Of a stretch of 64,000 nucleotides of DNA, positions 1 to 64,000 are shown in pieces (position 1 is the first letter of the stretch; each line of letters opens with the position of its first letter). This stretch comes from Candidatus Latescibacterota bacterium. GTDB lineage: Bacteria > Latescibacterota > UBA2968 > UBA8231. The notes below the pieces were generated by a model, which worked only from the letters and a program-made list of their open reading frames with translations, was not told where the DNA came from and ran no database searches. Position numbers and translations under genes: made by a program. The DNA lies in the NCBI GenBank assembly GCA_965248355.1, contig OZ252098.1, positions 5,439,662 to 5,503,661 of the forward strand, read 5' to 3'.

Positions 1-1
1 C

Positions 2-2137
2 ATCGAGGAGATGAGCGGCGCCCGCCTGCCTCTCCTCGACCGGACCGCCGACCTCGAGCAGGCCCTGGCCGAACCGTCCCCCCTCCTCCTGGTGGGCCGG
101 GCCGCCCTCGAGGCCGATCCGTCCCTGGGCCCCAGGCTGCGGGCCCTCCGGAACCCCGACCCCGTCCTGCGCGGCGACGCCATCGTCGCGCAGCGCCGGG
201 GGCAGCGCCTCTACCTGGCCGGCACCAACGACGAGTCCCACTACTACGCCGCCGTGGAGCTGCTGCGGCGCTGGGGCTGCCGCTGGTACCTGCCCACCGA
301 CTTCGGCGCCACCATCCCCCGGCAGGCGACGCTGACCGTGGACAGCCTCGACGTGGCCCATGCCCCGCCCTTCGAGGTGCGCCGCTACTGGCTCTCCTGG
401 AACGGCGACAGCAGCGGCCGGGAAGAGTTCATGCGGCGCAACCGCCTCAACGACCTGTCGGTGCCGGCCGGCCACGCCCTCGGCCATTACGTGGAGGACC
501 TGGTGGGCGCGGACTCCTCGGCCATGTCGATCTGCCTCTCCGACCCGGCCACCGCCCGCCACGTGGCCGCCCAGGTGATGGAGCGCTTCGCCGAAGGCGC
601 CCCGGCCGTTTCCCTGGGCATGGACGACGGGCTCTACGACCTCGCCTGCGCCTCCGACGCGGAGCTGGCCGCCGGCCTGTGGGACAAGAACTTCATGTCC
701 CCGGCCCTCACCGATCCCTTCATGGCCCTCTACAACGGCGTGGCCGAGCTGACCCAGGCCCGTTTCCCCGGCCGCCGCATCGGCTTCCTGGCCTACTCCA
801 ACATCACCCTGCCGCCCCAGCGCCGCATCGTCGCCGCCGAGCCCCTGGTGGCCTACCTGGCGCCCATCGACGTCTGCCCCATCCACGGCATGGACGATCC
901 CCGCTGCCCGCCCAGCCACGAGTACCGCGACGTCATGTACCGCTGGGCCGAGACGATGCAGGGCCGCCTCATCATCTACGACTACGACCAGGGCATGCTG
1001 GTCTGGCGCGACATCCCCAGCCCCTCCATCCAGGCCGTCCGCCAGGACGTCCGGCACTACCGCGACGCCGGAATCCTCGGGGTCGACACCGAGAGCCGGG
1101 GGGCCATGGCCACGACCTTCCTCAACCTCTATCTGCGGGCCCTCCTCTACTGGGATCCCGACGCCGACGTGGAGGCCGAGCTGCAGGCGTTCCACGCCCG
1201 CTTCTGGGGACCGGCGGCGGCCCCCATGCGCGCCTACTGGCGGGCCATCCACCGGGCCTGGGAGCGCACCCCCTCCCACGAGCACGAGTTCATGCTCGTG
1301 CCCACGGTGTACACGCCGGAGCTGGTGCGCGGCCTGGCCGGTCACGTGGAGTCGGCGAGGGCCCTGGTGGCCGGCCGGCCTCCGGGGGATCTATTCGCGC
1401 GCAGGGTGCGCTTCGTCGAGGCCGGGTACGGCGTCCTGCAGGCCTACGTGGAGATGGTGGACTTGGGCGCCACCGGGGCCGACTACGGGGCCGCGGTGCG
1501 CGCCGGCGAGCGCGGCCTGGCCTGGCGCGACTCCCTGACCCGCATGAGCCCCACCTTCACCACCACCCGCCTGGAGCGGGGGGACGCCTGGTGGCCGGGC
1601 GAGGTGCAGCAGTACCGGGACCTGCTCGCCCTCACCGACGGCCCCGCCGGGCGCCTGGTGGAGAGGCTGCCCCTGACCTGGAGCTTCCGCACCGACCCCC
1701 ACGACGCCGGCCTGCACCAGGGCTGGGGCCGGCCGGAGCTGGACCTGGCGGCCTGGCGGCCCCTGCGCACGGATCTCTACATGGAAGTCCAGGGGGTCGC
1801 GGCTGACGGCGGGGGGGAGTACAACGGCTTCGTCTGGTACCGCACCGAGGTCGAGGTGAGCGCCGCCGACGCGGAGCGGGCCCTCCACGTCCACTTCCCC
1901 GGCCTCTTCGGCAAGGCCTGGCTCTACGTCGACGGGTACCTGGCCGGCCACCGGGACTGGCGCCCCATGTACTGGCACAACGACTACCGCTTCGACTGGG
2001 ACGTGGACCTCACCGGGCTGCTCGCCCCCGGCACCCGCACGCTGGCCCTGCGCCTGCACAACGAGCACCACATGGGCGGCCTCTGGCGGCGCCCCTTCCT
2101 CTACGCCGCCGAGCCGGGGGCTCCGCCGGCCCGGTAG
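2..2137 (+). CDS. DUF4838-like putative carbohydrate-active protein with C-terminal sugar-binding jelly-roll (5' partial)
   Basis: Frame is open from the window start (IEEMSGARLP). GCRWYLP..G, GFLAY and FWGPAAAPMRAYW motifs; C-terminal WSFRTDP...GFVWYR...GGLWRRPFL resembles a GH2-type sugar-binding domain. Confidence 0.65.
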   Translation: MEEMSGARLPLLDRTADLEQALAEPSPLLLVGRAALEADPSLGPRLRALRNPDPVLRGDAIVAQRRGQRLYLAGTNDESHYYAAVELLRRWGCRWYLPTDFGATIPRQATLTVDSLDVAHAPPFEVRRYWLSWNGDSSGREEFMRRNRLNDLSVPAGHALGHYVEDLVGADSSAMSICLSDPATARHVAAQVMERFAEGAPAVSLGMDDGLYDLACASDAELAAGLWDKNFMSPALTDPFMALYNGVAELTQARFPGRRIGFLAYSNITLPPQRRIVAAEPLVAYLAPIDVCPIHGMDDPRCPPSHEYRDVMYRWAETMQGRLIIYDYDQGMLVWRDIPSPSIQAVRQDVRHYRDAGILGVDTESRGAMATTFLNLYLRALLYWDPDADVEAELQAFHARFWGPAAAPMRAYWRAIHRAWERTPSHEHEFMLVPTVYTPELVRGLAGHVESARALVAGRPPGDLFARRVRFVEAGYGVLQAYVEMVDLGATGADYGAAVRAGERGLAWRDSLTRMSPTFTTTRLERGDAWWPGEVQQYRDLLALTDGPAGRLVERLPLTWSFRTDPHDAGLHQGWGRPELDLAAWRPLRTDLYMEVQGVAADGGGEYNGFVWYRTEVEVSAADAERALHVHFPGLFGKAWLYVDGYLAGHRDWRPMYWHNDYRFDWDVDLTGLLAPGTRTLALRLHNEHHMGGLWRRPFLYAAEPGAPPAR

Positions 2138-2156
2138 CCACGCGGGACCGCCCGGC

Positions 2157-4100
2157 TCAGCCGGCGCCGGAGTCCCCGGCCAGCCGCTCCCAGCGGGCCG
2201 TGAGATCGGCGACGCGGCGCTCCAGGCGGGAGCGCTCGTCCTGCAGCTGGCGCACCTGCTCCGGCGGGGTCCGGTCGTAGAAGCCGGGCTCGCAGAGGGA
2301 GGCGTCGATCTCGCCCAGGCGGGACTCGGCCGACTCCACGCGGCCAAGCAGCCCGGCCAGCTTCTCCTCCCGCTGCTCGGCCCGGCGCCCGTCCCGCCCT
2401 TCGCCTCCCGCCGCGGGGGACCGCCGCCGGCCGTTGCCGCCGGCGCCGGGTTCGGCCTTCCGCCGCCGCTGACTGCGCGCCTTCAGGACCACCTGGTCGG
2501 CGTCGAGGTGGTCGTCGCCGCAGTAGCGCACGTACTCCTCGTAGGGGCCCTGGAAGTCGCGGATGTCGCCGGCGCGGATCTCGACGATGCGGGTCGCCAG
2601 GCGGCTGACGAGCCAGCGGTCGTGGGAGACGAGGACGATGGTGCCGCCGAAGGTCTGCAGACCCTCGACGAGGGCGTGGATCGACTCCAGATCGAGGTGG
2701 TTCGTGGGCTCGTCGAGGACCAGCACGTTGGGCTGATCCATGGCCAGCCGGCAGAACACGAGGCGCGTCGCCTCGCCGCCCGACAGGTCCCGCAGGCGCT
2801 TCTTCACGTCGTCGCCGGAGAACAGCACGAGACCCAGGTGGCCGCGCACGAAGCCGATGGACTGGTCGGGACAGCTCTCCCACGCCCAGGTCTCGGCGGT
2901 GCCGTTCGGCTGGAAGCGCTCGCGGTGGTCCTGGGCGAAGTAGCCGGGGCGGGTCTCGTGGCCCCACTCCACGCTGCCGGTGTCGGCCTCCAGCTCGCCC
3001 ATGACGATCTTGAGCAGCGTCGACTTGCCGATGCCGTTGGCGCCCATGATCGCCAGCCGGTCGCCGCGCTGCACGGACAGGTCGACGCCGTGGAGGACCT
3101 CGTTGTCGCCGAAGGCCTTCTTCACCCCCTTCAAGGTGAGCACCTGGCGGCCGCTGTCGCGGCGCCGGGCGAGCTTGAAGGTGGGGTAGCGCCGCGAGCT
3201 GGGGGGCAGCTCCTCCATGCCCTCGGCCATCTTCTCGATCATGCGCTGCTTGCTCACCGCCTGGCGCGCCTTCGTCGCCTTGGCGCGGAAGCGGTCGACG
3301 AACTGCTGGTGATGGGCGATCTCCCGCTCCCGGTTGGCGATCTCCTTCTCCCGCCGCTCGCGCTCGCCGCCCTTGGCCTTCAGGAAGGCGGTGTAGTCCC
3401 CGCTGTAGAGCTGCACCGTCTCGTAGTCCACGTCGAGGATGCGGGTCGCCACGTTGTCCAGGAACCGGTGGTCGTGGGAGATGACCACCAGCGTCCCGGG
3501 GAAGTCGCGCAGCCAGGTCTCCAGCCAGCGGATGGCCAGGATGTCCAGGTGGTTGGTGGGCTCGTCCAACAGCAGGGCGTCGGGCTCGCCGGCCAGCACC
3601 TGGGCCAGGAGCACACGGAGCTTGAAGCCGCCCGACAGCGTCGACAGGGGATCGTGGTGCACCCGCGCCGGCAGGCCCAGACCCTCGAGGATGGCCGCCG
3701 CCCGGGCCTCCGCCGTGTACCCGTCGAGGCGCTCGATCTGGGTCTCGAGGTGGGCGAAGCGGTCGGCGTCGAAGGACTCGCCGGCCCGCGCCAGCAGGGC
3801 CTCCTTCTCCGTCAGGACCCGCCACAGCTCGCGGTGACCCATGAGGGTCACGTGGAGAATGGAGTGCTCCTCGTAGAGGAACTGGTCCTGGCTCAGCACG
3901 CCCACGCGGGTCCGTTTCGGCAGGCTCACCTCGCCGGCGCTGGCCTCCAGTTCTCCGGCGAGGATGTTCAGCAGCGTCGTCTTGCCGGAGCCGTTGGCGC
4001 CCACCAGGCCGTAGCGCTCCCCGGCGTTGAGCATGAGGGAGACGCCGGCGAAGAGGGTGTGGTCGCCGTAGACCTTGGCCAGGTTGGAGACGGAGATCAT
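2157..4100 (-). CDS. ABC-F family ATP-binding protein
   Basis: Two ABC domains (GANGSGKT, LSGG, LLLDEPTNHLD; GANGIGKS, LSGGE, LVLDEPTNHLD), no TM segments, C-terminal coiled coil. Start set at MISVSNL. Confidence 0.92.
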   Translation of the reverse strand: MISVSNLAKVYGDHTLFAGVSLMLNAGERYGLVGANGSGKTTLLNILAGELEASAGEVSLPKRTRVGVLSQDQFLYEEHSILHVTLMGHRELWRVLTEKEALLARAGESFDADRFAHLETQIERLDGYTAEARAAAILEGLGLPARVHHDPLSTLSGGFKLRVLLAQVLAGEPDALLLDEPTNHLDILAIRWLETWLRDFPGTLVVISHDHRFLDNVATRILDVDYETVQLYSGDYTAFLKAKGGERERREKEIANREREIAHHQQFVDRFRAKATKARQAVSKQRMIEKMAEGMEELPPSSRRYPTFKLARRRDSGRQVLTLKGVKKAFGDNEVLHGVDLSVQRGDRLAIMGANGIGKSTLLKIVMGELEADTGSVEWGHETRPGYFAQDHRERFQPNGTAETWAWESCPDQSIGFVRGHLGLVLFSGDDVKKRLRDLSGGEATRLVFCRLAMDQPNVLVLDEPTNHLDLESIHALVEGLQTFGGTIVLVSHDRWLVSRLATRIVEIRAGDIRDFQGPYEEYVRYCGDDHLDADQVVLKARSQRRRKAEPGAGGNGRRRSPAAGGEGRDGRRAEQREEKLAGLLGRVESAESRLGEIDASLCEPGFYDRTPPEQVRQLQDERSRLERRVADLTARWERLAGDSGAG

Positions 4101-4179
4101 GAAGGGGAAACTAAGGGATGGGCCGAACAGTGGAACCCCCGCGCCCGGCCTGCGGCGGCCGGGAGCGGCCCCTGGAACC

Positions 4180-5661
4180 TCAGCCCGCAGCCGCGGCGTT
4201 GCGGTTGTGGATGGCGAACAACTCCGCGCCCTGCAGCTCCACCTCGAGGGTGATCCACCGGCCGTGGAGGCCGGCCACCGATTCCCGGTCCCGCCAGCGC
4301 AGGGGATGGCCCAGGTGGTCCCCGCGGATGGCCTCCATGTCCTCGGGCCCGTACCCGGCCAGGGGGGCTCCGCCCTCGTCGAGCAGGCCGACGCGGCAGG
4401 AGCCACCGGTTGCGTCGACGTTCACCAGCAGGTCGGGGTGGTCGATGCGCAGGGGCCGCGTGCGGATGATCCCGCCCTCGCCCTCGGCGCGCATCCCGGC
4501 GAACCCGTCCTGCCGCAGCGTCGCCAGGCACAGGCCGGTGGGTTTCTCGGAGCCGGGGGGCAACTCCCGCCTCGGCGCCGGCGAGTGGTAGTGGGCGCCG
4601 GAGGTGTAGTAGAAGTGGAGCCGTCCCTCCCGCAGGACCGGCGCCGAGGGGAGGATGGCCATGCGGCCGCTGTCCCAGGCGGTGCCCTCGCCCCGGGGCA
4701 CGATGCACCGCGCCTCGGGGGGCCGGAGCCACTCCTCGCCGTCGCGGGAGCAGGCCAGGTCCAGGTCCATGGACCAGTCGTCGAGGGCGTGCAGGATCTG
4801 CGCGAAGCCCAGGTACATGTCGTCGTACACGAAGCCGTTGTTCATGTAGACCTGGTCCCGGGGCCGGTCGTGCTCGTCGATGGGCAGGATCGGCACGTGG
4901 GGTGACCAGGAGGCGAAGTCGGGGCTCCAGCAGGTGTGCCGCAGGCGCACCCAGGTGCCGGGCTCGCCGTGGAGCATCTTGCCGCTGGCCCAGCGGTTGT
5001 CCCAGTAGAGGCGTTTGCCGAAGAGCCGGTAGCCGCCGCGCAGGGTGTCCAGCATCCAGGTGTAGGTGTCGCCGAAGCCGTCGGCGTGGGTGTGCACGAG
5101 CCGCTCCCGCGCCGGCCAGTGGATGCCGTCGGGGGAGGCGCTGGTGTAGAGGCCCGTCGGGTACGGCGTGTCCTTCGACTCGTAGAGCCGCTTCCCCGTC
5201 TCCGGGTCGTGGTCCCGGTTGTAGCGCCACAGGGCCATCTTGTAGCGGGCCGAGGGGTCCGGGTCGAGGGGGTCGCGGGAGATGCAGGGCCCGGTCAGCT
5301 CGTGGGGGCCGGGGTAGACGCCGGAGTAGGGGTAGTTGACGACGCAGATGTTGTTGTCGCGGCTGCCGCGGAACTCGAACAGCCCCAGGGGCGGCGTCTC
5401 CCAGTGGACGCCGTCGTCGGAGCGCGCCTGGCAGATGAAGCGGGCGTCGGTGACGCTCTCCGGATCGACCGGCCGCGTGGAGTACCAGAGGACGAACTCT
5501 CGGGTGGCCGGGTCGATCTCGAAGCCGCCGTGGTTGGCCAGCGTCGAGCCCCACGGATCGGTGAAGACCTTCACCGGGTTGTCCGGGTGCTTGCTCAGCC
5601 GGTGGAACCGCCGGACGACGCCGCGGCTGGAGTGGATGTGGTGATCGTCGATGAAGAGCAT
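4180..5661 (-). CDS. Hypothetical GH32/GH43-like beta-propeller protein
   Basis: LFIDD N-terminus, Asp-box-like SDDGVHW, SPDGIHW and SRDGEEW, and LATLRQDGF before a beta-sandwich. Confidence 0.6.
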   Translation of the reverse strand: MLFIDDHHIHSSRGVVRRFHRLSKHPDNPVKVFTDPWGSTLANHGGFEIDPATREFVLWYSTRPVDPESVTDARFICQARSDDGVHWETPPLGLFEFRGSRDNNICVVNYPYSGVYPGPHELTGPCISRDPLDPDPSARYKMALWRYNRDHDPETGKRLYESKDTPYPTGLYTSASPDGIHWPARERLVHTHADGFGDTYTWMLDTLRGGYRLFGKRLYWDNRWASGKMLHGEPGTWVRLRHTCWSPDFASWSPHVPILPIDEHDRPRDQVYMNNGFVYDDMYLGFAQILHALDDWSMDLDLACSRDGEEWLRPPEARCIVPRGEGTAWDSGRMAILPSAPVLREGRLHFYYTSGAHYHSPAPRRELPPGSEKPTGLCLATLRQDGFAGMRAEGEGGIIRTRPLRIDHPDLLVNVDATGGSCRVGLLDEGGAPLAGYGPEDMEAIRGDHLGHPLRWRDRESVAGLHGRWITLEVELQGAELFAIHNRNAAAAG

Positions 5662-5662
5662 G

Positions 5663-6571
5663 TCAGTCCATCCCCTTGATGCGCCCCCAGGAGGAAGGCT
5701 CCACGGCGGAACCGTCGTCGTAGAGGGATGGATCCTCTCCGGCGCCGATCAGCAGGCCATCGACGAAGAAGCCGGCGTGACTGCCTCCCAGCCACGACCC
5801 GCCCACCACCCACCCATCCTTCGACCGGGGATTGTCAATGTCGTAAGTGAATATCGAGAACCCGATGGTCTTGCCAGGGTAGAGCTGCGAGGCCTCGGAG
5901 GCGTCCTCGTCATTGTAGATGAGGTCGTCGAAGGGGGTCACCATGATCTCGGTGACCGTGAGCGCCGGGCTCTCGCCGGTGACGCCGCCCCCCGAGGCGG
6001 CGTACGGCTTCCTGGCCACCCACTCGCTGGCACCGAAATGGTACAGATGTCCGGCGGGTTCGGCGATCGTCATCCACTGCTGCGCCTGACGGTTGTCCTC
6101 CAGAACTTGCTCGGCCGTACACTCCGCGCAGTCGAGCCCGAGCCGGTAGTCGTATCTCCCACCGGTGTGGTCGCCGTCGACCATGAAGCGGATGTTGGAA
6201 TCCCAGACAAACATCTCCCAGAGCTTGTCCCCGTCGTAGAGGTTGAAGTAGAGATCATCGAAGCGCTCCATGGCAACCCAGAGGGTACTGCTGCCCTGGT
6301 GCCACGCGAGCCAGATGCGGAAGTCCACGTCCGCTGGATCGTATGCCACTTCTCCCCAGTACCCCCAGTAGAAGTCGAGGGCCGTCAGCGAGGGCTCGCC
6401 GACGACCTCGAGCCAGTCGTCGACGCTGCCGTCGGTCAGGTCGATGCGGCCCAGGTCCTCGTCGAGGATTTCGAAGAAGGGGTAGATCTCGTCGCCGATG
6501 TGGGCGTGGGCGCCGGGGGCGTGGCCCAGGAGCGCGGCGAGGGTCAGCAGGGAGATGAGACGAGTGTGCAT
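5663..6571 (-). CDS. Secreted protein, possible CBM9-like fold, with C-terminal AVEPSSWGRIK motif
   Basis: GGAGGAGG RBS; signal peptide MHTRLISLLTLAALLGHAPGAHA; acidic and aromatic body. Confidence 0.7.
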   Translation of the reverse strand: MHTRLISLLTLAALLGHAPGAHAHIGDEIYPFFEILDEDLGRIDLTDGSVDDWLEVVGEPSLTALDFYWGYWGEVAYDPADVDFRIWLAWHQGSSTLWVAMERFDDLYFNLYDGDKLWEMFVWDSNIRFMVDGDHTGGRYDYRLGLDCAECTAEQVLEDNRQAQQWMTIAEPAGHLYHFGASEWVARKPYAASGGGVTGESPALTVTEIMVTPFDDLIYNDEDASEASQLYPGKTIGFSIFTYDIDNPRSKDGWVVGGSWLGGSHAGFFVDGLLIGAGEDPSLYDDGSAVEPSSWGRIKGMD

Positions 6572-6628
6572 GAGATCCTCCTCCTTTGATGGTTCCCATG
6601 GTACGGCCCGTTCACCACATTTACAAGG

Positions 6629-7351
6629 ATGATGACACACCCCCATGAAGCCCTTCGGGACACGCTCTTCGTGGGCGACGTCCACGGCTGCGCAGGCGAG
6701 CTCGAGGAGTTGCTGCATCGCGCCGGCTACTCGCCGCCGGCGCACCGCCTCCTGCTCACGGGCGACGCCTTCAGCCGCGGCCCGGAGCCGCTGCGCGTCT
6801 GGGAGATCCTGCGCGACACCGGCGCCGAGATGGTCCTCGGCAACCACGACGACCGCCTGCTGAGGCAGCTGCGCGTGCACCGCGCCGGCGGCGAGGTCCG
6901 CTTCCGGCGGCCGGATCAGCGCCGCACCTTCGAGGCCCTGCGGCCCGTCCACGACGAGCTGCTGCCGTGGCTGGAGCGGACCCCGCTGTCCATCGAGGGC
7001 GAGGGGTTCCTCCTCGTCCACGCCGGTATCCACCCTCGGCGGGGCCGCGGCGGTACCTCGCGGGAGGAGTTCCTCGCCATCCGCACCTGGCCGCCCAACG
7101 GCGGCATCGACGGACCGCGGTGGCACGACGTGATCGAGCCCCTTCCCGGCCGCGTGATGGTCTTCGGCCACGACGCGCCGGGGGGCCTCGTGGTCAAGCG
7201 GCGGGACCCGGGAGAGGGCGGACGTCCGTGGGCGGTGGGGCTGGACTCGGGATGCGTGTACGGGGGAAGGTTGAGCGCCTGGGTCCTGGAGCGGGACGAG
7301 CTGATCCAGATCGACAGCCGTCAGGACGGCGAGAGCTGGCGGTCGGGCTGA
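6629..7351 (+). CDS. Metallophosphoesterase (ApaH/PrpE-like)
   Basis: GDVHG, GDAFSRGP, GNHD, VHAG, FGH and GLDSGCVYGGRL motifs. Confidence 0.9.
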   Translation: MMTHPHEALRDTLFVGDVHGCAGELEELLHRAGYSPPAHRLLLTGDAFSRGPEPLRVWEILRDTGAEMVLGNHDDRLLRQLRVHRAGGEVRFRRPDQRRTFEALRPVHDELLPWLERTPLSIEGEGFLLVHAGIHPRRGRGGTSREEFLAIRTWPPNGGIDGPRWHDVIEPLPGRVMVFGHDAPGGLVVKRRDPGEGGRPWAVGLDSGCVYGGRLSAWVLERDELIQIDSRQDGESWRSG

Positions 7352-8046
7352 CGGGCCCGGCGCACCAGGTCCTCGAAGAGCTTCTCCCACGCAGTGCCCG
7401 CCATCCTCTCGGGGTGGAACTGGACCCCCATGAGGCCGCCGTCGTCGCTCTCCACACCTTCGATCAGGCCGTCGGGGCTGCGGGCGTTCACCCGCAGGCC
7501 GCGGCCGAGCTGCTCCACGGCCTGCACGTGATCGCTGTTGACGCGCCGCGCGCCGGCGGCCAGCTCCGCCAGGCGGGACCCGGCCGCCACCTCCACGTCG
7601 TGGAACACCGGCCGCCCGTCGTTGCGCCCCGTCGAGTGGGGTCCGGCCCCGAGCTGGGCCTGGGCGTCGGCGTAGATGGTGCCGCCGAGGCGGGCGTTGA
7701 TGAACTGCATGCCGTAGCAGACGCCGAGGACCGGGCGGTCACGGCCGCGCGCCGCCTCGAAGGCCAGGGTATCGGTCTGGGTGCGCAACCGCGGCGTGGG
7801 CGGCAGGTCCTCGGGCAGGCTCCCCACAAGCCCGTCGGTGATGCCGGGGCCGCCGGTGATCACCAGGCCGTCCAGGATCCGGCACAGGGGCCGCAGGGTC
7901 TCGGGCGAGGCCGTCACGGGCACCACCACGGGACAGCCCCCGGCGCGCTCCACGGCCTCCACGTAGGCCCGGTCGAGCTGCTGGCGGCTCGTCCCCTTCT
8001 CGCCCGAGAGAGAGGTGGTGATCCCGATGAGAGGCCGCTCCGCCAA
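7321..8046 (-). CDS. Peptidase C26 / gamma-glutamyl-GABA hydrolase (PuuD-like)
   Basis: RPLIGIT, DGLVITGG, LGVCYGMQ, GVQFHPE; probable TTG start 2 nt after the upstream stop. Confidence 0.88.
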   Translation of the reverse strand: MAERPLIGITTSLSGEKGTSRQQLDRAYVEAVERAGGCPVVVPVTASPETLRPLCRILDGLVITGGPGITDGLVGSLPEDLPPTPRLRTQTDTLAFEAARGRDRPVLGVCYGMQFINARLGGTIYADAQAQLGAGPHSTGRNDGRPVFHDVEVAAGSRLAELAAGARRVNSDHVQAVEQLGRGLRVNARSPDGLIEGVESDDGGLMGVQFHPERMAGTAWEKLFEDLVRRARQPDRQLSPS

Positions 8047-8048
8047 GA

Positions 8049-9350
8049 TCAGACCCGGGCCCGCAGGCGGGCGAAGGTGATCTCGTCGTCCAGCTCGGTG
8101 AGGGCCATGAAGCTGTTCACGTCCCAGCGGCCGGGGTCGAGGCCTCGGACGGCGCGGGTGAGGAAGCCCTGCATGCGGTCCGACGAGGGCGCCAGCCCCC
8201 GCAGGGTCGCGTTGAGCGCCGCCACCTCCTGCTCGCCGCCCACCCGGCCCCCCAGCCAGGCGAGGACGGCCTCGTCGCCGGCGTGCTCCTCCAGTCCGGC
8301 GGCGAACTCCTCCTGGGAGAGACCGAGGTGCTCCAGCAGCCGGCGGTCGAAGCCGGAGTCCTCGCCGAACCAGTAGTTGCCCAGGAGGCCGGCGTTGTGG
8401 GCCCGTCCCTTGTCCACCATCCGCGCCAGGCAGTGGACGCCCCCCAGGCTCGTGTCGTAGGGGCTGCGGGGCGCCCGCCGGTTCAGGTCGACGAGGCCGA
8501 AGCAGGCCTGGTCGTCGATGTCCTGCAGCTCGAAGTAGGTGGTCACGTCCTTGCGCCCGGGGCAGATCTCGTCGCGGCGCTGGAGGAAGCGCTCCCTCCA
8601 CTCCGGGTGGGCCTCGCCGTGGCGGGTCAGGCGGGCGTTCAGGGCGGAGATCGCCCCCGGCCGGGGAGCCTCGACCCGCTCCAGGATCCACTCGCCCAGC
8701 TCGGTGTCGTTGGGGTTGCGCCAGGCTCCCTCCTCGAAGTCGGCCGCCGTGAGGCCGAGGAACTCCAGCAGGGTGCGGTCGAAGAAGGAGTCGCCGCCGT
8801 ACCGGTAGTCGCCCATGCGGCCGGCGCGGTGGGCCCGCGCCTTGTCGGCCATCCGCGCCGCCGCCACCAGGCCGAGGACGCTGCGCACGTACCCCGAGCG
8901 CGGGGGCCGCGCCGTCAGGTCCTGGTCGCGGAAGGCGCCCCAGTCGTCCAGCTCGATGGAGGCGTAGACGGTGGTGACGCCGGTGCTGCCCGGGGCGTAC
9001 TTCGCCACCCTCTCCTTCAGCAGCCGGCGGTGCAGGTCGTCCTGGGGCCGCCGCGTCGTCTGCTCCTCGTCAAAGGCCTCGATCTCCTCCGCCGTGCAGG
9101 ACATGCGGTCCCGCACCCAGTCGGCCAGCTCCGCGTCCCACAGAGTCTCGGCGGCGTCGGCGAAGTCGGCGGCGCTCACGCCGATGAGGGCGAGCACCTC
9201 CCGGTCGAGGCCGGAGTCCTCGCCGTACTTGAACTCGCCGATGAGCTCGGCCTTGTGGCCGCGGGCCTTGTCGGCCATGCGCGCCAGGCCGGCCATGCCG
9301 GCCATGCCGGTGTTGGAGGGGCGCCGGGGGGGTTGGCGTGTCAGGTCCAT
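8049..9350 (-). CDS. Protein with three tandem DUF5069-like domains
   Basis: Three copies of DLxxxxPR...ARMxDKxRxH...GxxxxGxDSxxDR. Confidence 0.75.
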   Translation of the reverse strand: MDLTRQPPRRPSNTGMAGMAGLARMADKARGHKAELIGEFKYGEDSGLDREVLALIGVSAADFADAAETLWDAELADWVRDRMSCTAEEIEAFDEEQTTRRPQDDLHRRLLKERVAKYAPGSTGVTTVYASIELDDWGAFRDQDLTARPPRSGYVRSVLGLVAAARMADKARAHRAGRMGDYRYGGDSFFDRTLLEFLGLTAADFEEGAWRNPNDTELGEWILERVEAPRPGAISALNARLTRHGEAHPEWRERFLQRRDEICPGRKDVTTYFELQDIDDQACFGLVDLNRRAPRSPYDTSLGGVHCLARMVDKGRAHNAGLLGNYWFGEDSGFDRRLLEHLGLSQEEFAAGLEEHAGDEAVLAWLGGRVGGEQEVAALNATLRGLAPSSDRMQGFLTRAVRGLDPGRWDVNSFMALTELDDEITFARLRARV

Positions 9351-9480
9351 GTCTGCTCGGTCTCCCGTTATGTCTGGTGAAGGGATGGCGAATCTAACCG
9401 GGCTCCCGCGGCCTCTCAAGAATCCCGCCTTGCCCGCCGCCTGGCCGCCGGGTACCATGACGCGCCCCGCGAGCCCCGCC

Positions 9481-10293
9481 ATGCCCGAGCTGCCCGAAGT
9501 CGAGACCGTCCGCCGCGCCATGGACGCCCACCTCGTGGGCCGCACCGTGACCGGCGCCTGGACCAGCGGCCTGCGCCTGCGCGAGCCCCTGTCCCGGCCC
9601 CGGGTGCGGTCCCTGGCCGGGGAGCGCTTCACCGGCGCCCGGCGGCGGGCCAAGTTCCTGCTGCTGGAACTCTCCTCCGGGCGCACGGTCCTCGTCCATC
9701 TCGGCATGACGGGGAACCTGGTCTTCCGCGGCGGCGACCGGCGCCTGCACGACCACGTCGTCCTCGCCCTCGACGAGGGCCCCCCCCTCGTCTACGCCGA
9801 CCCCCGGCGTTTCGGCCTCTTCCAGGTCCTGACCCCGCGGGAGCTGGAACGCAGCCGCTGGCTCCGCCACCTCGGCGTGGAGCCCCTCTCCGAGGCCTTC
9901 GACGCCGATTACCTGCGCCGCGCCGCCCGGGGCCGCAGCCGGCCGATCAAGAGCCTGCTCCTCGACGGCCGGATCGTGGCCGGCCTCGGCAACATCTACG
10001 CCTGCGAGGCTCTGTTCGGGGCGCGCATCCGTCCCACCACGCCGGCCGGCCGCATCGGTCCCCGGCGCGCCGGGCGCCTGGTGGAGGAGATCAAGATGGT
10101 CCTGCGGCGGGCCGTGGCGCGGGGGGGCACGACGATCAGCGACTACCTGGGCTCCGGGGCCGGGGGGCGCTTCCAGCAGGAGCTGGCCGTGTACGGGCGC
10201 GCCGGCGAGGGCTGCGTGGTCTGCGACCGGCCGCTGCGCAACCGCGCCATCGCCGGCCGCTCCACCTTCTACTGCACCCGCTGCCAGACATAG
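9481..10293 (+). CDS. mutM: Formamidopyrimidine-DNA glycosylase
   Basis: N-terminal MPELPEVE, HLGMTG, DPRRFG, GLGNIY and a C-terminal CxxC...CxxC zinc finger. Confidence 0.96.
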   Translation: MPELPEVETVRRAMDAHLVGRTVTGAWTSGLRLREPLSRPRVRSLAGERFTGARRRAKFLLLELSSGRTVLVHLGMTGNLVFRGGDRRLHDHVVLALDEGPPLVYADPRRFGLFQVLTPRELERSRWLRHLGVEPLSEAFDADYLRRAARGRSRPIKSLLLDGRIVAGLGNIYACEALFGARIRPTTPAGRIGPRRAGRLVEEIKMVLRRAVARGGTTISDYLGSGAGGRFQQELAVYGRAGEGCVVCDRPLRNRAIAGRSTFYCTRCQT

Positions 10294-10295
10294 AA

Positions 10296-10325
10296 ATGCC
10301 GCACCCCCGGCAAGGGGCGCGGCAT
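10296..10325. terminator. Hairpin between convergent mutM and clpP
   Basis: ATGCCGC-A-CCCC...GGGG-C-GCGGCAT inverted repeat; no clear U-tract. Confidence 0.5.
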
Positions 10326-10341
10326 CATGGGGCCGGTCGCT

Positions 10342-10953
10342 TCAGCCCTGTCCGTTGGGCGACGGCAGGGAGCTGCTGGTGAGGATGTCGTCGATGAGGC
10401 CGTACTCCTTGGCCTCCTGGGGGGACATGTAGAAGTCGCGGTCCGTGTCCCGGGCGATCTTCTCCTCCTCCTGCCCCGTGTGCAGGGCGAGGAGGCGGTG
10501 GATCTCCTCCCGGGTGCGGAGCATCTCGCGGGCCTGGATGTCCAGGTCGGTGGCCCGCCCCGTGATCGTGCCCAGGATCAGGGGCTGGTGGATCATGATG
10601 CGGGCGTGGGGCCAGGTGAAGCGGCGGCCCTTCTCGCCGCCGGCCAGCAGCACCGCCCCCATGCTCGCCGCCAGGCCCGTGCACACCGTGGACACGGGGG
10701 CGCGGATCGCCTGCATGGCGTCGTAGATCGCCAGGCCGTCGTGGACCGAGCCGCCCGGACTGTTGATGTAGAGGACGATCTCGGTCTCGCCCTCCTCGGC
10801 GTCGAGGGACAGCAGCCGCGTCACCACCGCCTTGGCCGAGTCGTCGTCCACGGGCGACCACAGGAAGATCTTGCGAGTCTTCAGCAGGGAATGCTCGATG
10901 TTGCGCTCGCTGAACTCCTTGAGCAGTCCCTCGTCTCTCTCCGTCTCTGCCAT
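10342..10953 (-). CDS. clpP: ATP-dependent Clp protease proteolytic subunit
   Basis: YINSPGG, GLAASMG (Ser), IMIHQP (His), DRD (Asp), EAKEYGLID. Confidence 0.95.
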   Translation of the reverse strand: MAETERDEGLLKEFSERNIEHSLLKTRKIFLWSPVDDDSAKAVVTRLLSLDAEEGETEIVLYINSPGGSVHDGLAIYDAMQAIRAPVSTVCTGLAASMGAVLLAGGEKGRRFTWPHARIMIHQPLILGTITGRATDLDIQAREMLRTREEIHRLLALHTGQEEEKIARDTDRDFYMSPQEAKEYGLIDDILTSSSLPSPNGQG

Positions 10954-10996
10954 TCTTGCCTCTCTCCAGGATCTCTTTTCTCTCGGTGGGCCTGCG

Positions 10997-11025
10997 AGTA
11001 TACCCAGGGCTTCGGGCAGCGTCAA
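10997..11025 (-). promoter_or_regulatory. Sigma-70-type promoter for clpP
   Basis: Minus strand reads TTGACG-17 nt-TATACT, about 45 nt upstream of the ATG. Confidence 0.65.
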
Positions 11026-11044
11026 AGGCCGGGCGGGGCGGCGG

Positions 11045-11614
11045 TCAAAGGACGGTCGCGTGCGGTCGAAGCAGCGATACGGTCCGGACCAAGCCGAGAC
11101 CCTCGAGCGCGGCAAGATGATCGCCCGCCGAGCGCGGCGGATTGCGCAGCGCCGTCCGGTGCCCGCGGACGGCGGCGAGTACGGCCACGGGGTCGGCATC
11201 GAACAGACCCGCGACGAAGGTGTCGGGATGCTGCGCCGCCAAGCCGTGAGGTGCCAGTCGGTCAGCCGGGAAGTCCCGCAGGTTTCCGGTCACGATCACG
11301 TCCGCCTGTCCCCGGATGGCCGCGGCCAGCACATGGCGGTCTCCCGGGTCGGGCAGGTCCAACTCGGCGGCAAGAGGTGCATATCCCGTTACGGCCGCCT
11401 CGGGGAAGTGCTCGTCCATCACCCCACGGGTCCGCTCCAGGAGAGCGGCGTCCAGGTCGGGGCGATCCCTGAGAAGGCTTCGCATCCATTCCGCATGGAT
11501 GTCGGCGCTCCAAAGTGGCGCGTACAGATATCGGTCGGCGAGACGCAGAAGGACATCCCGAAGTCCGGCAGGATATAGGACGTCGGCGTCCAGCAACGCC
11601 GTCAGCCGGTCCAT
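11045..11614 (-). CDS. PIN-domain protein (VapC-like toxin)
   Basis: ALLDADVL, WSADIHAEW, LPDPGDRHVLAAA and IVTGNLRDF motifs. Confidence 0.88.
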   Translation of the reverse strand: MDRLTALLDADVLYPAGLRDVLLRLADRYLYAPLWSADIHAEWMRSLLRDRPDLDAALLERTRGVMDEHFPEAAVTGYAPLAAELDLPDPGDRHVLAAAIRGQADVIVTGNLRDFPADRLAPHGLAAQHPDTFVAGLFDADPVAVLAAVRGHRTALRNPPRSAGDHLAALEGLGLVRTVSLLRPHATVL

Positions 11615-11617
11615 CGA

Positions 11618-12055
11618 CTACTGCAAGCCCAGTTCCTGGTCGCGGGCCGTGAGTTCGTCCAGCGCCTTGCGGCGACGGGTCTCCGTCTCGCGCCTGTAGG
11701 CGAGGATATCCTCGGCGCGGACTCGGCGATGCGCGCCCACCTTTCGGCAGGGTATCCGTCCGTTGTCGAGCAGCTGCACCAGGTGCGTCCGCGAGACCTG
11801 CAACAACTCCGCCGCCTGCCGCGTCGTAAGCTCGGCATGCAGCGGCGTCAGGGCGACGCCGTTGCCGTGCGCCATCTGGTTCAGAATCTCCTTGAGCAGC
11901 CGCACCGCAGGCGTGGGGATATCGAGGGTTTCGGCGCCGACGCCGAACCGCGCGGGAACCGGATCCGTCCCTTCGATCAACGATTCCAGTTTCCGGCCCG
12001 CCCTACCCGCGAGCGTTGCATCCCGGTCGCTCGGAATGCCGCATTCCGTGGCCAT
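11618..12055 (-). CDS. Excisionase-family (HTH_17) DNA-binding protein, probable antitoxin
   Basis: ELTTRQAAELLQVSRTHLVQLLDNGRIP..KVGAHRRV; directly upstream of the PIN gene; GGAGA RBS (alternative start 12073). Confidence 0.85.
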   Translation of the reverse strand: MATECGIPSDRDATLAGRAGRKLESLIEGTDPVPARFGVGAETLDIPTPAVRLLKEILNQMAHGNGVALTPLHAELTTRQAAELLQVSRTHLVQLLDNGRIPCRKVGAHRRVRAEDILAYRRETETRRRKALDELTARDQELGLQ

Positions 12056-12157
12056 CGCAATCTCTCCATCCATGACGGCGTCTCTGTCATCCGGCGCCAC
12101 AAGATGGGTTCTAAATGCCGCAAACGCAACAAGCGACGCAAACGCCACCCGTTGCCC

Positions 12158-15100
12158 TCACCCCTCCCGCGTCCCCGCCACCGCGGACCGTCCCACCCTC
12201 CGCAGCAGCTCCCGCAGGTCGTCGAAGAACGTGTAGCACAGGGGCACGATGACGAGGGTGAGCACCATCGAGGCCAGGAGGCCGCCCATCATCGTGCGGC
12301 CCAGCGGCGCGTAGGGCATGCCGATCATGCGGGCGTTGCCCACGGCCATGGGCAGCAGGCCGAAGATGGTGGTGAAGGTGGTCATGAGAATCGGGCGGAA
12401 GCGGTGCCGGCCGGCCTCCATGAGGGCCTCGAAGCGGTCCAGGCCCTCGGCGCGCAGGCGGTTGGCCAGGTCGATGAGGACGATGGCGTTGTTGACGACC
12501 ACGCCCACGAGGATGACGGTGCCGATGCCGCTGAGCATGTCGAAGGGCGTGTTCGTGAGGTACAGGGTCCAGAAGACCCCGAGGAAGGAGAAGGGGATGG
12601 CCACGATCACCGAGAGGGGCAGCACGAAGGACTCGAAGAGCACGCCCATGAGCAGGAAGACGAAGGTCACGGACAGCACGAGGGCGAAGAGGCGGCTCTC
12701 CTCCTGTTGCTGCAGGCGCTGGTAGCGGTCGCCTTGGTCCCAGCGGTAGCCGCGGGGCATCTCGAAGCCGGCCATGGCCGCGTCCACCTCTTCGAAGAGG
12801 GTCCCGGCGCCGGCCTCGGTGGCGGTGGCGGTCACGGCGAGGACGGTCTGCCGGTCCTCGCGCCGGATGCCGCCCAGGCCCGCCGCCACCCGCAGCCGGG
12901 CGAGAGCCTCCAGGGGGATCTCGCTGCCCCCGGGGGCGCGGAAGGTCAGGTTGCGGAGCTGGTGCAGGCTGCGGCGGTCGGCCTCGCGGAGCTGGAAGAA
13001 CACGCTCACCTCGCGTCCGTCGTCGGTGCGCATCTTGGTCAGCTCCCGGCCGCGCAGGGCGTAGGAGATGTTGCCGGAGATCGCCCGCGGGTCGAGGCCG
13101 TAGCGGCGCACCTGGGCGCGGTCGAGGCGCACCTGCAGCTCGGTGCCGCCGCGGTCCACGTCGGTCTGCACCGACAGCAGGCCGGGGATCCCCTCCAGGC
13201 GGCGCTCCACCTCCCTCGACAGTTCCACGAGGTGGTCGGTGTCGCGGCCGTAGAGGTTGACGGAGACCGCCGCGTCGTCGCCCCCGCCGTCGCGCCAGTT
13301 GATGCGCATCTCGAAGCCGGGAGGCATCAGCAGGCGCTTCTTCATGTCCTCCAGGGTCTCCCCGTATTCCATGTGCGGCGCCTGCCGCAGGCCGGCCGAC
13401 TCGAGCAGGTCGTTCCAGGCCACGGCGTACCAGTCGTTGGACTCCTCCTCCTCCAGGATCACGTGGACGCGGCCGGAGCTGTTGCTCGACCAGGTCTCGA
13501 GCAGGCGGATGCCGTAGGTCTCGCGGTGGCTCAGCAGGGTGTCCTCCACGCCGGCGATGAAGCGGTCCGCCGCCTCGATCGTCTGTCCCTCGGGCATCCG
13601 GAAGGCGAGCCAGATGTCCTTCTGGTTGCGGCTGCCGCCGTCGGTGCGCTCCAGGGCCTTCATGGGGATCTGCATGCTGGCCATGGCGGCGAGCACGATC
13701 AGCGTCGTGTCCAGGCGGTGGGTGAGCACCCAGGCCAGCACCCGCCCGTAGGCGGCGCGGCCCCTCGCGATGATGGGCGGGTCGGCGCCGCTGCCCGAGG
13801 TGCCGATGCGCTGCGCCGCCAGGGGGATGATGAGCAGGGCGATGGCCAGCGACGCCAGCAGGCCGACGATGACGGGCCCGCCCAGGCGCAGCATGATGAA
13901 GGCGAACTCCTCATCGCCGCTCATCAGGATCAGGGGCAGGAAGACGACCACCGTGGTCAGGGTGGCCATGGTCACCGCCAGCCCCACCTCGCCGGCGCCG
14001 CGGATCGACGCCTCCCGCGGCCCGGCGCCCTCCTGCCGCCGCCGGTGGATGTTCTCGACGATGACGATGGCGTTGTCCACCACCAGGCCGAGGCTGAGCA
14101 TGAGCCCCATCATGGTGATCAGGTTCAGGCTCCACCCCATGAAGTAGATGGTGGCCACCGTGGCCAGCACCGACAGGGGGATGGCGAGGGTGATGATCAG
14201 GGTCATGCGCACGGCGCGCAGGAAGAACAGGAGCACGAGGGCGGCGAACAGTCCGCCCCACAGGCCGGTGGCCTTGAGGTTGTCCACCGACTCCACGATG
14301 TGCTCCCCCTGGTCCCAGAACACCTCGAAGTCGACGCCCTGCAGGTGGGGGCGCTGCTGCAGCTCCGCCAGCCGGGCGCGCACGCCGCGGGAGATCTCCA
14401 CGAGGTTGCCCCCCGAGGCCTTCATCACCTCGATCCCGAGGGCCGGGCGTCCGTCGATGCGGCTGAACCACTCCTGGGGCGGCGGCTTGAAGGCCACCTC
14501 GGCCACGTCCCCGAGGCGCAGTCCGTGCTCTTCGTCGACCATGAGCCGCCGCACCTCGTCGAGGGACTCGAAGCGCCCCAGGGAGCGCACGTGGAGCCGG
14601 CGCCCCCCTTCCAGCACGCGGCCCCCGGGCAGGGCGAAGTTGTGGGTCGCCAGGCGCCGGCCGACCTCGTACGGCTCGACGCCGTGGCCGCGCAGCCGCC
14701 CCTGGTCCAGCTCGATGCGCACCTGCCGCGCCGCCTCGCCCCGGACCTCGACGGTGCCCACGCCCTCGATGCGCTGCAGGGCGGGGCGCACGTGCACGTC
14801 CAGGACCTGGAAGGCGTCGACGAAGTCGCCCTCCAGGGAGGCGCCGATCCACATGACCGGCCAGTCGTCCTGGCTCCAGCGCAGCACCTGGACCCGCTCG
14901 ATCTCCTCCGGCAGCTCCGGCATGGCCCGGTCGATGCGGTCGCGCAGGTCGGCGTAGGCCTCGTGCATGTCGGTGCCCGGCTGGAACTGCACGTTGGCCC
15001 AGCCGCCCCCCCGGTTGGCGCCGCTGATCACCCGGGCCACGCGCGGCACCGTGGCGATCGCCTCCTCCAGGGGGCGGGTCACCTCGCGCTCCACCTCGGC

Positions 15101-15286
15101 GGGGCTGGCGTCCGCGTACCCGGCCCGCACGTAGAGCCGGTCCCCCTCCAGGCCGCCGGGAACCAGGTCGAGGGGGATGCGGGTGTAGGCCACGGCGCCG
15201 ACCACGAGCAGGGCCGCCAGGGCCATGACCACGGTCACCGGCCGGTCGAGGCTGAGACGGGGCAGCAGGTAGCGGGGCTCGTTCAC
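12158..15286 (-). CDS. RND efflux permease (AcrB/AcrD/AcrF family), subunit 2
   Basis: GLVVDNAIV, GVVVNNAIV, RFRPILMTT; GTG start overlaps the upstream stop. Confidence 0.92.
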   Translation of the reverse strand: MNEPRYLLPRLSLDRPVTVVMALAALLVVGAVAYTRIPLDLVPGGLEGDRLYVRAGYADASPAEVEREVTRPLEEAIATVPRVARVISGANRGGGWANVQFQPGTDMHEAYADLRDRIDRAMPELPEEIERVQVLRWSQDDWPVMWIGASLEGDFVDAFQVLDVHVRPALQRIEGVGTVEVRGEAARQVRIELDQGRLRGHGVEPYEVGRRLATHNFALPGGRVLEGGRRLHVRSLGRFESLDEVRRLMVDEEHGLRLGDVAEVAFKPPPQEWFSRIDGRPALGIEVMKASGGNLVEISRGVRARLAELQQRPHLQGVDFEVFWDQGEHIVESVDNLKATGLWGGLFAALVLLFFLRAVRMTLIITLAIPLSVLATVATIYFMGWSLNLITMMGLMLSLGLVVDNAIVIVENIHRRRQEGAGPREASIRGAGEVGLAVTMATLTTVVVFLPLILMSGDEEFAFIMLRLGGPVIVGLLASLAIALLIIPLAAQRIGTSGSGADPPIIARGRAAYGRVLAWVLTHRLDTTLIVLAAMASMQIPMKALERTDGGSRNQKDIWLAFRMPEGQTIEAADRFIAGVEDTLLSHRETYGIRLLETWSSNSSGRVHVILEEEESNDWYAVAWNDLLESAGLRQAPHMEYGETLEDMKKRLLMPPGFEMRINWRDGGGDDAAVSVNLYGRDTDHLVELSREVERRLEGIPGLLSVQTDVDRGGTELQVRLDRAQVRRYGLDPRAISGNISYALRGRELTKMRTDDGREVSVFFQLREADRRSLHQLRNLTFRAPGGSEIPLEALARLRVAAGLGGIRREDRQTVLAVTATATEAGAGTLFEEVDAAMAGFEMPRGYRWDQGDRYQRLQQQEESRLFALVLSVTFVFLLMGVLFESFVLPLSVIVAIPFSFLGVFWTLYLTNTPFDMLSGIGTVILVGVVVNNAIVLIDLANRLRAEGLDRFEALMEAGRHRFRPILMTTFTTIFGLLPMAVGNARMIGMPYAPLGRTMMGGLLASMVLTLVIVPLCYTFFDDLRELLRRVGRSAVAGTREG

Positions 15287-18200
15287 CCGGGCTCTCCGGA
15301 CCTGTCCCGGCCCGCCGCGAGGGAGTAGACCGCCGGGATCACCACGAGGGTGAGGAAGGTGGAGCTGATCAGCCCGGCGATGACGGTGACCGCCATGGGC
15401 GTGCGGATCTCGGCGCCGTCCCCGAGGCCGAGGGCCATGGGCAGCAGGCCGAGGACGGTGGTGGAGGTGGTCATGAGAATCGGGCGCAGGCGCACGGCCC
15501 CGGCGCGTACGATCGCCTCGCCGGCGGCCAGCCCGGAGCGCCGCAGGCGGTTGATGTAGTCCACCAGGACGATGGCGTTGTTGACGACGATGCCGGCGAG
15601 CATGATGAAGCCGATGAAGACGACGACGCTCAGGGGCGTGTCGAGGAGGTGGAGGGCGATGACGGCGCCGGTCGCCGCCAAGGGCACGGTGAAGAGGATG
15701 ACGAAGGGGTGCACGAGGGACTCGAACTGGCCGGCCATGACGATGTAGACCAGGAAGACGGCCAGTCCGAGGGCGAAGAGCAGGCTCTGCAGGGAGCGCT
15801 CCATCTCGGTGCTCTGACCGCTCACCAGGAAGGTGAATCCCGGCGGGAAGGCCATGGCCCCCAGGGCGGTGCGGATGGCCCCGGCCGCCGAGCCCAGGTC
15901 CAGGCCCTCCACGTTGGCCGTCACCAGGGCGGCCCGCTGCTGGTCGATGCGGCGGATCTCGCTCGGCCCCTCGGCGATGCGGATCCCGGCCACCGAGCCG
16001 AGCCGGATCGGCACCTCGCCCCCGGGGTTGACCACCAGGCGCTCGAGCTCGTCCACGCCGAGGCGGTCCTCCTCGCGCAGCCGCACGAGGACGTCGATGC
16101 TGCGCTCGTCGCGTCTCAACCCCGTGGCCACGCGGCCCTGCACCTTGTGGCGCACCAGCTCGGCCACGGCCCGCAGGTCGAGGCCGTAGCTCGACAGCCG
16201 GTCGCGGTCGTAGAGGATCTGCAGCTCCGGGTGGCCGGTCTGCAGGCTCGAGCGCACGTCGGCCAGGCCGGGCAGGCCCGACAGGGCGCCCACGGTCTCG
16301 GCGCTCAGGCGGCGCAGCCCGCGCAGGTCCTCGCCCCGGATCTCGACCTCCACGGGCGTCCGCAGGCTGAACAGGGAGGGGAAGGAGATCTCGGTCTCCA
16401 CCTCCGGGAGGCGCCGCAGCCGGCCGCGCAGGTCCTCGATGAGGCGGTCCTCGGCGGCCGGGCCCACCTCCGGCGCCAGGTACACGGCCACCCGGGCCAC
16501 GTGCTCTCCCTCCTCCGTCGTGGCCGCGGCCGCGCGGTCCGAGCCGGCGGTGGTGGCGGCGCGCTCCACCCCGGGCCGCGCCAGGGCGATGGCCTCCACC
16601 TCGGCGGCGGCTGCCGCCGTGCGCTGAAGCGGGGTGCCCACCGGCATGGTCAGCTCGACGCGGAACTCCCCCTGGTGGATGGGCGGGATCAGCTCCGTGC
16701 CCAGGGCCGGCAGCAGCTGCGTCCAGCAGGCCCAGAAGGCCAGCGCCGCGGCGCCCAGGACGACGGCCCGCCGGCGCAGGGCGGCGGCGAGCACGCCGGG
16801 GTAGGTCCGCCGCGCCAGCTCCAGGCCGCCCCTCAGCAGGGCGAGCAACGGCGCCGCCGGCGCCGCGGCCAGGGCCGCCAGCACGAGGACCGCCGAGGCC
16901 AGCACCGCCGCCAGCAGGAACACGGTCAGCAGCACGCTGCGGACCAGGCAGAGGACGTCGTGCACCAGGAAGCGCACCAGGAGCCAGGCGGTCAGGGGCG
17001 CGCCGGCCAGGGCCCACACCGCGCCCCTGATCACGGCGCTCCCGGGCCCGCGGGCCCGGACCCATCCCGTCCAGAGGCCCCAGTCCCGGGCCAGGGCCTG
17101 CAGCGCCCCGTTGTCCAGCAGCCCGGGCCAGACCGAGTCGGGGAAGCCGCGCACCGGCGGCGGCCCCGCCGCCCACCCGGCCACGCGCCGGTGGGAGAGC
17201 CGTGCCGGCCGCCGCCTCGCAGCCAGCCACACCAGGGGCCAAAGGACCTGGAACAGGATCAGGCCCGCGCTCTGCAGGACCGCCCACAAGACCGCGGCCA
17301 GGGCCAGGACCACGCGCGCCGCCAGGTCCCGCAGCAGCAACGGCAGGACGAGAGCCGCCTCGCGCAGACGGGCGCCCGCGGCCGGCCCGGGGCCCAGGGC
17401 GCGGCGCATGCTCTCACCGGCGGGCAGCCGCAGGAAGGAGGACTCCGGGGGCAGGCCCGGGAGACCGGCGCTGCGCGAGGCCAGCATGGGGATGAACCAG
17501 AGGGCCACCGCCAGCGAGGCGAGCAGGGAGAACACGACCGTGAGGGCCATGTCGCCGAAGATCTGGCCGGCCACGCCCTCGACGAAGACGATGGGGAAGA
17601 ACACGGCCACCGTGGTCAGGGTGGAGGCGCACACGGCGCTGCTCACGGCGGCGGTGCCTCGCACCGTGGCGGTGACCGGATCGTCGCCCTCCTCGCGGCA
17701 GCGGAAGATGCTCTCCAGAACGACGATGGAGTTGTCCACGAGCATGCCCACCCCGAGGGCGAGCCCGCCGAGGGACATGATGTTGAGGGAGACGTCGAAG
17801 AGGTACATGGGGGCGAAGGTGGCCACCACCGAGACCGGGATGGTGACCGCCACGATGAGGGTGTGGACCACGTTGCGCAGGAAGACGAGGAGCACGAGCC
17901 CGGCGATGGCGCCGCCCAGGAGGACGTTCTTGCGGACCTCGGCGATGGAGCTCTCGATGAAGGCGGACCGGTCCGAGAGCACGTCGAGCCCCACCCCGGC
18001 CGGCAGGCGGTGGGCGACGAAGTCGGTCATGCGCTGCTCGGTGAGGGTGCGCACGGCCGCCGCCTTGCGCCGAGCCTCCGGGTCCTTGCCGGCGCCGGCC
18101 TCGGGGGATTCCGCCGCGGCGCTGTCCCGCGACGCCACCCAGGCCAGCTGCTCTTCGGTGCCGAGCAGGCGGTCCCGCACCGAGCGCGCCACGGCGACGA

Positions 18201-19122
18201 TGTTGGCCCCGGCCTCCTTGTAGATCTCCAGGTCGACGCTCTCGCGGCCGTTGACGCGGGTGAGGATCTCCCGGTCCTTGTGCGAGGCCTCCACCCGGGC
18301 GATGTCCCGCAGGCGGATCTCGGCCCCGCCGTGGCGGGCGACGACCAGGTCCTCGATCTCGGCCACCGACCCCAGCTCGTTCAGGGTGCGCACCAGGTAC
18401 TCCGTGCCGCCCTCCCTCAGACGGCCTCCCGGCAGGTTGACGTCGGCCTCGGCCAGCCGCCGCTCGACGTCGGCCACGTCCAGTCCGAGCAGGGCGATCC
18501 GGCGCTCCCGCAGGGCCACGTGGATCTCCTGCTCCAGGCCGCCCCGGACCTTGACGGCGGCCACCCCCGGGATCGACTCCAGCTCGCGCCGGATCTCCTC
18601 CTCGGCCAGCTCGCGCAGCTGGTAGAGTCCCTGACCGCCGGACAACCCGATCCGCAGGACGGGCTCGAGAGAGGGGTCGTAGCGCAGCAGCAGCGGCTTG
18701 CCGGCCTCCTCCGGGAGCCAGGTGCGGTCCACCTTCTCCCGGATATCGGCCGCCGCCTCGTTCATGTCGGTATCCCACTCGAACTCGAGGACCACGTCCG
18801 ACTGCCCGGCCTTGCTCACCGAGCGGATGGCGACCAGCCGCGGCAGGATCCCCAGCTCGCGCTCCAGGGGCCGGGAGATCAGCCTCTCCACCTCCTCCGG
18901 GGCGCTGCCCGGATACCTGGTGCGCACCGTCAGCGCCGGATGGGCGATGTCCGGCATCAGCTCGAGGGAGAGGCGCTGGTAGGAGACCCAGCCGAAGACG
19001 CAGACGGCCATGACCACCATCAGGATGGCCACGGGACGGCGGGTGGTGATGGCGAAGAGGGAGGCCGGGCCCCCGGCCCCGGAGGCGGCCGGACCGCCGG
19101 CCGGGGGGCTTCCGGTGGTCAT
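15283..19122 (-). CDS. RND efflux permease (AcrB/AcrD/AcrF family), subunit 1, with insertions
   Basis: RRPVAILM, GMLVDNSIV, GIVVNNAIV, RLRPILMTT; 1279 aa. Confidence 0.92.
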   Translation of the reverse strand: MTTGSPPAGGPAASGAGGPASLFAITTRRPVAILMVVMAVCVFGWVSYQRLSLELMPDIAHPALTVRTRYPGSAPEEVERLISRPLERELGILPRLVAIRSVSKAGQSDVVLEFEWDTDMNEAAADIREKVDRTWLPEEAGKPLLLRYDPSLEPVLRIGLSGGQGLYQLRELAEEEIRRELESIPGVAAVKVRGGLEQEIHVALRERRIALLGLDVADVERRLAEADVNLPGGRLREGGTEYLVRTLNELGSVAEIEDLVVARHGGAEIRLRDIARVEASHKDREILTRVNGRESVDLEIYKEAGANIVAVARSVRDRLLGTEEQLAWVASRDSAAAESPEAGAGKDPEARRKAAAVRTLTEQRMTDFVAHRLPAGVGLDVLSDRSAFIESSIAEVRKNVLLGGAIAGLVLLVFLRNVVHTLIVAVTIPVSVVATFAPMYLFDVSLNIMSLGGLALGVGMLVDNSIVVLESIFRCREEGDDPVTATVRGTAAVSSAVCASTLTTVAVFFPIVFVEGVAGQIFGDMALTVVFSLLASLAVALWFIPMLASRSAGLPGLPPESSFLRLPAGESMRRALGPGPAAGARLREAALVLPLLLRDLAARVVLALAAVLWAVLQSAGLILFQVLWPLVWLAARRRPARLSHRRVAGWAAGPPPVRGFPDSVWPGLLDNGALQALARDWGLWTGWVRARGPGSAVIRGAVWALAGAPLTAWLLVRFLVHDVLCLVRSVLLTVFLLAAVLASAVLVLAALAAAPAAPLLALLRGGLELARRTYPGVLAAALRRRAVVLGAAALAFWACWTQLLPALGTELIPPIHQGEFRVELTMPVGTPLQRTAAAAAEVEAIALARPGVERAATTAGSDRAAAATTEEGEHVARVAVYLAPEVGPAAEDRLIEDLRGRLRRLPEVETEISFPSLFSLRTPVEVEIRGEDLRGLRRLSAETVGALSGLPGLADVRSSLQTGHPELQILYDRDRLSSYGLDLRAVAELVRHKVQGRVATGLRRDERSIDVLVRLREEDRLGVDELERLVVNPGGEVPIRLGSVAGIRIAEGPSEIRRIDQQRAALVTANVEGLDLGSAAGAIRTALGAMAFPPGFTFLVSGQSTEMERSLQSLLFALGLAVFLVYIVMAGQFESLVHPFVILFTVPLAATGAVIALHLLDTPLSVVVFIGFIMLAGIVVNNAIVLVDYINRLRRSGLAAGEAIVRAGAVRLRPILMTTSTTVLGLLPMALGLGDGAEIRTPMAVTVIAGLISSTFLTLVVIPAVYSLAAGRDRSGEPG

Positions 19123-20246
19123 CCCGCGGGCGGGGCGGAGCGGTTGACGACCTTGACGCGGGCCAGGTCCCGGAGCCCCTTCTGACCGACGACGATGACG
19201 TCGGCGTCGACCGGCAGCCCCGAGAGGGCCTCGACGAACTCGGCGTTCTCGTAGCCGGCGTCGAGGCGCCGCCGCCGCGCCGTGCCGTCGACGACGACGA
19301 AGACGAAGCGCTCGTCGCCCTCGTAGACGACGGCCTCCTTGGGCACCAGCACCGCCTGCGGGTGGGTGCCGGTGACGACCCGCACGGTGACGAAGAGGCC
19401 GGGCCGCAGGTTCCGCCAGGGGTCCTGCACGCCCACGGTGACCTTGAAGGTGCCGGACCGGGGATCGACGACGGGGCTGATCCGCTTCACGAACGCCGGG
19501 CAGTCCACGTCGTCCAGGAAGTCGCTGGAGACCGTGGCCGCCTGGCCGGTCTGCACCTGCAGCAGGTAGCGCCCGGGCACGTGCACGCGGGCGATCATGT
19601 GGTCGAGCTTGACCAGGTCGAAGAGCTTGGAGGCCGGTCCCACGCGGGCCCCGGTCTGGACCTCGCGGGAGGTGATGACCCCGGAGAAGGGGGCGCGGAT
19701 CTCGGTGTGAGCCAGGGCCAGGCCGGCCCGTTCCCGGCGCAGGCGGGACCGCTCCAGCTCGAACTGCTGGTCCTCGTACTCCTGGGTCGAGATCAGGCCG
19801 CGGCTGAACATCTCCTCGGTGCGGCCGAAGGAGCCCTCGAGCTGGCGCAGGTTCACCTCGCTCTCGCGGTCCTCGAGCCCGGCCTGCTCGGAGTCGAGGC
19901 GGACCAGCAGCTCGCCCGCGGCCACCTGGTCGCCCTCCTCCACGGCGACCTCCTCGACGCGGCCGCTGACCTCGGGGTGGATCTCGACGGCGTCCTCGGT
20001 CTCGATGGTGGAGCTGAAGACCAGGGCGGCGGAGATGTCGCCGCGCACCGTGGTCCGGGTCTGCACCGGCACCGCCCCGGCAGCGGCGGAGTCGGCCCGG
20101 GCGGAGTCGGCGGCCGCCTGCTCCGGGCCGTCCGGGGCCTCGCCGGCGTCCTGGGCGCCGCCGAGGGGGCCGCAGCCGGCCAGGGCCGCGAGGAGGATCG
20201 CCACAAGGGCCCGGGAAAGTTGTCTATGTTGTTGGAAACAATACAT
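19119..20246 (-). CDS. RND periplasmic adaptor (membrane fusion lipoprotein)
   Basis: LAGC lipobox; VEEGDQVAAGELL, IRAPFSGVI, ISPVVDPRSGTF. Start uncertain (20246 or 20279). Confidence 0.88.
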   Translation of the reverse strand: MYCFQQHRQLSRALVAILLAALAGCGPLGGAQDAGEAPDGPEQAAADSARADSAAAGAVPVQTRTTVRGDISAALVFSSTIETEDAVEIHPEVSGRVEEVAVEEGDQVAAGELLVRLDSEQAGLEDRESEVNLRQLEGSFGRTEEMFSRGLISTQEYEDQQFELERSRLRRERAGLALAHTEIRAPFSGVITSREVQTGARVGPASKLFDLVKLDHMIARVHVPGRYLLQVQTGQAATVSSDFLDDVDCPAFVKRISPVVDPRSGTFKVTVGVQDPWRNLRPGLFVTVRVVTGTHPQAVLVPKEAVVYEGDERFVFVVVDGTARRRRLDAGYENAEFVEALSGLPVDADVIVVGQKGLRDLARVKVVNRSAPPAG

Positions 20247-20322
20247 TACGGAACGATTCGCAGGGCGAGTGTGCCGCAAATCGGAGACTCTGTCAAGGCC
20301 ATCCCGCAGGAGGTCGCTCCAA

Positions 20323-20769
20323 ATGAGCTATGAGGAGATCAACAACGAGGAGGCCGCGTCCCGGCTCGACGCCGGCGACGGGCACGTATACGTGGACGTG
20401 CGCTCGGTTCCGGAGTTCCAGGACGGGCACCCCGCCGGCGCCGTGAACGTCCCCGTCATGCACCGCCAGGCCCTGGGCATGGTGCCCAACGCCGATTTCC
20501 TCTCCGTCATGGAGGCCCGCTTCCCGCGCGACGCCAAGCTGCTCGTCGGCTGCCTGAGCGGCCAGCGCTCGGCCGCCGCCGCCGGGATCCTGGGGGCCGC
20601 CGGGTTCACCGGCGTGAGCAACGTCAAGGGGGGGTACGGCGGCCTGCGCGCGCCTTCGGGGGAGAGCCTGGAGAAGGGCTGGGCGGAGCTCGGACTGCCC
20701 ACCGGCTCCGGGGACCCGGAGGGGCGCTGCTACGCCTCGCTGGCCGGGGACGAGGGAAGCGGCCCATGA
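20323..20769 (+). CDS. Rhodanese-like sulfurtransferase
   Basis: YVDVRSVPEFQDGHPAGAVNVP and active-site loop CLSGQRS; AGGAGG RBS. Confidence 0.88.
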   Translation: MSYEEINNEEAASRLDAGDGHVYVDVRSVPEFQDGHPAGAVNVPVMHRQALGMVPNADFLSVMEARFPRDAKLLVGCLSGQRSAAAAGILGAAGFTGVSNVKGGYGGLRAPSGESLEKGWAELGLPTGSGDPEGRCYASLAGDEGSGP

Positions 20770-21275
20770 GCCACGTGCAGCACCGCCAGGAGGCCCCTGA
20801 CGAGGTGGGCGTGGCGGTGATCACCGTCAGCGACAGCCGCAACCGGGACACCGACAAGAGCGGCCGGCTGATCCGGGAGCGCCTGATCGGCGCCGGCCAC
20901 AAGATCGTGCACTACGCCATCGTCAAGGACACGGCCCGGCAGATCAAGGGCGAGCTGGCCATGGCCATCGAAAGGGGCGGATGCCAGGCCCTGATCCTCA
21001 ACGGCGGCACCGGCATCGCGCCCCGGGACAACACCTTCGAGGTCGTGGACGGCATGCTCCAGAAGCGGCTGCCCGGGTTCGGCGAGATCTTCCGCTCCCT
21101 GTCCTTCAAGGAGATCGGGTCGGCGGCCATCATGTCCCGCGCCGCGGCCGGCACCTACCGGGGGCGGATCCTGATCTCCCTGCCCGGCTCCACCGCGGCC
21201 GTGCGCCTGGCCATGGACGAGCTCATCCTGCCGGAGCTCGGGCACCTGGTCCACACCGTCTCGCCAAGACGTTGA
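20766..21275 (+). CDS. moaB: MoaB/MogA molybdopterin adenylyltransferase family
   Basis: ITVSDSR..DTDKSG, NGGTG..PRD, LPGFGEIFR, SLPGS motifs. Confidence 0.88.
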   Translation: MSHVQHRQEAPDEVGVAVITVSDSRNRDTDKSGRLIRERLIGAGHKIVHYAIVKDTARQIKGELAMAIERGGCQALILNGGTGIAPRDNTFEVVDGMLQKRLPGFGEIFRSLSFKEIGSAAIMSRAAAGTYRGRILISLPGSTAAVRLAMDELILPELGHLVHTVSPRR

Positions 21276-21919
21276 CCGGCGGCCTGAACCCGCTGTTCCA
21301 GGTCGGTCTCGACGTGCGCGGCCGCCGCTGCCTGGTCATCGGCGGCGGGGCCGAGGCCGAGGGCAAGTCGGGCCGGCTGCTCGACGCCGGGGCGCGCCTC
21401 GCCGTCGTCAGCCCGGAGGCGACCGGGCCGCTGGAGGACTGGCACGCCCGCGGCCGCCTGGAGCTGCGCCGGCGGCGCTACCGGGCCGGCGATCTCGACC
21501 AGGTCTTCCTGGTGATGAACACGGTGCGCAGCGATCAGGTCCTCTGCGGCGAAGTCTTCGCCGCCTGCCAGGCACGGGGCATCCTGGTCAATACCTACGA
21601 CGACGCCCGCCGGTCCCACTTCGGCATGGGGGCCCTCGTGGCCGCCGGCCCCCTGCGCATCAGCATCAGCACCAGCAACGCCAGCCCGTCCCTGTCCAGC
21701 CGCCTGCGCCGGGATCTGGAGGGCCTCTTCGGTACGGAATTCGCCGAGTACCTGACCGCCCTCGGCCAGGCCCGGGACCACGTGCGGCGCACCGTCCACG
21801 ACTTCGAGCGACGGCGGCGGATCCTGCGCTCGCTGGTGGAGGGGGCGCGGCTGGAGGGGGCGGTGCGCCTGCCCGCCGACTGGCGCGAGCGGGTGCGGGC
21901 GATCCTGGAGGCGGAGTGA
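21272..21919 (+). CDS. Precorrin-2 dehydrogenase/ferrochelatase (CysG N-terminal, SirC-like)
   Basis: LVIGGG Rossmann motif, VNTYD, ISISTSNASP; TTG start overlaps the moaB stop. Confidence 0.8.
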   Translation: MTGGLNPLFQVGLDVRGRRCLVIGGGAEAEGKSGRLLDAGARLAVVSPEATGPLEDWHARGRLELRRRRYRAGDLDQVFLVMNTVRSDQVLCGEVFAACQARGILVNTYDDARRSHFGMGALVAAGPLRISISTSNASPSLSSRLRRDLEGLFGTEFAEYLTALGQARDHVRRTVHDFERRRRILRSLVEGARLEGAVRLPADWRERVRAILEAE

Positions 21920-21931
21920 GGCGCGACGAGG

Positions 21932-22288
21932 CTAGAGCTCGTCGTCGTCGTCCTCGTCGGGGTGGATGGAGAGCGGGAGGGGCGTCCCGCCGGGCTCGCG
22001 GGCCCGGTGCAGGGCCTCCTTGAGGAGGCGGCCGGGCTTGAAGTGGGTCTTGCGGCGGGCCGGGACGTAGATGATCTCGCCGGTGCGGGGGTTCCGGGCC
22101 GCCGGCTTGGGGCGGGTGTCCTTCACCTGGAAGACCCCGAAGCCGCGGATCTCGATGCGGTTGCCTTCGATCAGGCTGTCGCGCATGGCCACGAACAGGC
22201 TGTCCACCATCTTGGCGGCCAGGTTCTTCTTGCAGCCCGTGTTCTGGCTGACGAGAAGCGCCAGGTCCTTCTTGGTGATCGTGGACAA
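21932..22288 (-). CDS. HU/IHF family DNA-binding protein
   Basis: TKKDL, IEIRGFGVF, ARNPRTGE, FKPGRLLK; acidic tail. Start TTG 22288 or ATG 22321. Confidence 0.93.
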   Translation of the reverse strand: MSTITKKDLALLVSQNTGCKKNLAAKMVDSLFVAMRDSLIEGNRIEIRGFGVFQVKDTRPKPAARNPRTGEIIYVPARRKTHFKPGRLLKEALHRAREPGGTPLPLSIHPDEDDDDEL

Positions 22289-22368
22289 GGGACCGCATTT
22301 TCCGGCGGCAGAGAGTGTCATCGGCAGGACGCAGACCTGAGGGGCGAAATGTGGCCTTAGTTATTGGT

Positions 22369-22414
22369 TATCAAGCGGTTGCACAACATACTCCAGCCCC
22401 GGCGGGGATGTCAA
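22369..22414 (-). promoter_or_regulatory. Putative promoter of the HU/IHF gene with adjacent IHF consensus site
   Basis: Minus-strand TTGACA-18 nt-TATGTT; TATCAAGCGGTTG at 22369-22381 matches WATCAANNNNTTR. Confidence 0.5.
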
Positions 22415-22502
22415 GGAATTTCCGAGAGAAGCGCTTATTTTTTCAGGGAGTTAGACCAAGAAACGCCCGTCCCCGAGGCTCCGTGAGCAAGGGCGCCGCG
22501 CC

Positions 22503-23384
<882 letters not shown>

Positions 23385-23448
23385 GCAGACCTCGGCCGGA
23401 GCGGCGATCCCTTCCGGTTTCCTGTCGTATATTGAAGCTGGAGGACGC

Positions 23449-23829
23449 ATGACCACCCTCGACCGCCCGATCACCGCCGACGAGCTTCTGGAGATGCCGG
23501 ACGACGGATTCCGCTACGAGCTTGTGGCAGGAGAGCTGAGGAGGATGACCCCCGCCGGGGACGCCCACGGCGAGATCGCCGCCACCGGCCGGATCGAGGG
23601 ATTCCGGTCGGGGGCGCCGGACCTGGCGGCCGAGGTCGACTCTCCGGAGAAGGTCTTCGACTGGCTCGACGCCGGTTGCCGCCTCGTCCTCGTCGTCCTT
23701 CCGCAGACCCGCACGGTGACCTGCTACCGGTCGCGCGGCGACATCCGCGTCCTCGTCGAGGGCGAGTCCCTGGACGGCGGCGACGTCGTGCCGGGCTGGG
23801 TATTGCCGGTCTCGGACCTGTTCTCCTGA
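23449..23829 (+). pseudogene. Uma2-family endonuclease, internally deleted
   Basis: RYELVAGEL, APDLAAEV and LDGGDVVPGW are present, but the ORF is only 126 aa and lacks the central PD segment. Confidence 0.7.
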
Positions 23830-23896
23830 CGGCCCCCCGGCTTCGTCCGCGCCGGGCGCTTGCCGGCCCGGGGTCCGGCTCCGACCCTTCTCCGCC

Positions 23897-25156
23897 ATGA
23901 ACCTCTCCCCTCCGCGCGGCACCCGCGACTTCTACCCGGCCGAGATGCGGCTGCGCACCTGGCTCCACGGCCGCTTCCGGGAGGTGGCGGGGCGCTTCGG
24001 CTTCGAGGAGTACGACGCCCCCGTGGTCGAGACCGCCGGGCTCTACGTGCGCAAGGCCGGCGAGGAGATCGTCGACCAGATCTACACCTTCCAGGACAAG
24101 TCCGGCCGCGACCTGGCCCTGCGGCCGGAGATGACCCCTTCCCTGGCGCGCATGGTCCTGCAGAAGGGCGGCGCCCTCGGCCTGCCCATCAAGTGGTTCA
24201 GCGTGCCCCAGTGCTGGCGCTACGAGCGCATGACCCGGGGCCGCCGCCGCGAGCATTTCCAGTGGAACATGGATGTCTTCGGCGTTGCCGAGGTCACCGC
24301 CGAGGCGGAGCTGCTGGCCGCCGCCGTCGCCCTCTTCGAGGATCTCGGGCTCGGCGCGGGGGAGGTGGACGTGCGCGTCTCCAACCGGCGCCTGCTGCAG
24401 GACCTCCTCCAGGCCTGCGGCGTGGGCGACGACCTCTTCGGCCCCGTCTGCGTGCTCCTGGACAAGCTGGAGAAGGTGCCCCGCGAGGCGGTGGAGGAGG
24501 AGCTGGGGCGCCTCGGTGTCGAGGCCGCCGTCGTCGACCGGGCTCTCGAGTTCGCCTCCTGCGCCACCCTGGAGGAGGCCCGGGCCCTGGGCGGCGACGA
24601 CAAGGGGCTGGAAGAACTGGAGCGCCTCTTCGAGCTGGCCGCCGCCTACGGGTGCGCCGGCTGGCTGCGTTTCGATCCCTCCCTGGTGCGGGGACTGGCC
24701 TACTACACCGGCATCGTCTTCGAAGCCTTCGCGGCGCGGGGCGGGCTGCGGGCGCTGTGCGGCGGCGGCCGCTACGACCGGCTGCTGTCGGCCTTCGGGG
24801 GCCGCGACGTGCCGGCCTGCGGCTTCGGCTTCGGCGACGCCGTCGTCGTCGAGCTGCTGAAGGACCTGGGCCGGCTGCCGGAGCTTCCGGCCCGCGTCGA
24901 CGACGTGGTCTTCGCCTTTGCCGGCGACCTGCGGGCCCCGGCCATGGAGGTCGCCGCCCGGCTGCGGCGGGCGGGGCGCTCGGTGGATCTCATCCTCGAG
25001 GAGAAGCGGATGAAGTGGGCCTTCCGCCACGCCGACGCGGCCGGCGCCGGCCGGCTCGTGCTGCTGGCCCCGAAGGAGTGGGAGCGCGGCGTGGTCAGGG
25101 TGCGCGACCTGGCCACGGGCGTCGAGGTGGAGCAGCGCCCCGAAGAGCTGGGCTGA
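23897..25156 (+). CDS. hisS: Histidine--tRNA ligase
   Basis: RGTRDF, LRPEMTPS, RYER, RGLAYYTG, GGGRYD and a C-terminal anticodon-binding domain. Confidence 0.96.
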   Translation: MNLSPPRGTRDFYPAEMRLRTWLHGRFREVAGRFGFEEYDAPVVETAGLYVRKAGEEIVDQIYTFQDKSGRDLALRPEMTPSLARMVLQKGGALGLPIKWFSVPQCWRYERMTRGRRREHFQWNMDVFGVAEVTAEAELLAAAVALFEDLGLGAGEVDVRVSNRRLLQDLLQACGVGDDLFGPVCVLLDKLEKVPREAVEEELGRLGVEAAVVDRALEFASCATLEEARALGGDDKGLEELERLFELAAAYGCAGWLRFDPSLVRGLAYYTGIVFEAFAARGGLRALCGGGRYDRLLSAFGGRDVPACGFGFGDAVVVELLKDLGRLPELPARVDDVVFAFAGDLRAPAMEVAARLRRAGRSVDLILEEKRMKWAFRHADAAGAGRLVLLAPKEWERGVVRVRDLATGVEVEQRPEELG

Positions 25157-25158
25157 GG

Positions 25159-26226
25159 ATGACCAACGCGAAGATACTGATCGTCGAAGGGGACAAAGCC
25201 GTTGCCGCGCACTTGCAGGAGTGCCTGCAAAACCTCGGATACACGGTGTGCGCCGCGGTTTCCCGAGGCCGCGAGGCGGTAGAGAAAGCCGCGGCCTCGC
25301 CGCCCGACCTGGCCCTGGTCGACCTGGGGCTGGAAGGGGAGCTCAGCGGCCCGGAGACAGGCGAGCGGATCGGGAGCAGGGGCGGCTGGAGATCGTCGAT
25401 ACCATTCTCCACAACATCGGCAACGCCATCAACAGCGTCACCACGGGCATCGAGACCGTGCGCCGGACCCTGATGAACGACCCGGTCGGCCGCCGTCTCT
25501 TCGCCCTGGCCGCGGCGGTGCGGGAGCACCGGGAGGACTGGCTCGACTACATCGCCAACGACCCGCAGGGCCGCAAGGTGATGCCCTTCATCGTCGAGCT
25601 CGCAGAAAGCTCTTCCCGGCGCAACGAGGAGCTGATGAAGACGGTGGACCGGGTCCGCGACCGGGGCAGCCACATCGCCGACATCGTCCGCACCCAGAAG
25701 GCGCTGGCCGGTCCCGGCCTGGCTCGCAAGGACATCGACCTCCACGAGGCGCTCTCGGGCGCCGTCAGGGTGTTGAGGGACTCGCTCGACCAGAGGGGCA
25801 TCCAGGTCGCCATCGACTGCGACGGCGCGCCCCGGCGGATCCGCATCCAGGAGAGCCAGTTCCACCAGATGCTGGTCAACCTGGTCAAGAATTCCCTCGA
25901 AGCGATCGACGATCTCGCCGCGGCGCAGGGACTCGACGACACCCCCTCATCCGGATCAGGGCCGGCGCCGGGAAGGAATTCCTCAAGCTCGAAGTGATCG
26001 ACAACGGCATCGGCATCCGGAGCAAGGACACCCGGGTGCTGTTCTCTCCCGGGTACACGACGAAAGAGACGGGGAGCGGTCTCGGTCTCCATTCGGCGGC
26101 CAACTTCGTCATCGGCCTCGGAGGGCGCATGCAGCCGTTGAGCGAGGGCACCGGAAAGGGGACGACCATGCGCGTGACCCTGCCCCTTTCCTCGGTCGCC
26201 CCCCACGCAACGGGGGGAGAAGGGCC

Positions 26227-26230
<4 letters not shown>
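25159..26230 (+). pseudogene. Disrupted hybrid sensor kinase (REC fragment + HisKA + HATPase in three frames)
   Basis: REC MTNAKILIVE...DLALVD (frame 1); H-box LHNIGNAINS and N-box NLVKNS (frame 3); DNGIG, F.PGYTTK, GSGLGL (frame 2). Confidence 0.85.
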
Positions 26231-28116
<1,886 letters not shown>

Positions 28117-28347
28117 GCCGGCCGCCGGCCGCCGTCACATGGCACATCGAGTCGTCCCTCCTGCCCGTGTAGCCAATTGATACTCGTGTTGCAAAACGCT
28201 ACTCGCGGCGCAATTGCGACAGATCCTTTGGTTTTCCGGCCTCGGCTTTCCCCTGTAACTCCTTCATAGACACCCAGTTGTAGTAGTCCCCCACCTGCAA
28301 GTCCCGCCACCACCGCGCCGCCCGAGGCGGTTCGTCCGGGCGGTTCT

Positions 28348-28366
28348 GTGTCCCATTCTGAGACAC
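28348..28366. promoter_or_regulatory. Putative enhancer (UAS) palindrome
   Basis: GTGTCCCA-TTC-TGAGACAC, about 80 bp upstream of the -24 element. Confidence 0.55.
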
Positions 28367-28401
28367 TCCCGCAAGACCCCCCGGGCCTCCCACGAATGCT
28401 T

Positions 28402-28428
28402 CTAACTCCTTCATCTGCAAGGAGTTAG
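28402..28428. promoter_or_regulatory. Perfect 10-bp inverted repeat, IHF-like site
   Basis: CTAACTCCTT-7 nt-AAGGAGTTAG; TAACTCCTTCAT recurs at 28256-28267. Confidence 0.45.
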
Positions 28429-28444
28429 CTCTTCGTTTCAATAG

Positions 28445-28461
28445 CTGGAACGGATTGTGCC
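28445..28461 (+). promoter_or_regulatory. Sigma-54 (-24/-12) promoter
   Basis: CTGGAACGGATTGTGCC has exact GG-N10-GC spacing and is followed by GGAGG and an ATG at 28491. Confidence 0.65.
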
Positions 28462-28609
28462 TGTACCCAGTGATTCCCCCGGAGGGCAGGATGACGCACA
28501 GGCGCGTTCCTGCCCGCGGGTTCTTCCAAGAGGTACAACCGCCCGGCTCCTTGCGGTTTCTGCCGCGCAGGCGCAGGAAACGCAGGCCGCGCCAAGGCAC
28601 TTACAGTCC

Positions 28610-31600
28610 ATGTACGATTCATACGATCCATTGTGCCCGGGTCCCGGCGCCCCGCGGCGCGCCCCGCCGCGGTTGCGTTCCCGGAACCCCGCCGTCGCGC
28701 TGGTGTACCTGATCGCCGCGCTCGTCCTCCTCGCACCGGCCGGCATTTGGAGCCAGGTCAACCGGGACAGCCACCTGCCCGAAGTGTCCGTGAGCCTGGT
28801 GGGCGGCGTGTTGGGAACCTATGAGGATTTTCCCGTTCTGGAGGGCAACGTCATCCGCTTCGAGCTGACCCGCACGGGCGCGTTGACCGCAACGCTGGCG
28901 GTCGAGCTGGAGGTGACCTACAACGGCAGCCGGCAGACGCGTACGGCGACGTTCCCGGCCGGCGAGCAGACCGTCCAGGTAGACGTGGCCACGGACGAGA
29001 ACGAGGTGGTCGACGCCGCCCACCACTCGCTGACCGTCGCCATCCAGCCCGCCGCCACGTACCAGGTCAGTTCCGAGTCCGGCATGGTCAGCGTCGCGGT
29101 GCCGGACGACGACATCGAGATATTCGTGCGCCGCGCCTCCCTCAGCCCCGAGTCGGTGGTCGAAGGGGAGACGGACTACTACGACTTCGAGGTATCGCGC
29201 AACGGCGATACCTCGCTGGAGCTGGTCTCCGTGTACATGTTTGCGCAATTCGGCGACGGGGCCGTCACGCCGACGGTCAATGTGAATTTCGACGCGGGGC
29301 AGGCGTCGAAGCCGGCGCGCCTCCGATTGCCGGACGATGACGACCTCCACCAGGCCGACTTCACCGTGACGTACGGCGTCGCGGCGATCGTGGAACAGCA
29401 AGAGAATCGCAGCTACCGCCGGGGCGATCCGCATACCGCCACGTTCCGCGTCCTCGATGACGACCTGCCGGTCGTGGGAATCGCGGTGGCCCCCGAGAGC
29501 GGGGATGAGGGAACCGACTTCCAGATCACCGCGACCCGCGACGGGACCACCGGGGAATCCCTCACCGTGCTGCTGAGCGTGACCAGCAGCGGCGACTTCG
29601 GCACAGTGCCGTCATCATCCGTCACCTTCCCTCTGGGTGCGGCAGATACCACGCTGACCCTGCCGACGGACGACGACGATCTCGACGAAGCCGACGGGAC
29701 GTTGACCGTGACGCTCGACGAGAACGATGCCTACCAGATCGACGCCGACGCCGGCACGCGGTCGGTGACCGTGCGCGACAACGACCTGGTGCAGGTATCG
29801 ATTTCGGCGGATCACGACGACGGCGTCACCGAGGGCGAGACGCTCACGTTCACGCTCGCGCGCGGAGCACACAACACGGACGCGCTCGACGTGACGGTGG
29901 AGGTGAGCGAGACCGGCGAGATGGTTGCCGACGGCCTGGAAGGCTCGCGGACCGTGAGCTTCGGATCCGGTCAGGCAAGCGTATCGTTCACCGTGCCGAC
30001 GTCCACCGACCAGACCGCGGAAAGAGAGAGCACCGTATCGGCGCAGATCGAGGACATGGATGCGTATGCGCCGGGTTCGCCGTCAACGGCTTCGGTCACC
30101 GTGCGGGACGACGACCAGACCGTGATTCTGACGGTGAACCCGGACGCGGTGACCGAGGATGGGGGCGCGCAGACCGTGACGGTGACGGCGGCGCTGCACG
30201 ACCACACCAGCACCCGCGACACGCCGATCGATGTGACCGTGTCCGTGGCCGGGGAGACGGCGACCGCGGGGACCGACTTCCAGGCGGTGGCGGACTTCCC
30301 GGTGACGATCCCGGCCAACGCGCGCTCGGGAGCAGGCACGTTCATCCTGAACGCGATCGACGACGACGCATTCGAGGAAGACAAGACGCTCACCGTCGGC
30401 GGCGCCGCGACCGGACTGAAGGTGACCACCGCGACGCTGACGCTCACCGATGAGGACGTAGAGACCCTGCTGCAGGCGGTCCATAGGGACGGCAGGGAGA
30501 CCAACGCGACGACGGTTCGGGATATCCTGATCATGCGGGTGTTCTTCAAGGGCGCCGAGACCGTCACGGGATTCACGGCGGATGACATCGAGGTCACCGG
30601 CGGCGCCATCACCGAGATTGACCGACGTGACTACAGTACCGGCAGGATTGTCCACTTCGTCTGGATAGATGCCGCCGAGGACGCCGAGATGCTCACCTTC
30701 GTGGTGCGGAAGGATGCTATTGAAGAGGGCAATTTCCGCGCCGAGGCGACCTATACCGTTGTGCCGCCCCTCACCGTCACCCTGACCAGCGAGGCGACCG
30801 GGCCGGTGCAGGGCGACTTTGTCGTATTGGCGACGTTCAGCGAGCCGGTCAATTCAGGAAGTGGCGCGACGGAGTCCGTGGCGCACCTCTTCATCGTCGA
30901 CGAGGACGTCGATGTCGTGCATGGGAGGCGGCTCTACTCCAACGAGGTGTCGGCGACGCAGTGGCGGATCACCATCAGACCGGACGCCGGCTTCTACGGC
31001 ACCTTGCGGGTAACCATTGCGGAGAATGCCGCGTCGTTGCTGAACAACTCTCACATCTTCAACCAGGCGGCGGAGTTCGAGATCCTGGTGGACACCGTCT
31101 TCGACGACGCCGCGCTCGCCTCGCTGAGCCTGAGCGACGGCGTCGGTCTCGATCCGGCCTTCAGCTCGGGCCATACCGGGTACGAGGCCATCTTCGGCCG
31201 CGGCGTGACCGTGCGGGTACACGCGGCGGTGCGCGACCCCGGCGCCACCTTCGTCATCGAGCCGCGCTTCGACCAGAGCGACCAGTCTGCCGGTCACGAC
31301 GTGTTGCTGACGCCCGGCCGGGCGACCGAGATCACGGTGACCGTGACCGCGGAAGACCGCACGACGCGGCGCACCTATACCGTGCGGTTGGTCAACGCGA
31401 TCGTGACACTGGCGGTGACGCCGTCGCGCATCGGCGAGGACGGCGGGTCGGCCACGGTGACGGCGACGATCGATCCCCCGTTTACTCAGGGGGTGCGCGT
31501 GACGGTGGCGCCGGAGGCGGTGGCGCCGGCCGCGAGGGCGGATTTCATCGTCAGCGACCACAATTGGCTGGACTTCCCCGCCAATGCCACGGCGGCCACG

Positions 31601-34294
31601 GGCACGGTGACGATCACCGCGGTCAGCAACGATCTGCAGACGCTGGACAAGGAGGTCCGCGTCAACGGGACGACCCGCGCGCCCGGCGTGCCGGTGATCG
31701 GGACCACGCTGACGATCGAGGACGACGACCGCGTGGCGAAGTTGACGCTGAACCCCGAATCCGTGGGCGAGGAGGGGGGGGAGCAGACCGTGACGGTGAC
31801 GGCGACGATCGATCCCCAAAGCAGCACCCGCGACCAGCCGACCGCGGTGATCGTGTCCGTGGCTGGGGGCACGGCGACCGAGGGGACCGACTTTGCGGCG
31901 GTGGATGACTTCCCGGTGACGATCCCGGCCAACGCGCGCTCGGGAGCAGGCACGTTCAACCTGAACGCGGTCGACGACGACGCATTCGAGGAAGACGAGA
32001 CCATCATCGTGAGCGGCGCCCCGTTCACGCAGACGTCGACCGGGGCGACGCTGACGTTGACCGGGGCGACGCTGACGTTGACCGAGAATGACGTGCCGTG
32101 GGTGACGATGGAGAGCACGGAGGCGTCGGTCGAGGAGGGCGGCTCGGTCACGTTGACGCTGACCCGCGAAGGGTCGGTGACGAACCCGCTGACCATCCCC
32201 GGCTCGCTGTTGCGAAGCAGGATCTCGCTCGGCGAGGAGTATCGCGAGCACCCCGTCACCTTCGAGGCGGGCGAAGCGACCGCGACGCTCACCGTGGGGC
32301 CGCCTGATGACGAGGTGTTCTACACGCACCGGCAATTCAATGCCGAACTCGATACAAGCGATCCCCGGATGTTTCGCCTGCGGCGCACTTCTTCACCAGC
32401 GTCACCAGCGGTGTTTATCTCCATCGAGAGCCAGACCTATTTCGCCTTTCCCGTGGACGACGACGACCCGGTGCGGGTTACGATCACGCCGCAGGAAGAC
32501 CCGGTATCCGAAGCGAGCCGGGCCTGCTTTACAGTGTCGACCGACATGGTCTTCAGAACAGGCGTGCCGGCCGAATTGACCTTTGCGGTGACCGCCAGCC
32601 AGCAGGGCGATTTCCTCTCGGAGGCGCCCGGCAGCCACACCGTGACCCTGTCGAACTCGAGGAGTGATGCGAACGCCTCGGAGACGCCCACCCTGTGCCT
32701 GGATCTCGACGACGAGTTCGAAGGAGACGGCTCGGTCACCCTCCAGCTCGGCGAGGGTACCGTCCGGTTGGTCGTGGACAACCAAGAGAGACAGGCGCCC
32801 GACGTGGTAGCGGCCGACGCCACCGTGACCGTGACCGTCTCCGACAATGACGTGCCGTGGGTGACGATTGAGAGCGCCGCGGCGTCGGTCGATGAGGGCG
32901 GCTCGGTCACCTTCACGCTGACCCGCGAAGGGCCGCTGACGGACCCGCTGACCATCCCCGGCTCGCTGTTGCGGAGCAAGATCTTGTTCGGCCATGGGTA
33001 TAGCGGGCACCCCGTCACCTTCGAGGCGGGCGAAGCGACCGCGACGCTCATCGTGGGGCCGCCTGATGACGAGGTGTTCTACACGCACCGGCAATTCAAT
33101 GTCGAACTCGATACAAGCCATCCCTGGATGACCGATCCCCGGAGGTTTCGCCTGCGGGGCGCTTCTTCACCAACGGTGTTTTTCACCGACGAGAGCAGGA
33201 CCCATTTCGCCTTTCCCGTGACCGACGACGACCCGGCGCGGGTTACGATCACGCCGCAGGAAGACCCGGTATCCGAAGCGAGCCGGGCCTGCTTTACCGT
33301 GTCGACCGACGTGGTCTTCAGATTAGGCGTGTCGGCCGAATTGACCTTTGCGGTAGCCGCCAGCCAGCGGGGGGATTTCCTCGCGGAGGCGCCCGGCAGC
33401 CACACCGTGACCCTGTCGAACTCGACGAGTGATCCGAACGCCTCGAAGACGCCCACCCTGTGCCTGGATCTCGACGACGACAACGAGTTCGAAGGAGACG
33501 GCTCGGTCACCCTCCAGCTCGGCGAGGGTACCGTCCGGTTGGTCGTGGACGGCAAAGAGAGAGAGGCGCCCGACGTGGTAGCGGCCGAAGACGGAGCCGG
33601 CGCCGCAACGGTGGGCGTTTTCGATAACGAGATTGCCCAGATGGTGGGGTATCATGAGGGTATATTGCATGTTCTTGCTGCCGGAGAAACAGGGAGACTC
33701 CACTTAACCGAAGACCACGACGTGAGTTTCACCATTCAACGTTGGGGGACGGATGCATTGGGCAATGTCCGCGAGGGGGAGAACTATGTAAACGGTTTCG
33801 ATATTCGGTTTCCCATACCACCCCTCACGGTAAACATCGATGCCCGTATTATATGCTTCAACGGCTTCGACGCGCCTGACTTGCTCGCCGGCCCATTGCC
33901 GACAACGGTGGTGTTCCCTGCCGGCGACGAGGATGGCGTGGAGCAAGACGACCTGTTTGTGCAACAGACACTCATTGAGTTCGTCGATGACGACGTGCTT
34001 GAGTGCGGCAGTTACATTGACGTATCCATCGCTGACGGTCTGTACCGAAGGCGGCCAACTTCCGAATTGGCCGATCCTTCCCATAGGCCGCAGTCTCCAT
34101 ATGCCCTTCTCGAGGTCGCAATAAACGACAATGACCAGCCAACGACTTCCATAACGACCAATAGCGAATCAGTGGAGGAAGGGGAAGACATTGTTCTTAC
34201 CGTGACCCGGCGGGATAACGATATCGTAAGTCCGCTGAACACGACTTTGCGAGTATTTAGAAGCAATAGTAGAAATGTAGGGTTTGACAGTTAG
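28610..34294 (+). pseudogene. Giant Calx-beta/Ig-like adhesin, N-terminal part truncated by IS
   Basis: Signal-like segment (ALVYLIAALVLLAPAGIWS), acidic Thr/Val-rich beta-sandwich repeats, cadherin-like domain near 31100-31400. The TAG stop is created by the IS end. Confidence 0.85.
32087..33630 (+). repeat. Tandem duplication (period 759 bp) within the adhesin
   Basis: AATGACGTGCCGTGGGTGACGAT occurs at 32087 and 32846; near-identical framework. Confidence 0.9.
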
Positions 34295-35590
34295 GCTTTG
34301 TCCCGAAACAGATGATTCACTTCAACCCTCAGTGGCCGGCCGGATCGTGTAGTTCCAATCCCCGTGAAACGCATGGGGCGAGAGATGGATCCGCTCCATC
34401 TGCTCGTCCTTGACGACCACGCCCTTGGGATAGGCTCCCTTGTCGATTTCCGCCCGGACTCGAAGCCCTTTCTGCGTCGTCGTCCGGCCGATCAGGTTGA
34501 CCACCGTGGCCAGACTGACCAGAGGTTGGCCTCGCCAGTTCTTGGCGATATAGGAGAACAGGCGATGCTCGATGCGGTTCCACTTGCTCGTGCCCGGCGG
34601 ATAGTGACAGACCGTGATCGTCAGGCCCGTGCGATCGGCCAAGCGCTGCCATTCCCATTTCCACAGTCGCAGTCTCGGGCCGTTGCTGCCCCCCGCATCG
34701 GCTGTGATCCACAGGCGGGAGGCCGCCGGGTAGGCGGCCCGTCCCATGCGTTTCCACCAGCTGCGGATGGCGTTCACCGCGAACCCGGCGGTGTCGTGGT
34801 CGACCCCGACGCTGACCCAGCCCTCGTTGCGGCTCAGGTCGTAGACCCCGTAGGGAATCGCCTTGCCCTGGGTGGGGATGATGAAGTCGTGGACCTTCAC
34901 GCGCTCCGGATCGCCCTTCGGACGCCAGGCCCGCCCCCCGTTCTTGAAGTTGCCGATCAGTTCCTTCTTCTTGGTGTCCACCGAAATGACCGGCTGGCCT
35001 TGAGCCTGGGCCCTTCGGACCTGGTCGTGGAGGTAGTGAAACGGGGCGTCCCGATCCGGGTGTTGCGTGCCTTCTTTCGTCTTGCGATTCGCCTGCAGCG
35101 TGTAGCCGAGCTCGTGCAACAGTCCGTGGACGAGGCCAGGACTCACCGAATGGCCCAGGGCCTGCAACTCGACCGCCAACTTGCGGATGCTCTTCGACGT
35201 CCATCGCAAGGGGCTGTCGTCCGGCGCCCCGGCGGTGACCGGTTCGAGCAGGGCATTGAGGTCCGACAACAGCGTCACGTCGGTGTCGATGCGCCGCTTG
35301 CGGCCGCCGCCCGGCCGCCGCACACGGCCGGGGTCCAACGGGGCGTCCGACCGCAGTTCCTGCAGGCCGCGAGCGATCCGGGTCCGCGACAGGCCCGTCG
35401 CACGGGCCACCACCGCAATGCCGCCATGTCCCAGGGCTTGCGCCTCGGCGGCGGCCCACAGGCGTCGCGTGCGCTCGTTCAACACCGGCGTCAAGGCTTC
35501 GTATTTCGCCCGCAGGGTGCTTTCCGTGTCCACCCGTCAAGGATAACACCTTTCTATCAGAAAGAACAGCGTTTATTTCTGCGCAGTGCC
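34294..35590 (-). mobile_element. ISAzo13-family insertion sequence, 1297 bp
   Basis: TTA direct repeats at 34291-34293 and 35591-35593; imperfect terminal IRs GGCTTTGTCCCGAAACA / GGCACTGCGCAGAAATA. Confidence 0.9.
34322..35533 (-). CDS. ISAzo13-family DDE transposase
   Basis: LNERTRRLWAA, SPLRWTSKS, ISVDTKKKE, ADAGGSN and GTSKWNRIEHRLF motifs; 403 aa. Confidence 0.93.
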   Translation of the reverse strand: MDTESTLRAKYEALTPVLNERTRRLWAAAEAQALGHGGIAVVARATGLSRTRIARGLQELRSDAPLDPGRVRRPGGGRKRRIDTDVTLLSDLNALLEPVTAGAPDDSPLRWTSKSIRKLAVELQALGHSVSPGLVHGLLHELGYTLQANRKTKEGTQHPDRDAPFHYLHDQVRRAQAQGQPVISVDTKKKELIGNFKNGGRAWRPKGDPERVKVHDFIIPTQGKAIPYGVYDLSRNEGWVSVGVDHDTAGFAVNAIRSWWKRMGRAAYPAASRLWITADAGGSNGPRLRLWKWEWQRLADRTGLTITVCHYPPGTSKWNRIEHRLFSYIAKNWRGQPLVSLATVVNLIGRTTTQKGLRVRAEIDKGAYPKGVVVKDEQMERIHLSPHAFHGDWNYTIRPATEG

Positions 35591-37209
35591 TTATGTCCCT
35601 GGGGGTGAGGAGGTTACCTTTTTTCAATCTTCAATAGGAGTACCATTTGGCCGCAATGTGACGACAGTGATCCGTAGCCTCGAGATACCGGACGACGACG
35701 TAGATGGCGATGTTTTTTTTCTGCATTTTGGTTTTTCTCCACTTGCGGGTGATTACCATATTCCAGACGGGATCCACCCGGTGGTGAGGGTGACGGACGA
35801 CGACGAGCGCGGGGTGACCGTCTCGCCGACGTCGTTGTCGATCCACGAAGGCTCCGAGTCCAGCTACACGGTCAAGCTGGACTCGGAGCCGACCGCGAAC
35901 GTGACCGTGGTGGTCGGCGGGATGGCCGGAACGGACGTGTCGGTGAATCCCGAATCGCTGACGTTCACCAGGAACAAATTGAACGCGAACAACTGGAACG
36001 CGGCGAAGACGATTGCGGTGAGCACCAGGGAGGACGCCGACAAGCTGGCCGACGTGGTGCGCTTGACCCACACGGCCACGGGTGGGGACTACGGCGCCAA
36101 CGGGGCGACGGTCGACCTGGAGGTGACGGTCGAGGAGGACGCGTCGATCAGGCTGACGCTCGACCCGACCTCCGTACCGGAGTCCGCCGGCCACTACGGC
36201 CCGCCGCCGGGCGGGGGCGGTCCTAACGCCTGGAGAGGCGCCACCGTGACGGTGACGGCAACGCTGAATTCGGCCGCGCGGACGGAGGACACGGTGGTGC
36301 GCGTGTCGGTGGCCGGCAATACCGCGAGCACGAGCGACTTACGTCAGGAGGTGGAGCCCTTCGACCTCACGATTCCGGCGAACGCGCAGAGCGGTGAGGC
36401 GCAATTCACCCTGATACCGTTTGACGACAATAGCGCAGAGAGCGATGAGACGTTGACGGTGAGCGGAATGTTGACGGATCCGGTGCCGTGGCTGACGGTG
36501 GAATCGGCGGAGTTGACGTTGGCCGACGACGACGAGGTCTCGGTACTCGTGGAGCCGACGACGCTGGAGATTGACGAAGGTAGCAGCGCGACCTACACCG
36601 TGGCGCTGACCTCGGCGCCGACCGAGGACGTGACGATCAGCATGACGGTGAGCGGCGACAGCGATATCTCCGTACAGCCGGCGTCGCTGACGTTCACGAC
36701 AATAGACTGGCACGTAGCGCCGGTGCGGCCTGTGACGGTGGAAGCGGCGGCGGATGCGGATGCGGCGGCAGGTACGGCGACCATCGCGCACGGTGTGACG
36801 ACCAGTGGAGATTACCACGGGACCGTGGCCGCGTCGGTGACGGTGACCGAAAAGGACAACGATACGGCCTCGACGACCGCGACGCTGAGCGTGTCGCCGT
36901 CGTCGGTGGCGGAACGCGGCGGTGGCCAGGATGTGACGGTGACCGCGACGCTCAATGCGGCGACGCGGACGGAGGACACGGTGGTGCGCGTGTCGGTGGC
37001 CGGCAATACCGCGGGCACCGGCGACTTCCAGGCCGTGGAGTCTTTTGACCTCATGATCCCGGCGAACGCGCAGAGCGGCGAGGTGCCATTCAGGCTGACG
37101 CCGGTGGCCGACGGCGTGATCGAGGAGGATGAGACGGTCACGGTGAGCGGCACGGTACCGGTGTCGTCTGGCCTGACGGTGGAGAGCGCGACGGTGACGA
37201 TTATCGACG

Positions 37210-40200
37210 ACGCGCGCGGGGTGACGGTGTCGCCGACCGAGCTGGACATCCCCGAAGGCGGAAGCGGCACGTACACGGTGGTGCTGACTTCAGAGCCGAC
37301 CGCGGACGTGACGGTGGCGGTGACCACGGACCTCGCGGGCACGGACGTGTCGGTGGACAAGACGAGTCTGACGTTCGCGCCATCGACGTGGAACACCATG
37401 CAAACGGTTGTGATCAGCGCGGCGGACGACAATGATGCGCTGGCGGACGATCCGGTGACGATCACGCACGACGTCAGCGGCGGCGACTACGGTACCGTGA
37501 CCGCAGACCCGGTGAAGGCGACGATCATCGAGAACGACGCGCCGACCCTGTCGATGTCCGGCGTGCGTGCGGATGAAGACGTCGGCGACATGACGTTCAC
37601 GGTGACGCTGAGCGTGGCCAGCAGCCAGACCGTGACAGTGGCCTATGCCACCTCGAACGGAACGGGCGCTGGAGCGGCAACCGCTGGCGAGGACTACACG
37701 CTGACCAATGGCACGCTGACGTTCCCTGCCAACAGCACGGCGTCCCGGACGATCGCGGTTGCGATCACCGACGACGCGGTGGACGAGGGGGGCGACGAGA
37801 CCTACACGGTGGTGCTGGACTCGGAGCCGACCGCGGACGTGGCGGTGACGGTGGCGGTTCCGCAGGACACGGACGTGTCGGTGGACAAGACGAGTCTGAC
37901 CTTCACCGCGGGCAACTGGGACGATGAGCAGACGGTGACGGTCAGTGCGGCCGGGGACGAGGATGCGGTGGTGGATGATGCGGTGACCCTGACGCACACC
38001 GTCAGCAGCACGGGCGACTACAACGGCGAGACCGCCGCGGACGTGGCGGTGACGATCACGGAGACCGACACGCCGACCCTGTCGATGTCCGGCGTGCGTG
38101 CGGATGAAGACGTCGGCGAGACGGTGTTCGAGGTGACCCTGAGCCTGGCCAGCAGCAACCAGGTGAGGGTCCAATACCGCACCTCGGATGGCACCGCGGC
38201 CGCGGGTTCGGACTATACGGAAGCGACGGGGACGCTGACGTTCGAGGCCGGGACCACGACGGCGCAGGAGATTCGCGTGCCGATCACCGACGATGCGGTC
38301 GATGAGGAAGAGGAAGAGACCTTCACCGTGACGCTGCACAGCGCTGCGAGTGCGGATCTGGCCGGCGGCGGGACGACGCTGGCGGCGACCGGGACGATTG
38401 TCGATAACGACGACCCGGCGGTGACGGTGGCGTTTGCGACGGGGACCTACACCGCGACCGAGGGCGGTGCCGCGGCGACGGTGCAGGTGCAGCTGAGCGG
38501 CGACCCGGAGCGGACGGTGGATATTCCATTGACGCATACGCCGGGCACTGGTGCGACAGCGGCGGACTACTCGGGCGTGCCGGCGAGCGTGACCTTCGCC
38601 AGCGGCGAGACCGAAAAGACCTTCGCGGTGACGGCGACTGACGACGACGTGGATGAGGACGAGGAGACCGTGACGCTGGGCTTCGGGACGCGGCCCGATG
38701 GAGTGACGCTGGGCAGCCAGAGCAGTGCGACGGTGACGCTGGCCGACGACGACGCGCGCGGGGTGACGGTGACTCCGACCGCCCTGACGGTGGACGAAGG
38801 AGGCGACGAGACCTACACGGTGGTCCTGGACTCAGAGCCGACCGCAGACGTGGCGGTGACGGTGGCGGTTCCGCAGGACACGGACGTGTCGGTGGACAAG
38901 ACCTCGCTGGCCTTCACGGCCGACAACTGGAACACGGCGCAGACGGTGACGGTCACCGCGGCCGGGGACGAGGATGCGGTGGTGGATGATGCGGTGACCC
39001 TGACGCACACCGTCAGCAGCACGGGCGACTACGCCAGCGAGACCGCCGCGGACGTGGCGGTGACGATCGCGGAGACCGACACGCCGACGTTGAGCATCGC
39101 GGATGAGAGCGTGGCCGAGGATGCCGGCAGCGCGACGTTCACGGTGACCCTGAGCGTGGCCAGCAGCAATGCAGTGACGGTGGCATTCGCCACTTCGAAC
39201 GGAACGGGCGCTGGAGCGGCGACCGCGGGCGAGGACTACACGCTGACCAATGGCACGCTGACGTTCCCTGCGAACAGCACGGCGTCCCGGACGATCGCGG
39301 TTCCGATCACCGACGACGCGGTGGACGAGCCGGATGAAGAGACCTTCACCGTGACGCTGAGCAACGCATCCAATGCGACCCTGGCGGGTGGACAGCCGAC
39401 GCTGGCGGCGACCGGGACGATCACCGACGACGACGAGCGCGGGGTGACCGTGACTCCGACCGCCGTGACGGTGGACGAAGGAGGCGACGAGACCTACACG
39501 GTGGTGCTGGACTCAGAGCCGACCGCGGACGTGGCGGTGACGGTGACGGTTCCGCAGGACACGGATCTGTCATTGGACAAGACCTCGCTGACCTTCACGG
39601 CGGACAACTGGGACGATGAGCAGACGGTGACGGTCACCGCGGCCGGGGACGAGGATGCGCAGGCGGACGATCCGGTGACCCTGACGCACACCGTCAGCAG
39701 CACGGGCGACTACGCCAGCGAGACCGCCGCGGACGTGGCGGTGACGATCGCGGAGAACGACACGCCGACGTTGAGCATCGCGGATGAGAGCGTGGCCGAG
39801 GATGCCGGCAGCGCGACGTTCACGGTGACGCTGAGCGTGGCCAGCAGCAATGCAGTGACGGTGGACTACGCCACCTCGAACGGGACGAGTCCTGAAGCGG
39901 CGACCGCAGGCGAGGACTACACGGAGGCCAACGGCACGCTGACGTTTCCTGCCAACAGCACGACACCGAAAACGATCGCGGTTCCGATCACCGACGACGC
40001 GGTGGACGAGGAAGAGGAAGAGACCTTCACGGTGACGCTGAGCAACGCATCCAATGCGACCCTGGCGGGTGGACAGCCGACGCTGGCGGCGACGGGGACC
40101 ATCACCGACGACGACGAGCGCGGGGTGACCGTGACTCCGACCGCCGTGACGGTGGACGAAGGAGGCGACGAGACCTACACGGTGGTGCTGGACTCAGAGC

Positions 40201-43200
40201 CGACCGCGGACGTGGCGGTGACGGTGACCACCGACCTCGCGGGCACGGACGTGTCGGTGGACGAGACGAGTCTGACCTTCACCGCCGACAACTGGAACGA
40301 TGAGCAGACGGTGACGGTCAGTGCGGCCGGGGACGAGGATGCGGTGGTGGATGAGACAGTAACGCTGACCCATTCGGTGAGCAGCACGGGCGACTACAAC
40401 GGCGAGACCGCCGCGGACGTGGTGGTGACGATCGCGGAGACCGACACGCCGACGTTGAGCATCGCGGATGAGAGCGTGGCCGAGGATGCCGGCAGCGCGA
40501 CGTTCACGGTGACGCTGAGCGTGGCCAGCAGCAATGCAGTGACGGTGGACTACGTCACCTCGAACGGGACGAGTCCTGAAGCGGCGACCGCGGGCGAGGA
40601 CTACACGCTGACCAATGGCACGCTGACGTTCCCTGCGAACAGCACGGCGTCCCGGACGATCGCGGTTGCGATCACCGACGACGCGGTGGACGAGGCGGAT
40701 GAAGAGACCTTCACGGTGACGCTGAGCAACGCATCCAATGCGACCCTGGCGGGCGGACAGCCGACGCTGGCGGCGACGGGGACCATCACCGATGACGACG
40801 CGCGCGGGGTGACCGTGACTCCGACCGCCGTGACGGTGACGGTGACCACCGACCTCGCGGGCACGGACGTGTCGGTGGACGAGACGAGTCTGACCTTCAC
40901 CGCGGGCAACTGGGACGATGAGCAGACGGTGACGGTCTCCGCGGCCGAGGACAACGACGCGGTGGTGGATGCGACAGTAACACTGACCCATTCGGTGAGC
41001 AGCACGGGCGACTACAACGGCGAGACCGCCGCGGACGTGGCGGTGACGATCGCGGAGACCGACACGCCGACCCTGTCGATGTCAGGCGTGCGTGCGGATG
41101 AGGATATTGGCGAGATGGTGTTCGAGGTGACGCTGAGCTTGGCCAGCAGCAACCAGGTGAGGGTCCAATACCGCACCTCGGAGGGCACGGCGACCGCAGG
41201 TTCGGACTACACGGAGAAGACCGGGACGCTGACGTTCCCTGCCAACAGCACGGTGTCACAGACGGTCCGCGTGTCGATAGCGAATGACGACGTGGACGAG
41301 CCGGACGAGGAGACTTTCACGGTGACGCTGAGCAGCGCATCCAATGCGACCCTGGCGGGTGGACAGTCGACGCTGGCGGCGACCGGGACCATCACCGATG
41401 ACGACGCGCGCGGGGTGACGGTGACTCCGACCGCCCTGACGGTGGACGAAGGGGGCGGCGAGACCTACACGGTGGTGCTGGACTCAGAGCCGACCGCGGA
41501 CGTGACGGTGACGGTGACCACGGACCTCGCGGACACGGATCTGTCATTGGACAAGACCTCGCTGACCTTCACCGCGGACAACTGGAGTACGGCGCAGACG
41601 GTGACGGTCACCGCGGCCGGGGACGAGGATGCGGTGGTGGATGAGACAGTAACGCTGACCCATTCGGTGAGCAGCACGGGCGACTACAACGGCGAGACCG
41701 CCGCGGACCTGGCGGTGACGATCGTCGAGGACGACACACCGACGCTGTCGATTGCCAACCGAAGCGCGACGGAGTCTGCCGGGACGATGGTGTTCACCGT
41801 GACGCTGAGCGTGGCCAGCAGCCAGACCGTGACAGTGGCCTATGCCACCTCGAACGGAACGGGCGCTGAAGCGGCGACCGCAGGCGAGGACTACACGGAG
41901 GCCAACGGCACGCTGACGTTTCCTGCCAACAGCACGACACCGAAAACGATCGCGGTTCCGATCACCGACGACGCGGTCGATGAGGAAGAGGAAGAGACCT
42001 TCACGCTGACGCTGAGCAACGCATCCAATGCGACCCTGGCCGGGGCCCAGGCGACGCTGGCGGCGACCGGGACGATCACCGACGACGACGCGCGCGGGGT
42101 GACGGTGAGTCCGACCGCCCTGACGGTGGACGAAGGGGGCGACGAGACCTACACGGTGGCGCTGGACTCGGAGCCGACCGCGGACGTGACGGTGACGGTG
42201 ACGGTTCCGACAGGGACAGATGTATCCGTAGATAAAACGAGTCTGACATTCACATCGAGCACCTGGAACACAGCGCAGACGGTGACGGTCAGCGCGGTTG
42301 AGGACGCCGACGCGGCCACGGATGCGGCCGTGACGATCACCCACACAGTCGGCAGCACGGGCGACTACAACGGCGAGACCGCCGCGGACGTGGCGGTGAC
42401 GATCGCGGAGACCGGCACCCCGGCGCCCGCGTTGACGCTGGCGTTCGAAGCGGCGGCCCACAATGACGTGGATGCGTCGGGCGACGTGACGCTGAGCGAT
42501 GTGCTGACCTACACGGCCACGGCGACCAACAGCGGCAACGTGCCGCTGGCGGAGGTGACGGTCAGCGACCTGCTGGTGAACGCCGGCGGAGTGGAATGCG
42601 CCTCGCTGGACCTGGGCGGGGAATGCGAGCTGACCGGCGATTACACGGTGACGCAGGCGGACGTGGACGCCGGCGAGGTGACCAACACGGCGGCCGCGGT
42701 TGCCAGTGGGGTGAGCGAACAGACGGCGAGCCGGACGACCGAAGTGGCGCAGGATAAGGCGTTGACGCTGGCGAAGACGGCGACGACGGGGAGTTTTGGC
42801 AGCGTCGGGGACCGGATCGCCTACAGCTACGAGGCGACCAACAGCGGCACCGTGACCTTGACGGGCGCATTGACGATCGCGGACGACAGGATTCCTGCTT
42901 CGGGGATCACCTGCCCCGCGGTTCCCGCGGCCGGTCTCGGTCCCGGGGCGAGCGTGACCTGCGCCGGTTCCTACACCGTGGTGCAGGCGGACGTGGATGC
43001 GTCGCAGGTGACGAACAAGGCCACGGCGATGCTCGACGGGATGCAATCGAACGAAGCGACGGCCACGGTGCAGCGGCCGCAGGTCGCAGGGGAGGCGCCG
43101 ACGGTATCGGTGGGGGGGATCTCCAGCCCGGAGGATGCGGGCCATCTGGATTTCGCGGTGACGCTGGACAAGGCGAGCGCGCAGACGGCGACGGTGGTGT

Positions 43201-46200
43201 TCGGGACGACGGATGGAACCGCGGTAGCGGGCATCGACTATGCGGATACGACCGGTACGCTGACCTTCGCGCCCGGCACGACGTCGCGGACGGTTGCGGT
43301 GCGGATCGAAGACGATGACGTGGATGAGGAGAATGAGACGTTCACGCTGGTGCTGAGCGATGCGGTGAACGCCAACCTGCCGGCGTTGTCGGGGACGGGG
43401 TTGGGTACGATACGGGACGACGACACCCGCGGGGTGACGGTCGCGCCGGAGGCGCTGTCGGTGACGGAGAACGGCAGTGCGACCTATGCGGTGGCGCTGG
43501 ACTCGGAGCCGACCGATGAGGTGACGGTGACCGTTTCGGTTCCGGCGAACTCGGAGTTGTCCGTCGATAAGCCATCCCTGACGTTCACCACCGGGAATTG
43601 GAACACGGCGCAGACGATGACCGTGAGCGCGGACGACGATGACGATGCGGTGGCAGACGACGTGGTGACGATCGGCCATTCGGCGAGCGGGGGAGACTAC
43701 AACAACGAGTCGGCCAGCGTCGAGGTGACCATCGTGGAGGACGATACCCCGACCCTGTCGATTGCCGACCGGAGCGCCGCGGAGTCCGACGGCACGATCG
43801 GGTTCTCGGTAACCCTGAGTATCGAGAGCAGCGAGCAGGTGACGGTCGACTACGTCACGTCGAACGGGACCGGCGCCGGGGCGGCGACCGCGGGTGAGGA
43901 TTACACGGCCAGAAGTGCGACCCTGCACTTCCCGGCCAACAGCACGACGCCGCAGACCATCAGTATCCCGATTACGGACGACTCGGTGGACGAGGAGGAG
44001 GAGACCTTCACGGTGACGCTGAGCAACGCGTCCAACGCGGCCCTGGCGGGTGGACAGGAGACGCTCGAGGCGACCGGGACGATTGAGGACGACGACGCGA
44101 CGCCGACGGCGGTGCGGTTGTCGGTGGACCCGGAGAAGATGTCGGAGGGCGCGGGGGCGACGGATGTGGCCGTGACGGCGACGCTGGAGGGGGACAGCCG
44201 GTTGCCGGGAGATACGGATGTGGCCGTGACGGTGAGCGACGGGACTGCGGGCAGTGCGGATTACACGGCCACAGAGGCGATGGTGCGGATACCCGCGGGT
44301 GAGCAGTCGGGGACCGGGACGGTGCGCCTGACGCCGGTGGATGACACCCTGGACGAGGACGATGAGACGGTTGTGGTGAACGGCTCGGCCGGGACGCTGA
44401 CGGTGAGTTCGGCGACGCTGACGATCGAAGACGACGACGCCACGCCGGGTCTGTCGATTGGGGAAGACGTGTCGGTGGCGGAGGGAGGCACGGCCACGTT
44501 CACGGTGACGCTGGGCGCGGCGATCGGTCGTGAGGTGACGGTGGACTGGGCGACGTCGGACGGGACGGCGACTGCGGGCGAGGACTATGCGGCGGTGACG
44601 GATGGCCGCATCACCTTCAGCCCCGGGGGTGCGCTGAGCCAGACGATTGGCGTGACAGTCAGCGACGATCAGGTGGATGAGGCGAATGAGACATTCACTG
44701 TGGCGCTGAGCAATGCGGTGAACGCGCAGGTGGAGACCGGGAAAGAGAGCGCGACCGGGACGATTGAGGACGACGACGAGCGCGGGGTGACGGTCGCGCC
44801 GGAGGCACTGTCGGTGACGGAGAATAGCAGTGCGACCTATACGGTGGCGCTGGACTCGGAGCCTACCGCGGAGGTGACGGTTGGTGTGGCGGTTCCGCCG
44901 AACTCGGAGCTGTCCGTGGACAAGACGACGCTGAGGTTCACGGCGGATAACTGGAACACGGCGCAGCAGATTGAGGTGAGCGCGGCCGACGATGACGACG
45001 CGGTGGCCGATGCGGCGGCGACGGTCGGCCATTCGGCCAGCGGGGGGGACTACAACGGGCAGACGGCCGAGGTCGAGGTGACCATCGTGGAGGACGATAC
45101 CCCGACCCTGTCGATTGCCAACCGGAGCGCCGCGGAGTCCGACGGCACGATGGCGTTCGCGGTGACGCTGAGCGTGGCCAGCAGCAATGTCGTGACAGTG
45201 GCCTATGCCACCTCGAACGGAACGGGCCCTGAAGCGGCGACCGCGGGGGAGGACTACACGGAAGCCAATGGCACGCTCGCCTTCCCGGCCAACAGCACGG
45301 CGCCGCAGACGATCAGCGTGTCGATAGCGAACGACGCGGTGGACGAGGCGGTCGAGACCTTTGCGGTGACGCTGAGCAATGTGCAGCAGGCGTCGCTGGC
45401 GGGCGGAGGCAGCACCCTTTCGGCGGCCGGCACGATCACCGACGACGACGAGCGCGGGGTGACGGTGTCGGAGACGCAGCTGGATCTCGCGGAAGGCGGC
45501 AGCGGCATCTACACGGTGGTGCTGACCTCGGAGCCGACCGCGGACGTGACCGTGAATGTGACGGTGCCGCAGGGCACGGACGTATCGGCGACCCCGACGA
45601 GTCTGACCTTCACCGCGGGCGACTGGAATACGGCGCAGACGGTGACGGTCGGCGCGGCCGAGGACGCCGACGCGGTGGACGATGCGGCCGTGACGATTTC
45701 GCACTCGGTCAGCAGCACGGGCGATTACGGCGGCGAGACCGCCGCGGACGTGGAAGTGACGATCGCGGAAACCGACACGCCGACGCTGAGCCTCGCGGAT
45801 GAGAGCGTGGCCGAGGATGCCGGGACTGTGACGTTCACCGTGACGCTGAGCGTGGCCAGCAGCAATGAGGTGACGGTGGCCTATGCCACCTCGAACGGAA
45901 CGGGCCCTGGAGCGGCAACCGCGGGCGAGGACTACACGGAGGCCAATGGCACGCTGACGTTCCCGGCCAACAGCACGGCGTCGCAGACGATCGGGGTGCC
46001 GATAACGGATGACGACGTGGACGAGGCGAACGAGACCTTCACGGTGACATTGAGCGCTGCGCAGCAGGCGACCCTGTCCGGCGGACAGGCAACGCTGGCG
46101 GCGACCGGGACGATCACCGATGACGATGCGCGCGGCGTGACCGTGACCCCGACGGCCCTGACAGTGGACGAGGGTGGCAGCGGGACCTACGCGGTGGTGC

Positions 46201-46810
46201 TGACTTCGCAGCCGACCGCGGACGTGACGGTGGATGTGACGGTTCCGCAGGGCACGGACGTATCGGTGGACAAGACGAGCCTGACGTTCACTTCAGACGA
46301 CTGGGAGACGGCGCAGACGGTGACGGTCGGCGCGGCCGGGGACGACGACGCGGTGGTGGATGATGCGGTGACGATTACGCACGCGGTCAGCAGCGCGGGC
46401 GACTACGCCGGCGAGACCGCCGCGGACGTGGAAGTGAGGATCGCGGAGTCCGACACGCCGACGCTGAGCATCGCGGATGAGAGCGTGGCCGAGGATGCCG
46501 TCAGCGCGACGTTCACCGTGACGCTGAGCGTGGCCAGCAGCAATGAAGTGACGGTGAAATACGCCACCTCCAACGGAACGGGCCCTGAAGCGGCGACCGC
46601 GGGCGAGGATTACACGGAGGCTGACGGCACCCTGACGTTCCCTGCGAACAGCGCGGCGCCGCAGACGATCCGCGTGCCGATAACGGATGACGATCTGGAC
46701 GAGGCGAACGAGGAGACCTTCACACTGACGCTGCACAGCGCTGCGCATGCGGATCTGGCCGGCGGCGGGACGACGCTTGCGGCGGCCGGCACGATCACCG
46801 ACGACGACGA
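37210..46810 (+). repeat. Array of two-domain units (period about 681-684 bp), interrupted by other modules
   Basis: Recurring RGVTVTPTA...HTVSSTGDY...TPTLSI...ETFTVTLSNAS units with high DNA identity. Confidence 0.85.
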
Positions 46811-47168
46811 TCCGCCGGCCGCCGGCATAGCGGACGCCGGTGCGTCGGAGGGGGACGGCGGGATCACCTTCACGGTGAGTCTGGAAACGGCCAGCGCCCG
46901 GGTGGTGACGGTGGACTGGGCCACGGCCGCGGACGCCGCCGCAGTCAACCCGGCGACCGCGGATGCGGACTACACCGCGGCGAACGGCACGCTGACGTTC
47001 CCCGCGCAGAGCACGGAGCGGACGATCCGCGTGCTGCTGGTGGACGACGACGCGGTCGAAGAGTCGGAGACCTTCAAGGTGGAGCTGAGCAACGCCCGGT
47101 ACGCGACTCTGCAGGCGAGCGCCGCCGCCGCGGTGGGGACGATCGCCGACGACGACGTGGCGCCCCCG

Positions 47169-47273
47169 CCTGGGGAGGATCCGCCCACCCCTGGGGGAGA
47201 GCCACCCACCCCTGGGGAGGACCCGCCCCCGCCGAAGGAGGACCCGCCCACCCCTGGGGAGGACCCGCCCGTC
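47169..47273 (+). repeat. 5 x 21-bp Pro-rich minisatellite (PGEDPPT)
   Basis: CCTGGGGAGGACCCGCCCACC-like units in tandem. Confidence 0.9.
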
Positions 47274-47879
47274 ACCAGGAATCCGGAGGTGATCGTCTTC
47301 TTCGGGGCCGCGGACTACGAGGCCGCGGAAGGCGGCAGCGCCGCGGTGACCGTGCGCCTGAGCGCCGACCCCGAACGCCGGGTGACGATTCCGCTGACCA
47401 GGACCCACGTGGAGGGTGCCGGGGCCGCCGACTATTCGGGAGTGCCGGCCAACGTCGCTTTTTCCGCCGGCGAGACCTCGCAGGAGTTCGCCGTGACCGC
47501 CGTGGACGACGCCGTGGACGACGACGGCGAGGCCGTCGTTCTCGGCTTCGGAGCCTTGCCGTCCGGGGTCGCAGCGGGGGAGCCGGCCACGGCCGCGGTG
47601 GCCCTGGCCGACGACGACGTGCGCGGCGTGACCGTGCGGCCGGAAGCCCTGAACGTGCCGGAGGGCGGCAGCGGCTCCTACACGGTGGTGCTGGACACGG
47701 AGCCGACCGCTGAAGTGACCGTGTTGGTGGCGGCCCCGTCCGCTTCGGAGCTGTCCCTGGACGAGACCTCGCTGACCTTCGCGCCGGCGATCTGGAGCAG
47801 GCCGCAGACCGTGACCGTGAGGGCCGCCGAGGACGCCGACGCGATGGCCGACGATCCGGTGACCTTGATCCACGCGGTC

Positions 47880-50800
47880 AGGGGCGGCGACTACGAGGGC
47901 GTGCCCGCGGCCCCTGTCGAGGTGACGATCATCGAGGACGACGCGCCGACCCTGGCCGTTGCCGGCGGGACCGCGGCCGAGGGGGAGGGAGCGATCGAGT
48001 TTGCCGTCACCCTGAGCCTGTCCAGCAGCAGCGCGGTGACGGTGGAGTACGCGACGTCGGACGTCAGCGCCATGGCGGGGGCCGACTACCAGTGGACGGC
48101 CGGGATCCTGACCCTGCCGGCCGGAACGACGGAAGCGGCGATCCGCGTGCGGGTCGTCGACGACGACATCGACGAGGCGGACGAGACCTTCAGGGTCCTG
48201 TTGAGCAATGCGGTGAACGCGGTCGTGGGGGACGGCGAGGCCTTCGGTGAGATCGCCGACGACGACCTGCCGGTGGTGGAGATCGCCGCGGACCGGGCCG
48301 CGGTGGAGGAAGGCGGTACCGCGGCCTTCACCCTGACCCGGGCCGGCGACCTGACCGGGCCGCTGACCGTGCCGGTGCGCGTCGCCGAGCGCGGCGTGTT
48401 CCTGTCGGACGGGGTCCCGTCCGCGGCGACCTTTGCGGCGGGCGCGGCTACCGCGGCCCTCGAGGCGGCGACCACGGAGGACGCGGTCGACGAGGCCGAC
48501 GGTGCCGTGACCGCGGCGATCCTCGGCGCCGCCTCGCACCGGGTGGGCGCCTCGGCCCGCGCCGTAGTGACGGTTGCCGACAACGACGTGCGCGGGGTCA
48601 GGGTTTCGACGACCGCCTTGACTCTGCCCGAGGGCGGGGCCGGCACCTATACCGTGACGCTGGAAACAGAGCCCACCGGCGAGGTGACCATCCGGATGAA
48701 GATGGTATCGGAGGACCTCACGGTGACTCCGCCGATGCTGTCGTTCTCCCCGATGACCTGGGATGCGCCGCAGACGGTGACGGTGCGGGCCGCCGAGGAC
48801 GCCGACGCGGTCCTGGACCCTGCGGTGACCTTGACCCACGCGGTCAGCGGCGGCGACTACGGGGGCGTGCCCGCGTCTCCCGTCGAGGTGAGGATCCTCG
48901 AGGACGACGCCCCGGTCCTGGCCGTGGCCGGCGGGGCCGCCGCGGAAGGGGACGGGGAGATCGAGTTCGCCGTCACCCTGAGCCTGGCCAGCAGCAGCGA
49001 GGTGACCGTGGAGTACGCCACCGCGGAGGGCACGGCGAGGGCGGGCGAGGATTTCGAGCCGGCCACCGGGACCCTGACCTTCCCCGCCGGCGCCACCTCG
49101 GCGACGATTCGCGTGCCGGTCCTCGACGACGACGTCGACGAGGCGGCCGAGACTTTCACGGTGCGGTTGAGCCATGCCGTGAACGCGGCCGTGGGCGACG
49201 GCGAGGCCTTCGGTGAGATCGCCGACGACGACCTGCCGGTGGTGGAGATCGCCGCGGACCGGGAGGCGGCGGTAGAAGGGGAGACGGTGACGTTCACCCT
49301 GACCCGGGCCGGCGATCTGACCGGGCCGCTGAGCGTGCCGGTGGGCGTGACGCAGGAGGGTGAGTACCTGTCGGGCACGGCGCCTTCTTCGGTGAGATTC
49401 GCGGCCGGGGCGGCGACCGCGGCGTTCGCCGTGGCCACCGAGAACGACGATCGCGACGAGGAGGACGGGGCGGTTGCCGCGGAGATCCTCGGCGCCGCCT
49501 CGCACCGGGCGGGCGCCTCGGCCCGCGCCGCGGTGCCGGTGGCCGACGACGACGTGCGCGGGGTGAGGCTGTCCGCGACCTCCCTGACCGTGGCCGAGGG
49601 TGGCCGCGCGACCTATACGGTGGTGCTGACCTCGGAGCCGGACGCGGCGGTGACCGTTGCGATGGCGGTGCCCTCGGGCACGGATCTGACCGTGGTTCCG
49701 TCGGAGTTGACCTTTGCCGCGGCGACCTGGGAGGCGCCTCGGACCGTGACCGTGCGCGCGGATCAGGATGCCGACGCCGTATCGGACGATCCGGCGGCGA
49801 TCAGCCATGTGGTCGGCGGCGGCGACTACGAGGGTCTGTCCGCGGCCGGCGTCGAGGTGAGGATCCTCGAGGACGACGTCCCGGTCCTGGCCGTGGCCGG
49901 AGGGGCCGCCGCGGAAGGGGACGGGGAGATCGAGTTCGCCGTCACCCTGAGCGTGGCCAGCAGCAGCGCGGTGACGGTGGAGTATGCCACCGCGGAGGGC
50001 ACGGCGAGGGCGGGCGAGGATTTCGAGCCGGCCACCGGGACCCTGACCTTCCCCGCCGGAGCCACCTCGGCGACGATTCGCGTGCCGGTCCTCGACGACG
50101 ACGTCGACGAGGCGGCCGAGACTTTCACGGTGCGGTTGAGCCATGCCGTGAACGCGGCCGTGGGCGACGGCGAGGCCTTCGGTGAGATCGCCGACGACGA
50201 CCTGCCGGTGGTGGAGATCGCCGCGGACCGGGAGGCGGCGGTAGAAGGGGAGACGGTGACGTTCACCCTGACCCGGGCCGGCGACCTGACCGGGCCGCTG
50301 AGCGTGCCGGTGGGCGTGACGCAGGAGGGTGAGTACCTGTCGGGCACGGCGCCTTCTTCGGTGAGATTCGCGGCCGGGGCGGCGACCGCGGCGTTCGCCG
50401 TGGCCACCGAGAACGACGATCGCGACGAGGAGGACGGGGCGGTTGCCGCGGAGATCCTCGGCGCCGCCTCGCACCGGGCGGGCGCCTCGGCCCGCGCCGC
50501 GGTGCCGGTGGCCGACGACGACGTGCGCGGGGTGAGGCTGTCCGCGACCTCCCTGACCGTGGCCGAGGGCGGCCGCGCGACCTATACGGTGGTGCTGACC
50601 TCGGAGCCGGAAGCGGCGGTGACCGTTGCGATGGCGGTGCCCTCGGGCACGGATCTGACCGTGGTTCCGTCGGAGTTGACCTTTGCCGCGGCGACCTGGG
50701 AGGCGCCTCGGACCGTGACCGTGCGCGCGGATCAGGATGCCGACGCCGTATGGGACGATCCGGCGGCGATCAGCCATGTGGTCGGCGGCGGCGACTACGA

Positions 50801-51500
50801 GGGTCTGTCCGCACCCGGCGTCGAGGTGACGATCGCCGAGGACGACGTCCCGGTCCTGGCCGTGGCCGGAGGGGCCGCCGCGGAAGGGGACGGGGAGATC
50901 GAGTTCGCCGTCACCCTGAGCCTGGCCAGCAGCAGCGAGGTGACCGTGGAGTACGCCACCGCGGAGGGCACGGCGAAGGCGGGCGAGGACTTCGAGCCGG
51001 CCGCCGGGACCCTGACCTTCCCCGCCGGCGCCACGGCGGCGACGATTCGCGTGCGCCTCGTCGACGACGACGTCGACGAGGCGGCCGAGACCTTCACGGT
51101 GCGGTTGAGCCAGGCGGTGAACGCGGCCGTGGGCGACGGCGAGGCCGCCGGTGAGATCGCCGACGACGACCTGCCGGTGGTGGAGATCGCGGCGGAGCCG
51201 GCGGCGCTGAAAGAGGGCGGTACCGCGACCTTCACCCTGACCCGGGCCGGCGACCTGGCGGTGCCGCTGAGCGTCCCGGTGCGCGTCGGCGAGCTCGGCG
51301 CCTTCCTGTCGGGTACGGCGCCTTCCCCGGTGGCCTTCGCGGCCGGGGCGGCGACCGCGGCGTTCGCCGTGGCCACCGAGGACGACGCGGTCGACGAGGC
51401 CGACGGGGCGGTGACCGCGGAGATCATCGGCGGGGACGGACACCGGGCCGGCGCGGCCGCCCGGGCCACGGTGGCGGTCGCCGACGACGACGTGCGCGGG
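47880..51500 (+). repeat. About 969-bp three-domain repeats; two copies near-identical
   Basis: Near-identical antisense ORFs begin at 48857, 49826 and 50795 (spacing 969). Confidence 0.88.
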
Positions 51501-51806
51501 GTGCGGATCCTGGAGACCGCCTTGACGATCCGGGAGGGCGGCAGCGGCCTTTGTCCGGTGGTCCTGACCTCGGAGCCGACCGCTCCGGTGACGTTCTCCG
51601 CGGTCATGCCCGCGGGCGCGGAGATCACCATGGCCCCGCCGGCGCTGAGGTTCACCCCGGCCAACTGGAGCCAGAAGCAGGTGGTGACGGTGCGCGCCCT
51701 CCACGATGCCGACGCGGTGGCCGACGATCCGCTGGTCCTGGCGCATACGGTGAAAGGCGGCGACTACGAGGGCCTGGCCGCTCCCGTGGTCACGGTGACG
51801 ATCACC

Positions 51807-53750
51807 GAGGACGACGTACCGGGCGTGAAGGTCTCGGAGACGGCCCTGACCCTGGCCGAGGGGGATGCCGGCACCTACACGGTGGTGCTGGACACGGAGC
51901 CGGCCGCCGAGGTGACGGTGGCCGTGGAGGTGCCTTCGGGCACGGACCTGACGGTGACCCCCTCGGAGTTGCGGTTTACCGCCACCGACTGGAACACGGC
52001 GCAGACGGTGACGGTGACCGCGTCCCATGATGCCGATGCCGTGGCCGACGTTCCGGTGACCCTGGCGCATGAGGTCAGCGGCGGCGATTACCAGGGCCTG
52101 GCCGCGGCCGGCGTCGAGGTGACCATCGCCGAGGACGACGTACCGGGCGTGAAGGTCTCGGAGCCCGCCCTGACCGTGGTCGAGGGGGATGCCGCCACCT
52201 ACACGGTGGTGCTGGACACGGAGCCGGCCGCCGAGGTGACGGTGGCCGTGGAGGTACCCGAGGGTGCGGAGATCACGACGGCCCCTTCGCAGCTGACCTT
52301 CACGACGGAGACCTGGAACACGGAACAGACGGTGACGGTGACCGCGATCCAGGACGCCGATGCTGTGGCCGACCTTCCGGTGACCCTGGCGCATGAGGTC
52401 AGCGGCGGCGATTACCAGGGCCTGGCCGCGGCCGGCGTCGAGGTGACCATCGCCGAGGACGACGTACCGGGTGTGAGGATCTCGGAGACCGCCCTGACCC
52501 TGGCCGAGGGGGGCAGCGGCACCTACACGGTGGCGCTCGACACGGAGCCGGCCGCCGAGGTGACGGTGGCCGTGGAGGTACCCGAGGGTGCGGAGATCAC
52601 GACGGCCCCTTCGCAGCTGACCTTCACGACGGAGACCTGGAACACGGAACAGACGGTGACGGTGACCGCGATCCAGGACGCCGATGCCGTGGCCGACCTT
52701 CCGGTGACCCTGGCGCATGAGGTCAGCGGCGGCGATTACCAGGGCCTGGCCGCGGCCGGCGTCGAGGTGACCATCGCCGAGGACGACGTACCGGGCGTGA
52801 AGGTCTCGGAGACGGCCCTGACCCTGGCCGAGGGGGATGCCGGTACCTACACGGTGGTGCTGGACACGGAGCCGGCCGCCGAGGTGACGGTGGCCGTGGA
52901 GGTGCCTTCGGGCACGGACCTGACGGTGACCCCCTCGGAGTTGCGGTTTACCGCCGCGGACTGGCACACGGCGCAGACGGTGACGGTGACCGCGATCCAG
53001 GACGCCGATGCCGTGGCCGACCTTCCGGTGACCCTGGCGCATGAGGTCAGCGGCGGCGATTACCAGGGCCTGGCCGCGGCCGGCGTCGAGGTGACCATCG
53101 CCGAGGACGACGTACCGGGCGTGAAGGTCTCGGAGACGGCCCTGACCCTGGCCGAGGGGGATGCCGGTACCTACACGGTGGTGCTGGACACGGAGCCGGC
53201 CGCCGAGGTGACGGTGGCCGTGGAGGTGCCTTCGGGCACGGACCTGACGGTGACCCCCTCGGAGTTGCGGTTTACCGCCACCGACTGGCACACGGCGCAG
53301 ACGGTGACGGTGACCGCGATCCAGGACGCCGATGCCGTGGCCGACCTTCCGGTGACCCTGGCGCATGAGGTCAGCGGCGGCGATTACCAGGGCCTGGCCG
53401 CGGCCGGCGTCGAGGTGACCATCGCCGAGGACGACGTACCGGGCGTGAAGGTCTCGGAGCCCGCCCTGACCGTGGTCGAGGGGGACGCCGCCACCTACAC
53501 GGTGGTGCTGGACACGGAGCCGGCCGCCGAGGTCACGGTGGCGGTGGAAGTGCCCGCGGGTGCGGAGATCACGGCGGCCCCTTCGCAGCTGACCTTCACG
53601 ACGGAGACCTGGAACACGGAGCAGACGGTGACGGTGACCGCGATCCAGGACGCCGACGCCATTGCCGACGATCCGGTGACCCTGGCGCATACGGTGCGCG
53701 GCGGCGACTACGAGGGCCTGGCCGCGGCCGGCGTCGAGGTGACGATCACC
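51807..53750 (+). repeat. 6 x 324-bp tandem repeats (108 aa)
   Basis: GAGGACGACGTACCGGG at 51807, 52131, 52455, 52779, 53103 and 53427. Confidence 0.93.
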
Positions 53751-55542
53751 GAGGGGGACCTGCCGGTCCTGACCATCGCCGACGCCGAGGCGCCGGAGAG
53801 CGCCGGACAGATCCTCTTCACGGTGACCCTGAGCCTGGCCAGCAGCAGGACGGTGACCGTCGACTGCCGGACCGCCGACGGCACGGCGCGGGCGCACGAG
53901 GATTACACCGCCGCGGCGAACTTGCTGACCTTCGCTCCCGGCCGCACCGAGGCGCAGATTGCCGTGCCGGTCGCCAACGACGGGCTGCGAGAGGGGAACG
54001 AGACCTTCACGGTGGTCCTGAGCAACCCGGCCTACGCGACCATGGCCCGCGGCGCCGCGACCGGCACCATCGTCGACGACGACGCCTCGGTGGACGAGGC
54101 CTGGCTGGCGCGGTTCGGGCGCACCGCGGCCGGGCAGGTGATCGAGGCCCTGGACGAACGCCTGAGGCGGCTGCAACGGGGCGCGCACCTGACCATTGGG
54201 GGTCAGCGGCTGCAGCTGGGCGAGGCGCCCGAACCGGGGAGCCGGCCGCCGCATCGGAACATCCATCCGGTGGCGCCCTCGTTTCTGTCGTCAGACCTGC
54301 CCGGGCCCCTGCGGGCTCCCCGGACCGCACGCGGACCGCTGCGAACCGGGAGGGACCTGACCGGGGTTTCCTCGTTCGACATCCTGGCCCGCAGCTCCTT
54401 CTTCCTCTCCTCCGGACCGGCTCCCGGGGAAACGGGGGCCCGGTGGACCTTCTGGCGGCGGTGGGCGAAGTCGCATTTCAGGGGCGAGGATACCGGTATG
54501 TCCCTCGACGGCGGCCCCTGGACCGGCCTGCTTGGCGTCGACCGCGAGCAGGGCCGCGCGCTGGCCGGCCTCGCCTTGTCCTATACCATCGGGGACGGCG
54601 GATACCACGTGCACACGGCCGAGGAGGCCCTCGCGCGAGGCAATGCGGAAAGCTGGCTGATCAATGCGCATCCCTATCTGCGCGTCGCCCTCAACGAGCG
54701 GGTGTCGGCCTGGGGCCTGGTCGGCCACGGGCGCGGCCAGATGTCGCTGGGCGCCGGCCGCGAGCGCTCCGGCATCGCCATGACCCTGGGCGGACTGGGC
54801 CTGCGCGGAGCCCTGTTGCCGCCGGGCCGTCTCGGCCTGACGCTGCGGTCGGACGCCTTCCTGGTGCGCATGCGCTCCGCCGCCGCCGAGCCGGCGGTGA
54901 GCCGCGTGCGCATGGCGATGGAAGGCACCCGCGCCGTCCTGGCCGACTCGGGCCGCACCTGGACCCCCTCCCTGGAGCTGGGGGTGCGCCACGACGGCGG
55001 CGACGCCGAGACAGGGCTGGGTATGGAGCTGGGCGGCGGTCTGGGCTACAGGGACCCGGGGCGCGGCCTGACCGTCAAGACCACCGTGCGCCGGTTGCTC
55101 ATCCACCAGGACAGCGGCTACGAGGAATGGGGGGTGGGCGGTTCATTCGGTTTCAGCACGGGCGCCTCCGGCCGGGGGCTCGCCCTGCGGCTGCGGTCCT
55201 CCTACGGGGACGCGGCGAGCGGCGTGGACCGCTTCTGGTCGCAGCACCGCACCCCCCAGGCCGGGAGCTACCCCGCCGGCCGGGGCGGCCTGTTCAACGC
55301 CGAGGTGGGGTACGGTCTGGGAGCGTTGGGCGGCCTGCTGACCCCGTACGCCGACATGGCCTCGGGCCGGGGGACGCGCACCTACGGTCTGGGCGGGCGC
55401 CTGCGCCTGGAGCCCTCCCTGAGCCTGGAGCTGGCCGGCGGCCGCCGCGAGACGACCGCGGCCCCCCCCGGGCACGAGCTCAGGCTGCGCGGCACCCTGC
55501 ACTGGTAGCGCCCCGATCGCTTGATCTGGTCGATGCCGGCCC

Positions 55543-55561
55543 GTCCCGGCGGCACCGGGAC
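55543..55561. terminator. GC hairpin between convergent genes
   Basis: GTCCCGG-CGGCA-CCGGGAC just after the adhesin stop. Confidence 0.4.
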
Positions 55562-55617
55562 CGCGGCCTCGGGTGCTGGCGGAATGGGCGCCGGGGCCGG
55601 GGAGTGGCGCCTGGCCT

Positions 55618-57036
55618 TCAGCGAAGGAGAAGCAGTCTGCGGGTCTGCTCCTGCCCGTTGGCCCTGAGCCGGCAGGCATAGACGCCGGAAGCCAGTTCCA
55701 ACCCGCGGGTGTTGCGTCCCTCCCAGACGAAGGACCAGGTCCCTGGCAGGTAGAGCCCCCGGGCCAGGGTTGCGACCTGTTGTCCGCTCATGTTGAACAC
55801 CGCCAGTTCCATGTCGGCCCGGGTGTCCAGGTCGATGCGGATCACCGTCGACGGGTTGAAGGGATTGGGGTAGTTCTGCGCGAGGTGGAAAGCGGAAGGC
55901 CGGCGATTCACCTGCTCCACGTTCACCGCGGTCTCCGTCAGCGGGGTGGTGAGCCTGTAGGCCTGGAGGCCCACGGTGCCGTCGGCGAGGTAGAGCAGCC
56001 CGTCGTCGTGGGGCTGCACGCTCCAGGCGGACCCCGGATAGGTGTGGTAGCCGACTTCCACCGGGCGCGCCGGGTCGCTCAGGTCGAAGACGCGCAGACC
56101 CGCCTCGTAGCAGGCCCAGTACAACAGGCCGTCCCGGACCCACGGGTTGTGCGGGCCGAGGATTTCCCCATGAGGCGGTGGTTGCATGCCGAAGGAGTGG
56201 ATCAACTCAGGCTGCCCGGGATCGGCGATATCGACGACGTGGAGGCGCCGCTCCCAGCCGCCGAACTCCTGGTTGCAGTAGACGTAGTCCCCCTCGGCCC
56301 AGGCGCTGTGGGTGCCTTCGGGGAAGGGCAGCTCCCCAAGCAGCGCGGGTGCGTCCGGGTCGGTGAGGTCGAGAAGGACCAGCCCGGAGAAGTAATCGCT
56401 GACGACGGCGAGGTTGTCGCGGATGAAGACGTCGTGCACCAGATTGCTGAAACTTCCATGCTGCCAGGAGCCCGAGACCACGGGCGCGGCCGGATCGGAG
56501 ATATCGACGATGCTCAGGCCCGGGCTCTCCATGTGAGCGAGATAGAGGCGATCGCCGTGGATGAAGAGATTGTGGACGCCGCCCCGGCCGCGCGCCTCGA
56601 GCCGCGACAGCTCGACGGGATTGGCCGGATCGGAAATGTCGAGGATCAGCAACCCGAAGTCGGAGTCGATCCGCTGCACTCCGACAACCGCCAGATCACC
56701 CGCGATCTTGATGTCCACCGCGGGTCCGGGGGTGCGGACCTCGGCGACCTTGCGCATGTTGGCAGGATCGGAGATGTCGACGAAATGGACGATGCCGCGA
56801 AGATCCCCCATCAGCGCGTGGTCCCCCGCGAGATAGAGGTCGGTCCCCCAAGGCAGGTCCCCCTCCTGGGGAGGGCTGACGAGGACGATCTCGCCGACGC
56901 GTTCCACATGGAGGCTGTCGGGAGCCTCGTCGGGGGCGAGGGTGGGGAAGGGCGCCTGGCCGGTGGTCTCCGCGTGTCCGCAGGTGGCCGCGGCAACGAG
57001 GAGGATCAGCAGTGGCATGGGCTTTTCTGTGTGCAT
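55618..57036 (-). CDS. Secreted LVIVD-repeat beta-propeller with C-terminal FlgD-Ig (T9SS-CTD-like) domain
   Basis: AGGAGG RBS, signal peptide, repeated (I/V)DISDPxxP, and [18 protein letters not shown]...LASGVY...LLLLR. Confidence 0.85.
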
Positions 57037-57133
57037 GGCTGGTCCTCCTGGATTCAAGGGCGGCAGGCCCCGCGGCCCGTGGAAGAGACCCCGGTCATCT
57101 AAGGACGCCCCGGGAGACTGCGAAGGTTCCTCC

Positions 57134-58798
57134 ATGATCCCGCCTGCATCGGGCCCTGACCCTCGCCGTAACGATCTCGACGCCCTGAGGGCGGCGGCCA
57201 TGCTCCTCGGCATCGTGTTGCACGCGGGGCTGTCATTCACGCCCTTCCCCTGGCCGGTTCAGGATACGCGGCAGAGCGGCCTGTACGGGTTGCTGTTCGC
57301 CGCCATCCACGGCTTCCGCATGCCCGTGTTCTTCCTGCTGAGCGGCTTCTTCACGGCCATGCTCTGGCGCCGGCGCGGGCTGAAGTCACTCCTCTCCCAT
57401 CGCTTCCGCCGCGTCTTCCTGCCCTTTCTGCTCGGGCTGGTCAGCATCGTTCCCGCGGTGAACTGGGTCAGCGGCCGTGCGATTGCATCCGCCTTCGAGG
57501 CTGACGCGGCCGGGGCCGAGGACAGCATCTGGGCCGCGGCCAGGGAAGGCGACCCGGCCGCTGTCGAGCGTCACGTGGCGGACGGAGCCGATATCGAGGG
57601 GATCGATCCCGCCTTCGGGATAACCCCCCTGGTGTGGGCGGCCCTGGCCGGCCGGGTCGAAGCTGCCGAGTGGCTGCTGGGGAACGGGGCCGACGTCCAT
57701 GGCCGCGGCAAGGATGGGGGAACGCCCCTGCACGCGGCCGCCTTCCTCGGGCGGGCAGAAGTCGCCGAGACGCTGCTTCGGCACGGGGCGGATCCGGCTG
57801 CGAAGAACCACAAGGGCGAGACCCCCCGGGAGGCCCTGGAGGTGGACGGGCAGGTCACCCGGTACCTGGCGGGCCTGTTGCAGGTCGAGTTCGACGAGGG
57901 GCAAGTCAAGGCCGGCCGCCTGCACATCGCCGGGCTGCTCGAACGATCGGCCCCTGGCGATGGTCGGGAGGAGACCGGCAGGCCGGAGGAGGAGCCCGCA
58001 GCGTTCAGGTACGTCAAGGGGATGGAGTCTCCGGTCTTCGCGGTGCCTTTCTTCGCCCATCTCTGGTTTCTCTGGTTCCTCTCATGGTTCGTCCTGCTCT
58101 TCACCCTCATCGTCGGACTGGCGGGCTGGCTGAAATGCCCGAGGCCGCCGGAGTGGCTGGTCCTGTCTCCCGCGCGGTTTCTGTGGCTGGTCCCCTTGAC
58201 CATGGTTCCGCAGTCGCTCATGGGACTGCTCGTGCCCGGCTTCGGGGCGGACACCTCCCTGGGCCTTCTGCCCATGCCGCACGTCTTCCTCTACTACGCC
58301 CTGTTCTTCGCCTTCGGCGTTCTGTACTTCGACACCGACGACCGGGACGGCCGGGTAGGGAAGTGGTGGCGGCTGGGCCTGCCCTCGGGGCTGCTCGTCC
58401 TCTTCCCCCTCGGGCTGGAATTCTCAACGGGGGCCTTCGGTTTCCGCCAGGAGATCTTCGACCCGGCCACGGCCCGCACCGCCGCGGTGGTCCTGCAGGC
58501 GATCTACCCCTGGACGATGGCCTTCGCCTGCATGGGCCTGTTCCGCCGGCTCTGCTCCCGCGAGAGTTCGAGAATCCGCTATCTGTCGGATTCGTCGTAC
58601 TGGTTGTACCTGGCGCACGTACCGCTGGTCATCGGGGCTCAACTGGCGGTGCGCGACTGGCCCCTTCCCTCGGCGCTGAAGTTCGGCCTGGTTCTCGTCG
58701 CGGTCACCGGCCTGCTGCTGCTGGTCTACCAGCTACTCGTGCGCTACACCTGGCTGGGGCGGCTGCTGAACGGGCCTCGGGTGCGTCCGGCGGGGTAG
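57134..58798 (+). CDS. Acyltransferase-3 (OpgC/MdoC-like) with inserted ankyrin repeats
   Basis: [39 protein letters not shown]; ankyrin GITPLVWAA and GGTPLHAAA. Confidence 0.88.
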
Positions 58799-58847
58799 GC
58801 CCTCCGCCGCGACAGGCTTCGTCCGGATGGGGGCCGCCTCACTGTGG

Positions 58848-59714
58848 CTATCTGAGCAATACCTTCTTCTGCCACCTCTCCCCCGCGTCGGTCTTGAAGA
58901 GGCAGAAGTACTGGCCGCTCCCGAGCTCGCGGCCCTCATCGTCCCGCCGGTCCCACATGACGCGATGTTCGCCGGGACTTTGGCGGCCCAGGACAAGGGT
59001 TCGGACCGGCTGTCCCGCGACATTGCAGATCACCAGTTCAACGGACACGGCGGTGGCGATCTCGTAGGGGATGATCGTGGTGCCGTCTGAGGTGCTGCCC
59101 TCGGGATCGTCCGGCCATCTGCCTGGATCGGTCGGTATCCGCTGCAGCCAGCGCCTGCGTTCTCGTACCAGCTCGGCGATCTCCTCGATGGTACTGTCCG
59201 GTTGGAGTTCGAGAAGCCCAGCCTTCAGTTCCTCCGACCAAGCCGCCGGATCGGCTGCCAGCGCTTGCTGCAGAATCCTGTGGCCTTGTTCGGTGGCGAC
59301 TACCGGATAGCCGAGCATCACCAGTCCCGCCTGCTGGACAATATCGATGACTCCGGTGATCTGTCCGCCGGGTGCCCGTTCGTCGTGCTGGATAACAATC
59401 CTGGGATTGCCCAGCATCTGCTGCTTCGCCTGCAACTGCTCTCCGAGGGTTTCAAGGGTCACCGGTTGGTGGTCCAGCTTCATGCTGCCGTCCTGATACA
59501 CGACCATGAATAGGAACCCATCCCGACGCGGCTCGTCCGCGACCGGGAACAATTCCGAGGCAGCCCCCCAGGAGGGAAGGGTCACGGCGGCCAGGGGGAA
59601 CAGCAGTGCCGCCGCCAGCACGCGGGTCCTCGTGCCCATCCGGGGTGCACCGCCGCGGAGGGTCCTGCGGATCCGCTGCGGCAAGTCCGATTCGGTTGCT
59701 GCAAGAGCGTTCAC
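58848..59714 (-). CDS. Orphan M56 C-terminal module: TM/signal + ExbD-like + FlgD-Ig domain
   Basis: N-terminus homologous to about 63270-63420; IVIQHDERAPGGQITGVIDIVQQAG; NVAGQPVRTL...WDRRDDEGRELGSGQYF; AGGAG RBS. Confidence 0.7.
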   Translation of the reverse strand: MNALAATESDLPQRIRRTLRGGAPRMGTRTRVLAAALLFPLAAVTLPSWGAASELFPVADEPRRDGFLFMVVYQDGSMKLDHQPVTLETLGEQLQAKQQMLGNPRIVIQHDERAPGGQITGVIDIVQQAGLVMLGYPVVATEQGHRILQQALAADPAAWSEELKAGLLELQPDSTIEEIAELVRERRRWLQRIPTDPGRWPDDPEGSTSDGTTIIPYEIATAVSVELVICNVAGQPVRTLVLGRQSPGEHRVMWDRRDDEGRELGSGQYFCLFKTDAGERWQKKVLLR

Positions 59715-59800
59715 GATGGCGATTCTCCTGGCTGAAGGGTTGGGAGGGCGGCCTCGGCGAGGCCTCGCGCGTTAGGCTTCCGGGCGGCCGGTGGCGGCTG
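59715..59800 (-). pseudogene. Remnant of an M56 peptidase domain end
   Basis: ATGRPEA followed by TAA; 24 bp identical to 63488-63511. Confidence 0.75.
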
Positions 59801-59815
59801 CGATGGGCAACTCGG

Positions 59816-61141
59816 TCAGATCTCGCGAACGGCGAAGGCCAGGTACGACGCACCGGAGAACACCACCAGCCAGAGAACCAGGAGCAAGCAGTCGGGCGAT
59901 GCCTTTACGGCAGCCGCACCCGGTGACAACTCGCCCCGGGCCACCTGCATGGGGCTGCGATCGCGGACCGATTTCCACTGCTCACTCGTCGAATCCCCCG
60001 CGCCGCCCCTCGCCTGGACCCCCTGGATGGCGGCCAGCTCGTCGCCTCCTGCCAGGGCAGCGATGGCGAAGAGCATCGAACCGTGGAAGGAAACCCTCAG
60101 CAGGCCCTGGGCAAGGGAGACCTGGCTCATGGTCCTGCGGCTGTAGTCGTTGTACAGCCTGAGGATTTCGCGGCTCGATCGCTGCCGGAGCTCCTCCTGG
60201 CGCTGTTTCCCCGCGTCGTTCAGCCCGAGGAGGAAGAGTCCTGGCTTGACCTCTTCGGCTGCGCGGAATCGCGGATCTGCGCGCAGTGCGCTCTCGTCCG
60301 CTCTCAGCTGGTTGAGGATCTTCCGCTTTTCTCGCTCTATCGACTCCGGTGAGGACCAGGCGCCCGAGGCCGCCACCAGCTGGGGCACGAGACCCGGAAG
60401 CAATCCGACCTGCAATGCCCAGATTGAGAGCAGGACCGCCATGGCCGACGCCGGCCGGTCGGCCATGACCGAGACCAGGACGCCGAGCGAGAGGACGACG
60501 CCCATGTAGATGACGGACACGGCCACCACGCTCAGGGTCACGCCGATCCCGCGGAGGCCGATGTCGGCGTCCACCAACCCTCCTGCCACCAGAGCGCAGA
60601 TGCAGACGCCCACCGCGAAGGGCGCGGACAGGGCCAACATGCCGCCGGCCCACTTGGAGAGCAGGACCTTGTCCCGGCCGACCCCGTACGACAGCAGCAG
60701 GCGCAGCGTCCCTGTCTCTCTCTCGCCGCACAGGCTGTCGTAGCTCATGATGATCGCCAGGAGACTGACGACGGTGCCCAGCACAAAGCCCAGGTTCCCC
60801 GACGGAAACAGCACCTCCATGGGGTCGCGGACACGGCGAAGACTCACGTGGGGCACCCCGTCCACCAGGGCCAGTTGCTGAACCCTGTCGGTGGACGATC
60901 CCCCGAGCAGGCTGCCCAGGAGGCTGGGGGCCTGGTCGACGACGACCACCTGCTGGTCCGAGCTGCCTTCCGGCGGTCCGGCACCGCCGCTGCCATACTC
61001 CTCGACTTGTTCCAGGTAGGCGAGGGACTGGGAGATGGTGAAGGCCACCATCACCGCGAGCAGGCCGCAGGAGACGATGGTGAACCTCAGGCTGAGGAGA
61101 TGTCCGAGGAACTCCTTCTTCACGAGCAGGGGCAGAGTCAT
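59816..61141 (-). CDS. ABC-2-type transporter permease
   Basis: LVKKEF, YDSLCGERETGTLRLLLS, VLLSKW; multi-pass. Confidence 0.85.
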   Translation of the reverse strand: MTLPLLVKKEFLGHLLSLRFTIVSCGLLAVMVAFTISQSLAYLEQVEEYGSGGAGPPEGSSDQQVVVVDQAPSLLGSLLGGSSTDRVQQLALVDGVPHVSLRRVRDPMEVLFPSGNLGFVLGTVVSLLAIIMSYDSLCGERETGTLRLLLSYGVGRDKVLLSKWAGGMLALSAPFAVGVCICALVAGGLVDADIGLRGIGVTLSVVAVSVIYMGVVLSLGVLVSVMADRPASAMAVLLSIWALQVGLLPGLVPQLVAASGAWSSPESIEREKRKILNQLRADESALRADPRFRAAEEVKPGLFLLGLNDAGKQRQEELRQRSSREILRLYNDYSRRTMSQVSLAQGLLRVSFHGSMLFAIAALAGGDELAAIQGVQARGGAGDSTSEQWKSVRDRSPMQVARGELSPGAAAVKASPDCLLLVLWLVVFSGASYLAFAVREI

Positions 61142-61152
61142 GGGCTGGAGCC

Positions 61153-62565
61153 TCAGGCCACCCTGACAGGGGCCCTGATGAAGAAGAAGAAACCCAGCAG
61201 CAGGGAGCCTACGGCAAAGAGGGCGAGGCTGCCCAGATCGGCGATCACCTCGGAGTACGCCGTCGCCACGGCCCGCCGTTCCAGCGCCGGCAGGTCGGCC
61301 TCCCGGAACCACTCTTCCATGGGGAGCCGTTCCGGCGGTCCCGCCAAGAGGCCCCCCTCGGGGAGGCGGTAGACCGGCAGTCTCCTGAGCCTGTCCAGGT
61401 AGTTCTCCGTCTCCCTCCAGAATCTCAGGGTGGCGGCCTGGTGGGCCGCGTACATGGCCATGCCGGTGCCGGACAGCTCCGAGGAGACGGCTCGAAAGCA
61501 TGCCGCCGGGGAGACCCGGGACAGGACCCACGCCAGCCCGTATTGCCGGGACCGGAGACTCAGGTAGTGGCGTTCCAGATCCATCATCTCACTCTCCTGC
61601 AGACGAAGCAGCCGTTCCCTTTCTTCCTGCTTGTCGGCAGGACTCGCCGACTCCACGGCGCCTCGAATCATCCTGTGCGTCGTCTCTCTACGTATCCGTT
61701 CTTCCTGTTCCGCCACCCACCCTGCACCGGGCACGGGGTGGATCAGTTGCGCGGCCAGGGAGGTGACTCTCGGCAGGACAAGGGTCAGCAGGGCCCACAG
61801 GACAAGCGTTACGACCAGCGCCGTGGCCGGCCTCGCCGCCTTGGCCGAGACGCACAGGCCGAGACCTGCGAAGGCCATGCCATAGAGGACGGAGCTCGCC
61901 GACAGCAGGAAGGCGCGGCCCAACAGGTCCGTGAGGCCGACGCCCCCCTGCATGTACAGCACCACGGCGCCCAGGGATACGGCCGCCAATACGGGAAGGG
62001 AGAGGATGACGGCCGTGGCGATTCCCTTCGAGACGAGGATCTCGGCCTTGGAGACGGAGTTGGAGAGTACAAGCTCGAGGACGCCGGTCTCCCGGGGCCC
62101 CGCGACCCCGTCGAAAGTGAGCAGGACCGCAAAGAGGCTGAGGACGAAGGTCACCAGATGGGAGAAGTCGAAGGGGGCCGACAGTCTGGCGAGCCTGCTG
62201 CCTTCGAACTCCGCCAGGCTGACCCAGGTCGACTCCTGCCCGTCTCCCTGCACCGACCTGGGAACCGCCGGCACCACGCCCATGGAGAACGCGCTCAGGG
62301 GATTCACCTGCCGGACGTCGTAGATCTTCTCCTTGTGGTCCATCACCGCGTCGTACTGCTCGTCAGGAGACATGCGGCGCAGGCCCTCAATCCATTCGCT
62401 TCTCTCCCTTGCCTGCTCTTGCAACTCCATGGCCATGCCGCGGTTGTGCTCCATCATCAGCACGATGCTGGAGCACAGCAGAATGACGCAGACCCAGAGA
62501 CCGACCACGGCACGAGGATCCCGCGCCGTGAGCCGGAACTCATTGGTCGTGAGAAGGCCGATCAC
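61153..62565 (-). CDS. ABC-2-type transporter permease
   Basis: FDGVAGPRETGVLELVLSNSVSKAEILVSK; paralog of the adjacent permease. Confidence 0.85.
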   Translation of the reverse strand: MIGLLTTNEFRLTARDPRAVVGLWVCVILLCSSIVLMMEHNRGMAMELQEQARERSEWIEGLRRMSPDEQYDAVMDHKEKIYDVRQVNPLSAFSMGVVPAVPRSVQGDGQESTWVSLAEFEGSRLARLSAPFDFSHLVTFVLSLFAVLLTFDGVAGPRETGVLELVLSNSVSKAEILVSKGIATAVILSLPVLAAVSLGAVVLYMQGGVGLTDLLGRAFLLSASSVLYGMAFAGLGLCVSAKAARPATALVVTLVLWALLTLVLPRVTSLAAQLIHPVPGAGWVAEQEERIRRETTHRMIRGAVESASPADKQEERERLLRLQESEMMDLERHYLSLRSRQYGLAWVLSRVSPAACFRAVSSELSGTGMAMYAAHQAATLRFWRETENYLDRLRRLPVYRLPEGGLLAGPPERLPMEEWFREADLPALERRAVATAYSEVIADLGSLALFAVGSLLLGFFFFIRAPVRVA

Positions 62566-62637
62566 TCCGCGTGTCCGTTTCGCGGTGGCGCGAGGCCGGC
62601 GACCGTAGCGGAAGCAGGGGCCCTGCCGCCGGGACCC

Positions 62638-63999
62638 TTAGTCGGAAGTCGACCCGGCAGGAAGCGGCTCGACGACGACCTGCAACTGATGCACGAGCCC
62701 CTCCTGCCGCGCGATGTCCATGATCTTGACGATCTGACCGTGCCTGGCGCGTTCGTGGCCCTGGATGACGATCATGGAGGTGCTGTCCATCAGGCTGCGC
62801 TCCTTCTCAAGTTCTCCCCCAAGGGTGACCAAGATCACCGGTCTGTTGTTCAGCTTCATGTTGCCGTTCTGATCCACGACGATGAGGAGGCTCTGGCGCC
62901 ACTTCCGGATCCGGTCCTTCAGGTCGGCGAAGGTCACCGTCTGATGGCGCACCATGTTGCCGTCCTGATCCGCGAAGATGCGGTGGACCATTCGTCCGGA
63001 CCGGTCGCTGTCGCCATTCGCAGGATGGTGGATCAGCACTACCTCCGGCCTTCGGCCTCTCTTGACCGTCACCGTCACTTCTCCACTCTCGGCCACCGCA
63101 TGGATGCGCCCGCGAACTCCCTCGGCGATTCCTTCCCCGGGGCCGGCCGACTCGAGGGACCCGTCCGGATCGATGGCCTTCGCCTTTTCCCGGATTCCGT
63201 CAGCAGGAGTCGAATCAGGCGAGACTGCAGCGGCTGCCGGCTCGCCGACCGCGCCGTTGTCGGCAGCCCCGTAGGAGGGCATGGTCACGGCGGCCAGAGG
63301 GCATAGCAGTATCACCGCCAGCACGCGCGCCCCCATGCCCATCCGGCGCACATGACCGTCCAGCGTCCGGCGAATTCTCTGCGAGAGATCCGACTCGGTG
63401 GCAGCAAGGGTGCTCATCACGGGGATTCTCCTGGCTGGAGAGTCCGAGAGGGTTGCACCTTCAGCGACTTGGGCGAGGCCCCGCGCATAGGCTTCCGGGC
63501 GGCCGGTGGCGCATACCACGAGATCGTCGCAGGCCCGTTCGGCTTCGCGCCGAAGCATGCGGCCGCACAGCCACAGGGCGGGGTGGAAGAACAAGGCGGC
63601 GGTGACCAGTCTCTGCAGCAGCAGCGAGAGGTTGTCGCAGCGGCGCACGTGGGCCAGCTCGTGCATGAGGACCAGGGAGAGTTTGCCGGGGCTGAGCCTC
63701 TCGACGACCTGGGTGGGAACGACGATGAGGGGTCTCAGGATGCCGAGGACCATCGGCGAGTGGATCGAAGGGGAGGTGGCCACATCGACCGCAGGACGGC
63801 AGTCGAGGGCTGAACGCGCCCGCCGCAGGGCCTCGAAGAGCGGGCCGTCCCGTTGCACCAGCGCCTGCCGCCTCATGCGCCGGAGGATGCCGAAGCCGAC
63901 CAGTATCCGCCCCGCAAGCAAGCTCGTACCCACGAGCCACAGCAGCGCCGCCCAGCCGGCCGGCGCAAGCGGCGCGCTCGTCGGGGCAGTGGTTGCACC
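62638..63999 (-). CDS. M56 (BlaR1/MecR1-like) metallopeptidase fused to an ExbD-like domain (5' partial)
   Basis: SPMVLG, HELAH, FFHPALW, EAERACDD; C-terminal IVIQGHERARHGQIVKIMDIARQEG; frame is open to the window end. Confidence 0.88.
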   Translation of the reverse strand, partial: GATTAPTSAPLAPAGWAALLWLVGTSLLAGRILVGFGILRRMRRQALVQRDGPLFEALRRARSALDCRPAVDVATSPSIHSPMVLGILRPLIVVPTQVVERLSPGKLSLVLMHELAHVRRCDNLSLLLQRLVTAALFFHPALWLCGRMLRREAERACDDLVVCATGRPEAYARGLAQVAEGATLSDSPARRIPVMSTLAATESDLSQRIRRTLDGHVRRMGMGARVLAVILLCPLAAVTMPSYGAADNGAVGEPAAAAVSPDSTPADGIREKAKAIDPDGSLESAGPGEGIAEGVRGRIHAVAESGEVTVTVKRGRRPEVVLIHHPANGDSDRSGRMVHRIFADQDGNMVRHQTVTFADLKDRIRKWRQSLLIVVDQNGNMKLNNRPVILVTLGGELEKERSLMDSTSMIVIQGHERARHGQIVKIMDIARQEGLVHQLQVVVEPLPAGSTSD

Positions 64000-64000
64000 G

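Follow-up and report, generated by a model that had tools for sequence, protein, structure and literature searches.

The passenger of an autotransporter crosses the outer membrane through, or together with, its own C-terminal barrel, which is the established type V mechanism. The usual passenger fold of classical autotransporters is a beta-helix, and no tail follows the 12th strand of their barrels. The giant adhesins LapA, SiiE and MpIBP belong to the type I secretion systems (T1SS); they carry a C-terminal RTX/T1SS signal and have no barrel. Genes for surface structures can also be targets of insertion sequences (ISs) that are subsequently lost: IS492 in eps of Pseudoalteromonas, IS256 in ica of staphylococci and IS1301 in siaA of meningococci reportedly undergo precise excision at measurable rates. 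A 3-bp target-site duplication, for its part, offers little homology for host-mediated precise excision.

The stretch of 64,000 nucleotides analysed here (the window, from the Latescibacterota genome G000) holds two very long open reading frames (ORFs) that are one gene, interrupted by an ISAzo13-family element. Very probably, and taking both statements jointly, the intact protein was autotransporter-like, a surface protein of giant size (8,532 aa), and a resident IS that inserted recently has inactivated its gene. The key comparison is with locus L013 of G041, a related Latescibacterota genome from another genus of the same family. The features are as follows.

23897..25156, plus strand: histidyl-tRNA synthetase gene (hisS; Pfam tRNA-synt_His, E 1.2e-45), whose stop codon is the left edge of the island
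25157..55594, no strand: island of ~30.4 kb including the IS, replacing ~2.3 kb of same-genus genomes, with a sigma-54 activator and the giant gene
26227..28116, plus strand: sigma-54-dependent response regulator (receiver, PAS, AAA+, HTH_8; Pfam Sigma54_activat, E 4.5e-68)
28610..34294, plus strand: giant gene, N-terminal piece of 1,894 aa counted from the ATG, ending at a TAG made by the insertion
28685..28741, plus strand: residues 26-44, the hydrophobic core of a leader that resembles a signal peptide, with an Arg-rich stretch before it
34291-34293, no strand: left TTA of the target-site duplication (the intact L013 site has TTA once)
34294-35590, minus strand: ISAzo13-family IS, 1,297 bp, GGC...GCC ends, weak terminal inverted repeats
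34322..35533, minus strand: transposase gene, 403 aa, apparently intact
35591-35593, no strand: right TTA of the target-site duplication (the intact L013 site has TTA once)
35594..55508, plus strand: giant gene, C-terminal piece of 6,638 aa, read in frame with the N-terminal piece
51676..53754, plus strand: tandem array inside the giant gene, 324-bp unit, 6.4 copies, 90% matches
54093..54164, plus strand: conserved helix with the motif AWLARFGRT..., matching the autotransporter pore helix in superposition
54441..55160, plus strand: predicted 12-stranded outer-membrane beta-barrel, domain residues 118-357, 12 DSSP strands
55161..55505, plus strand: conserved C-terminal extension, ~115 aa after the 12th strand, with 5-6 more strands, ending ...LRGTLHW

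The two ORFs span 28457..34294 (1,945 aa) and 35586..55508 (6,640 aa), both on the plus strand. The first has the ATG at 28610 as its residue 52, and the same ATG in G041 is the first start codon after a stop; the GTG at 35586, the start of the second as called by the ORF finder, falls within the end of the IS. The left junction reads GAC AGT TAG/GC, the TAG at 34292-94 being two target bases followed by the IS's own first base; at the right junction the sequence is GCC/TTA TGT CCC. Removal of the IS and one TTA yields GAC AGT TAT GTC CCT, in frame with both halves, and a gene of 5,684 + 19,915 = 25,599 nt, which is 8,533 codons including the stop, or 8,532 aa. This rejoining had been proposed from the letters of the window, and a natural copy of the uninterrupted form has since been found in L013: G041 carries an unbroken ORF of 9,019 aa that starts MYDSYD... 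and ends ...LRGTLHW as the window gene does, its site has one TTA, and 200 of 200 bases to the left of that TTA are identical to the window. On the other side, two bases that distinguish the window from G041 lie 24 and 26 bases beyond the right TTA. The two window halves align to the G041 protein with a 3-base overlap (subject positions 8687 and 8685), and a shorter homologue, P0004 (4,521 aa), is likewise continuous over the site (...NVDSYIIGG...). The proteins of G041 and P0004 open with residues identical to those of the N-terminal fragment, MYDSYDPLCPGPG. The unbroken ortholog, the empty site with its single TTA and the family matches of the transposase confirm the original prediction that a single gene has been cut by an ISAzo13 element. 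A cluster look-up of P0004, P0006, P0008 and P0010 returned no names.

The element is a typical member of its family, being a single-ORF, 1.3-kb, multi-copy IS with a short target duplication and an end-to-end match to the family model; nothing is out of the ordinary except that the terminal inverted repeats are weak. The transposase matches NF033519 (ISAzo13 family) at positions 2-387 of 387 with E 1.9e-170 and 567 bits (cut-off 200), and PF07592 at positions 1-308 of 308 with E 3.9e-137 and 456.8 bits (cut-off 26.9). An inverted-repeat search at the IS ends gave no terminal pair; in ungapped comparison 14 of 25 terminal positions match, 10 of them among the first 15. Five further full-length and three partial copies lie elsewhere in the same genome, and all six full-length copies are 1,297 bp long and begin and finish on identical bases (GGC...GCC). 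The TTA duplication is present in two of these six, and the flanks of the remaining four (CTA/TAA, GTA/TAA, TTA/TAA and CTA/TAA) fit a 2-bp TA duplication; at the giant gene the duplication is established against an empty site, with TTA on both sides here and one TTA in L013 of G041. The IS would thus have landed at this TTA, duplicated it and made the TAG out of two target bases and its own first base. The copy in the giant gene differs from the other full-length copies by 42-54 bases, its nearest sibling being 42 bases (3.2%) away, and its source copy is absent from the assembly. Within the host genus a full copy at 92% occurs in G007, and at least fragments occur in 5/5 genomes searched; a search of G041 did not find the IS.

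The intact protein would comprise an N-terminal Sec-type leader, a passenger of ~8,000 aa made up mainly of Calx-beta and other Ig-like repeats, a linker helix and a 12-stranded barrel, and its export would follow the type V pathway. The leader agrees with the signal peptide of the original prediction on hydropathy, with Kyte-Doolittle means over 15 residues of up to 2.92. Profile scans for Calx-beta and autotransporter domains, which had been suggested alongside, diverged in outcome: Pfam finds 22 separately scoring Calx-beta stretches (13 + 9) and two DUF7507 in the C-terminal fragment, and the protein has no match to PF03797. An impression gained by eye that the IS cuts a Calx-beta-like domain was set aside, Pfam reporting zero families on 180 aa that span the site in the intact ortholog. 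Estimates of dN/dS are 0.86-1.6 for the passenger and 0.46 for the barrel.

The C-terminal beta-barrel, also part of the original prediction, is borne out at the level of predicted structure; its assignment draws on an AF2 model together with partial family hits among homologues. The model has an overall pLDDT of 74.8, with 93-96 in the helix (residues 2-25), mostly >90 in the barrel strands and 37-85 in the tail region, and a low-confidence linker of ~90 residues separates helix and barrel. The top Foldseek hits are all autotransporter beta-domains (Hbp, BrkA, NalP, EspP; E 7.8e-10), and the nearest Atlas clusters carry PF03797. In the VIA superposition the model aligns with NalP (1uyn) at Z 28.6 and rmsd 2.1 over 248 residues and with Hbp at Z 28.4; autotransporter translocators as a group give Z 25-28.6 and rmsd 2.1-2.4 over 226-251 residues, the alignments beginning at model residue 1 and no PDB row reaching beyond model residue 370. 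The C-terminus is accordingly modelled as a helix through the pore followed by a 12-stranded barrel of autotransporter type. Helix residues W5, F9 and R11 are invariant in 28/28 aligned sequences, and the tail is conserved among homologues up to the last residue, which in this protein is W. Sequence searches are largely blind to the domain: the C-terminal 472 aa have no match in Pfam, NCBIfam or PDB sequences even at E up to 10, PF03797 is matched by 3 of 28 aligned homologues over only the first 90-114 of 255 profile positions, and a PDB search with the profile of the homologue alignment returned only Calx-beta chains, from the N-terminal parts of homologues. Nevertheless, 7,051 representative clusters carry the C-terminal domain. 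Among the best 150 of these the match nearly always ends a few residues from the protein end, and the longest protein listed among them has 5,491 aa, a length that the giant protein (8.5-9.0 thousand aa) exceeds; a short member of the family, P0121, has 469 aa.

With the type Va autotransporters (NalP 1uyn, Hbp 3aeh, EspP 3slj/2qom, AIDA-I 4mee and BrkA 3qq2) the protein shares a long passenger and a helix followed by a 12-stranded barrel (predicted here). It also has a putative N-terminal leader and, like them, ends in an aromatic residue, which in the model comes ~115 residues after the 12th strand. It departs from them in the missing PF03797 match, the ~90-residue linker, the conserved tail of ~115 residues, and a Calx-beta/Ig-like passenger in place of a beta-helix. 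The giant T1SS adhesins resemble it in their very long arrays of Ca-binding Ig-like repeats, which stick out from the cell surface, but differ from it in that the window protein has a putative N-terminal leader and a predicted C-terminal barrel. Among Pfam hits to the giant protein (E up to 0.01) there is no RTX family, and no T1SS ABC/MFP pair adjoins the gene; the sole HlyD-like gene in the window (19119..20279) has an AcrB-type pump gene (12158..17287) in its neighbourhood, encoded on that strand too. The absence of an RTX hit, the predicted barrel at the C-terminus and the lack of an adjoining T1SS speak against an RTX-type giant adhesin of a T1SS. An adhesive role is plausible from the domain content.

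Beyond the original prediction, the giant gene and the sigma-54 activator turn out to form a ~30-kb island shared across genera. The response-regulator gene lies just upstream of the giant gene and is 96.9% identical to its G041 counterpart over 1,890 nt without gaps. The flanks of the island are syntenic with the same-genus genomes G007, G006 and G002 at 81-90%, with a break at 25156 and resumption at 55595-55600; no tRNA gene is found at the island edges. Between 25155 and 55508 the window is 90-97% identical to G041, compared with matches of 64-73% for housekeeping genes against the G041 genome. Across the phylum the giant gene was found in 2 of 168 genomes; within genus g22 the count is 1 of 3, and among the other same-genus genomes it is 0 of 9. 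Such an absence is weak evidence in fragmented genomes, in which giant repetitive genes often go unassembled, but less so in G006 and G007, which are near-complete and whose empty locus could be read directly. Because the island is far closer to G041 than the housekeeping genes are and is absent from 9/9 same-genus genomes, the data point to its recent horizontal exchange between two genera of one family. As to order and direction, the island would have been exchanged first and then struck by an IS native to the recipient genus. A sigma-54 promoter consensus has 19 matches with <=2 mismatches in the window against 17.6 expected; the one located ahead of the giant gene, at 28178-28193, is missing the GG, and no promoter is assigned from it. 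As a separate observation, small shares of the window DNA (0.08-0.17) occur in sponge and coral-reef metagenomes, which is not habitat evidence.

A knock-out of the gene is the most likely effect of the insertion. The N-terminal piece may enter the periplasm but has no barrel for crossing the outer membrane; the barrel is on the C-terminal piece, which has neither a leader nor, presumably, a promoter of its own, and the gene would be off for these reasons. The original prediction had an unanchored fragment of ~1,900 aa being released; since a passenger needs its own barrel, the barrel-less fragment would be expected to stay in the periplasm, and its release is not supported. The same prediction's view that the insertion is recent holds up, neither half carrying another lesion. 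With all 8,532 codons free of stops, the neutral divergence accumulated after the break is bounded at < ~0.56% (95% bound; point changes only). The insertion is thus most likely young, although the 3.2% distance to the nearest IS sibling leaves 'very recent' not directly supported. A decay signal was also sought in relative rates and dropped, as the segments disagree: with P0004 as outgroup, ORF1 has 29 changes found only in G000 against 40 found only in G041 (p 0.23), and the first 700 codons past the site have 44 against 17 (p 0.0007).

That the IS, or the whole island, was placed by a chimeric metagenome join, the real gene being intact or absent, has to be considered for a genome from a mixed community, in which related alleles and many IS copies share the same runs, and for an island that is near-identical to the DNA of another organism. 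It is nevertheless very improbable. The intact ortholog has one copy of the 3-bp sequence that stands here twice, and such a duplication is what transposition leaves behind and not what a mis-join makes; the island is flanked on both sides by sequence syntenic with same-genus genomes, and it bears an IS that is resident in the host genus and not found in G041. In addition, contigs of run X15, which may be the source data of the genome, continue from unique sequence of the gene into each of the two IS ends with 0 differences, though they enter the IS by only 26 and 27 letters, under the 31-letter bridging rule. Separate use of the halves, with the N-terminal piece secreted or periplasmic and the C-terminal piece expressed from an outward promoter borne by the IS and started at GTG 35586, would suit the lack of further stops in both halves and the fact that ORF1 retains its leader and upstream region. 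Such use is most unlikely, given that the C-terminal piece has no export signal, that the stretch it interrupts is conserved and runs on unbroken in both G041 and P0004 at the IS site, and that a two-gene arrangement without the IS is found in 0/2 intact homologues that were read across the site.

The original prediction had also raised the possibility that the element acts as a reversible switch. In such phase variation, some cells of the population would regain the reading frame by precise excision of the element together with one TTA. The exact restoration of the frame and the intact transposase would favour it, as would IS-free forms of the exact site in contigs of runs X19 and X20. Junction forms were read in assembled contigs of runs X1, X15, X19 and X20. 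X15 shows occupied junctions only, at 100% identity, and the empty-site joint is absent from X15 and X1, which is weak evidence, as contigs drop rare variants. In X19 and X20 the joint 34290->35591 skips 1,300 bases with 3 ambiguous letters, a joint marked as having no known sequence in between, and two diverged IS-free alleles are found in these runs as well. A simpler source of the IS-free forms is the relative G041, which is identical in sequence there, along with other diverged alleles. The junction query had no match in 40 relatives and 9 other same-genus genomes, and excision was not seen in any comparison made here. The locus resembles the known IS phase-variation systems in that an IS sits in a gene for a surface structure with a short duplication whose loss restores the frame, but excision has been measured there and here no excision product is tied to the G000 lineage. 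Switching is not borne out and stands as a very slim prospect beside the knock-out, which is the reading followed below.

Genes broken by an IS are a routine kind of event, and for annotation the locus is best recorded as a single pseudogene, not as two giant proteins. The C-terminal domain, with its extra conserved tail, would define a very large autotransporter-like family that current Pfam and NCBIfam models miss, and with an intact ortholog of 9,019 aa one may ask how such a passenger can be handled by a type V barrel. PMC11706023 counts Calx-beta among the eukaryotic-like domains enriched in sponge-symbiotic Actinobacteriota, and PMC5400394 and PMC11670116 describe sponge aggregation factor proteins as rich in Calx-beta; the giant protein resembles either group by domain type alone. 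A speculative and on balance unlikely joint reading is that a mobile host-interaction cassette (sigma-54 activator plus Calx-beta autotransporter) moves across sponge-associated Latescibacterota genera, with a barrel from an unmodelled, tail-bearing branch of autotransporters exporting Ig-like passengers, the passenger evolving fast and the barrel conserved; the Calx-beta array may engage the host aggregation factor, and the IS knock-out in one lineage would reflect selection to drop that contact. More broadly, the locus would be an example of a surface-protein cassette of ~30 kb exchanged between uncultured sponge-associated genera and then inactivated by a resident IS, a combination of exchange and inactivation that bears on the turnover of symbiont surface repertoires.

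The two long forward open reading frames (ORFs) form a single giant gene for an autotransporter-like surface protein (28610..55508, +), split by an insertion sequence (IS) of the ISAzo13 family. The features concerned are listed below, by window position unless a genome is named.

28457..34294, + strand: first ORF (N-terminal half), 1,945 aa, from the ORF list
34294-35590: IS, 1,297 bp, delimited by the junction sequence
34322..35533, - strand: transposase ORF, 403 aa (NF033519, E 1.9e-170; PF07592, E 3.9e-137)
35586..55508, + strand: second ORF (C-terminal half), 6,640 aa, from the ORF list
G041:C1:3885486-3921024: counterpart, in genome G041, of the island that carries the giant gene

The IS lies between two copies of TTA (34291-93 and 35591-93). 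The left junction reads ...GAC AGT TAG followed by GCTTTG..., the TAG that closes the first ORF being made of two target bases and the first G of the IS; the right junction reads ...CAGTGCC followed by TTA TGT CCC.... Removal of the IS and one TTA joins the frames as GAC AGT TAT GTC CCT, and the rejoined gene computes, from ATG 28610, to 25,599 nt or 8,532 aa; by ORF list, sequence and arithmetic, all figures of the original prediction for coordinates, frame join and lengths are correct. Its single-gene model is upheld by two homologs that are unbroken across the site, the reverse of two separate IS-free genes. P0004, a 4,521-aa protein from a search for longer proteins, shares the N-terminus of the giant protein (MYDSYDPLCPGPG...) and is uninterrupted over the insertion site (...RSNSRNVDSYIIGGGEV...). 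G041, a Candidatus Latescibacterota bacterium MAG from another genus (g22) of the same family, was found by a scan of species-representative genomes; at its locus L013 the sequence over the site is ...GGGTTTGACAGTTATGTCCCTGGG..., with TTA present once, and the left-hand 200 bases are identical to the window. The G041 ORF of 9,019 aa has the same ATG and the same ...LRGTLHW end as the giant gene, and both window halves align to it with an overlap of 3 bases.

Near its N-terminus the giant protein has Arg-rich sequence and, by hydropathy, a hydrophobic core (residues 26-44). Pfam scores 22 Calx-beta stretches individually in the C-terminal half and weaker ones in the N-terminal half, and the passenger further holds one cadherin-like domain and two DUF7507; a 324-bp unit is repeated in tandem within it (6.4 copies). 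No Pfam or NCBIfam model detects the C-terminal domain: with E values of up to 10 allowed, its 472 aa match nothing in either database or among PDB sequences. The domain matches 7,051 representative clusters; among the best 150 of these the match nearly always runs to the protein end, in proteins of 469-5,491 aa. Calx-beta is borne by 18 of 28 aligned domain members, and 3 of the 28 match the first part of PF03797. In an AlphaFold model built from this 28-member alignment (pLDDT 74.8), a helix (2-25) is followed by a linker of low confidence (29-114) and then by 12 strands (118-357). The model's top Foldseek matches are the beta-domains of Hbp, BrkA, NalP and EspP (E 7.8e-10 and up), VIA-align superposes it, helix included, on NalP (Z 28.6, rmsd 2.1, 248 aligned) and Hbp (Z 28.4), and the closest Atlas clusters are PF03797 families. 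Together with the part-matches in homologs, this predicted model bears out the proposed beta-barrel; since its helix and 12 strands superpose on NalP and Hbp, the giant protein is predicted to work like a type Va autotransporter. After the 12th strand follows a tail (55161-55505) of ~115 conserved residues with 5-6 further predicted strands, covered by 0 PDB rows in the VIA-align comparison. Two long antisense ORFs within the giant gene (46293..54266, -, 2,657 aa; 41544..45704, -, 1,386 aa) are probably not genes in their own right; shadow frames arising from its GC-rich, repetitive sequence are the likeliest explanation.

A passenger exported by the type V route needs the C-terminal barrel of its own protein. 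The N-terminal piece (1,894 aa) would reach the periplasm and halt there, and the C-terminal piece would have no leader, its sole start codon being a GTG within the IS end; the giant gene is therefore most likely off after the insertion. An unanchored N-terminal fragment released from the cell, as once proposed, is not expected from this mechanism, by which a barrel-less passenger would remain periplasmic. The barrel domain is encoded at other places in the same genome (G000) too, two of which lie within long open frames (4,675 and 2,042 aa); loss of one family member may be tolerable. One barrel paralog (G000:C1:5074961-5076387) looks frameshifted: its match is divided between two open frames (625 and 582 aa), in pieces that overlap.

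The insertion is recent, as predicted: the stop-creating share of single-base changes in the giant gene is 0.0208, and with 0 stops in 8,532 codons the neutral divergence accumulated after the break has an upper bound of ~0.56% (95%, counting point changes alone and assuming equal rates). This bound is well under the 3.2% that separates the IS copy from its nearest sibling, so the sibling distance does not date the insertion. A reversible switch, an idea that resembles the case of IS492, is without support for the giant gene. The population data are Logan contigs of public runs. Run X15 accounts for 0.78 of the words sampled, and the genome may derive from it. At both IS ends its contigs pass, with 0 differences, out of unique gene sequence and into the IS, entering it by only 26 and 27 letters against a 31-letter bridging rule; the empty-site joint was not found in its contigs. 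In each of X19 and X20, runs from other hosts and other studies, one contig skips exactly 1,300 bases (34290 to 35591), with three ambiguous letters and the sequence between not known, and both runs additionally contain a diverged allele lacking the IS (one per run), one of the two being P0004-like. The sequence around the site is identical in G041, so the IS-free forms may be no more than DNA of G041-like bacteria; the contigs show no excision, and the insertion is lineage-specific in them.

The transposase is covered end to end by both ISAzo13 models, confirming the family assignment. The assembly, one contig of 5,503,661 bp, holds 5 further full-length and 3 partial IS copies; all 6 full-length copies share identical start and end bases, 2 of the 6 have TTA/TTA flanks and the flanks of the other 4 fit a TA duplication. 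A direct comparison of the ends shows only weak terminal inverted repeats, with 14 of 25 positions matching, and a repeat search at the IS ends reported no such pair. The window copy differs from the other full-length copies by 42-54 bases, and four of those differ among themselves by 0-3; it is from a subline that is older than, or distinct from, the one currently expanding. Among the other copies, L009/L007 (G000:C1:3172677-3172866 and 3174420-3175550) seem to be one copy split by ~1.5 kb of other DNA, possibly a nested insertion; L008 (G000:C1:2508190-2509260) is truncated at position 1084; and L003 (G000:C1:725883-727184) is bordered on one side by an open frame of 500 codons or more, where a second gene may be interrupted.

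A ~30-kb island (window 25157-55594) comprises the giant gene together with a gene for a sigma-54 activator. Window 25155-55508 matches G041 at 90-97%, with the activator 96.9% identical and ungapped; for the syntenic housekeeping genes of window 1-20000 the identity drops to 64-73%, and in G041 this block lies 0.8 Mb from the giant gene. In three same-genus genomes the island flanks are syntenic at 81-90%, with synteny ending at 25156, the stop codon of the histidyl-tRNA synthetase gene hisS, and restarting at 55595-55600. Two of them, G006 and G007, have between the flanks ~2.3 kb without similarity to the island; in G007 this stretch codes for a GCS2-family ligase and a TIM-barrel enzyme. 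Among 168 genomes of the phylum, many of them fragmented, the junction-proximal 300 aa turned up in two: the window's own and G041 (as G122), the latter 1 of 3 genomes of genus g22; they were found in 0 of the 9 other genomes of the window's genus. The IS is resident in this genus: G007 has a full copy (92%), and each of the 5 genomes searched holds at least fragments. A search of G041 did not find the IS. On the simplest history, a cassette of ~29 kb would have been exchanged between genera, and a resident IS of the recipient would then have struck it. In G041 the segment at the left end of the island (window 25155-26219) is multi-copy at 80-97% (L021, G041:C1:3885486-3890366), a local duplication absent from the window. 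Just right of the island, an ORF (56942..58798, +) carries an Acyl_transf_3 membrane acyltransferase domain and ankyrin repeats; in a 1,709-aa ORF at 12158..17287 (-) an AcrB-type pump match is limited to residues 677-1688, which means either a start called far too early or a long N-terminal extension.

Divergence from G041 is uneven along the giant gene: dS rises from 0.015 over the first 1,883 codons to 0.117 in the barrel, and dN/dS is 1.63 in the N-terminal part, 0.86 in the next 700 codons and 0.46 in the barrel (simple Nei-Gojobori, two sequences). This mosaic points to recombination inside the gene and to a passenger that evolves fast. With P0004 as outgroup, relative-rate counts disagreed between segments (29 vs 40 changes, then 44 vs 17).

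Passages of PMC11706023 place Calx-beta among the eukaryotic-like domains enriched in sponge-symbiotic Actinobacteriota, and PMC12993501 lists eukaryotic-like proteins for sponge Latescibacterota, its searched passages not mentioning transposases, autotransporters, adhesins or cadherins. Overall, the original prediction stands on the single gene, the IS family, the barrel and the recency; it is not supported on the switch or the released fragment. A surface-protein gene broken by an IS is a known kind of event, and the IS event here is ordinary. The island alters the picture beyond that observation, and the interest lies in a cassette that would have been exchanged horizontally, in the size of the protein, and in an unmodelled barrel family with its tail.
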